A DNA stretch of 64,000 nucleotides. Origin: Alphaproteobacteria bacterium. Its GTDB lineage: Bacteria > Pseudomonadota > Alphaproteobacteria > Rs-D84. The stretch spans positions 37,967 through 101,966 of the forward strand of contig JAFVOS010000007.1 of assembly GCA_017505705.1 (NCBI GenBank). The letters run 5' to 3'. This document shows positions 1 through 64,000 of the stretch, piece by piece. The position numbers were made by a program, and so were the translations under genes. Positions within the stretch are counted from its first letter, which is position 1. Every line of letters starts with the position of its first letter. The notes beneath the pieces were generated by a model, which did no database searches, had not been told where the DNA came from, and worked only from the letters and a program-made list of their open reading frames with translations.

Positions 1-350
1 ATATGGAGGCTGTAAAGCGCAATTTCCGTCCTGAATTTATAAATCGAATCGATGAAATTGTGTTCTTTAATCCGCTGGGCAAGGATGTAATGGCGGGTAT
101 TGTGAAGATACAATTGCGTGGTCTGGAAAAACGATTGGCAGAACGCAGAATTGGATTAAATATCACCGACAAGGCGATTAAGTGGCTGGGCGATAATGGA
201 TACGATGCGGTTTTCGGTGCACGTCCATTAAAGCGTTTAATAACAACAGCTGTTGAAGACAAAGTGGCAGATTTAATATTGTCTGGTACAATTGGCGAAG
301 GCGGTACTGTCTATGTTGATGTTAAGGGTAAAGAATTAACAGTTGGGTAA
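1..350 (+). CDS. clpB: ClpB/ClpA-type AAA+ chaperone, C-terminal part (5'-truncated by window edge)
   Basis: FRPEFINRIDEIVFFNPL and GYDAVFGARPLKR motifs of the ClpB D2-small domain. Confidence 0.85.
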   Translation, partial: MEAVKRNFRPEFINRIDEIVFFNPLGKDVMAGIVKIQLRGLEKRLAERRIGLNITDKAIKWLGDNGYDAVFGARPLKRLITTAVEDKVADLILSGTIGEGGTVYVDVKGKELTVG

Positions 351-374
351 GAAATTAACCATAATAAATTATCT

Positions 375-432
375 AAAAGCAAATCGGGCATCTTATGTAG
401 CGTCTGTACACTATGATGCCCGATTTGCTTTT
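375..432. repeat. 18-bp perfect inverted repeat (hairpin) downstream of clpB; terminator or MITE-like
   Basis: aaaagcaaatcgggcatc (375-392) / gatgcccgatttgctttt (415-432); ttatctaaa occurs at both 369-377 and 431-439. Confidence 0.7.
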
Positions 433-488
433 ATCTAAATCATTCTATGTAATTTTTTATCCAGCGGCGGGGGCGGAGTTGTTTTTGT

Positions 489-517
489 TTGAATTATACA
501 TTTTTATGATTTATAAT
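489..517 (+). promoter_or_regulatory. sigma70-type promoter
   Basis: TTGAAT (489-494), 17-bp spacer, TATAAT (512-517). Confidence 0.65.
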
Positions 518-522
518 GGGCT

Positions 523-666
523 GGCATTGGGAAACCGGTGTGAGGACTCAAAACCTCTAAGGGAAACTCCAACATTGGTTGGAGGGTTGCGATATATCTA
601 AATAAGCACGCTATTACTCTTAATAGTTTTGAGCCTCCAACCGCCTTGAATTGTGGCGGTTTTTTG
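523..666 (+). promoter_or_regulatory. structured leader / attenuator-like RNA upstream of HTH gene
   Basis: several hairpins, alternative long-range pairings, and a terminator (aaccgcc 639-645 / ggcggtt 655-661 plus T run) before the RBS. Confidence 0.55.
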
Positions 667-691
667 TTTAACAAAAAAGATGGAGGAAAAA

Positions 692-910
692 ATGAGTGTA
701 ATCTTGGTTGATGCCAGATATCTGGGGCATTATTTGAAACGCGCCAGGCGTACATTAAATTTAACGCGTAATGAGTGTGGAAAGGTGCTAAACATATCTC
801 ATTCGGAAATAATGAAACTGGAAAACGGCAAGATTTTAATAAGTGAAAGGTTGTTGGAAAAAATAATGGTAAATGGATTAACGATGATTTTGTGCAAAAG
901 GCGTAAATAA
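692..910 (+). CDS. XRE-family helix-turn-helix protein
   Basis: LGHYLKRARRTLNLTRNECGKVLNISHSEIMKLENGK fits the HTH_3 pattern; RBS GGAGG precedes ATG at 692. Confidence 0.75.
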   Translation: MSVILVDARYLGHYLKRARRTLNLTRNECGKVLNISHSEIMKLENGKILISERLLEKIMVNGLTMILCKRRK

Positions 911-914
911 AAAT

Positions 915-936
915 AACGGGCATTGCCCGTTTTTTT
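915..936. terminator. bidirectional intrinsic terminator
   Basis: aacgggca-t-tgcccgtt hairpin with A/T flanks between convergent genes. Confidence 0.65.
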
Positions 937-2761
937 ATTTCTTTGATTTCTTGGATGATTTTGATTCGGTTTTAAACTGAATATCACGCAGGCGTTTGTA
1001 TTCGCCATTCATTGCGCACAATTCTGCATCTGTGCCCATTTCAACAATTTGACCGTCTTTGATTACGCATATTATGTCTGCGTCCAGGATTGTTGACAGG
1101 CGGTGCGCAATAACAAATGTTGTACGACCAACCATTAATTCTTTTAGGGCACCTTGAATCATTTTTTCGCTTTGTGTGTCCAGCGCAGATGTCGCTTCGT
1201 CCAATAACAATATTGGTGCATCTTTTAATATCGCACGTGCAATGGCGATACGCTGTTTCTGGCCACCAGACAGCAGCCCACCACGTTCACCAACACATGT
1301 GTTGTATCCGTCTGGAAATTCCATGATGAAATCGTGTGCGTTTGCTGCACGTGCCGCCGCCATTACCATTTCGTCTGATGCGGTTTCATTGCCGTATTTT
1401 ATGTTGTCAGAAATTGTCCCGTTGAACAAAAATACGTCTTGGGATACATCGGCAATATTTTTTCTTAATGATTTTAGTGTGTAATTGCGAATGTCACGAC
1501 GGTTTATAGTGATTTTGCCAAATTGTGGTTCATAGAAACGTTCCAGTAAATTAAATAATGTTGTTTTGCCACCACCAGATGGACCAACCAGTGCACATAT
1601 CTTGCCAGATGGAACAGTCAGGTTAATGTTACGCAGTACTGGTTCCCCTGGGGTATATTCAAATGATACATTGTCAAATGCAACAGACATTTTCTTTGAT
1701 TTTAATTCGACTGCGTCCGGCTTGTCTGTAATCTCTGGCTTGCTGTCCAGGAATTCAAATAAAACTTCGGCGGCAAGCAGGCCATGTTGCAACGAATCCC
1801 CTGTGCCGGTAATACTTTTTGCGGGTTTATATGCCGCAGTCAGGGCCAATAAAAATGCAGTGAAATCACCAGTTGTGATTGCGCCACTGGAAATAAAGTG
1901 ACCGCCCATAATCATTGCAATACACAGGCCAATCGAAATCATAAATTCCATTAATGGTGAACGCAGTGAGTTTGCCTGGGTGCTTTTGTATGAGTTTATA
2001 ACCGAATTATTTAATACATGAGCAAAATTTTTTGCTTCTTTGTCTTCGTTGGCAAATGCTTGAATTGTTTTGATGCCATGCAATGTTTGATTAAGTTGTT
2101 GGGATACTTCGTTGGCAATTGCAAAAGACTGACGTGATAATTTGCGGCGTTTGCGCATAATTACAACCATTGGTATCATGATTGCAGGTGTCAAAAACAG
2201 TAATACAACACACATTTGTGGGGCGTAATAGAACATCAATCCCAGCGTCATTGCCAGTGTCGCAACGTTTTGTACCAGTTTGATTACATTGTTTGTCACC
2301 AAGCTTAAAACAGCACCAGATTGGACCGTAAAATAATTCAGATTTTTACCAATGCCATCACCATAGAAACGTGACAGGTTCATGTGTGTCATATGGTTAT
2401 AAATTTTCTTCTGCAAATCAGCATGTGCCAACAATCCCCCCTTGGACATAATCAGGGATTTTGCATACGTAAATGCGCCCTTGGCACCGAATGCAATAAT
2501 AACCTGGCCACCAAGAAAGTATATTGCAGCCATGCTTTTTTCGATAAATGCCTGGTCTACGACCTGTTGGACAAGGGTGATGGTGTATGCTTCGGCGGCA
2601 GCGGCCAGTATGGTAAATACTATACCAGCAATCAGCCATTTTAAATATGGACGACCAATTTCACGCCATACACGACCATACAGTGACCATTTTATGCGAC
2701 CATTATCATGGTCACCATGTATAAAGGATTTGATTTTTTCTATAAATTTTTTCTTTGCCAT
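935..2761 (-). CDS. msbA: ABC transporter ATP-binding/permease, MsbA-like lipid A flippase
   Basis: N-terminal TM domain, Walker A GPSGGGKT, LSGGQKQRIAIAR signature, LLLDEATSALD. Confidence 0.75.
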   Translation of the reverse strand: MAKKKFIEKIKSFIHGDHDNGRIKWSLYGRVWREIGRPYLKWLIAGIVFTILAAAAEAYTITLVQQVVDQAFIEKSMAAIYFLGGQVIIAFGAKGAFTYAKSLIMSKGGLLAHADLQKKIYNHMTHMNLSRFYGDGIGKNLNYFTVQSGAVLSLVTNNVIKLVQNVATLAMTLGLMFYYAPQMCVVLLFLTPAIMIPMVVIMRKRRKLSRQSFAIANEVSQQLNQTLHGIKTIQAFANEDKEAKNFAHVLNNSVINSYKSTQANSLRSPLMEFMISIGLCIAMIMGGHFISSGAITTGDFTAFLLALTAAYKPAKSITGTGDSLQHGLLAAEVLFEFLDSKPEITDKPDAVELKSKKMSVAFDNVSFEYTPGEPVLRNINLTVPSGKICALVGPSGGGKTTLFNLLERFYEPQFGKITINRRDIRNYTLKSLRKNIADVSQDVFLFNGTISDNIKYGNETASDEMVMAAARAANAHDFIMEFPDGYNTCVGERGGLLSGGQKQRIAIARAILKDAPILLLDEATSALDTQSEKMIQGALKELMVGRTTFVIAHRLSTILDADIICVIKDGQIVEMGTDAELCAMNGEYKRLRDIQFKTESKSSKKSKK

Positions 2762-2803
2762 AGTGATTATTATTATATGCTGTGTGCAAAAAACTGTCCA
2801 GTG

Positions 2804-3757
2804 TTATTTAGAGCGCTTTTTTCTGATGTGTTGGGATTTTATAAGGTTGATAATTGCATTATAATCACGATGTTGGTCGACAAAAGAATGCTTGCTGTTC
2901 GGGAATTCAACAAATTTGAACAAGTGTGCGTTTGACTGTAATTGCAGGGCATCATATATTTTTCTTAGTAATTCTATGGGGGATTTACGGTCTTTGCCGC
3001 CACCGACAATAGTTATTGGTATGTTGTATTGAGACATTAAATCTGGACGAATTTCAACATCATCAACATCGTCGTAAAATTTTGGATATATTGTGATGTG
3101 ACGCTTTTTCTTGCTGTGCCATATATCATGCGGACTGATTATTCCAATTGGTGTTTTCTCAAATTCTTGGTCTGTTATATCTGGTGCACAGTTCCGGGAT
3201 TTGTATACTGATTTTATGTAATCGTGCCACTGTGGAATCGTATATGGTGCAAACAAAATCGCAGCGGACAGGCGTGGTTTTTTGTTGGCTTGGACACGTT
3301 TGTTGAATATTTCAATTGCACCAGTTGCGCCAACAGAATGACCAATCATGCATGTCCACTGATCATGACATTGTTGTTCGATTAAGTCGATGCCCATGTC
3401 CATCAGGGTTATAAATTCAGAAAATGTATTTTGGGCGGCTAGTTCATGGGTAATTTCTTCTTTGAAGTCGCCCAGGAAGGTTGTGATTGCGTAAATATTA
3501 AATCGTTTGGTTAATGCCCAATATGTAATAGACTGCATTAATGGTTCAATATCTGCGTTGCTGGCCAGACCAGGGGCCAGGATTATGTTGCCGTTTGCTT
3601 TTTTGCCATCAGGTAAAATTGGACTGTAGTGTGTTATATGGGCAATGGTGGACAGGGCGGTTCGTGAACTGTATTCCAGACGCCATTTAAATGATTTTTC
3701 TTTTAATTCAGGCAGACGAGTTTGAAAATCGTCTGGAATTTGAATACGTGTAGCCAT
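2804..3757 (-). CDS. alpha/beta-hydrolase fold protein
   Basis: GHSVG nucleophile elbow, GGKDRKSP acid, SKHSF His; start set at MATRIQ because the longer ORF overlaps the tRNA. Confidence 0.7.
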   Translation of the reverse strand: MATRIQIPDDFQTRLPELKEKSFKWRLEYSSRTALSTIAHITHYSPILPDGKKANGNIILAPGLASNADIEPLMQSITYWALTKRFNIYAITTFLGDFKEEITHELAAQNTFSEFITLMDMGIDLIEQQCHDQWTCMIGHSVGATGAIEIFNKRVQANKKPRLSAAILFAPYTIPQWHDYIKSVYKSRNCAPDITDQEFEKTPIGIISPHDIWHSKKKRHITIYPKFYDDVDDVEIRPDLMSQYNIPITIVGGGKDRKSPIELLRKIYDALQLQSNAHLFKFVEFPNSKHSFVDQHRDYNAIINLIKSQHIRKKRSK

Positions 3758-3877
3758 AGTAAAGAGAATTATATTGTACAAAAAATATTTGTCAACAATA
3801 AATAGAATTTTTCTGTTGACATTTATTTTTAAAATAGATAAAATCTGTTCGCTTTCAAATTGAAAGTGCAAAGTTTT

Positions 3878-3953
3878 GGGGTCATAGCTCAGTTGGTAGA
3901 GCACCTGCTTTGCAAGCAGGGGGTCGTCAGTTCGAGTCTGATTGGCTCCACCA
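3878..3953 (+). tRNA. tRNA-Ala(TGC)
   Basis: 76-nt cloverleaf, G3-U70 pair, anticodon arm cctgc-tt TGC aa-gcagg, encoded CCA. Confidence 0.97.
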
Positions 3954-4024
3954 AAAAAAAGAAGGGGGATGAGTGTCCCCCTTTTAAGTAAATATATTAA
4001 ATGCGCTAAAGGGGGTGAATACAT

Positions 4025-4231
4025 ATGGTGAAGGTTCTGGTTCGTGATAATAACGTCGAACAGGCTTTGCGTGTCGCAAAACGTAAATCGCAGAAAGAAG
4101 GTCTGTATCGTGAAATGAAAGAACGTCAGCGTTATGAAAAACCAACTACACGACGCAAACGCTTGAAAGAAGAAGCGGTTCGTAATGAAAAGAAGCGTCA
4201 GTCAAAACAGCGTATGGTTTTTGGTTTCTAG
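4025..4231 (+). CDS. rpsU: 30S ribosomal protein S21
   Basis: [13 protein letters not shown]...[16 protein letters not shown]. Confidence 0.95.
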
Positions 4232-4233
4232 TG

Positions 4234-4263
4234 AAAAAAATCCCACCGTTTGGTGGGATTTTT
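4234..4263. terminator. bidirectional intrinsic terminator
   Basis: aaatcccacc-gttt-ggtgggattt between convergent rpsU and polA. Confidence 0.7.
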
Positions 4264-7033
4264 ATTTCCCCCATGATGGGGCAATTATGTATTCTGCAAC
4301 CAGGGGGACCGACAGGGATGTTATGTTTTCCATTGCTGATTTGATTTGTTTGGCAAAATCAGATGCATATTGTTCATCGCATTCAAATACAATTTCATCA
4401 TGAACCTGCATAATCATTTGTATTTTGTCTGCGTTTGGAATCATAATTTTATTATAAATTTCAACCATTGCGCGTCGCATTAAATCTGCTTCAAATCCCT
4501 GGATTGGTGCATTAATGGCGGCACGCATTGCATAGCTGCGCATGCGGGAATTACGAATCGCTGGTAATTCAATGCGACGGCCCCATGGGGTATAAACATA
4601 TGCATTTTCAGATGCAAACTTTTTAATGTTTTCGATATATTCTTTGATTTCAGGCAGACCGGCCATGTATGTGTTTATTATGTTTTGGGCGTCGCTGCGT
4701 GACGTGCCTAGTTGTGCCGCCAGACCAAACGGTGATATACCATATATGATAGAGAAGTTAACTGTTTTTGCGGCGCGTCTTAATTCTTTTGGAACCGGGG
4801 TATTTGACGGCAGGTTAAATATTTTGCGTGCGGTTTGTTCGTGTATGTCGGCGCCACTGTTAAATGTTTCTTGAAATGTTTGTATGTTGGCGACGTCTGC
4901 CAGCAGGCGCAATTGAATTTGTGAATAGTCAACCGATATCAAGGTGCGACCCGTTGGGGCAATGAAGCATTTTCTTATCTCTTCGCCAAGGGATGTTTTT
5001 ATTGGTATGTTTTGCAGATTAGGATCACGACTGGACAGGCGGCCTGTGTTGGTGCTGGTTTGTAAATATGTGGTGTGAATACGACCGTCTGATGCGATTT
5101 GGTGTGGAAATGCGTCTGCGTATGTGCCAGCTAGCTTTGCGACAGAACGCCAATTTAGTATTTTTTCAATAATCGGGTGCTGGTCTGATAATTCATTCAA
5201 TGTATCCGCATCCGTAGAACGTTTTTTATTCGCTGGCAACCCCAATTCGTCAAACAGGACGGTGCCCATTTGTTTCGGACTGGCGATATTAAATTCGTGA
5301 CCGGCGGCGTCCCAAATTTCTTGCTGTAATTGGGTTAACTGTTCGTGAAAAACAACCGACAGTTGTTTTAAGCGTTGGCGATCCGCCATGACACCGGTGC
5401 GTTCCATTTTTAACAGTATTGGCATCAGTGGCAAGTCGCATGTTTCATACAGGTGGCGTAACTTGTCATCTTTGTTCAACAGTGGGCGCATGATTTTATA
5501 CAGTGCCATGCATATCACAGCATCTTCGGCGGCATATGGTGTTGCGACTTCGACTGGCAGTGTGTCAAAGTGCATGTCTGCATCGCGTGTTTTTGGTGCA
5601 AATAATGATGTAAATTTTATGTTGTCGTGTTCCAGATATTTTGACGCCAACTCGTCCAAACCATGCCCATGTAAAGAGCCATATAATGCATACGACAGCA
5701 GCATGGTGTCGTCAAATGGGCGAATTTTTGTGGTGTCCCAGCCTTCGTTTTCCATAATATGAAAATCATATTTCAAGTTGTGACCGATTTTGATTATGTT
5801 TGGGTTGGTAAATATTGGCCACAGCTTTTTATATACTGTATCAATCGGCATTTGGTTTGGGGCAGGGGTGCATTCGCCAAACAAATCATTTGATTGGGTG
5901 CGGTGACGAACAGGAATATAGGCGCCATGTTGATCATTGTATGCAATGCAAATACCAACAATTTTATCTGTGTTTGTGTTCAGACCTGTGGTTTCTGTGT
6001 CGATGGCGACGATATCGGTTATGTGTGATAAAAATTTGTCTAGCGCATCAGGGGTTGTAATTGTTTCGTATGTTATGGTGCGTTTTCTTTGTGGTGATTG
6101 TTCGGATGTGGTTGGCATGTCACATTCAGAGCCAGGGTATGAAAAAATATCTGGTTGGCTGGTTGTTGTTTTTTTTGCGGCTGGAAATAATTTTTCGATT
6201 TTGGTTGCCAAAGAATTGCTTTCCAGTTTGGTTTTTACAAAATCCAAGGCACCAATCGTATTAAACACAAATGGGGTAATGTTCAGCCCCGGCAATTCAA
6301 CGTCTGTTTTTAATGTGACCAGTTGGCGTGAAATGTATGCCTTTTCTCGATTTTCGTGCAGCAGATTGCGGGTGCGTTCGTTCTTGACACTGGCCAGGTT
6401 TGAATACAGGTTGTCCAGATTGCCAAATTCATTTATTAGTTCAGATGCTTTCTTGGGGCCAATCCCTGGGACACCAGGTACATTATCAGTGGAATCGCCC
6501 ATTAATGATTGCACATCGATAACCTGGTCTGGACGAACACCAAATTTTTCTAAAACGCCAGGTGCATGAATTTCAATGTTTTTCATGCCGTCATATAAAA
6601 ATGTACAGTCTGATACCAGTTGCATTAAATCTTTGTCGCTGGTGATGATGCGTGTGATTTGTCCAGTGGCACAATTTTTGTTCGCCAGTGTTGCGATGAC
6701 GTCATCCGCTTCGACGCCGGGAATGCATAACACAGGCATGCCCAGTGATGCCAAACCTTCACGTATCAATATGGACTGGGATATTAAATCGGCTGGTGTT
6801 TCAGGGCGATTTGCTTTGTACGGGGGGTAAATATCCTGACGAAATGTGATGCGTGATGCGTCAAATATGCATACGAATTTGTCGTCTGGGCTCGCAGATG
6901 ACAATATTGGTAATATCATATTTAGGAACCCATAAACGGCACCTGTTGGTGTGCCGTCGCTGCGTGTTAAGCGACTGTGCACACCGTAATATGCACGAAA
7001 CAATAAAGAGTTCCCATCAATCAGTGTCAGCAT
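4262..7033 (-). CDS. polA: DNA polymerase I
   Basis: 5'-3' exo (LIDGNSLLFRAYY), 3'-5' exo (DTETT), polymerase motifs (DYSQIQLR, RAAKTVNFSIIYG, QVHDE). Confidence 0.97.
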   Translation of the reverse strand: MLTLIDGNSLLFRAYYGVHSRLTRSDGTPTGAVYGFLNMILPILSSASPDDKFVCIFDASRITFRQDIYPPYKANRPETPADLISQSILIREGLASLGMPVLCIPGVEADDVIATLANKNCATGQITRIITSDKDLMQLVSDCTFLYDGMKNIEIHAPGVLEKFGVRPDQVIDVQSLMGDSTDNVPGVPGIGPKKASELINEFGNLDNLYSNLASVKNERTRNLLHENREKAYISRQLVTLKTDVELPGLNITPFVFNTIGALDFVKTKLESNSLATKIEKLFPAAKKTTTSQPDIFSYPGSECDMPTTSEQSPQRKRTITYETITTPDALDKFLSHITDIVAIDTETTGLNTNTDKIVGICIAYNDQHGAYIPVRHRTQSNDLFGECTPAPNQMPIDTVYKKLWPIFTNPNIIKIGHNLKYDFHIMENEGWDTTKIRPFDDTMLLSYALYGSLHGHGLDELASKYLEHDNIKFTSLFAPKTRDADMHFDTLPVEVATPYAAEDAVICMALYKIMRPLLNKDDKLRHLYETCDLPLMPILLKMERTGVMADRQRLKQLSVVFHEQLTQLQQEIWDAAGHEFNIASPKQMGTVLFDELGLPANKKRSTDADTLNELSDQHPIIEKILNWRSVAKLAGTYADAFPHQIASDGRIHTTYLQTSTNTGRLSSRDPNLQNIPIKTSLGEEIRKCFIAPTGRTLISVDYSQIQLRLLADVANIQTFQETFNSGADIHEQTARKIFNLPSNTPVPKELRRAAKTVNFSIIYGISPFGLAAQLGTSRSDAQNIINTYMAGLPEIKEYIENIKKFASENAYVYTPWGRRIELPAIRNSRMRSYAMRAAINAPIQGFEADLMRRAMVEIYNKIMIPNADKIQMIMQVHDEIVFECDEQYASDFAKQIKSAMENITSLSVPLVAEYIIAPSWGK

Positions 7034-7056
7034 ATTTTACCCCACAGGCGTTGTTT

Positions 7057-7608
7057 TTAGAATATATAACGCAATTTTAAACGTGCGTCATAGTGCATGA
7101 TATCTACCATTTCGTTGGCAATTTCATATGCATTGTTGGCGTATAAGATGCGACCTTCTATGTCGAATTTAATTGGGGCAACCGGTAAATCCAGTGTTAA
7201 GCCCACCATGCCTTGGTATGTGACAGAATTGTCCATGTCGATGTCATTGCCATGCTTGGGGGTGTATTTTGATTCAAATGTTGTTCCCAGACCCGCACCA
7301 AAATAGGGCTTTAATACAGGGGTGGGAATTTTAAAGTATGCATTTATCATTGCCAGATTGATGCTGGTATCATGGCCGTCCAGATAACTATATTCGCCTT
7401 CGATGCGGAACATTGGGATATCAATCCCAAATACTGCACCATAACTTTGTGCACTGTGATCATAGAAATGGCCGTCTGTTATCTTGGTTGTTGCGCCAAT
7501 GCCAGCAGTTGCCCCAGCATAAATATCAAACAATAAATTTGCATTTGCGTTGCCTGCAGATAACATAATTGCAGCAGTGGTAAAAAAAGCGATGGAATTT
7601 AATTTCAT
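7057..7608 (-). CDS. small outer-membrane beta-barrel protein (OmpA-like/opacity family)
   Basis: signal peptide, PYFGAGLG strand, terminal YIF. Confidence 0.75.
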   Translation of the reverse strand: MKLNSIAFFTTAAIMLSAGNANANLLFDIYAGATAGIGATTKITDGHFYDHSAQSYGAVFGIDIPMFRIEGEYSYLDGHDTSINLAMINAYFKIPTPVLKPYFGAGLGTTFESKYTPKHGNDIDMDNSVTYQGMVGLTLDLPVAPIKFDIEGRILYANNAYEIANEMVDIMHYDARLKLRYIF

Positions 7609-7655
7609 TTTTTGCTCCTTTGTATGATATCATAATAAAAAAAAGAGTACTGAAT

Positions 7656-8177
7656 ATGCAAGAAAATAAACCGTTGTTGGTGGTTGGACTGGGGAATCCG
7701 GGGACAGAATATAATAATACACGTCATAATGTTGGATTTATGGCTGTTGATGCGTTTGTTGATAATGGTGTATGGAAAAAGGAAAAAAATGCACTGACGT
7801 CTGTTGTGGATATTGATGGGCGACGTGTTATATTTGTAAAGCCACAAACATACATGAATAACAGTGGTGTAGCGGTTTTGGCACTGATGACATTTTATAA
7901 AATTCCATTGGAAAACCTGGTTGTGATTCATGATGACATGGATTTAGCCGTTGGTACACTGAAAGAAAAAGTCGGTGGTGGCAGTGCAGGGCACAATGGT
8001 ATCAAATCAATTGATGCAAATGTCGGACGGGATTACAGACGTATAAGGATAGGAATCGGACACCCACGTGATTTTAATTTGCCAATGGATCCAGCTGATT
8101 GGGTGCTGGGAAGATTTATGCCCAATCAAATCACTGAAGTAAACAAGGTGATTAAGGATATCAAATTGTTTAAATAA
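7656..8177 (+). CDS. pth: peptidyl-tRNA hydrolase
   Basis: LVVGLGNPG..Y..TRHNVGF, KPQTYMNNSG, GHNGIKS. Confidence 0.95.
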   Translation: MQENKPLLVVGLGNPGTEYNNTRHNVGFMAVDAFVDNGVWKKEKNALTSVVDIDGRRVIFVKPQTYMNNSGVAVLALMTFYKIPLENLVVIHDDMDLAVGTLKEKVGGGSAGHNGIKSIDANVGRDYRRIRIGIGHPRDFNLPMDPADWVLGRFMPNQITEVNKVIKDIKLFK

Positions 8178-8202
8178 AAAAATCCTGTGTTAACAGGATT
8201 TT

Positions 8203-11200
8203 TTAATTCCAGCGAATTTTATATGCTTGTTCTCCGGGAACGCCTGTTTCGTTGGACGGCAACACCCCATCACACGTAGCGTTGTTAACAGATGATTGCC
8301 ATTCCCATTTCTGTTCTTCTTCGTCATATATAAGCGTGCACGTCTGTTGGCCGCTGTTACGAAGGTAATATTGGGTGACGCTGTTGGGGTTTGTTGGAAC
8401 ATAGTATACGCCAGTGTCATTGTTCACCACCAGATACCGGCCACCTCCACATTCGATGTTGTCACCAGAAGCGTCAAGTGTGCCATCCAGACAAATTAAT
8501 AAGTATTGTGAATCATCTGGGTAGTAGCCAGTTTCTTCGTTGCCAGTAAATGTCATTACCAGTTGGGCGCTTTTTACTGTTGCTGGTAAACACAATTTTA
8601 ATTCATTATTTGTTTCTGCCAGATCCTGGATAGCATTTATATAGTTGCGGTCTATGGAATTATCGTAATTTTGGATTTTAATCTCATGTTTTCCATCCAT
8701 GCAGCAGTTGCCCCATGAATCCTTGAAATTGTCGCTGGTACAGCAATTGGATTCATCAGATTCTGGGGTGTCAAATGCAGTTATACTGCAGCGTCCGCCG
8801 TCAGCAGTGAACATAGATGCAGGATAGCATAGGCCATTTTCAGGATCCATTTTGTACCCAGGACCACATGATGTGTCACGACAAGAGTCTGCCATTTGGT
8901 CTGTACCGGTGTTTAGTGCAAACCAATACAACAATGTACTGTCTGAATCGTTGATTGGTTTTTTTATTTTGTTGTGTGCCAGTTCGCCCAAGACGGTTGA
9001 TGGTACAACCTCGCAGTTGCCCCAAATTTTTTCAGCAATACGACATGTTTTGCATGTAAGAGAATTATCTTCAAATCCTTGGCATTTCTCAGATTCAATA
9101 CATATGTCGTATACGCAATTTTCCTTCTTGTTACCGGGGACAAGTTCTTTTTCGCCATTTTCTGTTTCTTTCCAGGAATCTCCATTGGTAATACACTGGT
9201 CAGCATAATCGCTGTGATAGCCAGAATTTTTTATGTTTAAAACGTCGTATATATCTTTGTTGTCTGTGTAATATAATGATTTATAGAAGGAATACGCAGG
9301 AATTTCCCCATATGTTTCGTCTTGGGTGTCTGTAATTATATTACGTTTAACCAACTGGTCCATTATGTTGTTGATAGATTCGGCGCCTGCATCGGCAACG
9401 CAATCAACAACCTCTTGCCAGCATGCGGTTCTGTTAATAATAGACTTACGGTTAACGGATGTTTCAATATTTTCGCACAGCCCAAAGTTGCCAGAAATTG
9501 ATTTGCATACCTGGATGATGCAGGCACGTCCAACCTCGCGGCAGGTTTTGATAACTGTATCGTATGTTTTGTCTGTCGCAATTTCGGTCATACCACCAAT
9601 CCAGTCTGTGTCGCCGTCCGTTGCTTGAAGCAGTGCTGTGCACGCTGTTTTTACATTCGCACACATTGCATTTACAGTGACGTCTGCAATAACGCCAAAT
9701 GTAGATAACGCACGTGCGTCAAATTCTTCCAGTGTTTTTGCAGTGTTGGACATGCATTGCGTTGTAAGGGTGGTGCAACTTTGGCGGACTTCTTCCAGTT
9801 TTGCATCTTGGGCCAATTTGATTTGTGACAGGGCGTCTTCAATAAAGTCTTGCCATACATAATCAGAAATATCCTGGCAATGTTCAGTAGCGGGTTCCAG
9901 GTACTGTTTCTTGGAATTTAAGAAAGATACAAATTTTTCGTTGCCAGGCATTCCAACCCATGTTTGATTTGCAGATGGTCGGGTTATTAAATAATTTAAG
10001 TTGGCTAAATTCACTGTTAAAAATGCTTCGCCGGTTGATGGGTCAATATATTGGCCGGTTGTGTCCAGGCATTTTACCAGATTTGGTCCGCATACAGATT
10101 GGTTGGTCAGCATTTCCAACATTTTCTTTTTACATGTTAAAATATCATCGGAATTTCTGTCTTGGTATACATTCAGGCGTGATATGTCCAATAATGCGCT
10201 GTTTTCACGTACCTTGTTGCGTGCTTGATCTGCTTGGGACTGATACGATTTTTTAACGGTGTTGCAATCTTGTTCAATCTGCATTTGATAGCCGCTTTCT
10301 GCAATTGATAACTGGTCTTCGGTACAGACTTCTTGGGCCATTTCACGACATACCGGCAGGGCGGCGGCATATAATTCTGTGCCCGTTTTTAGGGTGGTTG
10401 ATGCGCCCATCAATGAATCGACGTTATCAAAGGCGGCGTCTTCGTTTAAGGATAAAGAGATTGCTGTTAAATTTCTGTCAAAAGATTCATCTTCGAACGT
10501 TTTATTAAGTTTTTTGGATATCTCGTTCAGGATGTTTTGCGAATCGGATTTGTCTTTTTTGTTAAATGCCAATTCGCCTTCGGTGGCAACATTTAGGGCG
10601 GCGGCATCTTCGGCGTTCATGCTGACTGTCAACAGGCGTTGACTGAAATCCAGCATTTTTTCTTCGGCGGTTGCCAATTGTTTTTTTACAGTGTCAAATT
10701 CGTTCAAGCGTGATGAACATGCGCAACGTTTTAATTGGCTGTCTTTGTTGGCACAAAATTCGTCCATGCATTTATAGTAAACATCACGACATTCTTTGTT
10801 GTTGGAATTCATTATCGTGTTGCGCAATTCAAGTGTTTGCAATGGTGTGGTGCCACTGCGGCCAATGGATGCACGCTGGGCAGATTCACGATTTTGGCGG
10901 ATTCCGGATGGTATGCTGCGTGTTGCAGAACGTGTAATCGTGGCAGAACGTTGCGGGGCATATGCGGATTTTGTTGCACTTGTGCCAGCGGCAACAGCCC
11001 GACTGGTGACGTTGGTGCTGGTACTGCGGGCGGAAACAGATTCGGGAACATGATTGCGTGAAGATGCCGTCCGAGACACTGTTGAAACAGATGTTCCAGA
11101 TCGTGTTGCGGTTGTGCGCTGGCGTGTGTTTTGTGGGGTTTTGTTGGAAATGTTTGTTTGGCGTGAAATGCCAGACTTTATGCCCGGTTCAGCGGGGGTG

Positions 11201-11346
11201 GGCGTTTTTTTGCGGCTGGCTGTGGTTGTGCCCGTTGTGACACGACGTACAGCGGCGCGTGCTGCGTCGGTATCATCTGTTGCGTATGCGCCGCCAAAGC
11301 CAAGCAGCACAAGGCATACAGCTAAAATCGCCTTGATTCCCTTCAT
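8203..11346 (-). CDS. large secreted Cys-rich protein of unknown function
   Basis: signal peptide (MKGIKAILAVCLVLLGFGGAYA), R/S/T/A low-complexity N-terminus, helical middle region with spaced Cys pairs, Cys-rich C-terminus. Confidence 0.75.
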   Translation of the reverse strand: MKGIKAILAVCLVLLGFGGAYATDDTDAARAAVRRVTTGTTTASRKKTPTPAEPGIKSGISRQTNISNKTPQNTRQRTTATRSGTSVSTVSRTASSRNHVPESVSARSTSTNVTSRAVAAGTSATKSAYAPQRSATITRSATRSIPSGIRQNRESAQRASIGRSGTTPLQTLELRNTIMNSNNKECRDVYYKCMDEFCANKDSQLKRCACSSRLNEFDTVKKQLATAEEKMLDFSQRLLTVSMNAEDAAALNVATEGELAFNKKDKSDSQNILNEISKKLNKTFEDESFDRNLTAISLSLNEDAAFDNVDSLMGASTTLKTGTELYAAALPVCREMAQEVCTEDQLSIAESGYQMQIEQDCNTVKKSYQSQADQARNKVRENSALLDISRLNVYQDRNSDDILTCKKKMLEMLTNQSVCGPNLVKCLDTTGQYIDPSTGEAFLTVNLANLNYLITRPSANQTWVGMPGNEKFVSFLNSKKQYLEPATEHCQDISDYVWQDFIEDALSQIKLAQDAKLEEVRQSCTTLTTQCMSNTAKTLEEFDARALSTFGVIADVTVNAMCANVKTACTALLQATDGDTDWIGGMTEIATDKTYDTVIKTCREVGRACIIQVCKSISGNFGLCENIETSVNRKSIINRTACWQEVVDCVADAGAESINNIMDQLVKRNIITDTQDETYGEIPAYSFYKSLYYTDNKDIYDVLNIKNSGYHSDYADQCITNGDSWKETENGEKELVPGNKKENCVYDICIESEKCQGFEDNSLTCKTCRIAEKIWGNCEVVPSTVLGELAHNKIKKPINDSDSTLLYWFALNTGTDQMADSCRDTSCGPGYKMDPENGLCYPASMFTADGGRCSITAFDTPESDESNCCTSDNFKDSWGNCCMDGKHEIKIQNYDNSIDRNYINAIQDLAETNNELKLCLPATVKSAQLVMTFTGNEETGYYPDDSQYLLICLDGTLDASGDNIECGGGRYLVVNNDTGVYYVPTNPNSVTQYYLRNSGQQTCTLIYDEEEQKWEWQSSVNNATCDGVLPSNETGVPGEQAYKIRWN

Positions 11347-11418
11347 CCTTATATGGGTAAGTGTAGCAAATTTAAGAAAAACCGGGCAAGTAAAATATAT
11401 TTTTTTATGCAACTAAAT

Positions 11419-11504
11419 TGGTGCGGCCAGGGGGAATCGAACCCCCAAGGATTTTGTCCACAGCATCCTTAGTGCTGCGCGTCTACCAATTCCGCCATGA
11501 CCGC
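11419..11504 (-). tRNA. tRNA-Leu(AAG)
   Basis: 86-nt cloverleaf with long variable arm; anticodon arm cagca-CT AAG GA-tgctg; encoded CCA. Confidence 0.92.
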
Positions 11505-11596
11505 ATTTATTTTGTGTATTTTGACAAGAACATGTTTTTTTTTCAACCTTTTTATGATATTATTATGTTGATAATTGTGAAAGGTAAGGAAAAAAT

Positions 11597-13168
11597 ATGA
11601 AGGCTTTATCAAAAATTTTGTGTGGATGTTCAATGCTGGTATTGGTGCCGGCGGCTGTAAATGCGGCTGGAACGTATTATACAGGGAATACGTATCAATC
11701 GCCCCAGGTGGCACGATATAACTCATCTGCGTATTCGAATTCACGCAGCACGATGGGAACGGGTGCATATAATCAGGCACGTTATTCGTCGTATACAAAT
11801 AGATATGGTCAAAATGCTCAAAATGGTCGTGTGGCAATGCAAAATCGTGGCCAATCACAGCAGCAGAATGCCAAGGGGCAAAAAGAACAGGTAAAGTCTG
11901 GTGGATTTAAACTGGATGCGGGGCTGTCGTATAAGACCGGAATGTGGCAGTTTGATATGAATACAGCTGGGTCTCGGTTGCATTATGATAATTTGGGATG
12001 GGCTGTGTTTGATGTTAATGCAGGCTATGATTTTAATGTTGGAAAATCCGTTTTGGCGTTAAAGGCCGGCGTGGAATATGGTATGCAGATTGGTGAATCA
12101 ACCATGATTGACGACGATATTTCAAACGGCGGGTATGAGGTGCAACGCTGGTATAATGATGCAGGTGGTCTGGAACAAATTCAAATGGGGCATGCGCTGT
12201 CGGTTGGTGCAACCAAGGGCGGTGATATGCTGGGGCTGAACGCCAGTGTGGGATTGAAAGATGTCTTTACATGGGGCAAGGTTAAAATTACACCATCGAT
12301 TGGGTGGCGTCACTTTAAATATACCCTGGAGACCAAGGGGAACTATGGATTAAAGATTGATACGCTGAATAACAACGGTTCGTGTACAGATTATGATGGT
12401 ATGACCCAGTGCTGGCCAGCAATTGGATTTTATCAGGTGCTAAGTACCAATGATGTACAATATCAGTTTAAAGATTTTGTATATGTTGATATTGATGGTG
12501 ATGATTTGGCCGATTTGGCGGGAATTCCATTGGATGGATTGTCTGGGTATGTTGATACGATGGATTCGTTCTATTTTCATCAGTCTAATATGAGTCATTC
12601 ATACGAAGTGACGTGGTCGGGACCGTTCTTGGCGTTGGATATGTTGTATGATATCAATGAAAATAATGCGGTGACCGCACGCCTGGAAATTGGTTTGCCT
12701 GGATATAATGCAACCGCAGATCAACCATATCGTACAGAATGGCAACATCCAAAATCAATCGAAGATGAAGCCGGTATCGGTTCTGCATTTCATATTGGGT
12801 TGGGGGCAAATTGGACAACAGCACTGACGGATCGTGTGTCTTTGTCATTGGGTGTGACATATGATTACTATAATGTAAGTGGGGCAGATGCGAATACGTA
12901 TCTGGATCCTACATACTGGCAGGCTGTCTATGATGGGATATTAGATGCGTATGAAAATGATCCTGAATTAACATTTGCAGATCGTGCCGAAGCGGAACAG
13001 GCAATGTTGAATGGGTTTATTTATGGGGACTATGAATATGGCCCAGATGCAACAGCGGTGTATATAAACAATGTTCGGTCCAATGGATGGAAAGATACTG
13101 TTTCAGATGAAATTGATTCTTTCTTTAAGTCGTTGGGGGTTCGTGTTGGCTTGACTGCACGTTTTTAA
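11597..13168 (+). CDS. outer-membrane beta-barrel protein with long loops
   Basis: signal peptide, Q/N/Y-rich linker, amphipathic strands, C-terminal VGLTARF. Confidence 0.7.
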   Translation: MKALSKILCGCSMLVLVPAAVNAAGTYYTGNTYQSPQVARYNSSAYSNSRSTMGTGAYNQARYSSYTNRYGQNAQNGRVAMQNRGQSQQQNAKGQKEQVKSGGFKLDAGLSYKTGMWQFDMNTAGSRLHYDNLGWAVFDVNAGYDFNVGKSVLALKAGVEYGMQIGESTMIDDDISNGGYEVQRWYNDAGGLEQIQMGHALSVGATKGGDMLGLNASVGLKDVFTWGKVKITPSIGWRHFKYTLETKGNYGLKIDTLNNNGSCTDYDGMTQCWPAIGFYQVLSTNDVQYQFKDFVYVDIDGDDLADLAGIPLDGLSGYVDTMDSFYFHQSNMSHSYEVTWSGPFLALDMLYDINENNAVTARLEIGLPGYNATADQPYRTEWQHPKSIEDEAGIGSAFHIGLGANWTTALTDRVSLSLGVTYDYYNVSGADANTYLDPTYWQAVYDGILDAYENDPELTFADRAEAEQAMLNGFIYGDYEYGPDATAVYINNVRSNGWKDTVSDEIDSFFKSLGVRVGLTARF

Positions 13169-13186
13169 GGTATAAAATAGCATAGC

Positions 13187-13792
13187 ATGAAAAAATATTT
13201 ATTTGCTTTGTTGGGGCTTGTGTATATATCGGTGGCAAATGCCACCGGTTTATACGGTGTGGCAAACGTTAATGTCACCAGTGATACTGCGAATGCCGCA
13301 AAAAACATGGCCATGACAGAGGCAAGACGGCAGATTATAACGGATGTTTTGGGGCAATATTCTGACAGGGGAACATTGTTGCCGGCGTTACAGGCGACAG
13401 ATGATGCAAAACTGATGGGATTGATTGCAACAACTGCGATTGATGGGGAACAGACGTCTGATACGACGTATTCTGCCAATATTTCGATGACGCTGGATTT
13501 AGATGCAGCACGTCAGTGGTTGGTTGAAAATGAAATTCAGAACTGGTTGCCAAATGCAGCGGACAAGAATTATTTTGTCGTGACAGTTAACTTAAAAGAT
13601 GTAATTGCAGATTGGGCGGAACTGAATAAAATTGCACGTGATGAAAAGATTGATTTTCAGACACGTGGAATTAATGGGGCAACTGTGACGTTGGATGTCC
13701 CGGTGACCCAGCGTGGGGCATTTACGATTGCTGTGCGTGAGGGGGGATGGCATTTTGCCAATATGGATACCGGATTGCGTATTTGGAAATAG
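13187..13792 (+). CDS. secreted hypothetical protein
   Basis: signal peptide (MKKYLFALLGLVYISVANA); 201-aa ORF in a co-oriented cluster. Confidence 0.65.
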   Translation: MKKYLFALLGLVYISVANATGLYGVANVNVTSDTANAAKNMAMTEARRQIITDVLGQYSDRGTLLPALQATDDAKLMGLIATTAIDGEQTSDTTYSANISMTLDLDAARQWLVENEIQNWLPNAADKNYFVVTVNLKDVIADWAELNKIARDEKIDFQTRGINGATVTLDVPVTQRGAFTIAVREGGWHFANMDTGLRIWK

Positions 13793-13811
13793 TTTTTAAT
13801 TGGGGGATGGT

Positions 13812-14666
13812 GTGAAAAAAGTTTCTTTGATTTGTCTGTTGGGATTGTTGCCATTATCGGCATTCGCAGAAGGTGATGATGCCAGCTTGGTTTTGTCTGT
13901 GCGTCGTATCGGGTTGGAACTATCGCAAACCCAGGTTCGTAATGCCAATGAATACAAGAATTCGCCTGTGTCTGTATTGGCGGCGGACAGTCAAGAATTT
14001 ATAAAGGGTGTATTTGATACAGCATTAGAATACAAGAAAAATCGTTTCCAATGGGATAATACACTGTTTATGGAATATGGGGAAACCAAACTGAAACCCG
14101 AAGATGGGGAAACGACATCCAGTGAAAATGCTGATGATATATTGTTGTCCAGTAATTTGGAATATGAATGTTGGGAATTTTCAGGATTTAAGTTTGGTCC
14201 GACTGTTCGTGCGGCATATGATACTGAATTTGTGACAACAGGTGATGCACCACGACAGAATATTGTTCGTGCCAATGCTGGTTTATCACTGTTTGACAAC
14301 AAGGTTGTAAAAAGTCTGTATCTAACCGGCGTGTATGAATATGATTTTACATATTCCGATAATAAAATTTCAAAAACCGCTGCAGAAGTGGGGTGGCGTT
14401 TAGAATATGAAGTGCGTGATGGGGTAAAGCTGTCGTCTAATGGATATTATCGTGAATATTTGGCATATTCTAGTTATGAGGAAACAGACTTGGAACGTGA
14501 TTTAAGTGCGGTTGCACGTCTGGATACGAATTTATGGGGCGATTTGACATTGGGGCCGTATGTTCAATATCGTCGTGCACGTGCACGTGGTGTGGATGTA
14601 TACGGCAGTAATTTTATTGTTGGTATATCATTTAACTATATCACTAAGTTTGGTCTGATAAAATAA
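13812..14666 (+). CDS. putative outer-membrane beta-barrel protein
   Basis: GTG start after GGGGGA, signal peptide, alternating aromatic beta strands. Confidence 0.6.
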   Translation: MKKVSLICLLGLLPLSAFAEGDDASLVLSVRRIGLELSQTQVRNANEYKNSPVSVLAADSQEFIKGVFDTALEYKKNRFQWDNTLFMEYGETKLKPEDGETTSSENADDILLSSNLEYECWEFSGFKFGPTVRAAYDTEFVTTGDAPRQNIVRANAGLSLFDNKVVKSLYLTGVYEYDFTYSDNKISKTAAEVGWRLEYEVRDGVKLSSNGYYREYLAYSSYEETDLERDLSAVARLDTNLWGDLTLGPYVQYRRARARGVDVYGSNFIVGISFNYITKFGLIK

Positions 14667-14701
14667 TGAAAAATCGCCGGATGGCGGTTTTTTTATTGCT
14701 T

Positions 14702-15730
14702 TTAAGCGCTCCATATTTTTACACCGAACAGATACACATGTTTTTCAATTTGGCTGTAGTGAACCGTAGCAATTTTGAATTTGCCGAACAGTTTATAGTC
14801 TCGTACAAAATAGGTATTCTGTTTTACGATTTCTATAACACCTTTGGGGTCGTTATTCCACAGCGACAACACCAATGAATAATCTTTCTCGATTAAAAAA
14901 TCTATGTGTCGTAGTGTTTTGAACAACGAACATGCCGCAGTCGCTAGTTTTATCTGATTGTCTGGTGCAACACGCAATATTCTGTTGCACATAAATAAAA
15001 ATCGGCGCTCTACAGCGATTTCATAAGACTTTTTATCCACAAAAGTTGCCAAATTATAACAGTCAATAATTTTTGCAAGAGACGTTATAAAGTCATCAAC
15101 TTGTTTTTCACCCCATATTACAGCATCCAACGAGCCAAAATGTTTCATATAGTGATATGCCGTACCACGTACATGTCTAATTGGTTTTGGCATATGGGTT
15201 TTGACCATCGATTCAAAAACAGAATCTTCGCCAATGCACAGGTTCGGATAGTGTAAATTATATCTGTTCAGCATGTCACGCAAATAGACCGCTGAATAAT
15301 GATACTTAAAATGGTGAAAGTTTTCTTTAACAGGGATATTTATTTTAAATGGTTTTCCTTTTATTGGATGTTCAATAACATCACCGCATACCACAGGCGT
15401 CTGGGTCTTTTCAGCGGTTTTGATTAATTTTTTATAAAAGTCACTTTCAATCCAGTCGTCTGGATCAACAAAGCCAACAAATTCACCCTGGGCCGCATCG
15501 ATACCACGATTTCGGCTGTATCCAACACCCATGTTTTCATCATTTTCCAGAATACGTATACGCAAATCATTCTTGGCGCATAATTTTAGTATTTCCAGTG
15601 TATTATCTGTTGATTTGTCATCGATACAGATAATTTCCATATCTGTTAAGCTTTGGTTCGTGACACTTAATAAACAGCGGTCAACCCATGGTGCAACATT
15701 ATAGCATGGTATAATTACAGATAACTTCAT
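14702..15730 (-). CDS. glycosyltransferase family 2
   Basis: LSVIIPCYN, IDDKSTD, RNRGI...FVDPDD. Confidence 0.9.
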   Translation of the reverse strand: MKLSVIIPCYNVAPWVDRCLLSVTNQSLTDMEIICIDDKSTDNTLEILKLCAKNDLRIRILENDENMGVGYSRNRGIDAAQGEFVGFVDPDDWIESDFYKKLIKTAEKTQTPVVCGDVIEHPIKGKPFKINIPVKENFHHFKYHYSAVYLRDMLNRYNLHYPNLCIGEDSVFESMVKTHMPKPIRHVRGTAYHYMKHFGSLDAVIWGEKQVDDFITSLAKIIDCYNLATFVDKKSYEIAVERRFLFMCNRILRVAPDNQIKLATAACSLFKTLRHIDFLIEKDYSLVLSLWNNDPKGVIEIVKQNTYFVRDYKLFGKFKIATVHYSQIEKHVYLFGVKIWSA

Positions 15731-15740
15731 AGAAAACACC

Positions 15741-16742
15741 TTAGCCAAAGATTTTCATAAACAGCCACAGTATGATACGGCGACTGCGTTTCAAGTATTT
15801 TGTCGGAAAATATTCTGTGCCGTATATTTGTTTTAATTGTTTTGCGGATTCATACATCATACGACCACTGGCAAGTGTTTTTATAATAAACTCGTACGTT
15901 AACATATCTAAATAATTTGCATAGAAATGTTTATGATATCGTTTTGAATAATATGTATCCATAATCCAACGCAATCGGTGCATTGTCGGTACAATCCATG
16001 TAAATGATTTTTGATTAAATGGCGCAGCCGATACAGAACGACGTGCTGCACGATGATATACAACCATTGCACGTGTTTCTATAATACGTCTGGCACGTGG
16101 CAGGGCCTCATATATAAAGCATGTATCTTCACCCGGGTACAGTTGTTCGTCAAAGCGGACATCTTGCAAGACCTCTCGTCGGAACAGTCGGCGCCACACC
16201 CACACCAATCGATGGGTTTCCCCCAGATATTCCATTTTGATAACATCGACATCGTTAAAGCCCAAGATTACAAATTGTGGGTTTGCATAATTTACCACCG
16301 GTGTGTCAGCCAACTTAAAGTCGTCTGGTACCGTCACCCCACCACCACCGATGATGTCAGCATGGTTTTGTTCACCAACTTCGTATAAAATCTTTAACGC
16401 ATCAGAATAAAAACAGTCGTCAGAATCCATAAAACTTATCCAGCGTCCACGTGCCATATTTAATCCGACATTACGTGCGGCAGATACACCTTTGTTCTCT
16501 TGGAACACTGGGATAATACGTGGGTCTTGTTTAGCCCATCGTTTGATGATGTTTTTTGAACCGTCTGTTGAACCGTCGTCAACGATAATACATTCAAAAT
16601 CTGTGAATGTTTGTGTGACGATACTGCGGATACAATCGTCCAGATAAATATCGTTATTGTAATTGGCGACCAGAATAGATATAGCTGGTTGCTTTTTATT
16701 AGATGTATTGTTTTTATTAATTTTTTGTGGGTTTGGTTTCAT
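15741..16742 (-). CDS. glycosyltransferase family 2
   Basis: ISILVANYN, VDDGSTD, ARNVGL...FMDSDD. Confidence 0.9.
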   Translation of the reverse strand: MKPNPQKINKNNTSNKKQPAISILVANYNNDIYLDDCIRSIVTQTFTDFECIIVDDGSTDGSKNIIKRWAKQDPRIIPVFQENKGVSAARNVGLNMARGRWISFMDSDDCFYSDALKILYEVGEQNHADIIGGGGVTVPDDFKLADTPVVNYANPQFVILGFNDVDVIKMEYLGETHRLVWVWRRLFRREVLQDVRFDEQLYPGEDTCFIYEALPRARRIIETRAMVVYHRAARRSVSAAPFNQKSFTWIVPTMHRLRWIMDTYYSKRYHKHFYANYLDMLTYEFIIKTLASGRMMYESAKQLKQIYGTEYFPTKYLKRSRRIILWLFMKIFG

Positions 16743-16891
16743 TTTTATTTACCTTGCATTAGTTTATACCATGGCATTTTTTTCAATACCCGTTTACCCC
16801 CCCCATATCCACCGACAGACATCCCCCCATTAGACCACAGGAATTCTTCAGCTAATTTTTTTATTTTATCTTTGCGCTTCATAATAAAAAC

Positions 16892-17773
16892 CTAATAACT
16901 ATAATAACAATTTTTTGTTGGATAATAGAAACCCGTTTTATCTATATTTCCCGCTAAATAGTGTGTTGATGTACAATTTGTTGAGCAATAGCTATTACCA
17001 ACATAACATTCAGTTATAGCTGATGCACCCGTAGACGATGTGTAAACAGCAGCCGCCGTTCCATAATGAGTGTTTCCATATTGAACAAAGACAAAAGATG
17101 TGTTGGCAATTGTACCGTATGGACACGATGAACAGCTTGTTTGCCCTGTTAATGAGTTATAATAGCCTATGCTGCAGGGGGTGCAAGTGTTTCCTCCTGC
17201 TTTATATGTGCCTGCCGGACATGGCACGCATTGATTGTTAGAAGCTATTTGTCCGGTTGAACATTCCGAACATATTTGTATAAAATAGCTCAAATTGTTC
17301 ACGGTAGTTGACACCAATTTTTTAATGTAGTTAAGGTTAGCACAATTACAATCTGTGGATGCGACTATGCCAGCTGGTAATGCAACTGTTCCCATGCATG
17401 AGCCTATTGCAAGGTAGGCAGGACCTATGTTTGGATAGTCAGCAAAACCGCTAAAGGAACCACAAGTCATTCTATCCAGTGAATTGAACATGGCAACTTC
17501 AGTTTCGTTCATACAATAACATCTGTCTGAGCTAATACAACCAGAATTGCCTGCTAAATAGAATAGCAAATTATTGCCCCATTTCCCACTTACGTAGGAA
17601 TTGTTAAGAAGAATACATTGTGAGGCACATCCTGCATCAGCCAGATTCTGTGTATTGGCCATAGTATGCCAAACCAATGCACATGAAAATCTTGTATTCA
17701 TGAATATGTTTGTCATAAAACACAATCCGATTAGTAAAAACCGTTTAAATGGACTTAATTTTATGTTTTGCAC
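16892..17773 (-). CDS. secreted Cys-rich surface protein with GCC2/GCC3 (ephrin-receptor-like) repeats
   Basis: GTG start after GAGGA; signal peptide; CVPCPAGTYK...CTPCSIGYYNSLTGQTSCSSCP repeats. Confidence 0.75.
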   Translation of the reverse strand: MQNIKLSPFKRFLLIGLCFMTNIFMNTRFSCALVWHTMANTQNLADAGCASQCILLNNSYVSGKWGNNLLFYLAGNSGCISSDRCYCMNETEVAMFNSLDRMTCGSFSGFADYPNIGPAYLAIGSCMGTVALPAGIVASTDCNCANLNYIKKLVSTTVNNLSYFIQICSECSTGQIASNNQCVPCPAGTYKAGGNTCTPCSIGYYNSLTGQTSCSSCPYGTIANTSFVFVQYGNTHYGTAAAVYTSSTGASAITECYVGNSYCSTNCTSTHYLAGNIDKTGFYYPTKNCYYSY

Positions 17774-17810
17774 AGTAAATCCTCTAGCTTTTTGTTTTAA
17801 TCACACGTAT

Positions 17811-18671
17811 TTATTGATACATACAGCTGCCTGCAAAGTCATACATATGACCATTTTCAGTATAACCGATAAAGATCATAGAAGTTCCTATTTGTTGACC
17901 GGTTGTAATTGCTGCGGCATAACATTTTGTAATTGAATTCGCCCCAGTTGCTGTCAGTATTCCAAATACACAAGTTGAAAATAGACTCGTGTTGCCAGCA
18001 ACATTCGCCATACACGGCAGGCCTGGACACGGAGCACATGTTGATAGCCCCGTAGTTGATGCGTATCGTCCGGCGGGACAGGCCGTACAGGTTGATAGCC
18101 CCGTAGTTGATGCGTATCGTCCGGCGGGACAGGTCGTACAGGTTGATAGCCCCGTAGTTGATGCGTATCGTCCGGCGGGACAGACCGTACAGGTTGCCAC
18201 TGTTCCACCAGCCGAATACCGTCCAGCCGGACAGTTATAACATGCACTGCCACTCAAATACTTACCCGCTGCACAGGATGTTATTGTTGGCGTGTTACCT
18301 GTTACAGAAAACAAACACGCTACTGGTGAAAATAGTGCATAATTGCTACAATAAACCAAAAGATTTACGCTACCAGTTCTTGCAAGGGTCAACATGGACG
18401 CTTCTGTTGCGGAAAAACAATAACAAGCGCTTTGAATAAAGGAAACAGCACCACAGCTTACATTGGGCCAAGTTAACATTGATGTACCAGATACTACGTT
18501 TGGTGCATTTACAGCAGCGCAAATGCTTGCACACACAGTATACATAGATTGATCAGATAGCCCAATGGCATAGGCACCATACGATATTTTTGTGCCCATA
18601 CATACATTAGATATCAGTACTAATGCAAACATTAATAACCGCTTAAATGGACTTAATTTTATGTTTTTCAT
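17811..18671 (-). CDS. secreted Cys-rich surface protein with GCC2/GCC3-like repeats (paralog of 16892-17773)
   Basis: signal peptide MKNIKLSPFKRLLMFALVLIS; CPAGRYASTTGLSTC repeats. Confidence 0.8.
   Translation of the reverse strand: MKNIKLSPFKRLLMFALVLISNVCMGTKISYGAYAIGLSDQSMYTVCASICAAVNAPNVVSGTSMLTWPNVSCGAVSFIQSACYCFSATEASMLTLARTGSVNLLVYCSNYALFSPVACLFSVTGNTPTITSCAAGKYLSGSACYNCPAGRYSAGGTVATCTVCPAGRYASTTGLSTCTTCPAGRYASTTGLSTCTACPAGRYASTTGLSTCAPCPGLPCMANVAGNTSLFSTCVFGILTATGANSITKCYAAAITTGQQIGTSMIFIGYTENGHMYDFAGSCMYQ
18040..18192. repeat. intragenic tandem repeat, 3 x 51 bp (17 aa)
   Basis: units at 18040-18090, 18091-18141 and 18142-18192 are identical except within one codon (GCC/ACC/GTC on the coding strand). 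Confidence 0.95.
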
Positions 18672-18688
18672 TTCTCTTTCCCCTATGC

Positions 18689-18787
18689 AAAACGGTGGTT
18701 TAGATTCGGCGGTTTTTGATGCTTGACAGTGCTAGAAATCCTGTGTTAAAATCATGGCAAGTGGTACAGAATCTAAACCACCGTTTT
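18689..18787. promoter_or_regulatory. candidate invertible promoter: 19-bp inverted repeats flanking a sigma70 promoter
   Basis: aaaacggtggtttagattc (18689-18707) / gaatctaaaccaccgtttt (18769-18787); inside: TTGACA (18723-28), 18-bp spacer, TGnTAAAAT (-10 at 18747-52) on + strand, pointing away from the gene starting at 18671. Confidence 0.8.
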
Positions 18788-18883
18788 TTTTAGGCAGCTA
18801 AAATTGCAAATTTATTTACTGTTTTCAATATAGTATTTCGTAAATATAGATTTTTATGATTTAAAAAATATTTGTGTCGGTGA

Positions 18884-21265
18884 TTATTTTATAATATTGA
18901 ATTTATGTGATGTGCCGGTGCCAGTATCGGTGGAAATGCGAATGGTGTGGGTGCCAATTGATACAGGCTGGACGTGGGTTTCGCCCGGTTTTGTTCGGGC
19001 TATCATTTTATCATCCAGAAACCAAAAAATTTTATCGTCTGGGTTCTGAGTAATGGCCATAAATGATATTTGTGCCTGGTTGGCGTCTGATACGATTACG
19101 TGATTTGTGCCGTCTGATGGTGATATTATCAGGGGTGCCGATGTGTTCGCAGAAATGTCATCTAATTCACAGCCCGGCATAAATGGGGGTGGGGTGTTGC
19201 GTTCAATTCCCGCACGTTTGAACATGTCCAGATATTCTGCATCCCAAAATTCATAAACCACCATGTGGGTGTTTTTAGGATCGGCGTTGCATGCACGACG
19301 CCCAGTGGCATTATCAATGGGAACTGCACGATAAACCGGTGATGTGTTAATTGGTGATACGCCCGGGATAAAATACGCAGATACAGATTTTGGACAATGG
19401 GGGCCTGCGATGCCACCAACATCGGCACACATTTCAACGGTTGCAATATTTAAATCATCATGCATAAAATTGTTGTCTTTTGTTGGTATGTCGTGCTGTC
19501 TGTTGTATTCCAGTATGCTGTCAGCCAGGCTGAAATATATTGGGGCGGCTGTTTTTGCGCCGCTGAATGCATTGTTCGGTGCGCCGTCAAAATTACCAAC
19601 CCATACAATTAATACATAGTCGCCAAATATGCCAGCTGTCCATGCGTCACGATATGACGATGATGTGCCCGTTTTCCAATAGTGGGTTATACGCTGTGGT
19701 GTGTGTTTGGCATATGGAATCTTTTTGTCGGGGGAATATTGACGGGCCAGCATATCCAATGTCATAAAGAATGATTCTGGTGATAAGATGTGACCTGTTA
19801 TTTCATCGGGGGCAGATGTGCGCATTTTTATGCTGCGACGTGTGCCCAGATTCGCCATCGTGGCATAAATGTCAGCCAGTTCGTACATGGAAACTTCGGC
19901 ACCACCCAGTGCAATAGATATGCCGTAATGTGATGGTGGTTTCAGGTTGCTGACCCCGGAATCTGACAGTGTTTTATAGAATTTGTTCAGACCAATCTGA
20001 CGAACCAGATTAATCGCAGGAATGTTTCTGGAATGGGTCAGGGCATCACGTGCCAATACGGGACCATAAAATTCACTGTCTGAATTTTCAGGGGCGTATA
20101 CACCAAAATTTATTCGTGCATCTTTTAGCAGCGTCATCGAATGTATGTGGCCGTCTGCAATTGCAGATGCGTATATCAGGGGTTTAAGGGTGGAACCTGG
20201 ACTGCGTCGGGCGATGACGCCGTCATTTTGCCCCAGGATGGATTCATCAAAATAATTTACAGATCCAATATATGATAAAACCTGCATGGTTTTGTAATTT
20301 ATCAGTATTGCAGAGGCATTCTTAACCCCCATGTGTTTGCGGATGGAAACCTGGTGGCGAAGCGTGCGTTCCAGATGATTGTGTAAATCCAAATCCAGCG
20401 TAGTGGTAATTATCGAATCGGGTTGTTGCGGGACAGATTTGTCGTGTGTAATCTGGCGGTCTGTGAAATGGGGGGCGTGAAACGGTAAATCACTGAAACC
20501 GTATACAGACAGGGGCATTTGAACCATTGTGGATAAATTTGAGTCGTCTGGATATTTAGATAGCCAACGGCGTACCAAATCGTTTCGCATTTTTGCCATG
20601 GTGGTCATGCCATGTGACGTGTTCAGACCACGTTTGGTGGGATTCTGGGGAATTGTTGCCAGGGTTATTGACTGAATTGTTGATAAATCTTGTGCAGGAC
20701 GATGAAAATAAATTGTTGATGCGGCACCGATGCCTTCTATATTGCCACCATATGGGGCTAAATTTAGGTATGCTTCGATAATTTCTTGCTTGGAATAAAA
20801 AGCGTCAATATAAATTGCTGCGGCAATCTGTTCCAGTTTTCCGGGGATTGTTTTGGTGTTTATGTTGTATTTTATACGTGCTAACTGCATCGTTATGGTC
20901 GATGCGCCGGCGGTGTCTGTATTGCCGGATATATAGTTGCGTGTGGCACGAAACAGGGCAACGGGATTGATGCCTGGGTGTGCGTAAAAATATTTATCTT
21001 CGTATAAAATAGTTGCGCGAATGATGTCTGGTGGAATTTGATTATATGGCGTGAATATTCGATATTTTTCATCAGCAGATAATGTCAGGCGCAATAATTG
21101 GCCATTTCTGTCGTAATAGGCACGTGAAAAATATGTGTCTGATAATAAATGTGGGGTAAAAAATAGGCGAATGAATATGTATACAATAACTATTGCCAAG
21201 CAAAAAAGCCAAAATCGTGGAAGACGTTTTAATGTTTGTTTTAAATTTTTGGGATTTTTATTCAT
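18884..21265 (-). CDS. pbpC: penicillin-binding protein 1C
   Basis: transglycosylase (EDKYF, GASTITMQLAR), SPGSTLKP, KTGTS; directly downstream of alpha-2-macroglobulin. Confidence 0.92.
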   Translation of the reverse strand: MNKNPKNLKQTLKRLPRFWLFCLAIVIVYIFIRLFFTPHLLSDTYFSRAYYDRNGQLLRLTLSADEKYRIFTPYNQIPPDIIRATILYEDKYFYAHPGINPVALFRATRNYISGNTDTAGASTITMQLARIKYNINTKTIPGKLEQIAAAIYIDAFYSKQEIIEAYLNLAPYGGNIEGIGAASTIYFHRPAQDLSTIQSITLATIPQNPTKRGLNTSHGMTTMAKMRNDLVRRWLSKYPDDSNLSTMVQMPLSVYGFSDLPFHAPHFTDRQITHDKSVPQQPDSIITTTLDLDLHNHLERTLRHQVSIRKHMGVKNASAILINYKTMQVLSYIGSVNYFDESILGQNDGVIARRSPGSTLKPLIYASAIADGHIHSMTLLKDARINFGVYAPENSDSEFYGPVLARDALTHSRNIPAINLVRQIGLNKFYKTLSDSGVSNLKPPSHYGISIALGGAEVSMYELADIYATMANLGTRRSIKMRTSAPDEITGHILSPESFFMTLDMLARQYSPDKKIPYAKHTPQRITHYWKTGTSSSYRDAWTAGIFGDYVLIVWVGNFDGAPNNAFSGAKTAAPIYFSLADSILEYNRQHDIPTKDNNFMHDDLNIATVEMCADVGGIAGPHCPKSVSAYFIPGVSPINTSPVYRAVPIDNATGRRACNADPKNTHMVVYEFWDAEYLDMFKRAGIERNTPPPFMPGCELDDISANTSAPLIISPSDGTNHVIVSDANQAQISFMAITQNPDDKIFWFLDDKMIARTKPGETHVQPVSIGTHTIRISTDTGTGTSHKFNIIK

Positions 21266-24200
21266 TAACTTGACTTAATACACTGAATGTTTTGGATGTT
21301 GGTGTTTTCGTTGCGGTTATGTCTGGATTATACATAGATGTTGCATTGATTGCAGGTATGGCAAAGGTGCCTGCGGCAGTTATCTGGGCGGTGTATGTAA
21401 ATTCGGATGTGTCACGTGTTAAATCTGTGTAAATTATTACACGATCTTCACGTATTTCAGAAAATGTTTGCGGGCCAATAACGTCTTCGGCAACAAAGCC
21501 ACCGGGCAACAAATCAGTAATGGCAATGTCAGGCAGATAGTTTGTGCCACGTGCGCGGGCACTGATTTTTACAGTCACAATGTCGCCCAGTTTGGCGGAT
21601 GCAATTCTGTTGCCGTTTTCATCATAATATGTGCGAGAAATTTCAATGCCATTGGATTCGTCTGATGCGGTGGTGGCAAATCCTTGGGTGACCAGGGCGT
21701 AATATAGTGGGGTGTCGTGTGTACAAGACAAGCATTCTAAATCCAATGTTTCGGCAGGTGTTGGTACCTGGGCAATTAGGATGTTGGATTCATTATGGGT
21801 ATCCAATGGGGCGTCGTTGTATAATATTTTTACAGATGATGGAGCAGAATTGCCTGTTGCCGCCCCATTTAACCCCATTACAATTTTTGCAGATGTAAAG
21901 GCATCGTAATTTCCACGATTGATATAACCAGTGATGGCATTGCCAGTATAGGTGATTGGGGTGTTAAACAATGTGTTTAATATGTACAGATATGTCGCAT
22001 CGTCGGATACATTGTTTGAATATGCAGACATATATTTAAAGCTACTGTGTTTTGACAGTTTATATTGCTGGATTAATTCTTGGGCCCGGTCAGATTGGCG
22101 CATAATTTGGAAACTGGCCCCGATATATACCCCAGAAATTTCTGATTCCCAGTGGCTGATGTTTTTATCAGCGTATTCTTGGAATTTGTCGATATAACTG
22201 GTTGTGACATATCCGTTTGTGGTCAGTACATATATCGCATATGCAATTGCGTGTGCGTGTTCAGGGGTAGTAATTGTCGTGCCTGCAAATTCACGCAGAA
22301 AATCAATGGCGCGTCCCAACATTGTGTCTGGTACGCTGAAACCGTTTTGACGGGCCATGGATAAAAAGTGAACGACATATGCAGTCAATTCAGCGTTGCC
22401 TTTGTCGGTTGAATGGGTGGTACTGGTTGGCCACAGGGCAAATGAACCGTCTGGGTTTTGGCGGTTCTTTAATGTGTTTATTGTGTCGCCAATTTTCTTG
22501 GACGATACGTTATAGTTTGTGCCCAAAATTGTGTTGTCTGGCAACAGGACATATGGAATTGCCTTGGAAACCAGTTGTTCTGTACACGTAAAATCATATT
22601 TTGACAGATATTCAAACAGGGGCTTGATTAATATTGCAGGCGTTTGAGATATGTACAGGGTTTGGGTTGCGTGTTCTGGATACATATCAATATGAAAGCG
22701 TTTAATCGTTTCGTGCTTTTTATTTATGATGTCTGTTTTTATGTGGGTTTCAAATGGGGTCGCTGGACGCACTGATATTGATGATGTCATTGAACGATTA
22801 ATCAGGGCCAAACCGTTATCATTAACAGCACTGGCATTAATCGTTATTTCTGATGCACCAGGTGTGTTTTCTGTTTGAGCGTGGAATATGAACAGGTGAT
22901 CATCTCCATTTTGAATATGATTTTCCATTTGTGCACCAGATGTTATTTTTATGTTATCTGATGTGACAATGTCTGTTTGAATGTTGATGCCATCACTGAT
23001 GTCTGTAAGATTCGCAATCAGTGCATTTATCTCAAATGTGTCCCCGGGGGCAACAAATGTTGGATTGGATACAGATATAACCAGTGGACTTTGTACAGTG
23101 GTTTCAATTTCAGATGCGCCAGCTGCAACGTCATTTGTTATAATTGCATAGATTCTTAATGTGCCATTAAAGTTATCTGGTACGTCAAATGTTATATTGT
23201 TTTTTGTGTTGGCTGTGACATCAATAATACCTGAGTAAAACGCCACAGGTGATAATATGCGACGTGCAAATGGATTCGATAATGGAGACGATAATTCTGT
23301 GTCGGGTGCATCGAAATCACCACCACCTGTTTTGGCAAATTCGCGCAGTATTTTATATTCTGGCAACAGTAATGATAATATCTGAAATGTTTCAACCTGA
23401 AGCGCAGATTTTGCAAAGAAATATTTTAAAGGATTGGGCGTTTTAAAGCGTGCAACCTGTAAAATTCCTTCGTCTATGGCGAACAGCATCATGCGACCAG
23501 ATTGGCTGGATTCGTATTCAATGTTTAATTTGTTGTCACGAATGATTTTTGGTGCATTCAGTGTGACGTCAATCGTTCTGGATTTTATATCAGTGCTGAA
23601 TGGGGCAACAGCGTATGTGTATGGTGATGTGAATATGTCACGTGAATCTATGCTGCGAATAAATGATACGTTTATATATCCAGTGCCTTCAAAATCAGCG
23701 GGCAGTTTGATTTTTTGGACAGAAGATGTTTGGTCTGCCTTAAACCATTTATATGCGTATACATTATCCCTTTCGATTGTAATCAGACCATGACCGGGGT
23801 ATGGGGTGGTTATATTTATCTGTATTTCATCCCCAGGAGTGTATGTTTCTGAATTTAGGGTTATTTCCATTTCGGAACTTTGTATGGTATTCAGTTCTGG
23901 GTTATCATCGCCGGCAACAAAGTATTCGATGTTTGAGATAACCTTGTCAGCGGCATCCAGTATTTGAACAAAGTATGTGCCAGGTTTTTCTGTTATCAAT
24001 GGAATAGATGCACCAGTCGTTGCAAGTGTGATTTTTTCTTGGGATACGACAGTGTCACGATTTGTTGTTTGATATTTATAAAAATTATTATAGTCCTTGA
24101 TAAGGCTGGTCAATTTATCACGATGCACAAAACGTACGGTCAAATCATTTACTGCAATTGGTGCGGATGTGTGATCCAGTGCAATAAAATCAATTTCATG

Positions 24201-26996
24201 CCCACTGTTGCGATTAATGTATTTTAAGTTAGTGTTTGTGTGGTGGCCAATCAAATATTTAGCATTTGAACAACGTGAAGTTATGGTTGTTTGTACGGAT
24301 TTGCCTGAATTTGGCTCAAATCCATTAATTGTTGCGGTTAATAGGTATGTTCCGTTTGGAATAGGGGTGTCAAATCTTATGTCTGCGTGGACAAAGCCAT
24401 TGCTGTCGGTATATATGTTGTCGATTGTTTTGACATATGTTTGGTTGTTGATTGGACTGCTGGATGACATGGGGGTGTCGTTGGTCGCATCAATTACAAA
24501 GTTGTATTGTGAAAGATTGTCAAATTTGAATTCTAATGGACGCAATGTTGCACGAATGCTGACCCGGCGATTGGATGCAGGGGTGCCAAATAAATTGCGC
24601 AAATCAATGTCGGTGCTGATTGTATTTGGGAAAATCCATCCTTGGCTGATTGCGCCGTTAATTACAGCGTTTATTTTCATTGTGTCTGGTGAAAATTCAG
24701 CAACGCTAAATGTGGTGGTGCCAAGCAAATCTTGGGGGGTGGCACGAACGTTCAAAGAATAAACGTTGACACTGTATTCGCCAATGGCGGCAGATGCAGA
24801 AATTGGAACCTGGATATCAAACATGCCGTCTGAGTGAAGCGATATGTTCTTTTCAAATATTATGCGCCCCCTGGGGTCTGTGACGCTGACTTTTACGGGG
24901 ACCCCTTCGGGTGATTTAAATGATTTGTTTTTTACAATTGCACCAATAATTGCCGTTTCCCCTGGGCGATATATGCCACGATCTGAAAATAAAAATGCTT
25001 TTAATGGAACGTCGGTATATGAATATTGGCCACCGGTATCAAATTTAGAGTATTGGACATGTTGAGAATGGGCTGCATCATATGGAATAAATGATACATC
25101 ATCATTTAATCTGGCGACAATTGCCACAGGTGCGCGCGCGTTTTTGTATTCGTTCCATGGCAGGGCAGGTATGTCTGCACGACCATTGGTATCAGTGCGA
25201 CCAGACCATATGGGGTTGCCATTGCGTCCCAAAACATTTATTTGGGCATCTGGTACAGGACCACCATTGGAAAGCTTGGACACAAACAGGGCAGATGTGC
25301 CATCTGTGTTCAGCTTTCTAATTATTCCCAGGTCTGTCACCACGACAAGACGTTTGTCGTTGAATTCAGCGTCATTTTCTGATGTGCCGGCCTGGATAAT
25401 AAAAATACCCGTTTTATCATTGGAAACACGATCCATATAGTCGCCCAAATCAAGTGAAGCATAATTTGTTTCAATTGCGTTTGATACATTCAGTGGAATC
25501 CGCTTTTCAAATACGACAGACATGTCATATGTTCCAAAAGACCATGACTTAAATTCTATGTCAGAAGCAAATACATTATATGTTTGTGATATTAAATGAT
25601 TTATTTCAGATGATTTGATTTTGTATAATTTTATATATGCATCGTGTACACCACCACGTGTCATAATCCCCAGCTTCTTTTCACCAGACATCGATAATAA
25701 TGCCCCAGAACCTGCGATTTTAACCGATTGTTCTGGATAGGAAACAGGAACAACGGTATTCAAACCGTTTTTCATTGTAAAGTCACCAACTGATTTTGCG
25801 CCCGGTGTTATGTCAATGTACAAATATCTGGGACTGGGATTAGGAATGTTGTATGCAAATGCATATTGGTTAACGCCCACTGGGGTGACAAAGTCAGATA
25901 GAGATAGCTTTATTTTTTTTGAATTCAGTAATACTTCTGGGGTTATTTCGTCGCTTTGCCATATATGGTTGTTGTCCGATGTAGAGTTGTCTTTGTATTG
26001 TGGCAACAGGTATGCGTTAATATGTTGTTTCCAGTCTGTTTTGCCAGCGGCTGGTGCGCTGGTTTGTATCAGTATTAATTGACGTGCATTGTTTTCGGAA
26101 TCGTCTGCGACAATCGATTCCAGTGAAGTAATGCGGAAAAAATTATCCTGGGCATTGATTATTGTACTGCCAGTTATTTTTTCTGTGTCAGAATGACCGT
26201 ACATTGCAGATACACGATTAAGTTTTAGACGCAGATCCTGTTCTTGGTCAATGACAGAAATTGGTTCAGATATAACAAAGGCAGTTCTATGAAAACGGTC
26301 AAATTTAATGTCGAATTTTATTTTTTTACCATCCAGACGCATTGATACCTTGTCTGCAAAATGTTCTGTGTTTATGGGGTAATTAAAAGATAAAATCGCA
26401 ACGCCAATCAGTTTTTTGGGATTGTCGGGTGATGGGTATGTGTTAAAGGAATCCAGCGTGGCAGCAATTTTCTTGGTTGAAAATGTCGCAGAATAACGGT
26501 CTGGGTGAACGTCCTTTGAAAACAGACGTTTGGATATCCTGACTGTGTATTTTGTGTCGGCAGGCCATGGCGCATCCGGGGTAAATGTGATTGTATATGG
26601 GTTTTTGATTGAGAATTTACCATGAACCAATGGGCTTATTTTTACATATTTTGCCAGGTCTGAATCATCAAGGTTTATATTAAATGCAGGATTGTATGGG
26701 CCAGACAGCCAATTGTATGAAATTTCAATGTGTTGTGCATTGGTCAGTGTTCTGTTGTTATTAATATCTGGTGTTGATGCAGATGATATAAATACCTGAT
26801 TATTATTGTCGGTAAATGTTATCGGTGACGGCTGGCTTATGTGCAGGCGCAGTTCCGTTTTTTCTGATTGATTAAGGCCAAGTGACAGAAACAGTGCACC
26901 AGCAACAATTCCAATAACAAAAATTATCGCCAAACAGGGCCATAAATATCGGCGAAATACAGACTTTTTATGTGCTGTTTTTTTTGTGCGTGTCAT
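21258..26996 (-). CDS. bacterial alpha-2-macroglobulin
   Basis: FSDRGIYRPGE, AIDEGILQV, thioester motif CTEQ, DLLPGGF, REDRV; paired with pbpC. Confidence 0.92.
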   Translation of the reverse strand: MTRTKKTAHKKSVFRRYLWPCLAIIFVIGIVAGALFLSLGLNQSEKTELRLHISQPSPITFTDNNNQVFISSASTPDINNNRTLTNAQHIEISYNWLSGPYNPAFNINLDDSDLAKYVKISPLVHGKFSIKNPYTITFTPDAPWPADTKYTVRISKRLFSKDVHPDRYSATFSTKKIAATLDSFNTYPSPDNPKKLIGVAILSFNYPINTEHFADKVSMRLDGKKIKFDIKFDRFHRTAFVISEPISVIDQEQDLRLKLNRVSAMYGHSDTEKITGSTIINAQDNFFRITSLESIVADDSENNARQLILIQTSAPAAGKTDWKQHINAYLLPQYKDNSTSDNNHIWQSDEITPEVLLNSKKIKLSLSDFVTPVGVNQYAFAYNIPNPSPRYLYIDITPGAKSVGDFTMKNGLNTVVPVSYPEQSVKIAGSGALLSMSGEKKLGIMTRGGVHDAYIKLYKIKSSEINHLISQTYNVFASDIEFKSWSFGTYDMSVVFEKRIPLNVSNAIETNYASLDLGDYMDRVSNDKTGIFIIQAGTSENDAEFNDKRLVVVTDLGIIRKLNTDGTSALFVSKLSNGGPVPDAQINVLGRNGNPIWSGRTDTNGRADIPALPWNEYKNARAPVAIVARLNDDVSFIPYDAAHSQHVQYSKFDTGGQYSYTDVPLKAFLFSDRGIYRPGETAIIGAIVKNKSFKSPEGVPVKVSVTDPRGRIIFEKNISLHSDGMFDIQVPISASAAIGEYSVNVYSLNVRATPQDLLGTTTFSVAEFSPDTMKINAVINGAISQGWIFPNTISTDIDLRNLFGTPASNRRVSIRATLRPLEFKFDNLSQYNFVIDATNDTPMSSSSPINNQTYVKTIDNIYTDSNGFVHADIRFDTPIPNGTYLLTATINGFEPNSGKSVQTTITSRCSNAKYLIGHHTNTNLKYINRNSGHEIDFIALDHTSAPIAVNDLTVRFVHRDKLTSLIKDYNNFYKYQTTNRDTVVSQEKITLATTGASIPLITEKPGTYFVQILDAADKVISNIEYFVAGDDNPELNTIQSSEMEITLNSETYTPGDEIQINITTPYPGHGLITIERDNVYAYKWFKADQTSSVQKIKLPADFEGTGYINVSFIRSIDSRDIFTSPYTYAVAPFSTDIKSRTIDVTLNAPKIIRDNKLNIEYESSQSGRMMLFAIDEGILQVARFKTPNPLKYFFAKSALQVETFQILSLLLPEYKILREFAKTGGGDFDAPDTELSSPLSNPFARRILSPVAFYSGIIDVTANTKNNITFDVPDNFNGTLRIYAIITNDVAAGASEIETTVQSPLVISVSNPTFVAPGDTFEINALIANLTDISDGINIQTDIVTSDNIKITSGAQMENHIQNGDDHLFIFHAQTENTPGASEITINASAVNDNGLALINRSMTSSISVRPATPFETHIKTDIINKKHETIKRFHIDMYPEHATQTLYISQTPAILIKPLFEYLSKYDFTCTEQLVSKAIPYVLLPDNTILGTNYNVSSKKIGDTINTLKNRQNPDGSFALWPTSTTHSTDKGNAELTAYVVHFLSMARQNGFSVPDTMLGRAIDFLREFAGTTITTPEHAHAIAYAIYVLTTNGYVTTSYIDKFQEYADKNISHWESEISGVYIGASFQIMRQSDRAQELIQQYKLSKHSSFKYMSAYSNNVSDDATYLYILNTLFNTPITYTGNAITGYINRGNYDAFTSAKIVMGLNGAATGNSAPSSVKILYNDAPLDTHNESNILIAQVPTPAETLDLECLSCTHDTPLYYALVTQGFATTASDESNGIEISRTYYDENGNRIASAKLGDIVTVKISARARGTNYLPDIAITDLLPGGFVAEDVIGPQTFSEIREDRVIIYTDLTRDTSEFTYTAQITAAGTFAIPAINATSMYNPDITATKTPTSKTFSVLSQVNE

Positions 26997-27165
26997 TGAT
27001 TCCCTTCCTGGCATACAAGTATTTATTTTAAATGCATATTTTCAAAAGACAAGTTTTTTATTTTATTTGTGGCATATACATATTTGAATGCGTGGATTTT
27101 AGAATATTGGCCATAAACCGGGGGTTGAGAGAGTTTTTACTGTCACAACCCAAAAGGAGTATATT

Positions 27166-27789
27166 GTGGTATATGGCTATATTCGTGTTTCTACGGATCA
27201 TCAAACAACAGAAAACCAGCGTTTCGAAATAAAGAAATTCTGCGAAAAACAAGATTTGTCCGTTGACGTATGGATAGAAGAAACGATTTCTGCAACCAAA
27301 GATTTAAATAAGCGAAAATTAGGGCGTCTGATAAAAAGAATACAAAAAGACGATCTGATTATTGCGTCCGAATTGTCACGACTGGGGCGTAATTTGCTGC
27401 AAATCATGAGTATTTTGCACCATTGTATGGATATTGGGGCAAAAATTTGGACGATTAAGGATAACTATCGTTTGGGGGCAGATATTACCAGTAAAGTATT
27501 GGCGTTTGCATTTGGTTTGTCTGCGGAAATTGAAAGAAATTTGATATCCCAACGAACAAAAGAAGCACTGGCCCGCGTCAAAGCCGAAGGCAAGATGATT
27601 GGGCGACCAAAAGGCAGTGCTAATTTGTCTAAACTGGAAGGACGTGAAAAATATATTCTGCAACGTTTGACGGATGGGCGCAGCAAAAGTGAAATCGCAC
27701 GACGGCTGCATGTGCATCGTGATACGCTGAACAGTTTTATTACGCACAAGGGTATTATGTCTGATGGAATCGAGGTAATTGAAATTTAA
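27166..27789 (+). CDS. serine recombinase, Mpi-family master DNA invertase-like
   Basis: YGYIRVST catalytic Ser, ENQRFEI, ELSRLGRN, WTIKDNYRLG, SKVLAFAFGLSAEIERNLISQRTKEAL (recognised as Bacteroides Mpi-like from memory), C-terminal HTH; RBS AAGGAG. Confidence 0.85.
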   Translation: MVYGYIRVSTDHQTTENQRFEIKKFCEKQDLSVDVWIEETISATKDLNKRKLGRLIKRIQKDDLIIASELSRLGRNLLQIMSILHHCMDIGAKIWTIKDNYRLGADITSKVLAFAFGLSAEIERNLISQRTKEALARVKAEGKMIGRPKGSANLSKLEGREKYILQRLTDGRSKSEIARRLHVHRDTLNSFITHKGIMSDGIEVIEI

Positions 27790-29691
27790 TCAAAATTTCA
27801 ATTTACCTTTGGCCAAAACATAGACCTCGTCGGTGCCGTATGGGTTGTCGACAAATGTGGCGGTAAGATTTTTATAGCCAACGGAATATTCAATCGCTGG
27901 ACGTGATGCCAGGTCGATTTGATAATCGTTGTATAACAGTGTGCCGTTCATATTGCGTCCAGATGGCAGGCGCATATTCATTGTACCATCAATGATTGCA
28001 TCGTTTGTTGCAATGGAAATTGTCCAATTTCCCATTGTTGCGCCCAAAGTAATGGATGTTGTGTAAATGTTTGAAAAGTCGGTTACAACAGAAGAATCAC
28101 CGCTGATGTGTGGGTTGCTGATCCCCAGTTCTGTGCGATGGAAAAATTTAAGGCTGCCTGTGTCAATTGTGCCGTTTGTCGCAATGTATGTTATAGATGT
28201 CTTGTCTGTTGTGCTTAAAAATCCGTCTGCGCCCAAAAAGTCGCTGGTGCGCATACCAAATTCTATATTGCCAATTTTTGCATTTGGCTTGCTTTCTTCA
28301 CGCAGGCGAACAAATGCACGTCCAGGATTTTGTATTTTTATATTATCGTTTAACTGGGTTTTAAATGTGCGACCAAAGTCGTCTACGAATGCCAGTTGTA
28401 AATTTTCTGATTTAATTTGATGTGCAATTGTACCAGAAACACGTGCCGTTTCCAATGGACGGGCGACAGTGTCGTTAATTGGTATTAATTCTGTTCCAAC
28501 AGGTCGGGTGGCACGTTCCAGATCCAGCATGCCATGTCCATATGTTTCATCAATGCCCAGTTCGCCCAAATCACGTGCGGTGGCGAATAATAATTCGGTA
28601 ATTTGGCTGGATTTCATGTATGGGAATGCTTCACGAATAACGGCGACGGCGGCACTGACCAGTGGGGCTGCAAAACTGGTGCCGTCCAGATATTTAGAAT
28701 ATCCAGCTGATAAGTTTGTGCCAGGGGCGGTGATGCAAAAGTTCTTGGTTACCCCACATGCATTACTGAAATCTGCCAGGGCACCTGTTTGTTCGTCCCA
28801 TGCCACAACATTTACAAAATGGCCGTTTAAATCTGATGAAACGTTCGGCAATGCGGACAGGGCGTTCGACTGATTTGCGCCATTATTACCAGCGGCCCAT
28901 ACAAATATAGCATCTTGTTCACGTGCAGCATATTCAATGGCACTGATAAATGTTTCATCCGTTATTCTGACCAGGTCATTACGTGTTTTGATTGTGTTTG
29001 CGTATCTGTTGCTGATAACCCAACTGGCATTATATATATTGGCATCGTCAATCGAATTGATAATATTGCCGATTTGTTTGAATGGTAAAAAGTTATTGTT
29101 GCTGTCATATACCTTATAGCTGTTTACAACTGCATCTGGTGCAACAGATTCTGATGCGATTTGTTCAACCTTTTGACCATGGAATATATCATTGCCAGTG
29201 TCCAGAATAGCAATTGTTGAATTTTTACCTGTGTATCCACGTGCCATGGAATATGCGGCACGAATTTCATTATATTGATTATAATTTTTTGTGTATTCAC
29301 GACTGTCCATTGCTGCGGCCAGTTGTGTTTTTGTGACGTCGTTGCCAACGTGGCTATAGACGGGCAGGGTTGGTGAATGTGTGATAATCACACCACGTCC
29401 TGTGTCAACGTTGTTTGCAGATGTGGCACTGGCAGGTTGGTCGTCGCCCGATGATGATGCCCCAATAATTGCCAGACCCGCCCCAATGGCAGCCAATGCG
29501 CCACCTGCGACAGCGCTGCTGGCGGCAAAAGAGAAAGATGAGCTTTTCTTGTAGCTGGGACACTGATCTGGGTTGTATTTACGAAATGTTGCGTTTTCGC
29601 AATTCACAGAATCAATAAGTGCACCATGAACAGGCGCAGCTAATACCGCACCGCTCAAGATAACCGACAAAAATACTTTGCTCTTCATCAT
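27790..29691 (-). CDS. secreted S8 (subtilisin-like) serine protease with C-terminal beta-rich domain
   Basis: signal peptide; catalytic ILDTG, HGQKV, WAAGN, GTSFAAP; terminal Phe. Confidence 0.85.
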   Translation of the reverse strand: MMKSKVFLSVILSGAVLAAPVHGALIDSVNCENATFRKYNPDQCPSYKKSSSFSFAASSAVAGGALAAIGAGLAIIGASSSGDDQPASATSANNVDTGRGVIITHSPTLPVYSHVGNDVTKTQLAAAMDSREYTKNYNQYNEIRAAYSMARGYTGKNSTIAILDTGNDIFHGQKVEQIASESVAPDAVVNSYKVYDSNNNFLPFKQIGNIINSIDDANIYNASWVISNRYANTIKTRNDLVRITDETFISAIEYAAREQDAIFVWAAGNNGANQSNALSALPNVSSDLNGHFVNVVAWDEQTGALADFSNACGVTKNFCITAPGTNLSAGYSKYLDGTSFAAPLVSAAVAVIREAFPYMKSSQITELLFATARDLGELGIDETYGHGMLDLERATRPVGTELIPINDTVARPLETARVSGTIAHQIKSENLQLAFVDDFGRTFKTQLNDNIKIQNPGRAFVRLREESKPNAKIGNIEFGMRTSDFLGADGFLSTTDKTSITYIATNGTIDTGSLKFFHRTELGISNPHISGDSSVVTDFSNIYTTSITLGATMGNWTISIATNDAIIDGTMNMRLPSGRNMNGTLLYNDYQIDLASRPAIEYSVGYKNLTATFVDNPYGTDEVYVLAKGKLKF

Positions 29692-29834
29692 TTCTTCGTG
29701 TCCCTCCGCAGGCACCACGCCCACACATATTATTATATAGTACAAAAAAACTGCTTGTCAATATGTTGAGCGGGGAAATGTCTTGGTCGAATTTTATATT
29801 TTTACTTGATTTTTTTAAGGATTTGGTTTAGTAT

Positions 29835-29948
29835 CGGGGCACGCACATATGTGCGAAGAACACAACCGTTATGCTTATTTGTGTCTGAATCTGTAAGATT
29901 TGGGTTTTGCATACGGCGAGGATAACAACACAAAAAAGGATATAAATC
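29835..29948 (+). promoter_or_regulatory. rpsB leader (probable S2 autoregulatory RNA)
   Basis: ~110-nt structured UTR after a TAGTAT -10-like box and before rpsB; autoregulation assumed from known rpsB leaders. Confidence 0.45.
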
Positions 29949-30800
29949 ATGGCATTGCCAACATTTACAATGAAACAGTTGATGGAAGCTGGTGTGCACT
30001 TTGGTCACCACACACGTCGCTGGAATCCATTAATGACACCATATGTTTATGGCGTTAAAGATAAAATTCACATCATTAATTTGAACAAGACAGCACCATT
30101 GTTGCATCGTTCCTTGGTCGCACTGGAAGCAATTGCCGCCGCTGGTGGAAAAATTTTGTTTGTTGCAACCAAGCATCAGGCAAAAGATATTGTTAAAGAT
30201 GCAGCAGAACGTTGTGGTCAGTATTATGTTAACAACCGCTGGTTGGGTGGTATGCTGACAAACTGGACAACAGTGTCACAGTCTATTCGTCGTTTGAAAA
30301 AGATGGAACATGATATCGAAAACGCCGAAAAATTGGGCCTGACCAAGAAAGAAGTCGGTGTAATGACCAAGGAAGCAGAAAAATTACGTGATATTTTCGG
30401 TGGTATCTTGGAAATGCATGGCGTTCCACAGGCGATGGTTGTAATTGATGTTCCACGTGAAATGAATGCTGTTCGTGAAGCTAAGAACCTGGATATTCCA
30501 ACAATCGCAATTTGCGACACAAATGCGAATCCAGAAATGGTTGATTACCCAGTTCCAGGTAACGATGACGCAGCACGTGCAACCCAGTTATACTGTGATT
30601 TGTTCGTAGATGCGATTTTGTCCGGTATCGAAAAGCGTCTGGGTGGCGCAGCCGGCAAAAAAGTAGAATCTGATATGAAGGCCGATGCAGCTGATGAATT
30701 AGAAGATGAAATCAAGGAAAAAGAAGCCAAGATTAAATCTAAAACATCAGAAGCGCGTTCAGAACGTCGTGCAAAATTGGCTGACAAAGCAGATAAATAA
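29949..30800 (+). CDS. rpsB: 30S ribosomal protein S2
   Basis: LMEAGVHFGH..RWNP, RWLGGMLTN, PGNDDA. Confidence 0.97.
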   Translation: MALPTFTMKQLMEAGVHFGHHTRRWNPLMTPYVYGVKDKIHIINLNKTAPLLHRSLVALEAIAAAGGKILFVATKHQAKDIVKDAAERCGQYYVNNRWLGGMLTNWTTVSQSIRRLKKMEHDIENAEKLGLTKKEVGVMTKEAEKLRDIFGGILEMHGVPQAMVVIDVPREMNAVREAKNLDIPTIAICDTNANPEMVDYPVPGNDDAARATQLYCDLFVDAILSGIEKRLGGAAGKKVESDMKADAADELEDEIKEKEAKIKSKTSEARSERRAKLADKADK

Positions 30801-30881
30801 TATCTGAAAATGTAATCGTGCAAGGGGGGGCAACCCCCTTGTGCAACAAGATTTAAATATTTTAACATTGGGAGAAAACAC

Positions 30882-31751
30882 ATGGCGGAAATTACAACAA
30901 AAATGATTCAAGAACTGCGTGAAAAAACATCTGCAGGTATGATGGATTGTAAAAAAGCCCTGATGGAAAATGATGGTGATATCCAGGCTGCGGCTGATTG
31001 GTTGCGTCAAAAGGGTATCGTAAAGGCTGCGTCAAAAGCAGGTCGTGTTGCGGCGTCTGGTTTGGTGACAGTTGTTAAATGTGATGACATGGGTTGTGTC
31101 GTTGAATTGAATGCAGAAACAGATTTTGTTGCAAAAAATGAAATGTTCCAGAAATTGGTTTCTGGTGTTGCAAACAAAGCCCTGGAATTGTCTGGTGATT
31201 TTGATGCAACAATGGCAGCGGTCAAAGATGATATCGCAGCAACAATTGCAACGATTGGTGAAAATATGAACCTGCGTCGTATTGCAACGGTTAAGGGTGA
31301 CAAAATCTTTACATATATTCACAATGCATTGGTTCCAGGTATGGGACAGATTGGTGTGGTGGTTGCAATCAATGGTACAGATGCAAAAATTGATGAAATT
31401 GGTTCCAAAATTGCGATGCATATTGCGGCTAATAAACCAGAATTTATGACCGTTGCAGACGTTGATCCGGTGGCGGTTGAACGTGAAAAGAAAGTTTTCA
31501 TTGAATCTGGTGCAACAGCTGGCAAACCAGAAAACATTGTTGAAAAGATGGTAGAAGGTCGTTTGAAGAAATACTATGGCGAAAGTGTTCTGGAAGAACA
31601 GCCATTTGTTATGGATCCATCTAAGACAGTAAAAGAAGTCATCAGCGAAGCAAATGGTAAATTGTCTGGCTTTGCATACTTTGTATTGGGCGAAGGTATC
31701 GAAAAACGTGAAGATAACCTGGCCGATGAAGTTGCAAAAATGTTAGATTAA
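30882..31751 (+). CDS. tsf: elongation factor Ts
   Basis: LREKTSAGMMDCKKAL, ELNAETDFVAKN; follows rpsB. Confidence 0.97.
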   Translation: MAEITTKMIQELREKTSAGMMDCKKALMENDGDIQAAADWLRQKGIVKAASKAGRVAASGLVTVVKCDDMGCVVELNAETDFVAKNEMFQKLVSGVANKALELSGDFDATMAAVKDDIAATIATIGENMNLRRIATVKGDKIFTYIHNALVPGMGQIGVVVAINGTDAKIDEIGSKIAMHIAANKPEFMTVADVDPVAVEREKKVFIESGATAGKPENIVEKMVEGRLKKYYGESVLEEQPFVMDPSKTVKEVISEANGKLSGFAYFVLGEGIEKREDNLADEVAKMLD

Positions 31752-31803
31752 TGTTTGATGAATTTTGTTTAAAAGATATACACCCACCATCGGTGGGTGT
31801 GTT

Positions 31804-33093
31804 TTATTTGATTAAATCGCTGGATTTTATGTATTCTGCGTCTGTGGGCTTTAAGTGCTGACGTGCACGTTTGGCATGGGTGGTGGCCATGTCTGGGTCG
31901 CCAATCAGTGAATAATATTCGGCCATGGCCCATGCGTTTCGACCAGGATCTGTGTCGCCATAACTGCGTGCCAATACCCAATATGCCAATGGTGTTGGGG
32001 CAGATAATATCGAACGCTTGCACAGGGAAATTGCCTGGTCAATGTCAGATGGTTTTTTGCGTTCTGATAAAACCAGGGCCAGGGCTGTTTCAACCTGGGG
32101 GGCAGAACCCAATAAGGTTAATGCATGGCGGTATGCGTCGACACTGTCGTCATAGTGACCAAACTGATATTCAATATCGCCCAGCAATTCATAAAAATAA
32201 CCGTTGTTTGGGTGGCGTGATATCAGTGTCTGGGTGCCAATGCGGGCACCGTCCAGGTTGCCACCACGCATGTTGGCAATTGCACGTGCGTACAGGGCCG
32301 CATCTGATTTATCGGCGTATGGATATTTTAGCAAGACTGTTTTAGGGGCGTCCAGATAGCCAATCAATTTTGCCCGAACCATTTCAAATTCGGGTGTGGT
32401 GGTGTCTGGGGTTAGTGGTTGGTGATTGGATAATTGGTCGGTGGCGTTGTTCAGACGTTCACGTGTTAATGGATGGTTTATACGGGTTGGGTTTATTTTC
32501 CCTTCCATGACGCCTGTTTGATCGTGCATCTGTTCAAAGACAGTGATAAAACCATGTGGATTTAGGTCGGCCTTAATCATTAAATCAATCCCCAGGTTGT
32601 CCGCAATGCGTTCTTCGTCACGTGAAAATGCCATCATTGATTGGGTTGCAATGCCACCAGAACCAGCTAATACGCCGGCACCCAATGATGGGTTGCCGCC
32701 TGCGACCATCAGGCCAATCCCCAGGGCCTGAATTAACATTGTGCGTTTCATTTCTGCATCCATACGGGCCGATAACTGGGCCATGTGGCCGCCAATTGTA
32801 TGCCCCAGTTCATGCGCAATAACCGCCTGGAGGGCAGATGGGGTTTTGATTTGCTTTAACAGGCCAGTGTAAATATAGACATCTTCGCCACCACGAACAA
32901 ATGCGTTGAAGTCTTCATCATTTACAATATGTATTCGCAACCGATCTGGCGATATGTTTGCAGCGGTTGCCAGGGGGGTGACCAACTTGGTTAGAATCGT
33001 TTCTGTTTCTGTGTCGTTAATCAATGTCGCACCATAAACAGGGGGCAACAATAATATTGATAATAAAAATAGTACAATTTTACGCACCTGCAA
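31804..33093 (-). CDS. M48 metalloprotease with TPR repeats (BepA/YfgC-like)
   Basis: FNAF, AHELGH, FSRDEE, C-terminal TPR helices; start may be the GTG at 33087. Confidence 0.85.
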   Translation of the reverse strand: MQVRKIVLFLLSILLLPPVYGATLINDTETETILTKLVTPLATAANISPDRLRIHIVNDEDFNAFVRGGEDVYIYTGLLKQIKTPSALQAVIAHELGHTIGGHMAQLSARMDAEMKRTMLIQALGIGLMVAGGNPSLGAGVLAGSGGIATQSMMAFSRDEERIADNLGIDLMIKADLNPHGFITVFEQMHDQTGVMEGKINPTRINHPLTRERLNNATDQLSNHQPLTPDTTTPEFEMVRAKLIGYLDAPKTVLLKYPYADKSDAALYARAIANMRGGNLDGARIGTQTLISRHPNNGYFYELLGDIEYQFGHYDDSVDAYRHALTLLGSAPQVETALALVLSERKKPSDIDQAISLCKRSILSAPTPLAYWVLARSYGDTDPGRNAWAMAEYYSLIGDPDMATTHAKRARQHLKPTDAEYIKSSDLIK

Positions 33094-35137
33094 TTACCCC
33101 ACGATTAAAGATATACATCAAATCTGATGTCCAGTTATCCATGTCGTTATCACGTGCGGCGGTTGCAGCAAGTTTGAATAAATCACGATGTTCACGATAA
33201 TCAACAAAGTGATATTGAATCCATCCGCTTTGTCGGGTGCCCATTAATTCACCCACACCACGCATCATTAAATCTTGTTCAGCGATTACAAATCCATCAT
33301 CTGTTTCGCACAGTACGTCCAGACGCTTTAATCCATCGTCTGACAGGTTGTTCCCAAATATTAGAACGCAATACGATTGTGTGTTGCCACGCCCAACACG
33401 ACCACGTAATTGATGTAATGCCGCCAGACCAAAACGTTCTGCATTCTCGATTACGATAATAGAGGCACGTGGAACGTCAATGCCAACCTCAATCACAGTG
33501 GTGGCGACCAAGATTTGCATGTCAGAATTGTTGTCTGCAAATTTTTCCATAACCGTATCACGCTGTTTTTTGTCCATTTGGCCATGAACCAAGCCCGCAG
33601 TTGGAAATTGTTCGCACAGCATTTTGTGGCGTTCAACAACAGCAGTCATATTGGTGTCGATGTTATCTGAATCTTCGACCAGGGGGCATACCCAAAATAC
33701 CTTGGCCCCGCTGTTAATTTGTGGGCGCAGGCGCTCAATCAATTCATTTATGCGCATCATTGGCAATTTGGTTGTCTTGATTGGTTTGCGCCCGGCTGGC
33801 TTTTGGTTTATTATTGATACGTCCATGTCGCCATATATGGTCATTGACAATGTGCGTGGAATTGGTGTTGCAGATAATGCCAATAAATCTGGATTATTGC
33901 CTTTTTGACGCAGGGATTCACGTTGGGCGACCCCAAAACGATGCTGTTCGTCAATAATAACCAAACCCAAATCTTTGTATTCAACATCGGCAGAAAACAA
34001 AGCGTGGGTGCCAATAATTAAACGTGTGCGTCCAGATTTTAATGATATTAATTTTTCACGACGTGATACGCCTTTGTCACGACCTGTTAAAATTTCGCAG
34101 ACAATCCCCAGGTTGTCACACATGGGTTTTAATTTCGTATAGTGTTGTTGCGCCAATGTATCGGTTGGGGCCAATAATGCAGTACATGCCCCGGTTTCTG
34201 CCATTTTTGTTGCAGCAGCCATTGCGACAATGGTTTTTCCACTGCCAACATCGCCCTGAACCAGGCGCATCATTGGAAATTCTTGGCGCATGTCGTGGAA
34301 TATTTCGTCACAAGTGCGTTTTTGGGCGTCTGTCATTTCAAATGGCAGATTTGCATAAAAACGCTCCATCAGGTTATAACGTATTGGGCGTATTGGACGC
34401 TTGTTGCGTATATCTGATCTGTTGCGACGACTGATTACAATGGCAGATTGATGGGCCAGCAATTCACAGTATGCTAATTTTGCCATGTATGTCGCATTGG
34501 GTAATAAATCACTGCCAGATTGTGGAAAGTGAATATGGTGCAGTGCATCAAAGAATTCGTGTATGCGTTCGTCGGGTTCGGCGGCGATTTTATCAGGCAA
34601 AACCGCAAAAATCTGGTCACGTATGTTGGCAAATGTTTTTTGGGTTAATCCTTCGCCGGCCGGGTAGATGGCCTGGATTGTTGGGATTTTTGATGCGTTT
34701 TGTAATTCTTCGATAAAGTCAGGGTGGTTTATGGTTGGGCGGTTGCTGCGTTCCAGTTTCCCAGATATCATTCGCCATTGCCCAATGGGCATCTTTTTTA
34801 GCCAGTATTCCAAATAATTTGAATTAAAAAATTGAATTATGACCGAATTGCCGGCTTTGTCATTACATATAATTTGTGTGGGGCGACGTCGGCCACGAAA
34901 AAATCCGCCATTCTTGTGACTTTTTATCATTAATGGAATGGTTATGGTGTCGCCAGGTGTGACGTCCATTACATTATCGGTGATATCGCGCGCACGTACA
35001 TATGATGGGCGGTGTAATAAAAAATCTAGCACACGACGTCCCCCCAGAACATCGTCCAGACGTGCCGCCAGGACGGGCCCCACGCCCTTGATAAATTGCA
35101 GGTCTGTATTTAAAAAGTCTGTTAATTCTTTCTTCAT
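33080..35137 (-). CDS. recG: ATP-dependent DNA helicase RecG
   Basis: RLVQGDVGSGKT, DEQHRFGV, SATPIPRTL, QLRGRVGRG. Confidence 0.96.
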   Translation of the reverse strand: MKKELTDFLNTDLQFIKGVGPVLAARLDDVLGGRRVLDFLLHRPSYVRARDITDNVMDVTPGDTITIPLMIKSHKNGGFFRGRRRPTQIICNDKAGNSVIIQFFNSNYLEYWLKKMPIGQWRMISGKLERSNRPTINHPDFIEELQNASKIPTIQAIYPAGEGLTQKTFANIRDQIFAVLPDKIAAEPDERIHEFFDALHHIHFPQSGSDLLPNATYMAKLAYCELLAHQSAIVISRRNRSDIRNKRPIRPIRYNLMERFYANLPFEMTDAQKRTCDEIFHDMRQEFPMMRLVQGDVGSGKTIVAMAAATKMAETGACTALLAPTDTLAQQHYTKLKPMCDNLGIVCEILTGRDKGVSRREKLISLKSGRTRLIIGTHALFSADVEYKDLGLVIIDEQHRFGVAQRESLRQKGNNPDLLALSATPIPRTLSMTIYGDMDVSIINQKPAGRKPIKTTKLPMMRINELIERLRPQINSGAKVFWVCPLVEDSDNIDTNMTAVVERHKMLCEQFPTAGLVHGQMDKKQRDTVMEKFADNNSDMQILVATTVIEVGIDVPRASIIVIENAERFGLAALHQLRGRVGRGNTQSYCVLIFGNNLSDDGLKRLDVLCETDDGFVIAEQDLMMRGVGELMGTRQSGWIQYHFVDYREHRDLFKLAATAARDNDMDNWTSDLMYIFNRGVIAGA

Positions 35138-35206
35138 ATGTTTTAAATTTAGTGAATTTTAACTAAATATTCAATAGAAAACCCGCCAATCGGCGGGAAA
35201 AAGTTT

Positions 35207-35932
35207 TTATTTTAATTTTTTTGTCCATTCATTGTCTGGAAAGTTTAATTTTAGCATATCGGTATAGCCCTGGGCCTGATCCGGCAGACCAATTGCAGTA
35301 TAGCATTCGGTCAGGCGGAATAATGCCTCAGGTGTCATGACTGTTTCTTGGGCGCCAGATACAATTGATTGCAGACGTGAAATTGCACTGGGCCAGTTTT
35401 CACGTGCCATGTCGTTGCGGGCAGAATACATAACTTTGCCGGCAATATAGTTCTTTAAGATGATAATTTTGTTTTCTGCGTTTTTTGCATATGGACTGCG
35501 TGGAAAGCGTTTGATCAGGTTTTGAAATTCTGCCAATGCGTACGCAGACATACCGGGTTCACGACGTACATCACTGACCTGGCGGTAATAGCACATGCCA
35601 CGCAGGTACATCATATAGGCTGCGTCTTGGTGGCCAGGATGAAAGCGCATGTATCTGTCAATTGCAAGGATTGCGCTGGCAAAATCGTTGTCTAGATAGT
35701 ATGAATATGCACTCATTACCAGGGCGTCGGGTGCAAATTCATGTGATGGGTACTGGGCTTCTGCCTTTTGAAATTCTTGGGCGGCCATCTCATAATTTTC
35801 ATCGTTAAGTTCGTTGTATGCTGTTTCATATATTTTTGCCAATGGTTGCTGGACAACGATTTCGTTGTCTGGTGTGCCAGCGCACGAGCATAAAGCAATT
35901 GCACAACAGATGAATGTTAATAGTTTCTTCAT
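35207..35932 (-). CDS. bamD: outer membrane assembly lipoprotein BamD
   Basis: lipobox LCSC, TPR pattern, YMRFHP..YMMYLRGM, PEALFRL. Confidence 0.88.
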   Translation of the reverse strand: MKKLLTFICCAIALCSCAGTPDNEIVVQQPLAKIYETAYNELNDENYEMAAQEFQKAEAQYPSHEFAPDALVMSAYSYYLDNDFASAILAIDRYMRFHPGHQDAAYMMYLRGMCYYRQVSDVRREPGMSAYALAEFQNLIKRFPRSPYAKNAENKIIILKNYIAGKVMYSARNDMARENWPSAISRLQSIVSGAQETVMTPEALFRLTECYTAIGLPDQAQGYTDMLKLNFPDNEWTKKLK

Positions 35933-35984
35933 GAATTTATTCCTGTCTTGATTTTCTTTTGGTAAACGCAGTATAATCTAAACC

Positions 35985-37445
35985 ATGAAACTAGGCAAAC
36001 ATATTTTCGGGGTAGGTGCCATGACAGGCATCAGTCGCATATTCGGATTTATTCGGGATATGTTGATTGCACGTGTGTTGGGGGCGGGGCGACTGTCTGA
36101 CATATTCTTGGCGGCGTTCAAATTGCCGAATTTATTTCGTGATTTATTGGGTGAAGGGGCGTTGTCTGCAATATTTATCCCAATGTATACTGATTTAAAA
36201 AAAGATGATGGGTTTGCTAAAAATGTGTTTTCGTGGTTAATGGTTGTGTTGTTGGGCATAACTGTTTTGTTTGAAATTTTTATGCCTTTTGTTATTTGGG
36301 GGCTGGCACCGGGATTCGATGCGGATCCAGGTAAAATAGAGATGACCATTACAATTGCACGTATAATGTTTGTGTATGTGATATTTGTTTGTGGGGCGGC
36401 GTTTCTGTCTGCGATTCTGAATGCTTTTTCTAGGTTTTTGTTGGCTGCGTTTATGCCAGTGTTGTTGAATGTTATGCTGATTGGGGCGTTGTTGTGTGCA
36501 ATGTTCTGGGGAACAGAAAATGTTCTGTATTTAATGGCTGGGACAGTGGTTGTATCTGGTGTTGTTCAGTTCTCAATTCTGTGGGGGCGCATTCGCAGAC
36601 GGCATTTTGGGTTGCGTTTGGTGGTGCCACGTGTGACGCCTGGGATAAAAAGTGTGTTTAAACGCCTGGGGGTTAGTTTGGTTGGAACTGGGTTTTATCA
36701 GATTACGATAATTATTGGTACATTTGTCGCCAGCTTTCAAAGTGGGGCGGTGTCTTGGCTGTATTATTCAGACAGAATTGTTCAGCTGCCATTTGCGATG
36801 ATTGGATTGGCGGTGGGTACGGTATTAATGTCCTCGATTTCAAATGCGCTGGCAGATAAAAATATGCGCAGTGTATATATTCAGCAGAACTCTTCGATGC
36901 GGCGATCTTTGATGTTGATTTTTCCATGCGTGGTGGGGTTGTTGGTGCTGGCGGAACCAATAATTCGATTCTTGTTTGAATATGGTGCGTGGACAGCGGC
37001 ATCGACAACGGCGGTGGCAAATGCAATTGTTATCCAGGTGTTGGTGTTGCCAGCGATGTTGGTCAGTCAGATTTACAGTAAAACACTGTATGCGGCACAG
37101 GATGTAAAAACACCGGTTAAGACCAGTATGGTATCATTGGGGGTGGCGGCTGTTTTATATTTAGTATTGTTCCCAATTGTTGGATATTTGGCAATTCCGA
37201 TTGGTGTTGTTATCAGCGGGTATCTGAAAAATTATTTGCTGGGGCGTGTGTGCAGAAAGCGGGCGTTGGTAAATCATGATGTGCGAACATGGCGGGCCAT
37301 TATTGCATTTGGTTTGTGGGCGGCAATTGTTGGAATGGGGTTGCGTTTGGTGCCGATAACCAGTATTTGGATGCTGGGGGGGGCAATTGCAGGATATGCG
37401 ATTGTTTATTTGCCAGGGGCGTATATTATAGATAGAAAAATTTAG
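35985..37445 (+). CDS. murJ: lipid II flippase MurJ
   Basis: SRIFGFIRD, AFKLPNLFR, EGAL, YSDRIVQLP; multi-TM. Confidence 0.93.
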   Translation: MKLGKHIFGVGAMTGISRIFGFIRDMLIARVLGAGRLSDIFLAAFKLPNLFRDLLGEGALSAIFIPMYTDLKKDDGFAKNVFSWLMVVLLGITVLFEIFMPFVIWGLAPGFDADPGKIEMTITIARIMFVYVIFVCGAAFLSAILNAFSRFLLAAFMPVLLNVMLIGALLCAMFWGTENVLYLMAGTVVVSGVVQFSILWGRIRRRHFGLRLVVPRVTPGIKSVFKRLGVSLVGTGFYQITIIIGTFVASFQSGAVSWLYYSDRIVQLPFAMIGLAVGTVLMSSISNALADKNMRSVYIQQNSSMRRSLMLIFPCVVGLLVLAEPIIRFLFEYGAWTAASTTAVANAIVIQVLVLPAMLVSQIYSKTLYAAQDVKTPVKTSMVSLGVAAVLYLVLFPIVGYLAIPIGVVISGYLKNYLLGRVCRKRALVNHDVRTWRAIIAFGLWAAIVGMGLRLVPITSIWMLGGAIAGYAIVYLPGAYIIDRKI

Positions 37446-37519
37446 TCAAAATAAAATTTGAATCAAGGGCTTGTTTATGATAAAATACAATCATAAAAGA
37501 ATGTAAGGAGTCCTTAGTC

Positions 37520-38419
37520 ATGAAAAAAATAATTTCCTTGGCGGTGTTGACCGCATTGGTTTCTGGGTGTGCTGATCTTAGCACCACGTCAAATCCAAAT
37601 GGATATGCAGCAGATGGTTTCGGTGAAGAAGTTCTGGTTACAGAATCTGCGGAACAATCATTGAATAATGAAGCATATTTGATGGCCCCTGCGCCAAAGT
37701 ATTATATTGGTACAGCTTACAAGGTTGAAGATGTTCAATATATCCCAGTTGAAGATATGTCATATAATCAGGCTGGTTTTGCGGGCGTTATCCCAACAGA
37801 ATTGAATGGAACCAAGACAAGCAATGGTGAAGTTTTTGATGTTAATCAAATGGTTGCAACCAGTAAGGTATTGCCTTTGCCAACGATTGTACGTGTGACA
37901 AATTTGGACAATGGTCAGTCTGTGGTTGTGCGTGTAAATAATCGTGGACCATTTGTAAATACACGTATTATGGATTTGTCCCCAGCAGCAGCACAAAGAA
38001 TTGGTCTGCGTGGTCAGGGTAAAATCCAGGTTCAGGTATTGGCAAAAGAATCAACAGCGGTTAAGGATGCAACATTGGGGGCAACAGTGCCACAGCAACC
38101 AGAACCAGTTGCAGCACCTGCACCAGCAGTGGCGGAACCAGTTGCAGTTGAACCAGCACCTGCAGCACCAGTTGCAACAGGGGATTACAGTGTTCAGGTC
38201 GCAGCGTTCTATGCAGAAGACAGTGCAACATCATTGGCAAATCGCATGAAAACATATGGTGATGCGGTTGTTGTGACAGAAGGGGATATGTATAAGGTAC
38301 GTATCATTAATCTGGATGCAACCCAGGCACGTGGTGTGATTGATGCATTGCGCAATAATGAAGGTATGGCGCCAGGTTTGTTGAAATCTGGTCGCTGGGT
38401 GAATGCAGACAGTATTTAA
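37520..38419 (+). CDS. rlpA: septal ring lytic transglycosylase RlpA family lipoprotein with SPOR domain
   Basis: lipobox VSGC, TSNGEVFD, VRVNNRGPF, P/A linker, SVQVAAF SPOR domain. Confidence 0.85.
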   Translation: MKKIISLAVLTALVSGCADLSTTSNPNGYAADGFGEEVLVTESAEQSLNNEAYLMAPAPKYYIGTAYKVEDVQYIPVEDMSYNQAGFAGVIPTELNGTKTSNGEVFDVNQMVATSKVLPLPTIVRVTNLDNGQSVVVRVNNRGPFVNTRIMDLSPAAAQRIGLRGQGKIQVQVLAKESTAVKDATLGATVPQQPEPVAAPAPAVAEPVAVEPAPAAPVATGDYSVQVAAFYAEDSATSLANRMKTYGDAVVVTEGDMYKVRIINLDATQARGVIDALRNNEGMAPGLLKSGRWVNADSI

Positions 38420-38460
38420 TATAATTGTTTGAATAAAAATCCCCCAAAGTTGGGGGATTT

Positions 38461-39276
38461 TTATTTTTGTTTTTGTAAATAGCTGCCTGGACCTGATTTT
38501 GTAATTTGATGTACATCAAACCAGGTCTTGATGCTGCGTGATAATTCCGTCATTATATTCCCAAAATCTGGGTGACCAGCCAAACGTTCCCATAAAATTG
38601 GAAATTTGGATGGGTCTTTCTGGGATTTGAATTCGTTCAGCATTTCACGAACTGATGCAGATGTAGATATTCTGGAAAATAAACCAGACATAAGCGAGCT
38701 GATGTCAAAACAAGTGTTCAGACGATTTAATGTTGGTAAGTATTCATTCATGCTGAAATTGGCGTCATAATTCCGGGCGAACAGTTCGCTGGCATTAGAT
38801 ATTGGCAAAATGTTTTGAAATTCAGTTCGATTTTCTTTGTTTAGTCTTGAATACATGTTGTTCAGAAAACAACGGAAGTTTTGACTTAATTTATTATAAT
38901 CGCCGACCGTTCTATACAGACAGTGGCCTGACATTGTCAGGTTCATGTCATATGTTTTGGTAAATACGTTGTCCAAGTCGCCAGATGAATAGACTTCTAT
39001 CCATTGATGAGAACGCAATGCATTCCAGACCTTGTCCGGCAAATTTTTTAAATTTTCAGGTAATTTACGTGCACAGAATGCCCCGTATGACAGCCATATA
39101 AATAATAACAGGGTGCAGTTTCTGTTGGCCAGCATGTTTTTTAGTGCCTTTGGATGTGCGCTTAACAGGTCGCATACCTGGGTCAGATACCAGTTTGCGG
39201 GCATTGGTAATATTTCTGTTTCAAAGCGGCCAGGCGTTAACTGGTCAATTGTGATTGTTGCATCTTTGGTTATCAT
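38461..39276 (-). CDS. hypothetical protein
   Basis: 271-aa ORF with upstream TTGACA and AAGGA RBS; no family recognised. Confidence 0.6.
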   Translation of the reverse strand: MITKDATITIDQLTPGRFETEILPMPANWYLTQVCDLLSAHPKALKNMLANRNCTLLLFIWLSYGAFCARKLPENLKNLPDKVWNALRSHQWIEVYSSGDLDNVFTKTYDMNLTMSGHCLYRTVGDYNKLSQNFRCFLNNMYSRLNKENRTEFQNILPISNASELFARNYDANFSMNEYLPTLNRLNTCFDISSLMSGLFSRISTSASVREMLNEFKSQKDPSKFPILWERLAGHPDFGNIMTELSRSIKTWFDVHQITKSGPGSYLQKQK

Positions 39277-39348
39277 GCTAATGATCCTTATGTTTATATC
39301 TAATATTGTAGTGCAAAAATAATATTTGTCAACTTTTATTTATATTTC

Positions 39349-39522
39349 TTGCATGTTATGAAATAAAGTAGTAATATTAACTGGGTGACAGGTTTGTTTG
39401 TCAACTGAAATTATTCCCATGTCTTTATTAACAATAATAAAATACCATGGGTATGGCGCATGGCCACAGATTCACTACCAATAGAGAGTTTTTCTTTATT
39501 AGCAATGAATTGACGGCCATGC
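39349..39522 (+). promoter_or_regulatory. promoter plus three-hairpin 5' leader of rnj
   Basis: TTGCAT-17-TAATAT; stems tgaca/tgtca, cccatg/catggg, gcatggcc/ggccatgc. Confidence 0.5.
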
Positions 39523-39554
39523 ATATGTAAAATATAAAAAAGGATTTATTATAA

Positions 39555-41324
39555 ATGGTAAAAGTTAAAGAAAAGAAAAATTTGCCAGAAAAAATTTCTG
39601 GAAAAACAAAGCACGAAAGTGACAAAAATGATGATAAAATGTATTTTATGGCACTGGGGGGGCTGGAACACATTGGCCAAAATATGTATGTTTACAAGTA
39701 TCAGGGTAAATATTTAGTGGTCGATTGTGGTATGGGTTTCCTGGAAGAAGAAATTGGTGCAGGTGATGTTCAATACTGTGATACAACATGGTTGGAAAAA
39801 CGCAAAAAAGATGTTGTGGGGTTTGTTATTACACATGGGCACGAAGATCATATTGGGGCGTTGAAATATATTTGGCCGAAATTTAGAAAACCGATTTATT
39901 GCACACGATTTCCGGCTGAAATCTTGCGCCGTACGTTTCGTGGTATTGAAATGGATTTCAACGAAAAGACAGATATTGTTGAATTTGATCATAATGGTGC
40001 AGAACTGGATTTGTCGCCATTTACGGTTGAAACATTCCATGTCACACATTCTGTCCCAGAAGCACAAATGTTAATTATTAAGACAGATGCAGGTAAGATA
40101 CTGCATACAGGGGACTGGACATTTAACGATGATATTCCAATTGAAGCCCCGACTGATTTTGCACGTCTGGCTGAGATAGGTTCTGATCCAAAATTGCTGG
40201 CGTGTATGTGTGATTCAACGAATTCTTCACGTCAGACCAAGCAGGTGACAGAAACACAAGTCAGGGACACTTTGACTGAAATTATGAAAAATGCCCCAGG
40301 ACGTGTTATTGTGACAGGTTATTCACGCAGTTTGGCACGTATCAAAATGTTTGCAGAGGCTGCACGTGCCGCAGGACGTATTGCAGCAATCAAAGAACGC
40401 ACGAATCCAAATCCTGTGCCATATGTTGGGTTGCCAGAATTTCGTGAAATGGGTATTGAATTTGGCTATCTAAAGAAAGATGAAATATACACTCATGGCG
40501 AAATCAAGGATTTGCCAGCAGAAAAACAGGCGGTGTTCTTGACAGGATCCCAAGGGGAAAAGTTCGCAATGTTGACACGTCTGTGTCGTGGCCAGGTAAA
40601 AGAAATGCAATTAATGCCAACAGATACGGTGGTGTTCAGCTCTATTATTATTCCGGGACGTGAACAGGATGTGTCTTTCTTGTACAACAAATTGGCACGT
40701 ATGGGCATAAAGACACATACTATATTTGATACAGATAATGTTCATGCCAGTGGACATGCAGGACGGCCAGAACTAGAAAAGTTTTATGATATGGTTCATC
40801 CCCAGGTATCGGTCCCAATGCATGGGGACTATATCAACGAAATGTTGAATGGTAAGATGGCGATGGAACGTGGCGGTGCCAAACATATGATGGTTGTGCA
40901 CAATGGGGAAATGGTTGCGCTGCGTGATGGCGAAGAACCATACGTTGCAGAAACAATCGAAACATCATATGTAGTTATGGAGGGGGAAACAGAACGCAGT
41001 GCAGACGACCAGGTTTATAAAAATCGTCGTAAAATTGCATCAAATGGTGCTGTTTTTGTCACGTTGCCGGTTGATAAGCGTGGTTTCTTGAAAGGGGTAC
41101 CAGAAGTTTCCAGTGCGGGTATATTTGAATCTGATACAACAGGGTTTATGAAACGACAGATTCAAATAGAAATAACCAAGGCAATTGATGGGCTGAGCAA
41201 GGCAGAACGAAAAGATCGTGATAACCTGGTTCGTGCGGTTCAGGTGGCATCTAATCGTGTTGTTCGGGCGTCGCTGGGGGCGGATAAAAAGCCACAATAC
41301 AGTGTGCACTTTATTCAAAAGTAA
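39555..41324 (+). CDS. rnj: ribonuclease J
   Basis: ALGGLEHIGQNM, THGHEDHIG, HTGDW, TGSQGE, HASGH, PMHG. Confidence 0.93.
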   Translation: MVKVKEKKNLPEKISGKTKHESDKNDDKMYFMALGGLEHIGQNMYVYKYQGKYLVVDCGMGFLEEEIGAGDVQYCDTTWLEKRKKDVVGFVITHGHEDHIGALKYIWPKFRKPIYCTRFPAEILRRTFRGIEMDFNEKTDIVEFDHNGAELDLSPFTVETFHVTHSVPEAQMLIIKTDAGKILHTGDWTFNDDIPIEAPTDFARLAEIGSDPKLLACMCDSTNSSRQTKQVTETQVRDTLTEIMKNAPGRVIVTGYSRSLARIKMFAEAARAAGRIAAIKERTNPNPVPYVGLPEFREMGIEFGYLKKDEIYTHGEIKDLPAEKQAVFLTGSQGEKFAMLTRLCRGQVKEMQLMPTDTVVFSSIIIPGREQDVSFLYNKLARMGIKTHTIFDTDNVHASGHAGRPELEKFYDMVHPQVSVPMHGDYINEMLNGKMAMERGGAKHMMVVHNGEMVALRDGEEPYVAETIETSYVVMEGETERSADDQVYKNRRKIASNGAVFVTLPVDKRGFLKGVPEVSSAGIFESDTTGFMKRQIQIEITKAIDGLSKAERKDRDNLVRAVQVASNRVVRASLGADKKPQYSVHFIQK

Positions 41325-41330
41325 ACAAAA

Positions 41331-41350
41331 GAACCGCCAATTGGCGGTTC
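41331..41350. terminator. bidirectional terminator
   Basis: gaaccgcc-aatt-ggcggttc between convergent rnj and miaA. Confidence 0.6.
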
Positions 41351-42241
41351 TTATTTTTTTATTATTTCTAAAACATCTTTTTCTGTTGGGGTGTGCGAAA
41401 TTTCAATGTCTGGATTGTACTGGGTACGAAACCAAGTGCGCTGGCGTTTGGCATATTGATTGGTTTTATTTATCCAGTCTGTTATGCAATCATCAATATT
41501 TTTTTCACCACGCAGGTGGCTGCATAATTGGCTGGCACCAATGGCACGTCGTTCGTCCCAGCCAGATTCTATTATAGATTTTGCTTCGTCAATTGCGCCG
41601 CCGGACAACATCTGGGGGATGCGTTCGCTGATTCGTTGGCGCAGAATGTCGGCTGGTGGATTTATTAGAATACGTATTGCGTCTGGTATGACGGCGCCTG
41701 TGCGTGGAATTCGTTGGAATTCTGATAAATGATGACCCGTTTCAAAATATACTTCCAGGGCACGTGCAACACGTTGGGGATCCGTTGCGGAAAAATCTGG
41801 CGGTAATAATTTGCGGGCGTTGGTTATGTCTTGGGCAACCATATCACGTGCACGATTGCGTGAACTGTCACTGATGTCGGGCATTGGTGATATGCCGTTT
41901 ATTAGTGCGTTTATGTAATAGCCTGTGCCGCCCACAAAAATTGGTGTTTTGCCATCCGATACGGCCAAATCATATTCTTGACGTGCCAACGCCAGATAAT
42001 CAGATACGCTGATTTGTTGGGTCAGGGGTAATATAGAAAACAGTTTATATGGGATGTTATCAATGCTGTCCGATACAGGGCGGTTTGCAAATGGGCTGGC
42101 AGAAATGTTTTCGATGCCCTGGTATATTTGAACGCTGTCACAATTTATGATGACGCCATTTGTATGATGCGCCAAAATATGGGCAAAATCAGATTTGCCA
42201 GATGCAGTTGGACCTGTGATAATGTATGCCTGGTGTGTCAT
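41351..42241 (-). CDS. miaA: tRNA dimethylallyltransferase
   Basis: ITGPTASGKS, INCDSVQIY, VGGTGYY, YAKRQRTWFR; start set at MTHQAY. Confidence 0.93.
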   Translation of the reverse strand: MTHQAYIITGPTASGKSDFAHILAHHTNGVIINCDSVQIYQGIENISASPFANRPVSDSIDNIPYKLFSILPLTQQISVSDYLALARQEYDLAVSDGKTPIFVGGTGYYINALINGISPMPDISDSSRNRARDMVAQDITNARKLLPPDFSATDPQRVARALEVYFETGHHLSEFQRIPRTGAVIPDAIRILINPPADILRQRISERIPQMLSGGAIDEAKSIIESGWDERRAIGASQLCSHLRGEKNIDDCITDWINKTNQYAKRQRTWFRTQYNPDIEISHTPTEKDVLEIIKK

Positions 42242-42348
42242 TTCCTGGGGATTATAGCCCAGATTTTTTTCATGTAAATAAAATATTGTAAATCTGAAAA
42301 ATATGGTGCTAAGATATATTTGTACAATAAAAAACGAAAGGAATATAT

Positions 42349-43350
42349 ATGTCAAAAGTAAGAGTTGCAATTAACGGTTTCGGGCGTATCGGGCGCTTGG
42401 TTTTGCGTGCAGCACTGGAATCTGGGCGTGATGATATTGAATTTGTTGCTGTAAATGATTTGGCACCAGCTGAACAAAATGCATATTTGCTAAAGTATGA
42501 TTCTGTACATGGTAATTTACCCATGGATGTTGTGCTGGATGGTGATTACATCAATGTGGGAAATCAACATATTAAGTGTATCGCAGAACGTGATCCTGCA
42601 AAGTTGCCATGGGGCGAATTGAATATTGATATTGTAATGGAATGTACAGGGATATTTACGGCAGCAGACAAGGCACGTGTTCACCTGGAAGCAGGGGCCA
42701 AACGTGTTCTGGTTTCGGCGCCATCGGCTGGGGCGGACAAGACAATTGTATATGGTGTAAACCAGGATACATTAACATCGGACGATTTAATCGTTTCTAA
42801 TGCATCTTGTACAACGAATTGTTTGGCGCCTGTGGTCAAGGTATTGAATGATACGTTTGGCGTGGTATCTGGTTGGATGACAACAGTACATGCATATACC
42901 GGTGACCAGCAGTTGCTGGATAAGAATCACAAAGATTTCCGTCGTGCACGTGCGGCAAATCTGTCAATGATTCCAACCAGTACAGGGGCAGCCAAGGCAA
43001 TAGGTTTGGTTTTGCCAGAACTGGCGGGCAAATTAGATGGAATGGCGATTCGTGTCCCAACCCCAGATGTGTCTGTGGTGGAATTGGTTGCTAATTTGGA
43101 AACAGCGGCAACGGCTGATGAAGTGAATGCAGCAATGAAAGCGGCAGAATCAAAAACATTTGGATATAATGATTTGCCGTTGGTATCGATTGATTTTACC
43201 CATGATGCACACAGTTCTGTATTTGACGCCGGTCAGACCAAGGTTTTGGGTGATAAATTGGTTCATGTGACAGCGTGGTATGATAATGAATGGGGTTTTT
43301 CAAACCGTATGGGCGATACCGCTGTTGCAATGGGTAAGTTGATAAAGTAA
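42349..43350 (+). CDS. gap: glyceraldehyde-3-phosphate dehydrogenase (type I)
   Basis: AINGFGRIGR, SNASCTTNCLAP, WYDNEWGFS. Confidence 0.97.
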   Translation: MSKVRVAINGFGRIGRLVLRAALESGRDDIEFVAVNDLAPAEQNAYLLKYDSVHGNLPMDVVLDGDYINVGNQHIKCIAERDPAKLPWGELNIDIVMECTGIFTAADKARVHLEAGAKRVLVSAPSAGADKTIVYGVNQDTLTSDDLIVSNASCTTNCLAPVVKVLNDTFGVVSGWMTTVHAYTGDQQLLDKNHKDFRRARAANLSMIPTSTGAAKAIGLVLPELAGKLDGMAIRVPTPDVSVVELVANLETAATADEVNAAMKAAESKTFGYNDLPLVSIDFTHDAHSSVFDAGQTKVLGDKLVHVTAWYDNEWGFSNRMGDTAVAMGKLIK

Positions 43351-43407
43351 AAAAATTATGTATGTGTTTTCCCCATGCAAAATTTAGTTTGTGTGGGGAT
43401 TTTTATA

Positions 43408-43436
43408 TTGCTAAAATCGTCGCAATGCATTAGAAT
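43408..43436 (+). promoter_or_regulatory. sigma70-type promoter upstream of invertible segment
   Basis: TTGCTA (43408-13), 17-bp spacer, TAGAAT (43431-36). Confidence 0.55.
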
Positions 43437-43461
43437 ACATGGCATAGACAGGAAAAATACC

Positions 43462-43578
43462 TGCCTAAAATAAAGGGACGTTTAGAATCTCCCTTTTTAT
43501 TTTTATAAAATTCCCAGATTTCTGCATATTTTTCTCCCTTAATTATTGCCTAAAACAAACGTCGGGTTTTTATCGGCA
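43462..43578. promoter_or_regulatory. candidate invertible segment carrying RBS, ATG and signal-peptide n-region
   Basis: sites tgcctaaaataaagg[GA]cgtttagaatct and tgcctaaaacaaacg[TC]gggtttttatcggca; 7-bp IR gacgttt (43477-83) / aaacgtc (43557-63); minus strand inside reads aagggag-aaaaat-ATG CAG AAA... Confidence 0.75.
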
Positions 43579-43920
43579 ATTGCAATAATGCCAACAAATT
43601 TGATGGCCCTTCAGTTTTGTCAGACAAAGGCAGAATGTGTCACTAGTACTAGCTGTACTTCTGGTATGGGTGGGTGTTGTGCAAAAAATGGGGAAACTGG
43701 TACGCATTATGATTGCCCCAGTGGTTGTACGTATGATTTGATGAAAAAGATATGTGATTGTGGTACTGTGTCTGGTTTAACAGATACAACTGGTACATAT
43801 GAAGGTACATCATGTACAACGGAGTATTCGACATCAACAATTGAGTGCTATATGTATTACAATAAAGGTAATGAAAACTGTACAGGTAACGCACAGTGTA
43901 AGGACAATTTGGTGCAATAA
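43546..43920 (+). CDS. small Cys-rich secreted protein; lacks its own RBS and n-region in this orientation
   Basis: Cys-rich ORF (CPSGCTYD, DTTGTYEGTSC); in-frame TAA at 43540-42 and no SD before the TTG; completed by inverting 43477-43563. Confidence 0.7.
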   Translation: MPKTNVGFLSAIAIMPTNLMALQFCQTKAECVTSTSCTSGMGGCCAKNGETGTHYDCPSGCTYDLMKKICDCGTVSGLTDTTGTYEGTSCTTEYSTSTIECYMYYNKGNENCTGNAQCKDNLVQ

Positions 43921-43955
43921 TAAATTCGATTTTTGTGTTGAATATATGGATAACA

Positions 43956-43979
43956 AAAAACCGCCAATTGGCGGTTTTT
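43956..43979. terminator. bidirectional terminator
   Basis: aaaaaccgcc-aatt-ggcggttttt. Confidence 0.7.
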
Positions 43980-43991
43980 GTTAAAATTATC

Positions 43992-44486
43992 TTATTCGGC
44001 TACTTCTGGTTTTGGCATACGTTGTGCACGATGTTCACGACGCATTTCTTTTTTAAATGCCTTGAATTCTGCTTTGTCAACGCAACCGTCTGAATTGACG
44101 TCGATTTGTGGTAATTTTTCAGCAATTTTTGGGCATTTTACAACCAAACAACCATTTTCAAATTCTGGTTTTGGCATTTTACCACGTTTTGGACATGGCA
44201 TCATTTTTGCAGCGGCAAAACCCAATGCAAAGAATACCAACACAACAACCAATTTTTTCCAAAAACCACAATGATGCTTTTTGCATTCACAATTTCCACC
44301 GCATGGGCAAGAATGGCCACAGCCACATGTGTGCATTTCAACAACAGGTGCCTCTACCCTTTTTACAGGTGATTTTTTTGCAGGTGCTGTTTTTTTCGCA
44401 ACTGTCTTCTTAGCCGGTGCAGCTTTTACAGTTGTTTTTTTTGTTGCTGGCTTTTTAGCCACTGTTTTTTTCGTTTTTTCTGCCAT
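43992..44486 (-). CDS. membrane protein: Lys/Ala-rich N-terminus, Cys/His cluster, one TM helix, EF-hand-like C-terminus
   Basis: AKKPATKK repeats; CGCGHSCPCGGNCECKKHHC; LVVVLVFFALGFAAA; DVNSDGCVDKAE. Confidence 0.7.
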   Translation of the reverse strand: MAEKTKKTVAKKPATKKTTVKAAPAKKTVAKKTAPAKKSPVKRVEAPVVEMHTCGCGHSCPCGGNCECKKHHCGFWKKLVVVLVFFALGFAAAKMMPCPKRGKMPKPEFENGCLVVKCPKIAEKLPQIDVNSDGCVDKAEFKAFKKEMRREHRAQRMPKPEVAE

Positions 44487-44599
44487 GGGTTCCTTTCCTT
44501 TGTTTGTTGACGGTTTGATTGTATTCAATAATTTTTTTTAAGTAAAGTATTTTTTTAGAATAAAAATCTATTAAAAAATCCCGCAGATGCGGGATTGGA

Positions 44600-44848
44600 T
44601 TAGTGGCGACGATTGTGGCCGTTGAAACTGCCATGTTGGGCACTGTTGCTGGAACGTTTTGATAAATAACGTGCAGCGATTAAAACCAGCCATTCCAGTG
44701 ATAATACAGCCAGACCCATTAATTTAATATTCAATTCGGCATTGAAATTGCCCATGCATGCAATAACCCATACCAACTGTGCAATAAATGAAATGTATAA
44801 TGCACCGAATACGCCGGTAAAGAATACTTTTTTGATTTTTCCAAACAT
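44600..44848 (-). CDS. small two-TM membrane protein
   Basis: AAGGA RBS, two hydrophobic helices. Confidence 0.55.
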   Translation of the reverse strand: MFGKIKKVFFTGVFGALYISFIAQLVWVIACMGNFNAELNIKLMGLAVLSLEWLVLIAARYLSKRSSNSAQHGSFNGHNRRH

Positions 44849-44884
44849 TTTATGTCCTTATGTTCCGTTTTATATAAATTAAAT

Positions 44885-45224
44885 GCCGGGTTTCTGGTGC
44901 CATGTACCCGGCGGACACCGCAATTGCTTAAACGAATACGGCTAACCATTGCCAACCATATTCAACGCCATCATTAGGCAGCCATTGCAAGGCGAACATT
45001 GTCGTTCGCAGCGATTCTATCGCCATTCAGTTTTTAGTCGGCTTTTTACGACGCCATGTCGGATTCACCCGATTTGTCTTTCATCATCTGTCGAATCTAT
45101 GTCAGCCCCATAACCAAATACGACAATATATCGTATCAAGCAATGGTGGAGCTGTGGGGTACCGCCCCCCAGTCCAAAATGACTATTGCACAATGGATTC
45201 AGAATCATCATCGCATGCGCGACC
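44885..45224 (-). ncRNA. ssrA: tmRNA, circularly permuted two-piece alphaproteobacterial type
   Basis: acceptor piece ends ...ggggcggtaccccacagctccaCCA (45144); intervening hairpin; coding piece starts GGGGCTG (45109); tag ANDNVRLAMAA* (45009-44974); TTGCAA-17-TATAAT promoter; outer ends approximate. Confidence 0.92.
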
Positions 45225-45236
45225 CAAAGATTATAG

Positions 45237-46788
<1,552 letters not shown>

Positions 46789-46861
46789 TTTTTTGATTTT
46801 TACTACTTTCTCTGCTAAGATTTTCTTACGAACAAAACAAAAACAGAAGGAGAAGTACACA

Positions 46862-47485
46862 ATGGTATCATTAAAAGGTACACAGACAGAAAAAAATCTG
46901 TTAATTGCGTTCGCCGGTGAATCCCAGGCGCGTAATCGTTATACTTTCTATGCATCTGCCGCAAAAAAAGAAGGTTACCAGGCAATTTCTAAAATCTTTC
47001 TGGAAACCGCCGATCAGGAAAAAGAACATGCATCGCGTTTGTTCAAATTCTTAGAAGGTGGCGATTTAGAAATCACTGCATCTTTCCCAGCCGGCAAGAT
47101 TGGCACAACATTGGAAAATTTACAGGCCGCTGCATATGGCGAACACGAAGAAAATACAGAAATGTATCCAAAGTTTGCACAAATTGCTGCCCAAGAAGGT
47201 TTCCCAGCAATCGCAGAAATTCTGAAAAACATCGGTTTGGCCGAACGTTATCATGAATCGCGTTTCCGCGCATTGGCCGATGCAATCGAAGATGGTACAT
47301 TGTTCAAACAGGACAATATCGTTATGTGGCGTTGTACAAACTGTGGCATGTGGCACATTGGCAAAGAAGCACCACAGGTGTGTCCAGCATGTTTGCATGA
47401 ACAAGGATACTTTATCAGCGAAGGAACAACATCACGTTGTGACACAAATGAAGGTTTCTGTGAATACAGCGTTATTGATGATTAA
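46862..47485 (+). CDS. rbr: rubrerythrin
   Basis: AFAGESQARNRY, EKEHA, C-terminal CTNCG...CPAC rubredoxin domain; RBS AAGGAG. Confidence 0.95.
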   Translation: MVSLKGTQTEKNLLIAFAGESQARNRYTFYASAAKKEGYQAISKIFLETADQEKEHASRLFKFLEGGDLEITASFPAGKIGTTLENLQAAAYGEHEENTEMYPKFAQIAAQEGFPAIAEILKNIGLAERYHESRFRALADAIEDGTLFKQDNIVMWRCTNCGMWHIGKEAPQVCPACLHEQGYFISEGTTSRCDTNEGFCEYSVIDD

Positions 47486-47528
47486 TCATGTGATAATGTT
47501 AAAAAAAATCCCCCGTTTGGGGGATTTT

Positions 47529-48791
47529 TTATAACTGGATAAACATATTTGGATTCTTCTTTAAGTCATCAATTGCGCTGTCCATTAATTCACGATATTC
47601 AATGAACTTTTTCTTGTCAGATTTACCCAGGTTGCTGATAGCAGGTAATTTAACCGTCATTGGATTTACGTGTTTGCCATCTTTGATGATTTCATAATGT
47701 AAATGTGGGCCTGTTGACATGCCTGTTGAGCCAACGTATCCAATTGTTTGACCCTGGCGTACATTGGTGCCAACTTTTACATTTTTAACAAACTTTGATA
47801 AATGAGCATACAGCGTTTCATAAGAACCGTTGTGACGCAATTTTATATAATTCCCATGTCCACGATTATATCCACGTGCAACAACACGACCAGCCCCAGC
47901 CGCAGGTATTGGGGTGCCGGTTGAAGCACGAAAATCAACGCCTTTGTGTGCACGTGTGTAACCAAGTACAGGATGCTTGCGTTTGTTAGAGAAACTGCTG
48001 GTGACCTTGGCGTTATTGATGGGGGTGCGTTTTAGTGATTTTATTGCGCCATTACCGTCTGCATCATAATACCCAGTTGATCCATCTGATTTACGATATC
48101 TGTACATTTTAACATTGCCACGCAGGGCGTCAAATGATACCGCCAGGACACGACCATTATCAATTTTTTGGCCGTCTGAAAAGTTTTCTTCGTATACGAC
48201 CCAGAATTTTTGACCCGCACGCACATCACGTTCAAAGTCCATTTCAAACGCCAACAGGTCGTAAACATCCGCTAATATCCCAGCAGGAATGCCCGCACGC
48301 TGGCCGGCAAGATAAAAACTGTCGCCGTCAAGAATTTCGCCCGCACGATATACGGCACGTGTATCACGTTCAATGTCGACCGTTTTACAGTTCCATGCAC
48401 CGGTTTCGTTGCAGGTTAACTCAACCTGGCGCCATGGGGATGGTATTACAACAATTTTAGATACAGGTTCGTTGTCACTGGGGCGGGTGAATTCGATTTT
48501 GTCACTGTCAGCACGCAGTGTTGATATGCCACCATCTTTTTTTAGGGTTTTTGCAATTGCATCAACGTCATTATGGGTTAAACCCTGTTCCAGCAATAAT
48601 TTAGACAGTGTGTCACCCGATGCGACCACCACAACAGATGTGCATTCATCCCCATTTGTGCGTTTGCTGGATTCAGATGACGTATGACGGGTTGCGACCA
48701 GTAATATTGCCACCAATGTTAACAAGGTTGCCAATGCCATTACCATACGGGTCAGGTTGGCTGTTGTGATAATATCTTTTGCTTTTTTCAT
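47529..48791 (-). CDS. M23 family peptidoglycan DD-endopeptidase
   Basis: N-terminal TM, HPVLG...HKGVDF, YAHLS, STGPHLHYE. Confidence 0.92.
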   Translation of the reverse strand: MKKAKDIITTANLTRMVMALATLLTLVAILLVATRHTSSESSKRTNGDECTSVVVVASGDTLSKLLLEQGLTHNDVDAIAKTLKKDGGISTLRADSDKIEFTRPSDNEPVSKIVVIPSPWRQVELTCNETGAWNCKTVDIERDTRAVYRAGEILDGDSFYLAGQRAGIPAGILADVYDLLAFEMDFERDVRAGQKFWVVYEENFSDGQKIDNGRVLAVSFDALRGNVKMYRYRKSDGSTGYYDADGNGAIKSLKRTPINNAKVTSSFSNKRKHPVLGYTRAHKGVDFRASTGTPIPAAGAGRVVARGYNRGHGNYIKLRHNGSYETLYAHLSKFVKNVKVGTNVRQGQTIGYVGSTGMSTGPHLHYEIIKDGKHVNPMTVKLPAISNLGKSDKKKFIEYRELMDSAIDDLKKNPNMFIQL

Positions 48792-48812
48792 GGCACAGAT
48801 TATAATAATTTT

Positions 48813-49595
48813 ATGACAATAAATCAAGCGTTCACAATTTTATCAAAAGCAGGGGGCGTTCGTGCCGCCAGAATTATTACAGAAAATATTAAGAATTTAT
48901 CCAGGTTTCGTGTCTGGAAAATGGCTCGTATGTTACGGCGTGATGTGCCGGTGGCTAAGATTGTTGGGCAAAAGTGGTTTTATGGTTTGCAATTTTTTAC
49001 TGATAAATACACATTGGACCCACGCCCGGATACAGAAACATTGGTTGCAGCAGTGGTTTCTGATTTTGGGGCGCAATCTGAACCAATAAGTATCTTAGAC
49101 CTGGGGACGGGAACGGGGTGTATAATAATTAGTTTGATGAAGAATGTGTGTGCAACAAATTGTGTGGCGCTGGATGTGTCCAGACGGGCATTAAAGATTA
49201 CCCGTAAAAATGTTAAACGATATGGGTTGGAAAGCTGGGCAAGGTTGATTCGTGGATCTTTTTATAACCCAAAATTAAAATTTAAGAATAAGTTTGATGT
49301 GATTGTGTCTAATCCGCCATATATTGCACGTGGAGATATGCGTGTGGATTCTGGGGCAATGCATGATCCAGAATTAGCACTGTATGCACCAGACGATGGG
49401 TATGGGGCATATTTAGCAATTGCAAAAAATGCCAGGGAATGGATACGCAAGGGTGGGCGGATATATCTGGAAATTGGAATCGATATGGGCAGGCGTGTGC
49501 GTGAAATATTTGAAAATATGGGATGGACCTTTGTGAGGTCTGATTATGACCTGGCGAATGTCGAACGTGTGTTGGTGTTTGAATATTTGAAATAA
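48813..49595 (+). CDS. prmC: release factor glutamine methyltransferase
   Basis: PRPDTE, LDLGTGTGCI, SNPPY. Confidence 0.92.
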   Translation: MTINQAFTILSKAGGVRAARIITENIKNLSRFRVWKMARMLRRDVPVAKIVGQKWFYGLQFFTDKYTLDPRPDTETLVAAVVSDFGAQSEPISILDLGTGTGCIIISLMKNVCATNCVALDVSRRALKITRKNVKRYGLESWARLIRGSFYNPKLKFKNKFDVIVSNPPYIARGDMRVDSGAMHDPELALYAPDDGYGAYLAIAKNAREWIRKGGRIYLEIGIDMGRRVREIFENMGWTFVRSDYDLANVERVLVFEYLK

Positions 49596-49597
49596 CT

Positions 49598-50332
49598 TTA
49601 TTTAAAGTTTATGTCCAGTTTTGGAAAATAGTCGTGTTTCGCATTTGGGATAACTGTCAGTCTGGATGCGGAAACCCATTTGCGACTTAGGCTGTTGGGC
49701 ACAACAGAATCGTGTTCTGCGATATAGTGTATTTGTGATACTTGTGGCAATCCGTTCATGTTTAATGATTGGGACAGTGGTTTATCATTGAAATGTTTTG
49801 TCCAATCTTTGTGATTTAATACCCCGGCAATTGTTATCCATTTTTTTATGTTTAATTCTGGGTGTTGTTTTATTACCAATCCTGATACCATCGCACCACC
49901 AGAATAGCCAACCAGTATAATTGGGCGTCCCTTGGCAACGGATTTAATGGCCTGGGACATATTATCTATTATTTGTTTGGAAAAACGTCCGTCTGTCCAA
50001 TCGGTGGTATCACAATTTTTTCCACGTATATACTGGCATGGACGACCCATGTATACGACATTGGGTGATGTGTCTTTTGATGCCAGATTGCGAACCAAGT
50101 GTTTGCGTGGCGTTGGGTCACGTGTTGGTTGGCCAGATCTGTTGAATGCGTATCCGTCACCTTCGATGTATATGTGTATTGGATCTGATGCGGTGGTAAT
50201 ATGTTGCCATGTAGCAATTTCAAAGTCGTTTGTTTGAATTGGGGTGTACGTAAAACTGTATGGCCCAATCAGGGCGCTGGTACATGCGCCAAGTAAAGCA
50301 ATACCAGAAAAGATTAATGGCTTAAAATTCAA
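49598..50332 (-). CDS. alpha/beta-hydrolase lipoprotein
   Basis: lipobox LGAC, IYIEGDG, RPCQY, GYSGG. Confidence 0.8.
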   Translation of the reverse strand: MNFKPLIFSGIALLGACTSALIGPYSFTYTPIQTNDFEIATWQHITTASDPIHIYIEGDGYAFNRSGQPTRDPTPRKHLVRNLASKDTSPNVVYMGRPCQYIRGKNCDTTDWTDGRFSKQIIDNMSQAIKSVAKGRPIILVGYSGGAMVSGLVIKQHPELNIKKWITIAGVLNHKDWTKHFNDKPLSQSLNMNGLPQVSQIHYIAEHDSVVPNSLSRKWVSASRLTVIPNAKHDYFPKLDINFK

Positions 50333-51296
50333 ACCTTAATCCCAACATCAGGTTGATATAAATCAAGTTTTCTGCGCTTATCCAATCACGATGACGTGTG
50401 TTGTCTTCGTTGGTTAATTTCCATTTTACACGTGGAATATATGCCATTCTGGCACCAAAGTCCAAGAACATTGTTTCTGTCAGACCGTATGATATTCCCC
50501 CCGCCACCAATGCAGCAATGTTAGATGTGCTGGTTTCGGATTTGTAAAAAGATATAACGTCATATGTTTCCGAATTTACAGAACCAAAATTGCGTAAATC
50601 CAGGTCTGCAGATAAATCGCCGTATGGATCGGTCAGATTCATAGCAGTTTTTGTATCTGCGTATCCAATCCCCAGACCGATGTATGGGATTGCTGTGCGA
50701 ATTGGTTTTTGCAGGCCACTGTAAAAATCATAAAATGCCATTGCACTGATGATATCTGTTTGAACAGTGGACTGAATAGCGCTGCTGGGGGTTTCGATTG
50801 CAGATACCGAGCCACCAGTTAACACCAGTTCGCCATTAAATAAGGGGGATGCATTATAATCGCTTTTCATTATGTGATCCCAGCCCGCTTCAAATCGCCA
50901 TTGTGGTGCCCCAGGCAGTGTCCAACCAATACTGGCCCCTGCGGCAAATGCGAACGCTTCAAAGTCTTTGGTTGGTGGCAGGGTTGATATGTCACCATAT
51001 CCCGCCAGTTCATATCCGCTGCAATCGCCACCATTTGCACGACATACAGTTTCTGGAACAATTGAACCAGCACTGTCGATATAATAATATGCACTTAGTG
51101 CGCCAACGTCATTTTTAATGCCAGCAAAGCCCATAGATGCGCCACCACGTAAAGATAAAACAAAACGTGAACCGTCATCTTCGTACCAGCCGTCACCAAC
51201 ATAAACACCGTCGTATTGCCAATTAGCCATAGCCGGCAAAGTCATTGCGCAAAATAAAATGGGCAAGATTGTATGTATTCTTTTTCTCATGCCCAT
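50322..51296 (-). CDS. outer-membrane beta-barrel protein
   Basis: signal peptide, PYIGLGIG, terminal LRFEF. Confidence 0.75.
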   Translation of the reverse strand: MGMRKRIHTILPILFCAMTLPAMANWQYDGVYVGDGWYEDDGSRFVLSLRGGASMGFAGIKNDVGALSAYYYIDSAGSIVPETVCRANGGDCSGYELAGYGDISTLPPTKDFEAFAFAAGASIGWTLPGAPQWRFEAGWDHIMKSDYNASPLFNGELVLTGGSVSAIETPSSAIQSTVQTDIISAMAFYDFYSGLQKPIRTAIPYIGLGIGYADTKTAMNLTDPYGDLSADLDLRNFGSVNSETYDVISFYKSETSTSNIAALVAGGISYGLTETMFLDFGARMAYIPRVKWKLTNEDNTRHRDWISAENLIYINLMLGLRFEF

Positions 51297-51333
51297 TATT
51301 ATATCACAAAATCAGTGCCGATAAAAACAGATT

Positions 51334-53106
51334 TTATTTGTTTTGAATTATTTCCCGGAAAATTTCTGCGGGGATTGTGCCGCCTGTGATTTTTGAATCC
51401 ATGGGGGTAAAATCGTCGTTGCCCATCCATACGCCAATAACCAGGTTATTGGTTGCACCAACAAACCAGGCGTCACGATTTTCATTGCTGGTCCCTGTTT
51501 TCCCGCCCAGAACGCCGTTTGTGCGTGCCCGGCCACCGGTTCCCCCAGGGGCAATTACATCGGCCAGCATTTTTGTCATGTGTTCCACAGTTTCTGGATG
51601 TAATACGGTTATAGGTTCTGATGGATTTCGTTCGTATATAATATTACCAGACTGGTCGGTTATTTTTGTAATAGAATATGGGTGCACAGAATTGCCGGCA
51701 TTCCAAATAACAGCGTATATGTTGGTCAGGTCAAGCAGGGTCATTTCTGAGGCACCAAGAACAGTTGAATATTCACGACGCAGGCGTGTCCCAACCCCCA
51801 GACGCCCCGCCATCGATAAAATGTTTTCGATTCCATACATCTCAGTTAATTTTAGTGGTACAGAATTTACACTTTTGGCGAAAGCTGTTGCCAGTGTTAT
51901 GTCGCCATAGTAGCGTTCGTTGTAATTTTTTGGGTTATAATCGCCAATCGCAAATGGAGAATCGTTGACATAACTGTCGGGGGTCAGTCCATTTTCCAAT
52001 GCAACCAGATATACAACGGGTTTAAAACTGCTGCCGGGTTGGCGTGGGGCGGTTGCACGATTAAATTGGCTGGTCTGATAATCGGTGCCGCCGGACATTG
52101 CACGTATTGCGCCATCTGTTTCCATCGCAATTACAGCCCCCTGGTATGGAGGTGTTTTTTGTGACAGGGTGTTGGCAACGTGTTCCTGTAATTGCATATC
52201 CATTGTTGTATATACGTATAAGTCTGTTTCAAACGTACCAATTCTGGATTTTACTTCGTCGATAACAAAATCTGTCCAATATCGGTACAGATTTGTGTCT
52301 GATGTTGGGGTGGCGGGTGCCAACTGTTTGGCTGCAATTCGGGCCTGGTTCAATGTGATGTATCCTTGTCGTACCATTTCTTGTAGAATTACACGTGCAC
52401 GTTGTATGTTCTTGTCCGGGTTGCGCAGAGGGCTGTATGTTGTTGGAGCCTTTAACATTGCGGCGATTTGTGCCGCCTGGGCGATGTTTAAATTATTGGC
52501 AGATGTTTGAAACATGATGCGTGATGCCGCATCAATGCCACGCATACCACCGACCAATGATACGCGGTTCATATATAAATCCAGAATTTGATTCTTAGAG
52601 AACCGGTTTTCCAGCCAATGGGCTAATATTAATTCTTGGACTTTGCGTGATATTTTTTTGTCTCGACTAAGAAATATGTTCTTTGCGGTTTGTTGGGTTA
52701 TGGTTGATCCGCCGGCCGCAATGCGGCCAGAAGCCAGGTTTGATATTATTGCACGTGTTATGCCACGAATATCAATTGGGCCATGTTCAAAAAAGCGTTT
52801 GTCTTCGATTGCCACAATTGCCTGCCACACGTGGGGGGGCAGGGTGTCTATGGATACAGGGGTGCCCATGATGCGGCCCGATGCACGAATTTCGTTGCCG
52901 TTTTTATCCATGAATACCAATGCGGCTGGTCTGGTTTCGTGTAAAATAGCTTCCAACGATGGCATGCGCATGTATATATATGCAACATAACCTGTAATAA
53001 ATATGCCGGTGATTAAAATGGTGTTCAGTGCCCATGCCATCAGGCGTCGCTTAAATGATGGGGGTTGTTTTTTGGATGCACAGTTGTTGTTGGTGGAACG
53101 TGCCAC
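51334..53106 (-). CDS. class A penicillin-binding protein (PBP1A family)
   Basis: EDKRF, GGSTITQQTAKN, RQPGSSFKP, SVN, GKTGTS. Confidence 0.92.
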   Translation of the reverse strand: MARSTNNNCASKKQPPSFKRRLMAWALNTILITGIFITGYVAYIYMRMPSLEAILHETRPAALVFMDKNGNEIRASGRIMGTPVSIDTLPPHVWQAIVAIEDKRFFEHGPIDIRGITRAIISNLASGRIAAGGSTITQQTAKNIFLSRDKKISRKVQELILAHWLENRFSKNQILDLYMNRVSLVGGMRGIDAASRIMFQTSANNLNIAQAAQIAAMLKAPTTYSPLRNPDKNIQRARVILQEMVRQGYITLNQARIAAKQLAPATPTSDTNLYRYWTDFVIDEVKSRIGTFETDLYVYTTMDMQLQEHVANTLSQKTPPYQGAVIAMETDGAIRAMSGGTDYQTSQFNRATAPRQPGSSFKPVVYLVALENGLTPDSYVNDSPFAIGDYNPKNYNERYYGDITLATAFAKSVNSVPLKLTEMYGIENILSMAGRLGVGTRLRREYSTVLGASEMTLLDLTNIYAVIWNAGNSVHPYSITKITDQSGNIIYERNPSEPITVLHPETVEHMTKMLADVIAPGGTGGRARTNGVLGGKTGTSNENRDAWFVGATNNLVIGVWMGNDDFTPMDSKITGGTIPAEIFREIIQNK

Positions 53107-53175
53107 TGGAAAACTCCTTGCCTTTTTTATCAGTTTATAATTATAATCCTAGCATATAAAAAAGGAAAGGGATAT

Positions 53176-53865
53176 ATGAAAAAAATTACATTGGTGTTGG
53201 TGATGTTGTTTTGTTCGCCGGCGTTCGCAGAAGATTTTTATTATCAAGAATATGTTGCGCCAGATGCAGCGTATGGTGCTGATTATGTTGAAAGTATAAA
53301 TGTTTCCACAGATGGTAATCAACGTGATAACTATATAGGAATGCGTTTGCATAAGAATGAACGTATTTCGTTTGCGTTTGATATGCGATCTGGTGGTGGA
53401 ACAACGTTAAAAAATGATGGGGTTGGTTTGGGGGTGTATGTTGGAAACCGATTGACTGATTTTTTAAAGGTGGAATTTGAGACATTGTATAATGGGGCAA
53501 ATGATACCAAGCGTGATATCGATTTTGATTTTGATATTTGGTCTAATATGGTAAATGTCTTTTTGTATCAGACATATGGTGGGGCGGTTGAACCGTATGC
53601 CGGGGTTGGATTGGGTTTTTCAACAATTTGGTCTGATGTTGGTGGGCGTGTCGAACATGCAATGGATACAACCTTTGATTTTTCTTATTCTGTTATGGTT
53701 GGGGTGAATTTTGCATTGAATGATCGTGTGAATCTGGATCTGGGATTTAAATATCAAAAATATGGGGATGCCGACCACAAGGCCAGTTCTGGTACATATG
53801 CAACAACAGATATTGACGCAACAGAATTTTATATCGGCGCTGCGTATAAGTTTGGATTAAAATAA
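53176..53865 (+). CDS. outer-membrane beta-barrel protein (OmpA-like/porin family)
   Basis: signal peptide, EPYAGVGLG, YKF near C-terminus. Confidence 0.78.
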   Translation: MKKITLVLVMLFCSPAFAEDFYYQEYVAPDAAYGADYVESINVSTDGNQRDNYIGMRLHKNERISFAFDMRSGGGTTLKNDGVGLGVYVGNRLTDFLKVEFETLYNGANDTKRDIDFDFDIWSNMVNVFLYQTYGGAVEPYAGVGLGFSTIWSDVGGRVEHAMDTTFDFSYSVMVGVNFALNDRVNLDLGFKYQKYGDADHKASSGTYATTDIDATEFYIGAAYKFGLK

Positions 53866-53887
53866 AAATGCCCCAATCGGGGCATTT

Positions 53888-54127
53888 TTATTTCTTTTTT
53901 GATTTTGGTTTTTGCTTAGATTTTGGTGCCGATTTGGTTGGGACTTTGTTGTATTCACGTGCCAGTGTCACAATACAGGTATATGCCAGCAGAGCAGACA
54001 GGGCAGTGATTAAGCCGGACAACAGGCCGTCAGAAAAGATTGCAAACAATATAATTGCAACAACCAAAACAACGGTGTATCCCAAGTTTTTTGTCAGAAC
54101 ATTTAATAATTTTTCAAAAGATTTCAT
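53888..54127 (-). CDS. small membrane protein
   Basis: two hydrophobic helices, Lys-rich tail, AAGGA RBS. Confidence 0.6.
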   Translation of the reverse strand: MKSFEKLLNVLTKNLGYTVVLVVAIILFAIFSDGLLSGLITALSALLAYTCIVTLAREYNKVPTKSAPKSKQKPKSKKK

Positions 54128-54247
54128 GAATTTTCCTTTGTTAGTACGTGTTGTATTATATCATATTTAGGGTTGGGTTTCTATGAAAAAAGACCGCAGA
54201 ATGTTCTGCGGCTTTCTTTTTCAGGGGAGAAAACATGAAAAATTGAT

Positions 54248-55015
54248 TTACAGCACAACGTATCCGCCCAAGCGTGCAGTTGCTGGGATTGGGCCAAATG
54301 ATGAGCGTGGGCTGACGTATATGTTGCCAGTGACAGTAAATTCACCACAAAACTGTAACATATTAACGTCACGCAGGAATAGGTTGCCATTAATGCGTAC
54401 GCCACATGGCAATGTGTACTTGCGCATGTTTTGCAGGTACAGGTTTCCTTGGATTTTTGTGTTGTGTTCAATTGCTGTGGCTGCACCACGACTGTCAATT
54501 ACAACATCGCCCATGATTTTGTTTTCTTGTCTAACTTTTGCGATTTGATTAACAGATGTTGCGCATGGTTTTGCAGGCACAACAACAATTGGTTCGTTGA
54601 TGATTTCACGTGTTTGCGTGTCACGCACCATTGGCAGTGTGTTTGTGACTGGTTTTACAGGACGTGCCACAACATTGCGTTTTTCGGGTGTTGTATCAGA
54701 TGGTAAAACAGTTGTCTGAACAACATCGTCACGAATGATTACAACATTATCAGTGCGACAATTGCACAAATCAATAATTAACATTGAAAACAGTACGATA
54801 ATTGCCACCAGTAATGTCAGATTAACAATACCAATTACATTAATATTGCACAGCCAGTTCCAAATGCGTTTGCATGTGCGGGCCAGCATGCGAAATGGTG
54901 CGCATATGATTTTCCAGGTGTGTTTGCAGAAATTTTTCAGGCGTGTATTTTTTTTGATTGTCTTGTTGTTCTTTACACGACTGGTTGCACGTTTAATTTG
55001 TTGTTTTTTTGCCAT
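54248..55015 (-). CDS. membrane-anchored hypothetical protein with C-terminal beta-helix-like repeats
   Basis: basic N-terminus, TM helix, repeats IQGNLYL / INGNLFL / VTGNIYV. Confidence 0.65.
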   Translation of the reverse strand: MAKKQQIKRATSRVKNNKTIKKNTRLKNFCKHTWKIICAPFRMLARTCKRIWNWLCNINVIGIVNLTLLVAIIVLFSMLIIDLCNCRTDNVVIIRDDVVQTTVLPSDTTPEKRNVVARPVKPVTNTLPMVRDTQTREIINEPIVVVPAKPCATSVNQIAKVRQENKIMGDVVIDSRGAATAIEHNTKIQGNLYLQNMRKYTLPCGVRINGNLFLRDVNMLQFCGEFTVTGNIYVSPRSSFGPIPATARLGGYVVL

Positions 55016-55102
55016 TGTTGTCCCTTTATGTCGGTATGTTTATTTGTTATAACTATAGTCCAAAAAATATATTTGTCAATAGTTTTTGTCAAAATTTATT
55101 CT

Positions 55103-55840
55103 TTACATTATTCGTGATTTGCGCAGACGTTTAATGATTTCTCGTTGGGTTCGTAACATGCATTCGTACATATAGTGCGAATATGCTTTTGTGTCGCCCT
55201 GGGCCCTGGCACGCAAAGCTGTCATATAGTTCTCTTTGTCGGTGCGTTTATTGAACAAAATTGGACGGTATCCTTTGGATATCAAAAACCAGTTCATTAC
55301 CAGGCGGGCTGTGCGTTTGTTATAATCATTGAATGGTTGAGCGGCAATGATGTCATAATGAATATTAAATGCACGTGTTAGTACAGGTACACGTTCGTCG
55401 TTTATATGATATTGTATGTCGTCCAGACGGTACAGCATCTGCATATAGTTTGGTGCGTGAATTCCCAGCTGCATTATGTGTGCAGATGATATGCGATATT
55501 CGCCCCCAGGGATGTCTGTATCTTTGCATAAAATTTTATGAATTTGTCGAATAGCATATGTATCAATTGTTTTTATGTTTTCGTGTTGGACGATAAAATC
55601 CCATGCCGTTCCAAGATTCTTTATGTTGCTGAAATCCAGATAGAATTGCTTTTCTTTCTGTGGCATATAATTTGGATATTGAAATAATATCTTGGTTTCT
55701 TTGGATAATTCATCACGTATCCAGTGCAGATTACGCAGCCGTTTGGCTGTGTCAGAACCAGACAACATTTTTGTAATTGTCTTGCGATTTTGTTCTATTA
55801 ATTCTTTTAGGTTAGGCGTTTTTGTCATTTTTGCCCCCAT
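55103..55840 (-). CDS. Fic/Doc family protein with degenerate motif
   Basis: IRQIHKIL, PGGEYR, HYDIIAAQPFNDYNKRTARLVMN. Confidence 0.8.
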   Translation of the reverse strand: MGAKMTKTPNLKELIEQNRKTITKMLSGSDTAKRLRNLHWIRDELSKETKILFQYPNYMPQKEKQFYLDFSNIKNLGTAWDFIVQHENIKTIDTYAIRQIHKILCKDTDIPGGEYRISSAHIMQLGIHAPNYMQMLYRLDDIQYHINDERVPVLTRAFNIHYDIIAAQPFNDYNKRTARLVMNWFLISKGYRPILFNKRTDKENYMTALRARAQGDTKAYSHYMYECMLRTQREIIKRLRKSRIM

Positions 55841-55976
55841 ATATTATTATTGTATGTGTAAAATATAACCCTTAATTGTAATTTGTCAAGTTTTTTGTGT
55901 TTTTTATAAAATCGGGTTGAATGGGGTGAAAAATTGTTTTATGCTGGGGTTCAGGAATTATGAAAGGATGTTTTGT

Positions 55977-57377
55977 ATGTTAAAAAAAATCTTGGTTTTG
56001 TTATTGTTGTGTGTGCCAATGATTGCCGGTGCGGCGCCAAAAGATAAGAAAAAGGAAGAGCCAGTGGTTCATCTGACTGATGAACAGATTTATCAAGAAT
56101 TAAAAAAATTGGCCATGGTGTTCGAAGTAGCACGTGAAAATTTTGTCGAAGAAGCTGATGAAAAAAAGATGCTGGAAGCGGCGATGAGTGGGATGTTGGG
56201 GGCGTTGGATCCACATTCTTCGTATTTGTCAGCAGATGATTTCAAAGAATTTAATGATAAGTCACATGGTGAATTTGGTGGACTGGGGATTCAAATTACA
56301 AGTGACAGGGGGGCGGTGCGTGTTATTTCACCAATTGATGATACGCCTGCGGACAAGGCTGGAATTAAGGCTGGGGATTATATCACCCATATCGATGGTG
56401 AACAGGTGTTTGATTTAACCCTGAACCAGGCTGTGAAAAAAATGAAGGGTCGTCCAGGGACCAAGGTAAAGTTAACTATTATTTCAGATGGTGAAGAAAA
56501 AACATTAACGCTGAAGCGTGCGATTATTAAGGTTGAGTCTGTAAAACATGATGTAAAAACAATGGCTGATGCAGATCCGGATGATAAAGATGTGCCAAAG
56601 GTTGGCTATATCAGAATTTCTGATTTTGGGGCGACCACTGCACGTGATTTAAGAAAGGCGCTGGAAGCACTGGAAAAGAAAAATGTTGTTGGATATGTTT
56701 TGGATGTCCGTAATAATCCAGGGGGGTACCTGACAGCAGCAATTGATGTGTCGGATGCGTTTTTGGACAGTGGCGAAATTGTTTCAACACGTGGCAAAGC
56801 GAAGACGGATATTGAACGTACGTATGCTAAATCAGGCGATTTAGCTAATGGTAAGCCGGTGGTTGTGCTGATTAATCATGGTTCTGCGTCTGCGTCTGAA
56901 ATTGTGGCTGGGGCATTGCAGGATAATGGGCGTGGACTGGTTATGGGATCACAATCATTTGGTAAGGGCAGTGTGCAACAACAAAAGCCATTGGGTGATG
57001 GAACAGCAATTCATATTACGATTGCACGTTATTATACCCCGTCTGGGCGTTCGATTCAAAACGAAGGTATTACCCCAGATGTGGAAGTTCTGCAAAGCAA
57101 GGTAGAGGTTCTTGAAAAGAAAGAGAGCAAGTATTCAGAGGCTTCGTTTAAAAATTCTTTGAAAAACGATCAGTCAAAGAAAAAAGATAAAAAGAAAGCG
57201 GATGATGAAGATGCGACAGATGACAAAGAATTAACAGATGAAGAAAAGGATGCGCTGGATTATCAACTGCAACGTGGAATGGATATGGTAATCGCAATGT
57301 CTAAGATGCAGAAAAAGACTGAAACGCTGGCGACAGAAGAGAAAAAGTCAGAAGATAAGTCTGATGAAAAAAAATAA
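55977..57377 (+). CDS. S41 carboxy-terminal processing protease (CtpA-like)
   Basis: LDPHSSY, GLGI PDZ, DVRNNPGG, SASASEI, FGKGSVQ. Confidence 0.93.
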   Translation: MLKKILVLLLLCVPMIAGAAPKDKKKEEPVVHLTDEQIYQELKKLAMVFEVARENFVEEADEKKMLEAAMSGMLGALDPHSSYLSADDFKEFNDKSHGEFGGLGIQITSDRGAVRVISPIDDTPADKAGIKAGDYITHIDGEQVFDLTLNQAVKKMKGRPGTKVKLTIISDGEEKTLTLKRAIIKVESVKHDVKTMADADPDDKDVPKVGYIRISDFGATTARDLRKALEALEKKNVVGYVLDVRNNPGGYLTAAIDVSDAFLDSGEIVSTRGKAKTDIERTYAKSGDLANGKPVVVLINHGSASASEIVAGALQDNGRGLVMGSQSFGKGSVQQQKPLGDGTAIHITIARYYTPSGRSIQNEGITPDVEVLQSKVEVLEKKESKYSEASFKNSLKNDQSKKKDKKKADDEDATDDKELTDEEKDALDYQLQRGMDMVIAMSKMQKKTETLATEEKKSEDKSDEKK

Positions 57378-57483
57378 AATTTTGGGGCGCTTGCCCCGTT
57401 TTTTTATGTTTAATAAGTCTTGCCTTGATTAAAAAATGGGGGTATTATTTGCACGATTATAAATAACAGGTAAGGAAACAAAA

Positions 57484-60400
57484 ATGTCTAAATTGATTGT
57501 TGATGGAAACTGGGCGGCGGCGGACGTTGCGTACAGATGTGTTGATTTTGCAGCAATTTATCCAATTACCCCCAGCAGTACGATGGGAGAGCTGGCAGAT
57601 GAATGGTCTTTTCAGCATAAAAAAAACATTTGGGGTGCAATACCACAGATAATTGAAATGCAATCAGAAGCTGGGGCTGCTGGTGCAATGCATGGGGCGT
57701 TGCAAATGGGAAGTTTGGCAACAACGTTTACGGCATCCCAAGGTTTGTTGTTGATGATTCCAAATATGTATAAAATAGCCGGTGAACAAACGCCGTTTGT
57801 TATGCATGTGGCGGCACGTGCGTTGGCAACACATGCATTGTCAATCTTTGGTGATCACAGTGACGTTATGTCTGTGCGTTCAACAGGGTTTGCAATGCTG
57901 TCATCGCACAATGTTCAACAGGCGCATGATATGGCGGCGATTGCACATGCGGCAACATTGCGATCACGTGTGCCGTTTTTACATTTCTTTGATGGATTCC
58001 GTACCAGTCACGAAGAATCTAGATTGGTAAGAATTGATGATGGTGTTCTAAAAGAACTGATTCCTGATTCATTGGTTCTGGAAAATCGTGAACGTGGTAT
58101 GACGCCGGACAAACCAACTATTCGTGGAACAGCCCAGAATCCAGATGTGTATTTCCAGGGGCGTGAAGCCGCAAATCCACTGTATAATAAAACGCCAGAG
58201 GTTGTTCAGGAATGTATGGATATGTTCGGAAAACTGACGGGGCGCAAATATAATTTGGTGGATTATGTTGGTGATAAAAATGCTGAACATGTTATTGTCG
58301 CAATGGGCAGTGCGTGCGAGACAATTGAAGAAACGCTGGCGCATTTGCCAGCTGGGTTGGGGCTGGTGAAGGTACATTTGTATCGTCCGTTCCCAGTTGA
58401 TGCGTTTCGTGCGGTGTTGCCGAAAACAGTCAAAAATATTGCGGTATTAGACAGAACAAAGGAACCAGGCTCGATTGGTGAACCGTTGTATCAAGATGTT
58501 AAAACAGTTATCGGTGATGGGGCGAACGTGTTTGGTGGACGCTATGGACTGGGGTCCAAAGAATTTAAGCCACGAGATGTTAAGGCTATATATGAAAATA
58601 TGATGCGTGGCGAATTGAAGCATAATTTTACCGTTGGCATTGATGATGATTTAACAGGGTTGTCACTGAAAACAGATCCATCCTTTTCGGTTGAGGATCC
58701 GAATTTTAAGACAGCGATTCTGTACGGTATCGGCAGTGACGGAACGGTTGGGGCGGTTAAAAATATCGTAAAAATTGTTGGGGAAAATTCTGAATTATAT
58801 CCCCAGTCGTATGCGGTTTATGATTCCAAGAAATCCGGCGGATTGACAGCGTCGCACATCAGATTTTCAGACGCACCAATTAAAAGTCAATATTTGGTCG
58901 AAGTTGCTGATTTTATAAGTGTTTCAAACTTTATGATTGCACAGCGTTTTGATGTGTTTCGTGGATTGCGTGCAGGTGGTACTGTCATGATTAATACATC
59001 AATGGCACCAGATGTCGCATTTGCAAATTTGCCAAAAGATACCCAGGAACATCTGATGCGAATTCGTGCACGTGTGTTCTTCTTGGATGCAAATACGGCG
59101 GCGGCAGAATTGGGACTGGGGAATCGTATTAACACATTTATTATGTTGAATTTCTTTAATTTGACGCATGTTATTGACCCAAGTGTTGCTGCACAAAGTG
59201 CCAAGGTTGCAATTGAAAAGACATATAAAAAGAAGGGGATGGAGATTGTAGAAGCAAACTGGGCCGCCGTAGACAAGGCGTCGGAATATTTGCATGAATA
59301 CAATCTGCCGTCATCAATATCAAATTTTGCCCCTGATTTTGTTCCTGCAATGACATTGGACACGCCAGCTGAAATTGCTGGGACGTTGGGTGAAATGGCT
59401 GCACAACGTGGTGATGCTATACCGGTGTCACGTTTTCGTGTTGATGGACAGTTTGGTGGTGGTCAATACCCTGTTGGAACGGCTAAGTATGAAAAGCGTG
59501 CTGTGTCACCACGTGTCGCAACAGTTGATTTGGAAAAGTGTATCCAGTGTGGAAAGTGTTCTATGATGTGTCCACATGCGGCAATACGTATCAAGGTTAT
59601 GACAGAAGAACAGGCAGAACAAGCTCGCAACGAGGGTGTAATTGTTGTCCCAATGAAGACGCCAGAACTGGGGGCAAATATGTATTATACATTGAATATT
59701 TCACCTGCGGATTGTACGGGATGTAATGTATGTGTTAAGAATTGCCCGGTTAAGGCACTGGCCATGGTTAATGCGTCAGATGTTATGGAAAAAAATCAAG
59801 CGGCGTTTAATGCGGCTGAAAAACTGCCAGATATTGATAGGGCAAAATTAAATCTGAATATACCAAAGCATGTAGAATTATTACCGCACTATTTTGAATT
59901 CCCAGGGGCGTGTGCTGGATGTGGTGAAACACCATATGTAAAATTATTGGCACATTTGTTTGGTGACAGAATGGTTGTGGCGAACGCAACGGGATGTTCG
60001 TCAATATATGGTGCAAATCTGCCAACAACACCATGGACCAAGGATGCAAATGGTCGGGGGCCGGCATGGTCTAATTCATTATTCGAAGATAATGCAGAAT
60101 ATGGCCTGGGGATGCGATTGGCATTGAATCAGAAGCGTGAAAATCTGAAGGCATTATTATTTGAATTGGGTATTGAAAATGTTGAAGCAATCTTTGATGA
60201 AACCGATTCGCAAAAACAACGTGATGTTGAGCAAAAATTGCGTGCGCAATTAGCGCAAATGGATGGCGAACGTGCAAGATTGGCAGAAAGCCTGGTCGGT
60301 GAAATTGTCAATAAATCTGTATGGATAATTGGTGGTGATGGCTGGGCGTATGATATTGGGTATGGTGGTGTTGACCATATATTACATAGTGGTGAAAATG

Positions 60401-60993
60401 TTAATATTTTGGTTCTGGATACCGAAGGATATTCAAATACTGGTGGCCAGCAATCTAAATCAACGCCATTTGGTGCCAGCATGAAGTTTGCCATTGGTGG
60501 TAAAGAGCATGCTAAAAAAGATTTGGGATTGATTGCAATGATGAGTGGTGCATATGTTGCTCAAATTGCAATGGGGGCAAACCAGGCCCAGGCAATACGG
60601 GCATTTCGTGAAGCAGAAAGTTTTGATGGGCCGTCAATTATTTTGGCGTATGCACCATGTATTGCGCATGGGTTTGCACTGCAAAACGGGGCAGAACATC
60701 AAATGCAGATGGTTCAGACAGGGGCGTGGCCGTTATTCCGCTTTGATCCACGTTTGATTGGTGATGGACATAATCCGTTGACGATGGATTCGTCGGTTGA
60801 CAATCCGCTGCCACTGGAAGAATTCTTAAAAACAGAATCCAGATTTGCGGCGGCACGTGCAGCAAACCCCCAGTTTAACAAGTTGGTTGATTTGGCTAAG
60901 GCGAATAATGCATATAAAAGTGAGCTGAAAAAGCATATTGCGCATTTCGCAATGCTGAACAAGCCAGAGGTTAAAGAAAATGGTGAGGGGTAA
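57484..60993 (+). CDS. nifJ: pyruvate:ferredoxin (flavodoxin) oxidoreductase
   Basis: YPITPSS, MQSEAGAAG, two 4Fe-4S motifs, GACAGCGETPY, GGDGWAYDIG. Confidence 0.96.
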   Translation: MSKLIVDGNWAAADVAYRCVDFAAIYPITPSSTMGELADEWSFQHKKNIWGAIPQIIEMQSEAGAAGAMHGALQMGSLATTFTASQGLLLMIPNMYKIAGEQTPFVMHVAARALATHALSIFGDHSDVMSVRSTGFAMLSSHNVQQAHDMAAIAHAATLRSRVPFLHFFDGFRTSHEESRLVRIDDGVLKELIPDSLVLENRERGMTPDKPTIRGTAQNPDVYFQGREAANPLYNKTPEVVQECMDMFGKLTGRKYNLVDYVGDKNAEHVIVAMGSACETIEETLAHLPAGLGLVKVHLYRPFPVDAFRAVLPKTVKNIAVLDRTKEPGSIGEPLYQDVKTVIGDGANVFGGRYGLGSKEFKPRDVKAIYENMMRGELKHNFTVGIDDDLTGLSLKTDPSFSVEDPNFKTAILYGIGSDGTVGAVKNIVKIVGENSELYPQSYAVYDSKKSGGLTASHIRFSDAPIKSQYLVEVADFISVSNFMIAQRFDVFRGLRAGGTVMINTSMAPDVAFANLPKDTQEHLMRIRARVFFLDANTAAAELGLGNRINTFIMLNFFNLTHVIDPSVAAQSAKVAIEKTYKKKGMEIVEANWAAVDKASEYLHEYNLPSSISNFAPDFVPAMTLDTPAEIAGTLGEMAAQRGDAIPVSRFRVDGQFGGGQYPVGTAKYEKRAVSPRVATVDLEKCIQCGKCSMMCPHAAIRIKVMTEEQAEQARNEGVIVVPMKTPELGANMYYTLNISPADCTGCNVCVKNCPVKALAMVNASDVMEKNQAAFNAAEKLPDIDRAKLNLNIPKHVELLPHYFEFPGACAGCGETPYVKLLAHLFGDRMVVANATGCSSIYGANLPTTPWTKDANGRGPAWSNSLFEDNAEYGLGMRLALNQKRENLKALLFELGIENVEAIFDETDSQKQRDVEQKLRAQLAQMDGERARLAESLVGEIVNKSVWIIGGDGWAYDIGYGGVDHILHSGENVNILVLDTEGYSNTGGQQSKSTPFGASMKFAIGGKEHAKKDLGLIAMMSGAYVAQIAMGANQAQAIRAFREAESFDGPSIILAYAPCIAHGFALQNGAEHQMQMVQTGAWPLFRFDPRLIGDGHNPLTMDSSVDNPLPLEEFLKTESRFAAARAANPQFNKLVDLAKANNAYKSELKKHIAHFAMLNKPEVKENGEG

Positions 60994-61546
60994 GTAAAAA
61001 AAACCGGCGATTGCCGGTTTTTTTCTTTTGCTGTTGATTTTGTTGACGCAGAATTGATAAAAACTGAGCGTTGGCAGCAGCGTATTCTTTTGTGCCAGAC
61101 AGGTATAGCGATGTTTTTATTAAATCTTGGCGTTTCAGCACGTCACGAGAATATGATTCAGATGTAAGTTTTGTGCGTTCTTGTAAGCGCTGATGCATTT
61201 CACTGAATGCATGGTTTGCGGAAAAGTAATGCAACATGGGTTGTATTTTGAATATACCTGTGTTCGTGTCGCCCAGCCAATACATTGGTACACCGACAGG
61301 TTCGCTGGTGCCGGTTGAAATTAATTTCGCATAGTTATTTACTCTTATAATTTCATAGAAGCGCAAGCCAGAACCATGTGGTGTGGCGATTTCTGCTAAA
61401 TCTTTTCTGACAACGCATGGCTGGCCCATTGCTTTTATAACAGTGATTTTTGTGCCATTGTCCGTCGTTAATTTATCAATGCGTCCGACATTTAATTCAA
61501 TGCCCAGTTTATGTGCCATTTCAATACGTTCTGTAAAAATTGCCAT
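60971..61546 (-). CDS. hypothetical protein
   Basis: ATG after AAGGA; 3' end reads through the nifJ terminator; no family recognised. Confidence 0.5.
   Translation of the reverse strand: MAIFTERIEMAHKLGIELNVGRIDKLTTDNGTKITVIKAMGQPCVVRKDLAEIATPHGSGLRFYEIIRVNNYAKLISTGTSEPVGVPMYWLGDTNTGIFKIQPMLHYFSANHAFSEMHQRLQERTKLTSESYSRDVLKRQDLIKTSLYLSGTKEYAAANAQFLSILRQQNQQQKKKTGNRRFFLLTPHHFL
60996..61024. terminator. bidirectional terminator
   Basis: aaaaaccggc-gatt-gccggttttt after nifJ. Confidence 0.7.
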
Positions 61547-61667
61547 TGTATATTTCCTTGTATTCTGTTTAGGGACTGTTGACTGTAGTAATAAAGTATT
61601 CATATGTCAAATCGATAAATGTTTTTTTTATTGCGTTTTAGCCTGGGGTTGTTGTAAATTATATGCC

Positions 61668-62096
61668 ATGAAGAAAATTGTTTTATTTTTGTTGGTTTTA
61701 TTATCTGCTTGTACGTTTCAGACCAAGCATCGTGGATATGTATTTCCTGAAAATTTAGAATCTGTTGTTGCAAATATAAAGACGACTGCACAATTACAGG
61801 ATGAAATTGGGGCACCCCAGGTAAAAACTATATATGGGGACGAAGTTTGGGTGTATTTTGGGGCTGATGAAAACTATCGTGGGCCATTGGCACCGACATA
61901 TACAGATGAAACAGTATTGTTGGTGTGGGTTAAAGGAAAGCGTGTTGTAAAGACCCAGGTTTTGCGTGATGCAGATTTGCCAGATGTTGTTGTCGCAGAT
62001 GGTGAAACAGATATACCAGCCGCAATTGAACTGAATGCAATCGAGGAGTTGTTTAACAATATTGGGCGTTTTAGTCCAGCAGGATTAGGGCAATAA
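61668..62096 (+). CDS. bamE: outer membrane assembly lipoprotein BamE-like
   Basis: lipobox LSAC, HRGYV, IGAP, WVY, ELFNNIGRF. Confidence 0.65.
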   Translation: MKKIVLFLLVLLSACTFQTKHRGYVFPENLESVVANIKTTAQLQDEIGAPQVKTIYGDEVWVYFGADENYRGPLAPTYTDETVLLVWVKGKRVVKTQVLRDADLPDVVVADGETDIPAAIELNAIEELFNNIGRFSPAGLGQ

Positions 62097-62141
62097 ATTA
62101 TCTGTTTGTAAAAATGCTGTAAAAAGTGTATAATTAAACGC

Positions 62142-62675
62142 ATGAAGAAAATATTTGCTTTTGCTTTTATGTTGAGTCTTGCGTGTGCGGCACGTGCAGA
62201 GTTTACATGTGGTCCAGGCTATGTATTGGTAAATCATTCCAAAATAGATGGTATAGAGACCGCAGAATGTCAGAAATTGTGGTGTATGGATTTGGAAAAT
62301 GGCAAGATGATGGGACGTGCCAATTCTGCGTATAGTGGGTATAAGTCTACGACGACGGCAAATGAATTAGAAGTAAAGGGCGAAAAACCAATTCTGTGCT
62401 GGGGTGAGCGTAAGTGGTGCACAGGACAGCCTGCTGGGAATTGGGATAAAGATTTAGGGCGTTATGTCCGTATAAGTGCAGATGATGCGTATGAGTCCTA
62501 TCAGAATGGCAGTTGTTTTTCATGGCGCCTGAAGAATAATCCATGTGCGTCGGGCCAGGATGCAAAATTGGTAAATGGCGTTTGGCAATGTATGGAGAAA
62601 GCAGAAACAGAAGCACAGGTTCGTGGTTCTGTGATACGTCGAACCAGTGCGCCACGCAGAATTTTGCGTAAATAA
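62142..62675 (+). CDS. secreted Cys/Trp-rich hypothetical protein
   Basis: signal peptide, multiple Cys, Arg-rich C-terminus. Confidence 0.65.
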   Translation: MKKIFAFAFMLSLACAARAEFTCGPGYVLVNHSKIDGIETAECQKLWCMDLENGKMMGRANSAYSGYKSTTTANELEVKGEKPILCWGERKWCTGQPAGNWDKDLGRYVRISADDAYESYQNGSCFSWRLKNNPCASGQDAKLVNGVWQCMEKAETEAQVRGSVIRRTSAPRRILRK

Positions 62676-62788
62676 TTTGTCCCCCGTTTGGGGGATTTTA
62701 TTTTTTTGTTTTGAAATGTTTGTTTTTTGGCATTTTTATGATATAATTGTCCAGACAGAGAGAATGGCAACGCGAAAGAGTGTGATAT

Positions 62789-63349
62789 ATGCCAAGTAAA
62801 AAATTAGAATTTAAAACAGGACAATATGTTGTTTATCCAACGCAGGGGGTTGGTAAGCTGCTGCGTATCGAAGAACAAACTGTTGCTGGTCAAAAGATAA
62901 AAATGATGGTTATTGATTTTGAACGTAACCATATGACGTTGCGTGTTCCGTTGGAACGTGCTGAGATTTCGGGATTGCGACCACTGTCTTCAACAAAAAA
63001 AATGGATGAAGCAATTGCGTCAGCCAAAGGTAAGGCAGGGGCCAAGCGTATGATTTGGGCACGTCGTGCGGCGCAATACGAAGAAAATATTAATTCTGGG
63101 GATCCTATGAAACTGGCAGAGGTTGTACGTGATTTGCAACGTCGCAGTGCATCGGATACGATGACTTTTTCTGCACGACAGCTGTATCTGCGTGCGTTGG
63201 AACGTATGGCCCAGGAATTTGCAGTGTTGCATAAAATGGATTTAGATGCGGCGTCTGACAAGATAGAAGATATTTTGGGGGTGCCAAAGGAAATCGACCT
63301 GAATGCAGTAGAGGTCGATGAAGACGATATTGAAGAAGATGATAGCTAA
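62789..63349 (+). CDS. carD: CarD family transcription factor
   Basis: FKTGQYVVYPTQGVG, WARR, INSGD..LAEVVRDL. Confidence 0.92.
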   Translation: MPSKKLEFKTGQYVVYPTQGVGKLLRIEEQTVAGQKIKMMVIDFERNHMTLRVPLERAEISGLRPLSSTKKMDEAIASAKGKAGAKRMIWARRAAQYEENINSGDPMKLAEVVRDLQRRSASDTMTFSARQLYLRALERMAQEFAVLHKMDLDAASDKIEDILGVPKEIDLNAVEVDEDDIEEDDS

Positions 63350-63351
63350 TA

Positions 63352-63379
63352 AAAAAAACCGCCGTTTGGCGGTTTTTTT
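63352..63379. terminator. bidirectional terminator
   Basis: aaaaccgcc-gttt-ggcggtttt. Confidence 0.7.
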
Positions 63380-64000
63380 ACATTGTGAAATCTTCGCCCA
63401 GGTATACTTTCTTTACCATTTCGTCTTGGACGATTTCTTCGGTTGTACCATGTTTTAATATTTTGCCATCATGTAAAACATAGCTGCGGTCTGTAATACC
63501 CAATGTTTCACGTACGTTGTGGTCGGTTATAATTACGCCCAGACCACGATTCTTTAACTGGGATACCAGCCCACGAATGTCGTTAACCGCAATTGGATCA
63601 ATGCCAGCGAATGGTTCGTCCAACAGTATAAACTTTGGATCGTTGGCCAAGGCACGTGCAATTTCAACACGACGGCGTTCGCCACCAGATAGTGCGGTTG
63701 CAGGACTGCGACGCAATGATGAAATTGAAAATTCATCCAGCAATGAATCCAGTTTCTTTTGGCGTTTTTTCTTGTCTGGTTCGACAACCTCAAGTATTGC
63801 CATGATGTTTTGTTCGACCGTCAGACCACGAAAAACACTGTTTTCCTGGGGCAGGTATCCAATATGCAGGCGGGCACGTTGATAGAACGGCAGGTGCGTA
63901 ATGTTTTGCGAATTTAAAAATATTTGACCACCTGTTGCTGCTAACTGTCCAGTTATGCAATAAAATGCAGTTGTTTTTCCTGCACCATTTGGTCCCAGCA
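63378..64000 (-). CDS. lptB: LPS export ABC ATP-binding protein LptB (5'-truncated by window edge)
   Basis: GPNGAGKTT at window end, YLPQE, LSGGERRRVEIARAL, LDEPFAGIDP, TDHNVRETL. Confidence 0.93.
   Translation of the reverse strand, partial: LGPNGAGKTTAFYCITGQLAATGGQIFLNSQNITHLPFYQRARLHIGYLPQENSVFRGLTVEQNIMAILEVVEPDKKKRQKKLDSLLDEFSISSLRRSPATALSGGERRRVEIARALANDPKFILLDEPFAGIDPIAVNDIRGLVSQLKNRGLGVIITDHNVRETLGITDRSYVLHDGKILKHGTTEEIVQDEMVKKVYLGEDFTM

Follow-up and report, generated by a model that had tools for sequence, protein, structure and literature searches.

A candidate Mpi-type multi-switch system of ultra-short invertible segments before Cys-rich protein genes in a gut alphaproteobacterium

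We analysed a stretch of 64,000 nucleotides (the window) from a gut alphaproteobacterial MAG and found that the genome most probably carries an Mpi-type multi-switch phase variation system, in which one invertase would act in trans on about 13 ultra-short segments. We hold this reading with good confidence on sequence grounds. What is novel in it are very probably the ultra-short switches and those that flip a start codon. The host lineage is probably Candidatus Enterousia of the order Rs-D84. PMC12306168 presents it as a lineage that probably relies on partner cells, and the passages of that source on it mention neither a recombinase nor cysteine nor the surface.

Paired crossover-type sites in the window and the genome

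Two loci of the window carry inverted pairs of pseudo-palindromic sites. The preliminary description had placed both pairs 85 bp apart, and this was confirmed, the centres lying at 18695/18780 (GT/AC) in locus 1 and at 43477/43562 (GA/TC) in locus 2. When we re-counted the match between the locus 2 site 43461–43490 (+) and the locus 1 site 18797–18768 (−), the identity was again 25/30. The description had also proposed a search of the genome for further pairs, and a scan of the window's MAG (962,633 bp; 0.96 Mb) yielded 13 inverted pairs with the core AAAC[C/G]-NN-[C/G]GTTT, so that its view of them as inverted pairs of crossover-type pseudo-palindromes was borne out. The centre-to-centre spacing was 85–86 bp in 13/13 pairs. 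The consensus of the sites, which are pseudo-palindromic and ~28–30 bp long, is GCCGAATnnAAAC[C/G]-NN-[C/G]GTTTnnATTCGGC. A half-site weight matrix, trained on 23 of the 26 full sites that it scored, found 26 full sites in the MAG and 4 in the reversed genome; with an IUPAC pattern allowing at most two mismatches, the corresponding numbers were 21 and 0. The pairing of sites in the window and the MAG is more than chance. In addition, there are two unpaired solo sites (C2:6700 and C4:11065) and one relic interior without sites (C6:8787–8832).

All 13 switches sit before Cys-rich ORFs (7–10.5% Cys, genes with signal peptides), the association that had been suspected from the two window loci. These ORFs had been called surface antigens; the signal peptides were found in 13/13, and it is from the signal peptides only that surface exposure is suggested. 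If the switching is confirmed, a density of ~1.3 switches per 100 kb, high for a genome of this size, would point to strong selection on the Cys-rich proteins to vary. The 13 switches have only two kinds of central dinucleotide, with GT in six and GA in seven. Thus, the two window loci do differ as first described, but the dinucleotides are not locus-specific; they could separate two groups of switches at most and not every locus from every other.

Near the middle of the segments we observed a conserved GC-clamped A/T motif. It lies at most 3 nt from the midpoint in 39/45 segments, and in 17/23 segments of a subset that had not been selected via the motif, and it matches 11/2648 other positions. 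The shortest segment flipped by Hin that we found reported, in the relevant part of PMC2427008, is 200 bp. Since 85 bp is less than half of that, the loop would need strong bending, and it seems likely that the central motif is an architectural (bending) element which lets so short a loop synapse.

Two kinds of switch

The switches fall into two classes: six of class B, locus 1 included, with the promoter inside the segment, and seven of class A, locus 2 included, with the promoter outside. In locus 1 the gene-proximal crossover site (18681–18710) consists of two 14-nt half-sites around GT at 18695–18696, and the distal site (18766–18795) has its centre AC at 18780–18781 and an outer half ending ...TTTTTTTTAGGC; their weight-matrix scores are 30.5 and 31.2. 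The two form a perfect 19-nt inverted repeat, and the locus has an inverted repeat of 26 nt (88%) whose arms are 61 nt apart. Exactly two copies of the 18-nt core AAACGGTGGTTTAGATTC exist in the window, one on each strand (0.06 expected), and none of 100 shuffles contained two or more. The inner segment between the sites (18711–18765, + strand) carries a promoter, with TTGACA at 18723–18728, an 18-nt spacer and TAAAAT at 18747–18752 (11/12 positions and an extended −10 TG), which points away from the Cys-rich gene and is OFF. The central motif GCTAGAAATCCTG (18731–18743) lies at the exact midpoint of the segment. Downstream of the switch, four genes follow on one strand (14702–18671, −) and may be co-transcribed; by Pfam, two encode Cys-rich Ephrin_rec_like proteins with ~8% Cys (17811–18671 and 16892–17773) and two encode family-2 glycosyltransferases (15741–16742 and 14702–15748).

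A sigma-70 promoter, TTGACA-N17/18-TAAAAT, was present inside all six class-B interiors. With the flanks fixed (distal TGCCTAAAA..., proximal RBS-ATG), the promoter pointed away from the gene in five switches and toward it in one, C4:26568/26654. The interior of this ON switch matched the reverse complement of the OFF interiors at 41–43/56 positions in four of the five, compared with 27–32/56 otherwise. At the level of sequence, class B thus has the make-up of a promoter-flip inverton, with inverted repeats around a promoter whose orientation would decide the transcription of the adjacent gene, and ON and OFF arrangements are found among paralogues.

Both loci had been likened to the invertible promoters of Mpi. 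Locus 1 has the layout of a promoter switch; in locus 2 the promoter is outside the segment and a Shine–Dalgarno sequence (SD), ATG and leader codons are inside it on the opposite strand, so it is not a promoter switch. Here the GAPDH terminator (43370–43399) precedes a fixed promoter, TTGCTA-17-TAGAAT (43408–43436, +), which is kept in 6/6 GA-type class-A copies. The distal crossover site (43463–43492; centre GA at 43477–43478; score 27.6) is followed by the central motif CCCAGATTTCTGC (43513–43525) at the segment midpoint and by the gene-proximal site (43548–43577; centre TC at 43562–43563; score 33.3). The leader cassette (43465–43540, −), with the SD AAGGGAG at 43534–43540 and ATG at 43527–43525, at present reads MQKSGNFIKIKREILNVPLF-stop and is OFF. 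The Cys-rich ORF body (43546–43920, +; 10.5% Cys), which has no Pfam match, contains the proximal site in its reading frame. In the present orientation this ORF lacks an SD, and its start is not conserved, being TTG in four paralogues and CTG in two.

Class-A segments carry a ribosome-binding site, ATG and ~16 codons on the wrong strand. When locus 2 was inverted in silico, an in-frame ORF of 135 aa with a signal-peptide-like N-terminus was obtained. In all six GA-type switches tested, the same operation put SD and ATG in frame with the Cys-rich ORF (135–354 aa). These copies are recent paralogues, so that their common frame does not amount to six independent tests. The N-termini of the flipped ORFs were again signal-peptide-like, whereas the native frame opens without SD or ATG. 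In the OFF orientation, the distal site and the inner segment together form a hairpin, AAAGGGA/TCCCTTT (43472–43496), followed by a T-run. RNAfold predicted the hairpin with its U-run in the OFF state of the six GA-type copies and not in the ON state. A consensus terminator scan did not call this hairpin, whose loop is longer than 8 nt; it may act as a terminator.

The recombinase, its relatives and the orientation of the segments

The stand-alone serine recombinase noted earlier at 27166–27789 (+) was confirmed as a small protein of 207 aa with a Resolvase domain (Pfam, residues 2–143, 6.9e-32) and a C-terminal HTH (matches at 159–195). Its assignment to the Mpi type also held: it scored 310.7 bits with NCBIfam NF009949 (Mpi family), above the curated equivalog cut-off of 272, and residues 1–198 aligned with about positions 1–199 of the 203 in the profile. 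The catalytic Ser is residue 9, in GYIRVST, which aligns with GYVRVST of Gin. Gin invertase was the best PDB relative (1e-14, 57.7 bits, 158 aa); with a match of only 1e-14 and the NCBIfam assignment to the Mpi family, the protein is a distant relative of Gin and not closely related to Hin or Gin. Among the three Resolvase matches in the MAG it is the sole small serine recombinase, the others being two large Resolvase-domain ORFs, and there are six Phage_integrase (tyrosine) matches. This protein is the candidate enzyme for flipping the switches, a link that is correlative.

The preliminary description gave the target core of Bacteroides fragilis Mpi as ARACGTWCGT. In a comparison by eye, 8/10 positions of AAACGGTGGT, the core of locus 1, agree with it, as do 10/10 of AAACGTTCGT, from the metagenome locus described below.

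We sampled 101 genomes of the genus and scored as site-positive those with at least four sites by the G000-derived pattern, which was true of 32. At least four sites were found in 30/42 genomes with an above-cut-off Mpi-family gene and in 2/59 without one, counts that come from related genomes and are not independent; the remaining 12 of the 42 recombinase-positive genomes carried fewer than four. In a related species the leader module was ON twice (G017:C3, 193 aa; G017:C5, 133 aa). It was OFF in most other relatives, and the flip in silico gave ORFs of 162–356 aa in five cases. Among 12 such OFF modules with recognisable flanking sites, three gave only short ORFs (21–41 aa), and the ORF of 94 aa obtained from a fourth lacked an N-terminus resembling a signal peptide. 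In G026, which belongs to another family of the order, a recombinase 61% identical to that of the window lies beside two inverted hsdS halves, whose common 30-nt inverted repeat was scored by the same site matrix.

In the assembly of the MAG, 12 switches are OFF and one is ON. Only one state was seen in 7/7 class-A switches and in the 6/6 G006 copies examined, which counts against inversion, as fixed elements would look alike. Logan contigs of four runs, covering a 19.5-kb stretch with one class-B and one class-A switch, contained no strand-change joint; the contigs broke at both switches, and multi-copy repeats alone would cause such breaks. Two metagenome assemblies of one locus were 97–99% identical over ~7.7 kb with an 85-bp segment inverted between AAACG-TT-CGTTT and AAACG-AA-CGTTT sites. 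No recombinase lies in the DNA covered around this locus, which is not from the window's genome. The two assemblies show that segments of such size and site type do invert in nature. For the window's genome itself, comparison and architecture point to inversion.

It is improbable, in our view, that the elements are miniature mobile or palindromic repeats of ~115 bp (MITE- or REP-like, with terminal inverted repeats) which carry promoters or leader pieces by chance, were scattered by transposition or duplication and are now non-inverting. In favour of this, the elements are multi-copy and lie in non-orthologous places (after GAPDH in 1/29 other species, after PBP1C in 0/29), and several are at contig ends in relatives; the relic interior, the solo sites and the Logan contigs without a flipped joint agree with them too. 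Random insertion, however, would not have put 13/13 elements directly before Cys-rich signal-peptide ORFs, nor would it explain why the flip completes ORFs in frame, why the spacing is constant across two classes with unrelated interiors, or why the flanks are fixed while the interior is reversed. The elements also co-occur with one recombinase family and have no associated transposase, so they do not look like insertions unrelated to gene function and lacking a dedicated recombinase.

About as improbable is the possibility that the switches are inverted by one of the six tyrosine or two large serine recombinases and that the Mpi-family protein has another target. It draws on the presence of these enzymes, on the correlative nature of the link and on 80 homologous recombinase loci which, bar one weak match, had no site within 3 kb. 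Yet Mpi-family enzymes act on distant sites, in 13 regions in B. fragilis (relevant passages of PMC4747536), and in G026 the homologue is directly beside matrix-positive sites. The sites are symmetric, of the dimer type, and have an asymmetric centre of 2 bp within a Din-type AAAC..GTTT core, as is typical of small serine invertases, and the co-occurrence across the genus argues for the Mpi-family enzyme. The third explanation, in which a transcription factor that loops DNA binds the paired palindromes as operators spaced by eight helical turns and nothing is ever rearranged, we regard as very improbable. Palindromic sites kept in strict helical phase by their 85-bp spacing would suit it, as would the conserved motif in the centre, but it leaves unexplained why 5/6 promoters face away from the sole adjacent gene, why SD, ATG and leader codons lie on the wrong strand and enter the ORF frame once flipped, how ON and OFF arrangements arise with fixed flanks, and why a similar 85-bp metagenome segment is found inverted.

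Proposed mechanism and comparison with known systems

In the multi-switch system that we favour, the chromosomal Mpi-family invertase 27166–27789 would act in trans on ~13 dispersed segments, and strand exchange at the central dinucleotide would flip an 83-bp interior. In class B, the operon next to the switch, which encodes Cys-rich secreted proteins, would be transcribed in one promoter orientation. Class-A transcription would start from the fixed outside promoter; in the OFF state the leader RNA would form a hairpin and U-run and the Cys-rich ORF would have no ribosome-binding site or start codon, and the flip would bring SD, ATG and ~16 codons, a charged signal-peptide start, into frame with it. 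With 12 switches OFF and one ON in the assembly, probably few Cys-rich proteins are displayed per cell at a time. More tentatively, the switches could be the smallest natural serine-recombinase invertons, a mini-invertasome in which eight helical turns (85 bp) and the central motif would fold the sites back in a hairpin-like manner. One Mpi-family enzyme would then operate two logic devices on this frame, one flipping a promoter and the other a ribosome-binding site together with the start codon and the beginning of the signal peptide. They would serve a one-or-few-at-a-time Cys-rich repertoire in a gut bacterium that has a reduced genome and probably depends on partners, as a bacterial counterpart of the variant surface protein families of eukaryotic parasites.

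If the multi-switch reading is true, master-invertase phase variation is found beyond Bacteroidales, in an alphaproteobacterial lineage that is uncultured and has ~1-Mb genomes. At 83 bp, the interior would make a very small natural cassette, one that turns a gene on or off by moving its ribosome-binding site and start codon. It would bear on recombinase mechanics (synapsis over a distance of 85 bp) and could serve synthetic memory switches as a compact part. Class A would be missed by inverton finders that demand long repeats or an intergenic position.

The comparisons that follow draw on the relevant passages of the sources cited. The sites resemble those of the Din family (Hin/Gin/Cin/Pin; hix/gix) in being imperfect, inverted palindromes with a 2-bp crossover core, AAAC[C/G]-NN-[C/G]GTTT (PMC3241671, PMC2427008), the Din consensus being ...AAAC- -A -GTTT... 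(PMC3241671, Table 3), and both enzymes are small serine recombinases with a C-terminal HTH. The centres here are GT or GA, whereas Din centres are mostly AA, and the outer triplet differs too, the outer half-site here being ...ATTCGGC. Din segments measure ~1–4 kb; those found here, with 85–86 bp, have no room for a Fis-bound enhancer and are not Din-type kilobase segments with such an enhancer in cis, and the enzyme would act on many unlinked sites.

The cwpV switch of Clostridioides difficile is a 195-bp segment inverted by a tyrosine recombinase, with no ORF part inside (PMC2784873). Like class A, it has the promoter upstream of the invertible region; in its OFF state a leader hairpin and U-tract form at the junction of repeat and inverted segment (PMC2784873), as is predicted for class A. 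Unlike cwpV, the class-A segment also carries SD, ATG and the first codons. Because of its overlap with the start of the gene, class A would count as a partial intergenic inverton in the PhaVa survey, where this class was mostly shufflon-like and significantly longer than others (PMC10028968); the survey's passages on invertons do not describe an 83-bp start-codon cassette family. The 5'-end swapping of Mollicutes, as in Ureaplasma MBA (PMC3047005) and Vpma of Mycoplasma agalactiae (PMC2268961), is similar in that a gene body gains or loses, by inversion, a 5' end that includes the signal peptide and allows expression. There, one expression site serves several genes over kilobases with tyrosine recombinases, whereas here each gene has a private 83-bp on/off cassette.

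The closest counterpart is Mpi of B. fragilis, a serine recombinase that acts in trans on 13 regions, seven capsular polysaccharide promoters among them (PMC4747536, PMC10403206). Both systems share the protein family (NF009949), the gut habitat and, if the present reading holds, one stand-alone gene that serves many dispersed switches before surface or secreted repertoire genes. They differ in the host, a ~1-Mb alphaproteobacterium instead of a member of the Bacteroidales, and in the targets, Cys-rich proteins partly accompanied by glycosyltransferases instead of capsule operons; the segments here span 85 bp centre to centre; moreover, class A would flip the SD, the start codon and the signal-peptide start rather than a promoter.

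Crossover sites, the genes beside them and the recombinase

The preliminary description reported related, paired sites at two loci of the window, centred at 18695/18780 (locus 1) and 43477/43562 (locus 2). We confirmed this observation: the 25/30 nt match between the loci, the four centres and the 85-bp spacing were all reproduced. Motif scans of the whole assembly, G000 (962,633 bp in 12 contigs, ~41% GC, 96.8% complete), in which the window occupies C5:37967-101966, revealed two repeat families, from which a half-site weight matrix of 14 nt was built (consensus from the centre outward, CGTTTTTATTCGGC). The matrix found 26 full sites, most of them training sites, versus 4 in the reversed genome. 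In addition, an IUPAC site pattern that is independent of the matrix gave 21 matches with up to 2 mismatches, versus 0 in the control. A search for further pairs about 85 bp apart with complementary central dinucleotides had been proposed, and it yielded 13 pairs in the genome, every one with complementary dinucleotides and a distance of 85–86 bp. The accompanying claim that the central dinucleotide is locus-specific has to be abandoned, since GT serves 6 of the 13 switches and GA serves 7. Two or three sites stand alone, namely the high-scoring C2:6700 and C4:11065, which have no partner, and the weak C12:7268. The site at C4:11065 lies ~50 nt upstream of a signal-peptide gene with a Shine–Dalgarno (SD) sequence and ATG (MAKQNRFYLLIALL...) and may be a locked-ON remnant.

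All 13 switches adjoin open reading frames with 7–10.5% Cys and signal-peptide-like N-termini. The enrichment for Cys-rich genes is given as this 13/13 count only, because listing all stop-to-stop frames of the genome at a threshold of ≥6% Cys gave 325 frames and was too noisy to be used. When ten of the Cys-rich products were scanned, Pfam Ephrin_rec_like was found in five and no family in the other five. The two switch-controlled Cys-rich genes of locus 1 are followed directly, on the same strand, by two genes for family-2 glycosyltransferases (14702-16742, −), and therefore glycosylation may be phase-variable too. The gene order at C4:29623 is similar, with two low-Cys ORFs (C4 ~30757-32632) in the position of the glycosyltransferases.

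The candidate invertase is encoded at 27166-27789 (+). It is a protein of 207 aa with Resolvase and HTH domains and a catalytic serine in GYIRVST; its best solved relative is Gin (1e-14), and it scores 310.7 bits against the NCBIfam model NF009949 ('master DNA invertase Mpi family serine-type recombinase'; cut-off 272). The genome contains two other Resolvase-domain ORFs, both of ~540 aa, as well as six tyrosine-recombinase matches and three HU/IHF-family genes. Homologues with 78–87% identity occur in ruminant-gut MAGs titled Alphaproteobacteria bacterium, one of them titled Candidatus Enterousia sp., and those with 63–68% identity in Bacteroidales, Treponema, Clostridia and other groups. The recombinase gene adjoins a gene pair at 18884-27014 (−) that encodes a bacterial alpha-2-macroglobulin (1918 aa) and PBP1C; at least five relatives (G013, G017, G014, G003, G022) have the same PBP1C–recombinase distance of ~8 kb.

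The weight-matrix scan found no crossover site near the recombinase gene in G000, and around its homologues at 80 loci from many phyla there was just one weak site (L155). The tie between enzyme and sites comes from their co-occurrence. A search of 101 genomes of the genus, one of them G000, with the site pattern returned 453 matches versus 61 in the backward control. At least four sites were present in 30 of the 42 genomes in which NF009949 scored above its cut-off, versus 2 of the 59 in which it did not (Fisher p ~1e-13, a value that overstates the link because related genomes are not independent). G026 belongs to another family of the order. Here two sites detected by the matrix lie 1112 bp apart within two inverted hsdS (Methylase_S) halves and make up a perfect 30-nt inverted repeat; one of them is 71 nt away from a recombinase gene whose product has 61% identity (G026:C18:25245-28826, extracted as L015; positions 1486-3537 of the extract). 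Judged by its arrangement, the locus looks like a classical Type I restriction specificity shufflon that would be run by this family of small serine recombinases.

Architecture of the two switch classes

In class B, to which locus 1 belongs, the segment between the sites carries a promoter. The inverted repeat of locus 1 comprises 19 perfect nt (AAAACGGTGGTTTAGATTC), or 26 nt at 88%, and flanks 61 nt; the window contains exactly two copies of its 18-nt core, one on each strand, versus 0.06 expected. The 61-nt interior contains TTGACA-18-TAAAAT on the + strand, with 11/12 positions matched and an extended −10 TG. This promoter is directed away from the sole adjacent gene start, the ATG at 18671 (−), which opens a gene for a 286-aa Cys-rich Ephrin_rec_like protein. 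TTGACA-N17/18-TAAAAT is present in the interiors of all six class-B switches, and their orientation could be read from the flanks, the distal one always being ...TGCCTAAnnnAAA and the gene flank RBS-ATG. Five of the six promoters face away from the gene; the remaining one, at C4:26568/26654, points toward the gene, with AAGGAAAA-N-ATG and a signal peptide after it. Compared with four of the five OFF interiors, the interior of this ON copy is identical at 41–43 of 56 positions when they are reverse-complemented, versus 27–32 of 56 in the forward direction. For the fifth the identity is ambiguous (32 versus 33 of 56), and its promoter is likewise reversed. A reversed interior between fixed flanks is what site-specific inversion predicts. 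We also noticed that the switch and the first ~20 codons of the Cys-rich gene are near-identical at C1:13496, C5:5789 and C8:18522, after which the gene bodies diverge, a pattern that points to duplicated cassettes or to gene conversion of the 5' ends.

The preliminary description, in which a single Mpi-type invertase toggles Cys-rich surface proteins, was largely right in its interpretation, but its reading of locus 2 had to be revised: there the promoter lies outside the interior, and the segment carries a leader with SD and ATG. There are seven such class-A switches in G000. The sites of locus 2 share a common direct repeat, TGCCTAAAA, yet their core centres are complementary (AAAGG-GA-CGTTT and AAACG-TC-GGGTTT). 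The class-A promoter, TTGCTA-17-TAGAAT, is upstream of the distal site, and at locus 2 it follows a true GAPDH terminator at 43370-43399. On the opposite strand of the interior we found AAGGGAG-N6-ATG and ~16 codons (MQKSGNFIKIKR...). In the present orientation this leader reaches a stop after 20 codons, and the Cys-rich ORF past the proximal site opens just 19 nt before the centre, without an SD; its first codon is TTG in four paralogues and CTG in two. When the 83 nt between the centres were flipped in silico, SD, ATG and leader were joined in frame to the ORF in 6/6 GA-type copies, which are close paralogues and thus represent one design six times rather than independent tests. The resulting products measure 135–354 aa, and all have a charged N-region ahead of a hydrophobic stretch. 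At C4:2257/2343 the class-A logic recurs with GT as the centre, and the ORF there has 758 aa. Next to a terminator, at C6:8787-8832, lies a 46-nt relic of a class-A interior (93% identity) that lacks flanking sites.

For the OFF leader, RNAfold predicted that the distal site and the interior pair into a hairpin with a U-run; for the flipped leader it predicted a different hairpin with no U-run. The OFF hairpin was not called by a simple terminator scanner because its loop is too long. We considered whether the locus 2 hairpin is merely the GAPDH terminator and rejected this, the real terminator being at 43370-43399.

When segments of both classes were aligned at their midpoints, a GC-clamped A/T motif appeared exactly at the dyad (e.g. 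GCCAGAAAACTGG, GCAGAAATCTGGG). This palindrome-like motif (e.g. CCAGAAAACTGG or GCAGAAATCTGG) is located at 18731-18743 and 43513-43525 in the window and is present in all 13 switches of G000 and in most relatives. In class B it forms the −35/−10 spacer, and in class A it encodes QKSG; given this dual context, the constraint acts on the DNA and not on coding or promoter function. Matched loosely, the motif lies at most 3 nt from the midpoint in 39 of the 45 segments, as against matches at 11 of 2648 other positions; these counts include paralogous, non-independent copies. When loci found via the motif are excluded, the figure is 17/23 (G000 class B, 4/6; loci L192-L208, 13/17). We infer from this placement that the motif would be an architectural or bending element. 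IHF-consensus matches at the motif were dismissed on inspection by eye.

Switch states in relatives and inversion in metagenomes

Site pairs 83–86 bp apart were also found in G017, G015, G022, G065, G099, G080, G088, G006, G115, G048 and G042. In two contigs of G017 the class-A leader module, MQKSG, runs directly into long signal-peptide ORFs (C3, 193 aa; C5, 133 aa), and these modules were therefore scored as ON; the module of G099:C3 is possibly ON as well (67 aa). In the remaining relatives the module is OFF. Twelve OFF modules with recognisable flanking sites, from G065, G099 and G080, were flipped in silico: five gave ORFs of 162–356 aa, three gave 21–41 aa, one gave an ORF of 94 aa that lacks an obvious signal peptide, and three fell outside all of these classes. 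Motif matches without recognisable sites occurred in G062:C6 and G080:C3b. In G006 all six examined copies were in a single state; a regular expression found the promoter in five, and wherever their gene flank is known it points away from the gene. Among 29 other species, a switch downstream of GAPDH was present in one (G088, likewise OFF) and a switch downstream of PBP1C in none. Contigs start or end within ~200 nt of a switch in G006 (C12, C15), G115 (C6), G048 (C11, C17), G088 (C5, C15) and G042 (C37), and the switches appear to break assemblies, as repeats or through mixed orientations.

Direct evidence of inversion was looked for in metagenomes. Logan contigs from four of 24 sequencing runs, each of a different study (X1, X3, X4, X6), were placed on a 19.5-kb stretch of G000 (C1:11000-30500, L004) with one class-B and one class-A switch, neither of them one of the window's own two. 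In each of the four runs the contigs broke at the two switches, and no strand-change joints were seen among the matches listed; the switches are also multi-copy repeats, which would by themselves interrupt an assembly. The class-A leader pattern gave 0 stretches in JGI/ENA metagenome contigs, a search from which records very near G000 may be excluded.

A paired-core scan of metagenomes was examined at 80 loci of at least 119 matches, most of them unrelated tandem repeats or chance. Among the matches listed, a clean inversion polymorphism was seen only between contigs L215 and L265 on one side and L249 on the other; L253, L267 and L287 represent one locus in a single state. L215 and L265 are 97–99% identical to L249 over ~7.7 kb, and the 97 nt across the two sites align in opposite orientation with 98.97% identity (inverted segment: L215 2734-2819, L265 12323-12408, L249 2597-2682). 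The sites, AAACG-TT-CGTTT and AAACG-AA-CGTTT (core AAACGTTCGT), have centres 85 bp apart, and it is clear that the inner half-sites were exchanged while the outer ones were unmoved. The comparison shows that 85-bp segments with such sites invert in nature; it applies to the L215 bacterium and does not extend to the organism of the window. The locus comes from a gut bacterium of 52–54% GC, with waaA-lpxK on one side and a family-8 glycosyltransferase gene on the other; its LpxK, compared with 400 sampled Alphaproteobacteria, does not exceed 51% identity. A tandem repeat array of ~64 nt lies upstream of this switch. No recombinase was detected by tblastn in the 80 loci.

Comparison with known systems

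Taken together, we consider it very probable that this is a real multi-switch phase-variation system. In the open literature, supplements aside, no description of such a system in this lineage was found, and the searched passages of the Enterousia/Rs-D84 paper (PMC12306168) contain no mention of recombinase, cysteine or surface. A search of the open literature on inversion switches of start codons or signal peptides likewise yielded no account of a system like this one; the PhaVa/DeepInverton data tables might list similar short invertons. The shortest Hin-flipped segment that we found reported is 200 bp (in the passages seen of PMC2427008), and the cwpV switch measures 195 bp, according to passages of PMC2784873. 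The hairpin and U-run of the class-A OFF state resemble the model for cwpV, as outlined in the same passages (PMC2784873). A parallel in mode of action is Mpi of B. fragilis, for which one serine invertase serving 13 regions is described in part of PMC4747536. The system found here works likewise, and its recombinase passes the sequence test of the family (NF009949), but it differs from that of B. fragilis in host lineage, target genes and segment size, and in the added class of switches that flip a start codon.

Follow-up and report, generated by a model that had tools for sequence, protein, structure and literature searches.

The question raised by this locus is whether a short segment bounded by inverted repeats, located upstream of two genes for cysteine-rich proteins, is a promoter that can be turned around by site-specific recombination, and in which of its two orientations it was assembled. 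The window, i.e. the whole stretch of 64,000 nucleotides analyzed here, belongs to an alphaproteobacterial genome of 962,633 bp (12 contigs, 96.8% complete). A perfect 19-bp inverted repeat with the left arm at 18689-18707 on the plus strand and the right arm at 18769-18787 on the minus strand encloses 61 bp, as a sequence-only reading of this DNA had described, and the arms can be extended to 26 nt at a complementarity of 88%. When up to three mismatches were allowed, the 19-mer arm matched just these two sites in the window, against a chance expectation of 0.03, and two or more matches were obtained in one of 100 shuffled sequences. We consider it likely that 18689-18787 is a very small invertible promoter (inverton) that was assembled in the OFF orientation. 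That this particular copy is still able to switch appears, judged from its sequence, likewise probable.

The enclosed DNA carries a sigma-70-type promoter on the plus strand (18723-18752) that agrees with 11 of 12 consensus positions and was recovered as initially described (TTGACA-18-TGnTAAAAT), with the -35 box TTGACA at 18723-18728, a spacer of 18 nt, a TG at 18744-18745, and the -10 box TAAAAT at 18747-18752. Given that the neighboring genes all lie on the minus strand, in the order of an alpha-2-macroglobulin-sized gene (21258-27014), pbpC (18884-21265, with Transgly, Transpeptidase and BiPBP_C domains in the domain search), the module, and the two Cys-rich genes, this promoter is directed away from the latter in the assembled state. 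The first of the two genes presumed to be controlled (17811-18671, minus strand) encodes a secreted Cys-rich protein of 286 aa with four stretches matching Ephrin_rec_like (PF07699, E 4.7e-15), and the second (16892-17773, minus strand) a Cys-rich paralogue of 293 aa (PF07699, E 1.2e-7). Both reading frames are open and of full length, and are separated by a gap of 37 bp in which neither the sequence nor the nhmmer list revealed a further module; the two genes probably form one operon, and their products are presumably surface antigens. The ATG of the first gene (18671-18669) lies 18 bp outside the left arm and is preceded by the ribosome-binding region ggggaaagagaa (18672-18683, minus strand) just beyond this arm. 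The sequence-only reading had thus correctly recognized both the direction of the promoter and the position of the Shine-Dalgarno sequence and start codon.

In the assembled state, the TTGACA-18-TAAAAT promoter would fire into a run of eight T (18784-18791), in the direction of the pbpC 3' end. The motifs gtggt (18762-18766) and accac (18778-18782), which had been proposed to precede this run, are indeed found 3' of the promoter. The hairpin formed by them, however, has a folding energy of -5 kcal/mol (z 0.19), and 108 of 200 shuffled sequences folded equally well or better; the idea that it acts as a terminator in the OFF state was therefore dropped, while the difference between T8 and T4 in the two orientations stands. 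In the segment inverted in silico, the longest T-run within the first 60 nt comprises four residues, in agreement with the prediction that only T4 would precede the ATG, and the distance from the -10 box to the start codon is 52 nt. The corresponding distances elsewhere are 72 nt at a paralogue assembled in the ON state and 66 nt at a metagenomic toggle (hand count), both described below. After inversion, the promoter would fire via a leader of approximately 50 nt into the ribosome-binding site and the ATG at 18671, and would thereby turn on both Ephrin-receptor-like secreted proteins. A scan of positions 18300-19300 identified the target promoter as the sole strong promoter-like site. The claim that a convincing minus-strand promoter is absent holds insofar as no strong one occurs in this interval, but a weak site with 9 of 12 consensus positions is present on this strand (18911-18883). 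Because of this weak site and of possible read-through from pbpC, the OFF state may be leaky.

The arms are parts of two larger sites. The gene-proximal recombination site (18681-18710) is composed of an outer half-site (18681-18693), an asymmetric core GGTG (18694-18697) and the inner half-site GTTTAGATTCGGC (18698-18710), and the distal site (18766-18795) of an inner half-site (18766-18778), the core CACC (18779-18782) and an outer half-site (18783-18795) that consists of a T-run and AGGC. The T-run with its TTAGGCA flank is found again distally in paralogous modules. From the spacing of this site pair, the segment predicted to invert extends from 18696 to 18780, i.e. 85 bp from core centre to core centre. 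According to this model, a recombinase would bind two sites of approximately 30 bp in inverted orientation, each with A/T-rich half-sites ending in AAAC and GTTT around an asymmetric 4-bp core, cut inside the cores, and rejoin the DNA with the 85-bp segment reversed, whereby the crossover would lie in the middle of the core. The sequence of the inner half-site, GTTTAGATTCGGC, recurs unchanged in the perfect palindromic sites of a genome of the same genus (G017) and in a metagenomic locus encountered in both orientations. Degeneracy is seen in both outer half-sites of the target (8 of 13 and 9 of 13 positions in comparison to the G017 consensus, counted by hand), and the sites of the metagenomic locus are degenerate to about the same degree.

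Further copies were identified by an arm search and then by a module profile search over the contigs of the genome. This resulted in 12 modules on seven contigs, six of them of the promoter type, including the target, and six of a start-codon type. All 12 are adjoined on one side, and never on both, by a Cys-rich ORF (6.8-10.9% Cys), and all share AAAC-N4-GTTT sites with centres 85-86 bp apart. The promoter type is characterized by a gene-side site AAAC-GGTG-GTTT..ATTCGGC, an inner segment with TTGACA, 17-18 nt and a -10 box ending in TAAAAT, and a distal site, beyond which a T-run and TTAGGCA are found; TTGACA and the -10 box are conserved across an alignment of five paralogous modules. With 19 of 19 matching positions and identical cores, the target has a longer perfect repeat than any other promoter module in this genome. 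The genome contains four strict AAAC-N4-GTTT pairs whose cores are reverse complements of each other; all four are spaced exactly 85 bp apart, and no such pair was found at other distances between 40 and 199 bp.

Eleven modules were assembled off and one on. In the latter (26556-26668 of contig C4), the flank with the T-run and AGGCA adjoins the -35 end of the segment, and the promoter is directed toward a gene for a Cys-rich protein of 406 aa located 72 nt downstream; this flank is found on the -10 side in the target as well as in four further copies. The gene-side flank of the flipped paralogue reads ..TTTAnATTGG.., and both of its flanks show homology to their counterparts in the other promoter modules while the inner segment is opposite. 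With 12 switches, 11 of them off and one on, a population could therefore vary which Cys-rich surface proteins are shown.

In the segment of the start-codon modules, the place of the promoter is taken by a ribosome-binding site together with an ATG and the basic residues at the beginning of a signal peptide. The adjoining Cys-rich ORF is open right to the site and has no start of its own, and a fixed promoter-like site beyond the module points at this ORF. One such module is present in the window (43409-43572). Its fixed promoter on the plus strand is composed of TTGCTA (43409-43414), a 17-nt spacer and TAGAAT (43432-43437), followed by the distal site at about 43462-43489, the cassette, which carries a ribosome-binding site and, at about 43527-43525, an ATG, both on the minus strand, and the gene-side site (43547-43572), which runs straight into a Cys-rich ORF lacking its own start. 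Inversion of this module in silico generated an ATG-led in-frame ORF of 135 aa, and the same operation joined the ATG in frame to the ORF in all six start-codon modules (135-354 aa). In this mode, the ribosome-binding site, the start codon and the early signal peptide would be flipped, and the recombination site would be translated.

The strongest evidence that such segments turn comes from a locus found in both orientations in public metagenomes. The 21-mer of the target's left site, used as a query against public metagenome contigs, returned seven loci, six of which (L077-L082) represent one locus with two divergent signal-peptide genes whose start codons are 197 bp apart. The contigs L077-L079 and L080-L082 exhibit opposite orientations, three versus three. 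A prefix and a suffix of 62 bp each are identical, and the middle 73 bp are the exact reverse complement in six of six cross-comparisons, for which L077 and L078 were compared with L080, L081 and L082; L079, which has the orientation of L077 and differs by a single base in the suffix, was left out as a reference. The genes around the locus are arranged collinearly and share 82-91% identity across the orientations and at most 94% within one, indicating that the contigs derive from different strains. Since the repeat of only 12-13 bp is too short to cause a flip during assembly, such an artefact is unlikely. Furthermore, A-runs of unequal length remain with their own flanks, which places the crossover inside the CGGTGG centre. 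In its core, its inner half-site, its 85-bp spacing and its placement of TTGACA, this module agrees with the target. Its promoter serves either one gene or the other and is therefore a toggle, unlike an on/off switch.

Related arrangements are present in G017, in which perfect 13-4-13 palindromes around GGTG/CACC form inverted pairs 84-85 bp apart. As assembled, two of its start-codon cassettes are in frame with long ORFs (193 and 133 aa), two others end after 22 aa, and one contig stops within a module.

The element is most likely flipped by the product of the gene at 27166-27789 (plus strand), a candidate recombinase of 207 aa of the Mpi family of master DNA invertases encoded 8.4 kb from the element. 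This assignment is based on the resolvase domain PF00239 (residues 2-143, E 6.9e-32), helix-turn-helix matches at the C-terminus (159-195), and the NCBIfam equivalog model NF009949, which scored 310.7 bits with a cut-off of 272 (E 4.2e-93). Gin is the best solved relative (E 1e-14), with the gamma-delta and Tn3 resolvases behind it. Relatives that are 78-87% identical occur in uncultured gut Alphaproteobacteria including Candidatus Enterousia, and others with 62-68% identity in Bacteroidales, Treponema and further bacteria. In 26 genomes, the gene stays about 8 kb from the end of pbpC, and this kept place makes it look like a resident chromosomal gene rather than a part of a mobile element.

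The distribution of enzyme and sites within the genus is in line with this role. A close orthologue (at least 76% identity) is present in 41 of 120 genus genomes. As a strict site pattern, we used AAAC-N4-GTTT, 72-74 nt and AAAC-N4-GTTT, with the backwards pattern as a control; it occurred in 31 of the 120 genomes, while the control gave no match in all 121. A strict site pair was present in 26 and absent from 15 of the 41 genomes with a close orthologue, and present in five and absent from 74 of the 79 genomes without one, counts that overstate the support because genomes of one genus are kin and not independent, and for which we give no more than the numbers. Three of the five pattern-positive genomes without a close orthologue carry other cores (CAAC, GAAC) together with distant Mpi-family paralogues, one seems to represent a chance match, and the fifth is G056. 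More generally, genomes with distant paralogues (47-66% identity) carry the cores CAAC, CTAG, CAAG and GAAC.

It is unlikely that the element is a true inverton turned by a different enzyme, with the Mpi-family gene serving other sites. Candidates for such an enzyme do exist, as the genome encodes two large serine recombinases (PF00239) and six tyrosine recombinases (PF00589), of which two are XerC/D-sized and the rest integrase-like by length only, and as the core can also be read as a 6-bp overlap CGGTGG of the kind used by tyrosine recombinases. In addition, G056 (92% complete) has good sites and yielded no Mpi-family match at E 1e-40 or better. However, the six PF00589 matches are distributed over contigs C2, C8, C9 and C12, with none on C5, the contig of the window, and the Mpi-family gene is the sole small serine recombinase gene of the genome and the one gene here whose family is annotated as master DNA invertase. 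Also in its favor are the joint occurrence with the sites (26 of 41 versus five of 79 genomes), the association of distant paralogues with different cores, and the half-site ending in ..TCTAAAC, which we take to resemble the half-sites of hix and gix. The nature of the element as an inverton would in any case be left unchanged by a different enzyme.

Quite unlikely, in our view, is that the locus is a relic, i.e. a former inverton locked in the OFF orientation or a pseudo-switch, with genes that are silent or transcribed by read-through from pbpC only. The orientation data available for the target itself are compatible with such a state. In all four sequencing runs considered (X1, X3, X4, X6), the module is covered by one contig that has the assembled OFF orientation and no differences, and no strand-changing joint was found over 17800-19800 in the contigs of these runs; three of the runs possibly represent the source sample, while X6 derives from a more distant strain. 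Given that these are Logan assembled contigs, which drop minority forms, the four OFF results show OFF to be the majority form and no more. One contig joint that goes back by 868 was considered as an inversion and rejected, since the two paralogous genes have similar N-termini, which give rise to this joint. The inner 34-mer of the target had no match in the metagenome contigs.

The 11 of 12 modules assembled OFF are also compatible with decayed relics, and decay does occur in this family, as the distal arms of four sister promoter modules have diverged and a locus at about 11050 of contig C4 retains a single site. On the other hand, the target is the best-preserved promoter-type repeat, and its inner half-site matches those of active-looking sites; its promoter, both genes and the invertase gene are intact. 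An orthologous locus for a comparison across species is lacking in the species searched: the C-terminal part of pbpC is present in 55 of 120 genus genomes, the module and the Cys-rich genes were absent from all 29 regions downstream of pbpC that were read, and pbpC is mostly followed directly by a convergent gene in these other species.

Very improbable is an explanation as an RNA hairpin (terminator, attenuator or stabilizer) in a transcript running from pbpC to the Cys-rich genes, with the outward promoter making a short divergent RNA: although the minus-strand RNA of the arms forms a 19-bp stem (-37 kcal/mol, z -3.97) followed by U4, the T8 lies within about 40 nt of the plus-strand promoter, and four sister modules have a hairpin and a T-run just past the distal site, any inverted repeat folds in this way, the loop of 61 nt is unusual for an intrinsic terminator, the small plus-strand hairpin is as weak as those of shuffled sequences, an Rfam search of the element gave no match at threshold and thus no small-RNA family (sole match 19.8 bits, gathering score 109), and the flipped paralogue, the exact reverse complement at L077-L082, the in-frame start-codon cassettes, the fixed 85-bp spacing and the link to the invertase would all be left unexplained. 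The 12-locus family, the paralogue in the ON state, the metagenomic locus and the Mpi-family invertase, as evidence at the level of the family rather than of this copy, support the central proposal of the sequence-only reading, namely an ON/OFF promoter switch for the gene pair from 18671 to 16892.

This presumed inverton is very small. To our knowledge, a segment of 85 bp is shorter than that of any studied inverton; it also falls far short of the persistence length of DNA, and the invertible segments of the serine invertases studied are far longer, which would make the mechanism physically demanding. The spacing of the sites was compared among 121 genomes. Gaps of 72-74 nt between the two site motifs yielded 94 matches in 32 genomes and none for the backwards control, gaps of 75-104 nt yielded 61 matches in 25 genomes (control 36), and gaps of 42-71 nt yielded 26 matches in 17 genomes (control 28). 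The range of 75-104 nt includes multi-copy families that, in our own judgement of the rows listed, are site-like, with spacings of 106-109 bp (for example 11 in G007, 14 in G090 and six in G055) and of 96-97 bp (four matches). In the range of 42-71 nt, 17 of the 26 matches lie at the upper edge with a total length of 94-95 and a spacing of 82-83 bp; a distinct class below about 82 bp was rejected, as the 26 matches are opposed by 28 of the control. The genus thus exhibits spacing classes of 82-86, 96-97 and 106-109 bp, i.e. near 85, 96 and 107, about one helical turn apart from each other. This clustering suggests that the two sites would have to lie in the same rotational orientation on a very tight loop.

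The functional principle is already known from the Mpi-controlled invertible promoters of Bacteroides, and the element described here would work in the same way. New as far as we found are the lineage, the 85-bp size, the spacing classes, the start-codon/signal-peptide cassettes and the Cys-rich targets. A literature search, which did not extend to the supplementary tables of large inverton surveys where such elements may be listed, retrieved no report on Rs-D84 together with inversion, and the main text of the Enterousia genome paper published in mSphere in 2025 contains no terms for inversion, phase variation or recombinases. For the Mpi family in Alphaproteobacteria, the literature found is confined to a listing of the family as enriched beside predicted inversions. 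If our interpretation is true, an Mpi-family enzyme runs a program of surface variation in gut Alphaproteobacteria of an uncultured lineage whose genome is smaller than 1 Mb. About a dozen switches would be a large investment for such a small genome, which argues for a strong pressure by host immunity or phages on the Cys-rich proteins. The start-codon/signal-peptide cassettes would constitute a second mode, in which translation rather than transcription is flipped by the same sites. The small size and the spacing classes also bear on the synapsis of serine invertases and on the question of whether loop closure requires an enhancer or a bending protein. For the joint reading, i.e. an Mpi-family invertase acting on segments of about 85 bp at a dozen loci of a 1-Mb genome through a helically phased synapse, in a promoter and a start-codon mode, and serving VSP-like antigenic variation in an uncultured symbiont, we see about an even chance. 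Finders based on repeats may miss such short invertons with short or degenerate repeats, and the AAAC-N4-GTTT site model at a fixed spacing offers a simple search for them in metagenomes.

Several known systems resemble the one proposed here in part. The ON/OFF control by a short repeat-flanked segment upstream of a gene for a surface structure is shared with fimS of E. coli and with cwpV and flgB of Clostridioides difficile, whose segments measure about 150-310 bp. Those switches differ in that tyrosine recombinases (FimB/E, RecV) act on one or few loci per genome, and a linked gene of this type, as would be expected for switches like fimS, cwpV or mpl, is absent from contig C5. For cwpV, an OFF state that involves termination has been described (PMC2784873).

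The systems of Mycoplasma (mpl of M. penetrans, vpma of M. agalactiae and vsa of M. pulmonis) are similar in that many paralogous surface genes are subject to inversion in host-associated organisms with reduced genomes, although tyrosine recombinases are responsible there; the mpl segments comprise about 135 bp. In vpma and vsa, the recombination site is located in the 5' part of the gene, so that different gene bodies can be linked to the one expression site (PMC2268961). The start-codon modules resemble this 5'-site arrangement, but in vpma and vsa whole genes are moved to a single expression site, whereas each gene here has an 85-bp cassette of its own.

With Hin, Gin, Cin and Pin, the candidate enzyme has in common the size of a serine recombinase of about 200 aa, the C-terminal helix-turn-helix, and sites made of two inverted half-sites with a short asymmetric centre. 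These enzymes invert approximately 1-4 kb, are encoded within the segment or next to it, and depend on Fis and a cis-acting enhancer; in contrast, the segment here has 85 bp, the gene is 8.4 kb away, and the similarity to Gin is distant.

The closest parallel is provided by Mpi of Bacteroides fragilis, which inverts 13 regions, seven of them polysaccharide promoters (PMC4747536, PMC10403206). In both cases, a serine recombinase of the NF009949 family is encoded away from its targets, and promoter segments with short inverted repeats are dispersed upstream of genes for surface structures in a gut bacterium; an enzyme of the Mpi family, a promoter bounded by repeats, and many dispersed loci with a common site were all found here. 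The differences concern the host, an alphaproteobacterium with a reduced genome, the targets, which are genes for single Cys-rich proteins instead of polysaccharide operons, and the mode, as a start codon rather than a promoter is turned around in half of the modules. The invertible segments of Bacteroides are roughly 170-220 bp long and have the repeat consensus ARACGTWCGT. The target, with AAAC-GGTG-GTTT and 85 bp, departs from both of these values. Sites of the form AAAC-GTTC-GTTT in two relatives (G055 and G085), however, would fit this Bacteroides consensus.

The window contains a second type of predicted switch, in which the segment carries a start codon rather than a promoter (43409-43572). 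On its 85-bp segment, lying between two inverted sites, an ATG and the initial codons of a signal peptide are combined with a ribosome-binding site, and as assembled this cassette points away from the adjoining Cys-rich ORF, which begins at about 43560 on the plus strand and lacks a start codon. This ORF is faced by a fixed promoter-like site (TTGCTA-17-TAGAAT), and in the assembled state a hairpin and a T-run lie between the two. Inversion of the segment in silico resulted in an in-frame ORF of 135 aa. Five further copies of this switch type are present in the rest of the genome.

The gene of the Mpi-family master invertase (27166-27789, plus strand) adjoins the pair formed by the alpha-2-macroglobulin-sized gene and pbpC. 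In 26 genomes of the genus the gene is found in this arrangement, some 8 kb away from the end of pbpC. Across genus genomes G007, G090, G055, G059, G104, G084 and G003, the distances between the centres of paired sites group near 85, 96-97 and 106-109 bp, groups that are separated by about one helical turn. Genomes whose Mpi-family paralogues are more distant have other 4-bp cores (CTAG, CAAG, GAAC and CAAC).

Rows of three sites, the middle one common to two modules, were identified in G022 (C20:7738-7915) and G059 (C1:71731-71942 and 284345-284556); such an arrangement could allow nested or alternative inversions in the manner of a small shufflon. Lone sites adjoining a Cys-rich gene and having no partner site, located on contig C4 of the present genome (about 11050-11112) and at locus L037 (G017:C12), may have arisen from switches by locking or deletion. 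In several contigs of relatives a module lies no more than about 200 bp from the start or end of the contig (G115:C6:30; G088:C15:116; G006:C12:100 and C15:61; G069:C5:176; G055:C17:188; G126:C8:15; locus L039), which is the effect expected on assembly from mixed orientations in the sampled population.

A 1069-aa Cys-rich protein (8203-11412, minus strand), with a long N-terminal region rich in Ser, Thr and Arg, is a further candidate for a surface protein; it had no significant match in Pfam (best E 0.0027), and no adjoining module was seen. The first Cys-rich gene beside the promoter-type module (17811-18671) contains CPAGRYASTTGLSTC-type tandem repeats (18069-18183), at which the public contigs are broken in all four runs, and their copy number may vary among cells or strains. 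Downstream of pbpC, a non-coding stretch about 300 nt long is conserved at loci L069 (G089), L070 (G077) and L075 (G091), where it precedes a small signal-peptide gene and contains segments that look paired.

Follow-up and report, generated by a model that had tools for sequence, protein, structure and literature searches.

Several families of invertible promoters are well known – fimS of E. coli, the polysaccharide promoters of Bacteroides fragilis, which are under the control of the global serine invertase Mpi, and the mpl promoters of Mycoplasma penetrans, of which each gene has its own. The locus described here is from the 0.96 Mb genome (MAG) of a Candidatus Enterousia, a gut Alphaproteobacterium, and it shares a number of features with these systems. 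A short segment lies between inverted repeats and would be flipped by a site-specific recombinase, many loci per genome have similar sites and probably one enzyme in common, surface or secreted proteins are what is controlled, and the majority of copies are OFF. The difference is in what is flipped. In Enterousia the promoter is fixed outside the segment, to the left of the left repeat, and its position does not differ between ON and OFF copies, while the Shine-Dalgarno sequence (SD), the ATG and the first 15 codons change orientation. One of the repeats is inside the coding region, and the segment measures just 73 bp, with a perfect repeat core of 7 bp.

The expression-site systems of mycoplasmas and ureaplasmas (vsa of M. 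pulmonis, vsp, vpma and mba) are similar in other respects. There too a reduced-genome organism carries the site at the 5’ end of its surface-protein genes or in the region for their signal peptide, and the silent genes have no start of their own. Those systems, however, move one shared promoter-plus-start region among clustered genes by large inversions, whereas every one of the dispersed Enterousia genes has its own promoter and a private start cassette.

The cwpV switch of Clostridioides difficile (RecV) has a terminator in its 5’ UTR when it is in the OFF orientation; flgB has another 5’ UTR switch. As in these two, the invertible segment in Enterousia is between a fixed promoter and the gene and would act after transcription initiation. 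As in cwpV, some Enterousia lineages form a clean hairpin with a U run only in the OFF orientation (CACCGAT-N4-ATCGGTG type, 15 copies). Unlike in cwpV, the main effect in Enterousia would be the loss of the translation start and of the n-region of the signal peptide; the hairpin is weak at the studied locus, and a hairpin with a T run is absent from 46 of 68 OFF copies. For the C. difficile switches see PMC5903667.

By position, with one repeat coding and the other intergenic, the locus is in the same class as the partial intergenic invertons of PMC10028968 and the gene-altering inversions of PMC9881135, as these are presented in the accessible parts of both papers. What those parts of Chanin et al. 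(PMC10028968) and Milman et al. (PMC9881135) describe is a shufflon-like process in which one upstream gene part stays in place and the downstream parts are exchanged behind it, with significantly longer segments, and Milman et al. required repeats of at least 22 bp. No alternative coding segments are exchanged at the Enterousia locus: in the opposite orientation the start signal opens just a 20-aa ORF, which terminates within the leader, and there is no second gene body. No description of a cassette carrying only a ribosome-binding site and start codon was found in the literature searched, including the accessible parts of these two papers, though their supplementary tables may list such cases and this is not proof of absence in print. 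We regard the locus as a new variant of DNA-inversion phase variation, in which the start signal is flipped and the promoter is fixed. The reading that we prefer, with a probability of roughly 0.8, is that it is one of six copies in its own genome of a site-specific inversion switch acting on the translation start.

Anatomy of the locus and its copies in the host genome

The window is the whole stretch of DNA that was analysed, 64,000 nucleotides, and all coordinates are positions within it. The features discussed below are:

27166–27789, plus strand: gene for a small serine recombinase (207 aa; Resolvase catalytic domain and C-terminal HTH), candidate invertase for all six switches
43370–43399, plus strand: intrinsic terminator of the upstream gap gene, a 12-pair stem and then a T run
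43408–43436, plus strand: predicted fixed promoter of sigma-70 type (TTGCTA-17-TAGAAT), outside the invertible segment
43462–43483, plus strand: putative left recombination site, arm TGCCTAAAATAAA and core gacgttt (43477–43483)
43472–43504, plus strand: OFF-state hairpin and T run (aaaggga-11 nt-tcccttt), a possible weak terminator
43484–43556, minus strand: invertible cassette of 73 bp in its present OFF orientation, with SD AAGGGAG (43540–43534) and ATG (43527–43525)
43545–43580, plus strand: putative right recombination site, a palindrome in the OFF state, core aaacgtc (43557–43563)
43546–43920, plus strand: gene for a Cys-rich secreted protein, 124 codons open from TTG

Most of this anatomy was proposed in the initial annotation and agrees with it. 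The two halves of the inverted repeat, gacgttt and aaacgtc, are at the coordinates given there, and a promoter-like site was found where a fixed promoter had been claimed. The minus strand carries the start signal attributed to it, with AAGGGAG separated by 6 nt from an ATG that at present encodes only MQKSGNFIKIKREILNVPLF and a stop. As the cassette now lies, the Cys-rich gene lacks a start signal of its own. As claimed, its TTG at 43546 lacks a purine-rich SD and is preceded two codons upstream by a TAA (43540–43542); the sequence before it is the pyrimidine-rich complement of an SD. The cassette encodes the first 15 codons of the n-region of the signal peptide, codons 16 and 17 (N and V) are inside the repeat core, and the right core sits within the signal-peptide coding region. 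The 118 codons from 43564 are common to both states, and together with the 17 codons from the cassette side they give, by arithmetic, the 135-aa in-frame fusion that had been predicted.

The 7-bp repeat alone is not beyond chance, as there are 19 inverted pairs of at least 7 nt within 401 nt. It extends imperfectly to 22 nt at 73%, however, with arms of the type TGCC[TG]AAAA around an AAACGTC core, and arms and core are kept as conserved sites in the six copies of the host genome and across the genus. The right site has two arms of 14 nt (43545–43558 and 43567–43580), 79% complementary, with an 8-nt spacer between them. The whole arrangement is beyond chance because it is conserved, in the six host copies and in 78 SD-bearing copies from 21 genomes, while a control with the reversed pattern had 0 matches in 201 genomes. 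A search of 43300–43700 for known RNA families gave no match near the gathering score. The reading of the leader as a riboswitch or other leader RNA was dropped, since there was no family match and the ON forms account for the conservation.

The initial annotation missed that the locus is one member of a multi-copy, genus-wide family. The unit of promoter, leader and first codons (43395–43580) is present in six near-identical copies in the host genome, each preceding a different gene for a Cys-rich secreted protein, and all six have the same OFF arrangement. The left edge of the inserted unit is the gap terminator, and the six-copy repeat starts directly after it. Over their ca. 180 nt the units are 84–100% identical, compared to 47–59% identity between the proteins encoded behind them. 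The left site is conserved in all six. At the position of 43546, four copies have TTG and two have CTG; no SD precedes this codon, and it is therefore not a conserved start. Apart from one match that is likely due to chance, the host genome has sites with both arm and core at the six switch loci and nowhere else. There is also a cassette fragment without sites (G000:C6:8787–8832).

Less can be said of the cargo. A Pfam search with the 124-aa Cys-rich protein found no family. Its paralogs behind two other switches are 59% and 47% identical to it, and one paralog matches Ephrin_rec_like repeats. The leads from a protein atlas were rejected – even the best, a hirudin cluster at 0.76, was sub-threshold, and the structural TM score was below 0.4.

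The initial annotation also proposed the OFF-state hairpin as a second lock, a terminator-like structure whose 3’ arm is removed by inversion. The hairpin and T run are present at the studied locus, but the stem folds no better than shuffled sequence (−7.8 kcal/mol, z −0.9, with 31 of 200 shuffles folding at least as well), and it is broken in the C9 copy. Across the genus a hairpin with a T run was found in 22 of 68 OFF copies, from a few lineages; shuffles gave 5.35 of 68, and the reverse complement of the same stretch 21 of 68. It is rather doubtful that this hairpin adds some transcription termination at the studied locus.

ON and OFF copies across the genus

Cassettes were surveyed in 201 genomes and counted if a Shine-Dalgarno site was present. 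The 78 cassettes identified, in 21 genomes, comprise 68 OFF and 10 ON copies. Of the 120 unique motif sites, 46 had no SD by the filter used; 45 of these were unrelated, many of them belonging to another conserved element, and were dropped before counting, while the remaining one (L268) is a real OFF copy that was recovered by a looser filter. Among the relatives there are up to 20 motif sites per Candidatus Enterousia genome.

Both orientations thus occur in nature, with flanks that otherwise match. In the ON copies, a start of the form M[QR]KSG reads into a long ORF with a signal peptide, 133–442 aa in length, except that one of the 10 is cut at 40 aa by the end of its contig. At least seven have a forward promoter ca. 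105 nt upstream and a palindromic left junction, in which the left arm faces its inverted partner; a near-symmetric junction of this kind had been predicted for the flipped state. The proposed check of related MAGs for the flipped arrangement therefore turned up all of its parts – promoter, palindromic left junction, SD, ATG, long ORF and signal peptide. In the OFF copies, the cassette points away from an open frame. The median length of these frames is 244 aa, and 62 of the 68 reach at least 100 aa, so the OFF genes have been kept intact. Both recombination sites are preserved whichever way the cassette faces. In either orientation, paralogs and other species also share the −35 and −10 hexamers, set 17 nt apart, with variation in the sequence between them.

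The orientation of the cassette alone does not define expression, because in two of the ON cassettes (G052 and G197) the promoter module is flipped away. Two loci of other species (L016 and L094) do flip a promoter module.

Within one genome, ON and OFF cassettes in opposite orientation are 94–100% identical: 100% in G132 (93 + 87 + 77 nt), 98.9% in G060, 95.6% in G052 and 94.3% in G197. Between lineages the identity is only ca. 70–80%. The G132 pair, one ON and one OFF copy, is identical over 257 nt save that 87 nt are inverted; their upstream flanks differ, indicating two loci or a chimeric join and not two states of one locus. Judged from these alignments, the flips are separate in at least four lineages, and the near-identity of ON and OFF cassettes within a genome suggests that flips have been recent and repeated.

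The predicted fused N-terminus also occurs in natural proteins. Three metagenome proteins begin with it, matching 15–16 of the 17 cassette residues and then 14–15 of 15 residues of the gene (the GFLSAIAIMPTNLMA stretch).

At the studied locus itself, only the OFF arrangement was seen – in the MAG, in Logan contigs of four runs from four studies, and in six database contigs from the 90% cluster of the gene. The Logan contigs listed had no joints and no loose ends at the junctions. Word depth in these runs was about 11–35x on the unique flanks of the stretch. The contigs break at the repeated leader (ca. 43399–43607), and wherever a piece spans the switch, the order is OFF. Contig data drop minority variants, and rare ON cells could escape detection. 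The 90% clusters of the studied gene and of its C1 paralog hold truncated OFF-type calls only, and for the C1 paralog these are 6 member sequences on 3 contigs. Gene callers give products of 84–110 aa for the Cys-rich gene in place of 135 aa, without the signal peptide. A scan of a metagenome collection with an orientation-neutral pattern of the right site found 21 stretches, all in unrelated contexts; the collection seems to lack this species. The two nearest named MAGs (GAPDH 92% and 78% identical) carry other genes downstream of gap and offered no orthologous locus for comparison. The central claim of the initial annotation, phase variation by inversion of the translation start, thus stands as far as a segment with start codon and ribosome-binding site is found flipped in relatives, but at the studied locus the contigs contain OFF alone. 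No flip was seen there, and that switching is reversible and ongoing is something we infer.

Proposed mechanism and alternatives

In the mechanism that we propose, the sigma-70-type promoter at 43408–43436 would transcribe into the cassette at 43484–43556. In the OFF state the SD, ATG and n-region point back toward the promoter, and the transcript of the Cys-rich gene would have neither a usable ribosome-binding site nor a charged n-region; little or no protein would be expected. Inversion would place the n-region (M-Q-K-S-G...) ahead of the hydrophobic part of the signal peptide and in one reading frame with it, the two meeting at the N-V codons of the core. The candidate for flipping the cassette is the small serine recombinase.

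The initial annotation missed the gene for this candidate, which is 16 kb upstream of the switch in the same window. The ORF is intact, with matches to the Pfam Resolvase domain (E 6.9e-32) and to HTH domains, and as a protein of 207 aa with a C-terminal HTH it is built like the Hin/Gin-type invertases. The host genome encodes two large serine recombinases and six tyrosine recombinases, and this is its sole small serine recombinase, which gives the switches a possible dedicated enzyme. Orthologs of at least 72% identity were found in 20 of the 21 cassette-bearing genomes versus 42 of 180 others, though the genomes are related and this is not an independent test; the cassette-bearing genome G056 (92% complete) had no match. 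Hin and Gin act at sites of ca. 26 bp whose dyad symmetry is centred on a 2-bp crossover, and these are accompanied by a Fis-bound enhancer. Here the dyad symmetry of the right site spans about 36 bp (14 + 8 + 14), and 73 bp leaves little room for an enhancer. The 73 bp between crossover cores is also short for synapsis in cis, which counts against the mechanism. We lean slightly toward this recombinase as the enzyme that catalyses the switching.

The same switch could instead be worked by a tyrosine recombinase, either one of the XerC- or XerD-like proteins (G000:C9:93812 and C8:51377) or an integrase. An arrangement of arm, spacer and arm is typical of the core sites of tyrosine recombinases and of mycoplasma Xer-type invertases. 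The right site, with two 14-nt arms and an 8-nt spacer, has that layout, and there are the six tyrosine recombinase genes to choose from. The one of the six that was profiled, a 343-aa protein encoded on C2, is sporadic (15 of 101 genomes) and has no full-length close ortholog in other cassette-bearing genomes, so it was rejected as the invertase. The C2 gene is probably on a mobile element, because it is sporadic and yet 95–98% identical between species. With the serine recombinase present in nearly all cassette-bearing genomes, a tyrosine recombinase is a credible alternative that we hold only tentatively.

Two further explanations would change the meaning of the locus. Initiation at the NTG of 43546 or the ATG of 43588 might do without an SD and keep the OFF gene translated, in which case inversion would alter the amount and the n-region of the protein, as a high/low or two-isoform switch. 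An ATG (22), TTG (22) or GTG (16) does precede CC[TG]AA in 60 of the 68 OFF copies, the other eight being without the arm motif. Translation from TTG 43546 would yield a product with a plausible signal peptide, short and with Lys as its third residue, and gene callers do call ORFs at the OFF locus. The TG of this codon belongs to the conserved arm TGCC, however, so that an NTG is automatic. Its first base varies by lineage, and in the host genome it is C in two copies; the SD complement and the stop two codons before it also argue against initiation there. In most lineages the OFF N-terminus (MPNLNVGL and similar) lacks a positive charge, whereas every ON N-terminus has a Lys or Arg. Continued translation in the OFF state is therefore unlikely.

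It is more improbable still that the family is a relic of rare past rearrangements that silenced genes, with the OFF copies being young pseudogenes. The excess of OFF over ON copies (68 to 10), the site-less cassette fragment in the host genome, and the lack of orientation heterogeneity among the contigs of any sample at the studied locus would all fit such a history. The long open frames and conserved promoter hexamers of the OFF copies speak against it, and both recombination sites are intact in either state. The separate flips in at least four lineages, with cassettes that are 94–100% identical, and the intact gene for the candidate recombinase also point away from a relic and to the inversion switch on the translation start that we prefer.

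Significance for Candidatus Enterousia

Phase variation by DNA inversion usually flips a promoter or swaps the coding end of a gene. In Enterousia it is the translation start and export signal that flip, and the promoter seems to remain on. A segment of 73 bp with a 7-bp repeat would probably be passed over by repeat-based inverton finders; the threshold of Milman et al. (PMC9881135), as given in the accessible part of that paper, is an example. Since gene callers also truncate the silent genes, the surface repertoires of uncultured reduced-genome gut bacteria may be systematically under-read. The cassette also offers engineers a compact natural part with which translation can be put under recombinase control.

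At even odds, in our judgement, the copies make up a genome-wide regulon of translational invertons in Candidatus Enterousia. It would consist of 6 to ca. 20 dispersed genes for secreted or surface Cys-rich proteins, each with a constitutive promoter and a private 73-bp cassette, under one global small serine invertase. Some species would also flip a promoter module at the same sites, so that a host-dependent gut symbiont would control its variable surface repertoire combinatorially, with two keys. If this is true, the inversions would be among the shortest programmed inversions known, and they would represent a class of switch that is missed both by inverton finders, which need long repeats, and by gene callers. 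The switch family also points to variable secreted or surface Cys-rich proteins as a main interface of Candidatus Enterousia with its host, partner cells or phages.

Architecture and copies of the proposed start-codon switch

The locus is interpreted here, with a probability of about 0.8, as a switch that controls the start of translation by programmed inversion. The initial annotation had proposed that a short segment carrying a Shine-Dalgarno sequence (SD) and start codon inverts in front of a gene for a Cys-rich secreted protein, and direct reading of the sequence found every feature that it described:

43408–43436: sigma-70-like site, directly after the gap terminator (43370–43399)
43477–43483: left core, gacgttt
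43484–43556: invertible cassette
43527–43525, minus strand: backward ATG between the cores, preceded by AAGGGAG and six bases
43557–43563: right core, aaacgtc, in inverted orientation to the left core
43546–43920: Cys-rich ORF

In the present (OFF) orientation the backward ATG opens a 20-codon ORF, MQKSGNFIKIKREILNVPLF, ended by a stop. The Cys-rich ORF opens at a TTG (43546) with a stop codon two codons before it, and the complement of an SD upstream rather than an SD. There are 19 inverted pairs of at least 7 nt within 401 nt around the locus, so a 7-bp inverted repeat is by itself unremarkable. The right site in the OFF state is a larger structure: two 14-nt arms form a palindrome with 8 nt between them, and the arm occurs a third time, to the left of the left core. 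Inversion shifts the palindrome to the left junction, and this is where it is found in ON copies, in which the cassette reads into the gene.

The source genome (0.96 Mb in 12 contigs, 96.8% complete), in which the window is C5:37967–101966, belongs with Candidatus Enterousia – a MAG titled Candidatus Enterousia sp. has a GAPDH 92% identical to the one adjoining the locus. Passages of PMC12306168 describe this group as members of the order Rs-D84 (Alphaproteobacteria) with genomes of ca. 1 Mb, from farm-animal guts. The stretch 43395–43580 occurs in six copies in the source genome (84–100% identity), always in the order promoter, left site, backward cassette, right site, gene. Arm-plus-core sites were found only at these six switch loci, apart from one likely chance match. 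Behind each full copy is a different open frame of 124–343 codons, rich in Cys, Thr, Ser and Gly; one has Ephrin_rec_like repeats, and three are the window ORF itself or paralogs of it at 47–59% identity. Conservation is thus much stronger in the non-coding leader than in the genes. In the nearest species, no copy of the switch unit was found downstream of gap.

Two further structures lie outside the window. A 46-nt cassette fragment with SD, ATG and first codons but neither recombination site (contig C6, 8787–8832) is directly 3' of another gene's terminator and resembles a relic. On the 1849-nt contig C10 (locus L004), one switch and its Cys-rich gene lie between two copies of a paralogous gene end (PNLLNQKKVQIAAS...) in inverted orientation; the whole contig may be part of a larger structure that is repeated or invertible, or it may be an assembly knot. 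Within the window, a hairpin at 43960–43975 is common to the Cys-rich gene and a convergent neighbour (43992–44528, minus strand) and is likely a two-way terminator. The neighbour's 178-aa protein is tripartite, combining a Lys/Ala-rich N-terminus, which gave a weak HC2 histone-like match below the cut-off, with a Cys/His-rich stretch and a part that weakly matches EF-hand.

ON and OFF copies across the genus

A BLAST search of the leader against 101 genus genomes found a single place, on contig C8 of genome G060, in which the left part was forward and the cassette backward. The ON order that had been predicted – TTGCTA, 17 nt, TAAAAT, the palindromic junction, GGGGAG and ATG – is seen there, reading into a 442-aa ORF that begins MRKSGKLLCRIMPNLIVGLGAAMPAFA. 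The start motif was then searched for in 201 genomes; it matched in 57, while a reversed-pattern control matched in none of the 201. All listed sites were fetched, giving 120 unique sites. Under the first filter 46 of these lacked an SD, and 45 of the 46 were unrelated and set aside. Many of these were another conserved element (…aaattcaggctgtatt then ATGCGGAAATCTGGG…), present in many genus genomes (e.g. at L219, L222, L228, L248, L266 and L267), which matches the start motif by chance, has neither SD nor long ORF, and is possibly an RNA gene.

A slightly looser SD filter gave 78 SD-bearing cassettes in 21 genomes. Ten were ON, reading into ORFs of 133–442 aa (one truncated at 40 aa where the contig ends), and 68 were OFF, facing away from the gene. 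Beyond the OFF cassettes the frame was open for at least 100 aa in 62 of 68 (median 244), and two more reached the end of the DNA. The −35 and −10 hexamers of the promoters are conserved while the spacer sequence drifts. Open silent genes and conserved promoter hexamers are expected of a reversible switch; decay predicts the opposite.

The first five encoded residues, M-[QR]-K-S-G, are conserved genus-wide in both ON and OFF cassettes, with variation at third codon positions (TCT, TCA, TCC, TCG), which points to selection on the peptide. It may perhaps be a sorting or export motif in the n-region.

The predicted fused N-terminus also occurs naturally. The window ORF in its present form was searched against a collection of 5.8 billion proteins, which returned the window's own gene, as a 105-aa product with an internal ATG as its start, together with three ENA proteins that are 138–145 aa long and 47–53% identical to the window ORF by BLASTP. 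Their N-termini are MQNSGNFIKIKRAILNV-GFLSAIAIMPTNLMA, MQKSGKFIKIKRTILNV-GFLSAIAIIPTNLMA and MQKSGNFIKIKRAILNV-GFLSAIAIMPTNLMA, matching 15–16 of 17 residues of the backward ORF and then 14–15 of 15 residues after N-V.

Within genomes, ON and OFF copies are closely similar. In G132 the identity is 100% over 93 nt of promoter and left site, 87 nt of inverted part, and 77 nt of right site and gene start. Upstream of the promoter the two contigs differ, so the pair represents either two loci or a chimeric join rather than one locus in two states. ON and OFF cassettes are 98.9% identical in G060, 95.6% in G052 and 94.3% in G197. Between lineages the element is only ca. 70–80% identical, so that at least four separate inversions are needed; the flips are recent and repeated. 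Alignment overlaps place the exchange in the 7-nt core each time (AAACGTC in the source genome; AATCGT, AAACGGT and AATCGGT elsewhere), and the inverted span is 87–90 nt in all compared copies. At the window locus itself, four runs, each from a different study, gave contigs with OFF only, and these break at the repeat. Database contigs gave OFF-type truncated calls in 6 of 6 cases for the window gene and 3 of 3 for its paralog on contig C1, and a metagenome scan found nothing related to the switch.

At two loci (L016, G052:C3 near 143344; L094, G197:C10 near 245052) perfect 14-bp inverted repeats of this site type flank a promoter module that currently points at a divergent neighbour gene, and the right-hand gene has its start cassette in the ON orientation. 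Classical invertible promoters are therefore also built from these sites in some species. This looks like one promoter shared between a pair of genes, with the cassette as a second level of control.

The OFF state and the candidate invertase

A second lock had also been proposed, in which the OFF-state hairpin and T run (43472–43504) act as a terminator. The hairpin is present, but its role as a terminator is doubtful: it folds at −7.8 kcal/mol, 31 of 200 shuffles were as good, and it is broken in the copy on contig C9. Across the genus, 22 of 68 OFF copies have a hairpin and T run after the left site (5.35 expected from shuffles), as do 21 of 68 when the same stretch is scored as its reverse complement. 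Hairpins with a T run in OFF copies are limited to the source species and the G099/G197/G080 lineage, which has a clean 7-bp stem and 4-nt loop. It is plausible that termination contributes in some lineages; at the window locus this is doubtful.

Weak SD-less initiation might still express the gene in the OFF state, as the OFF frame starts with ATG, TTG or GTG in 60 of 68 copies. However, the TG is part of the conserved arm, the first base depends on lineage, and most such N-termini have no positive charge, so the start-capable codon is read as a by-product. In the six source-genome copies the supposed start is TTG in four and CTG in two; the position is not conserved as a start. OFF-state initiation is an unlikely alternative.

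The source genome encodes one small serine recombinase, two large serine recombinases and six tyrosine recombinases. The candidate invertase is:

27166–27789: small serine recombinase, 207 aa, resolvase domain and HTH

Orthologs (at least 72% identity) are found in 62 of 201 genomes: 20 of the 21 with cassettes versus 42 of the other 180, an association that is a lead, as the genomes are kin. The 14-8-14 site layout would also suit a tyrosine recombinase. One such enzyme, of 343 aa, was considered and rejected; its occurrence is patchy and its sequence nearly the same from species to species, consistent with a mobile element. The small serine recombinase has a slightly better than even chance of being the invertase of the switches. 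Its gene stands alone between two secreted-protein genes, of 1918 aa (21258–27014, minus strand) and 651 aa (27790–29745, minus strand), whose translations look alpha-2-macroglobulin-like and subtilase-like.

Related systems and gene annotation

The closest systems in working are the cwpV and flgB switches of C. difficile, which, like the Enterousia switch, act after transcription starts. Mycoplasma expression sites likewise have their exchange point in the signal-peptide region, and the switch resembles the Mpi and mpl systems in its many loci and its probably single enzyme. By position the switch is a 'partial intergenic inverton' as the term is used in the relevant passages of Chanin et al. 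(PMC10028968). The examples in those passages and in those of Milman et al. (PMC9881135) are long, have repeats of at least 22 bp, and exchange downstream gene parts in the manner of a shufflon. No account of a cassette with only RBS, start and n-region was found in the main-text passages of the literature searched.

Public calls of the silent genes (P0001, P0005, P0006 and P0007; 43588 and 43603 in the window) begin at internal ATGs and give proteins of 84–110 aa with no signal peptide; the C1 paralog is likewise called from an internal ATG, at 213 aa with no signal peptide. Standard annotation thus misreads this family of Cys-rich switch genes.
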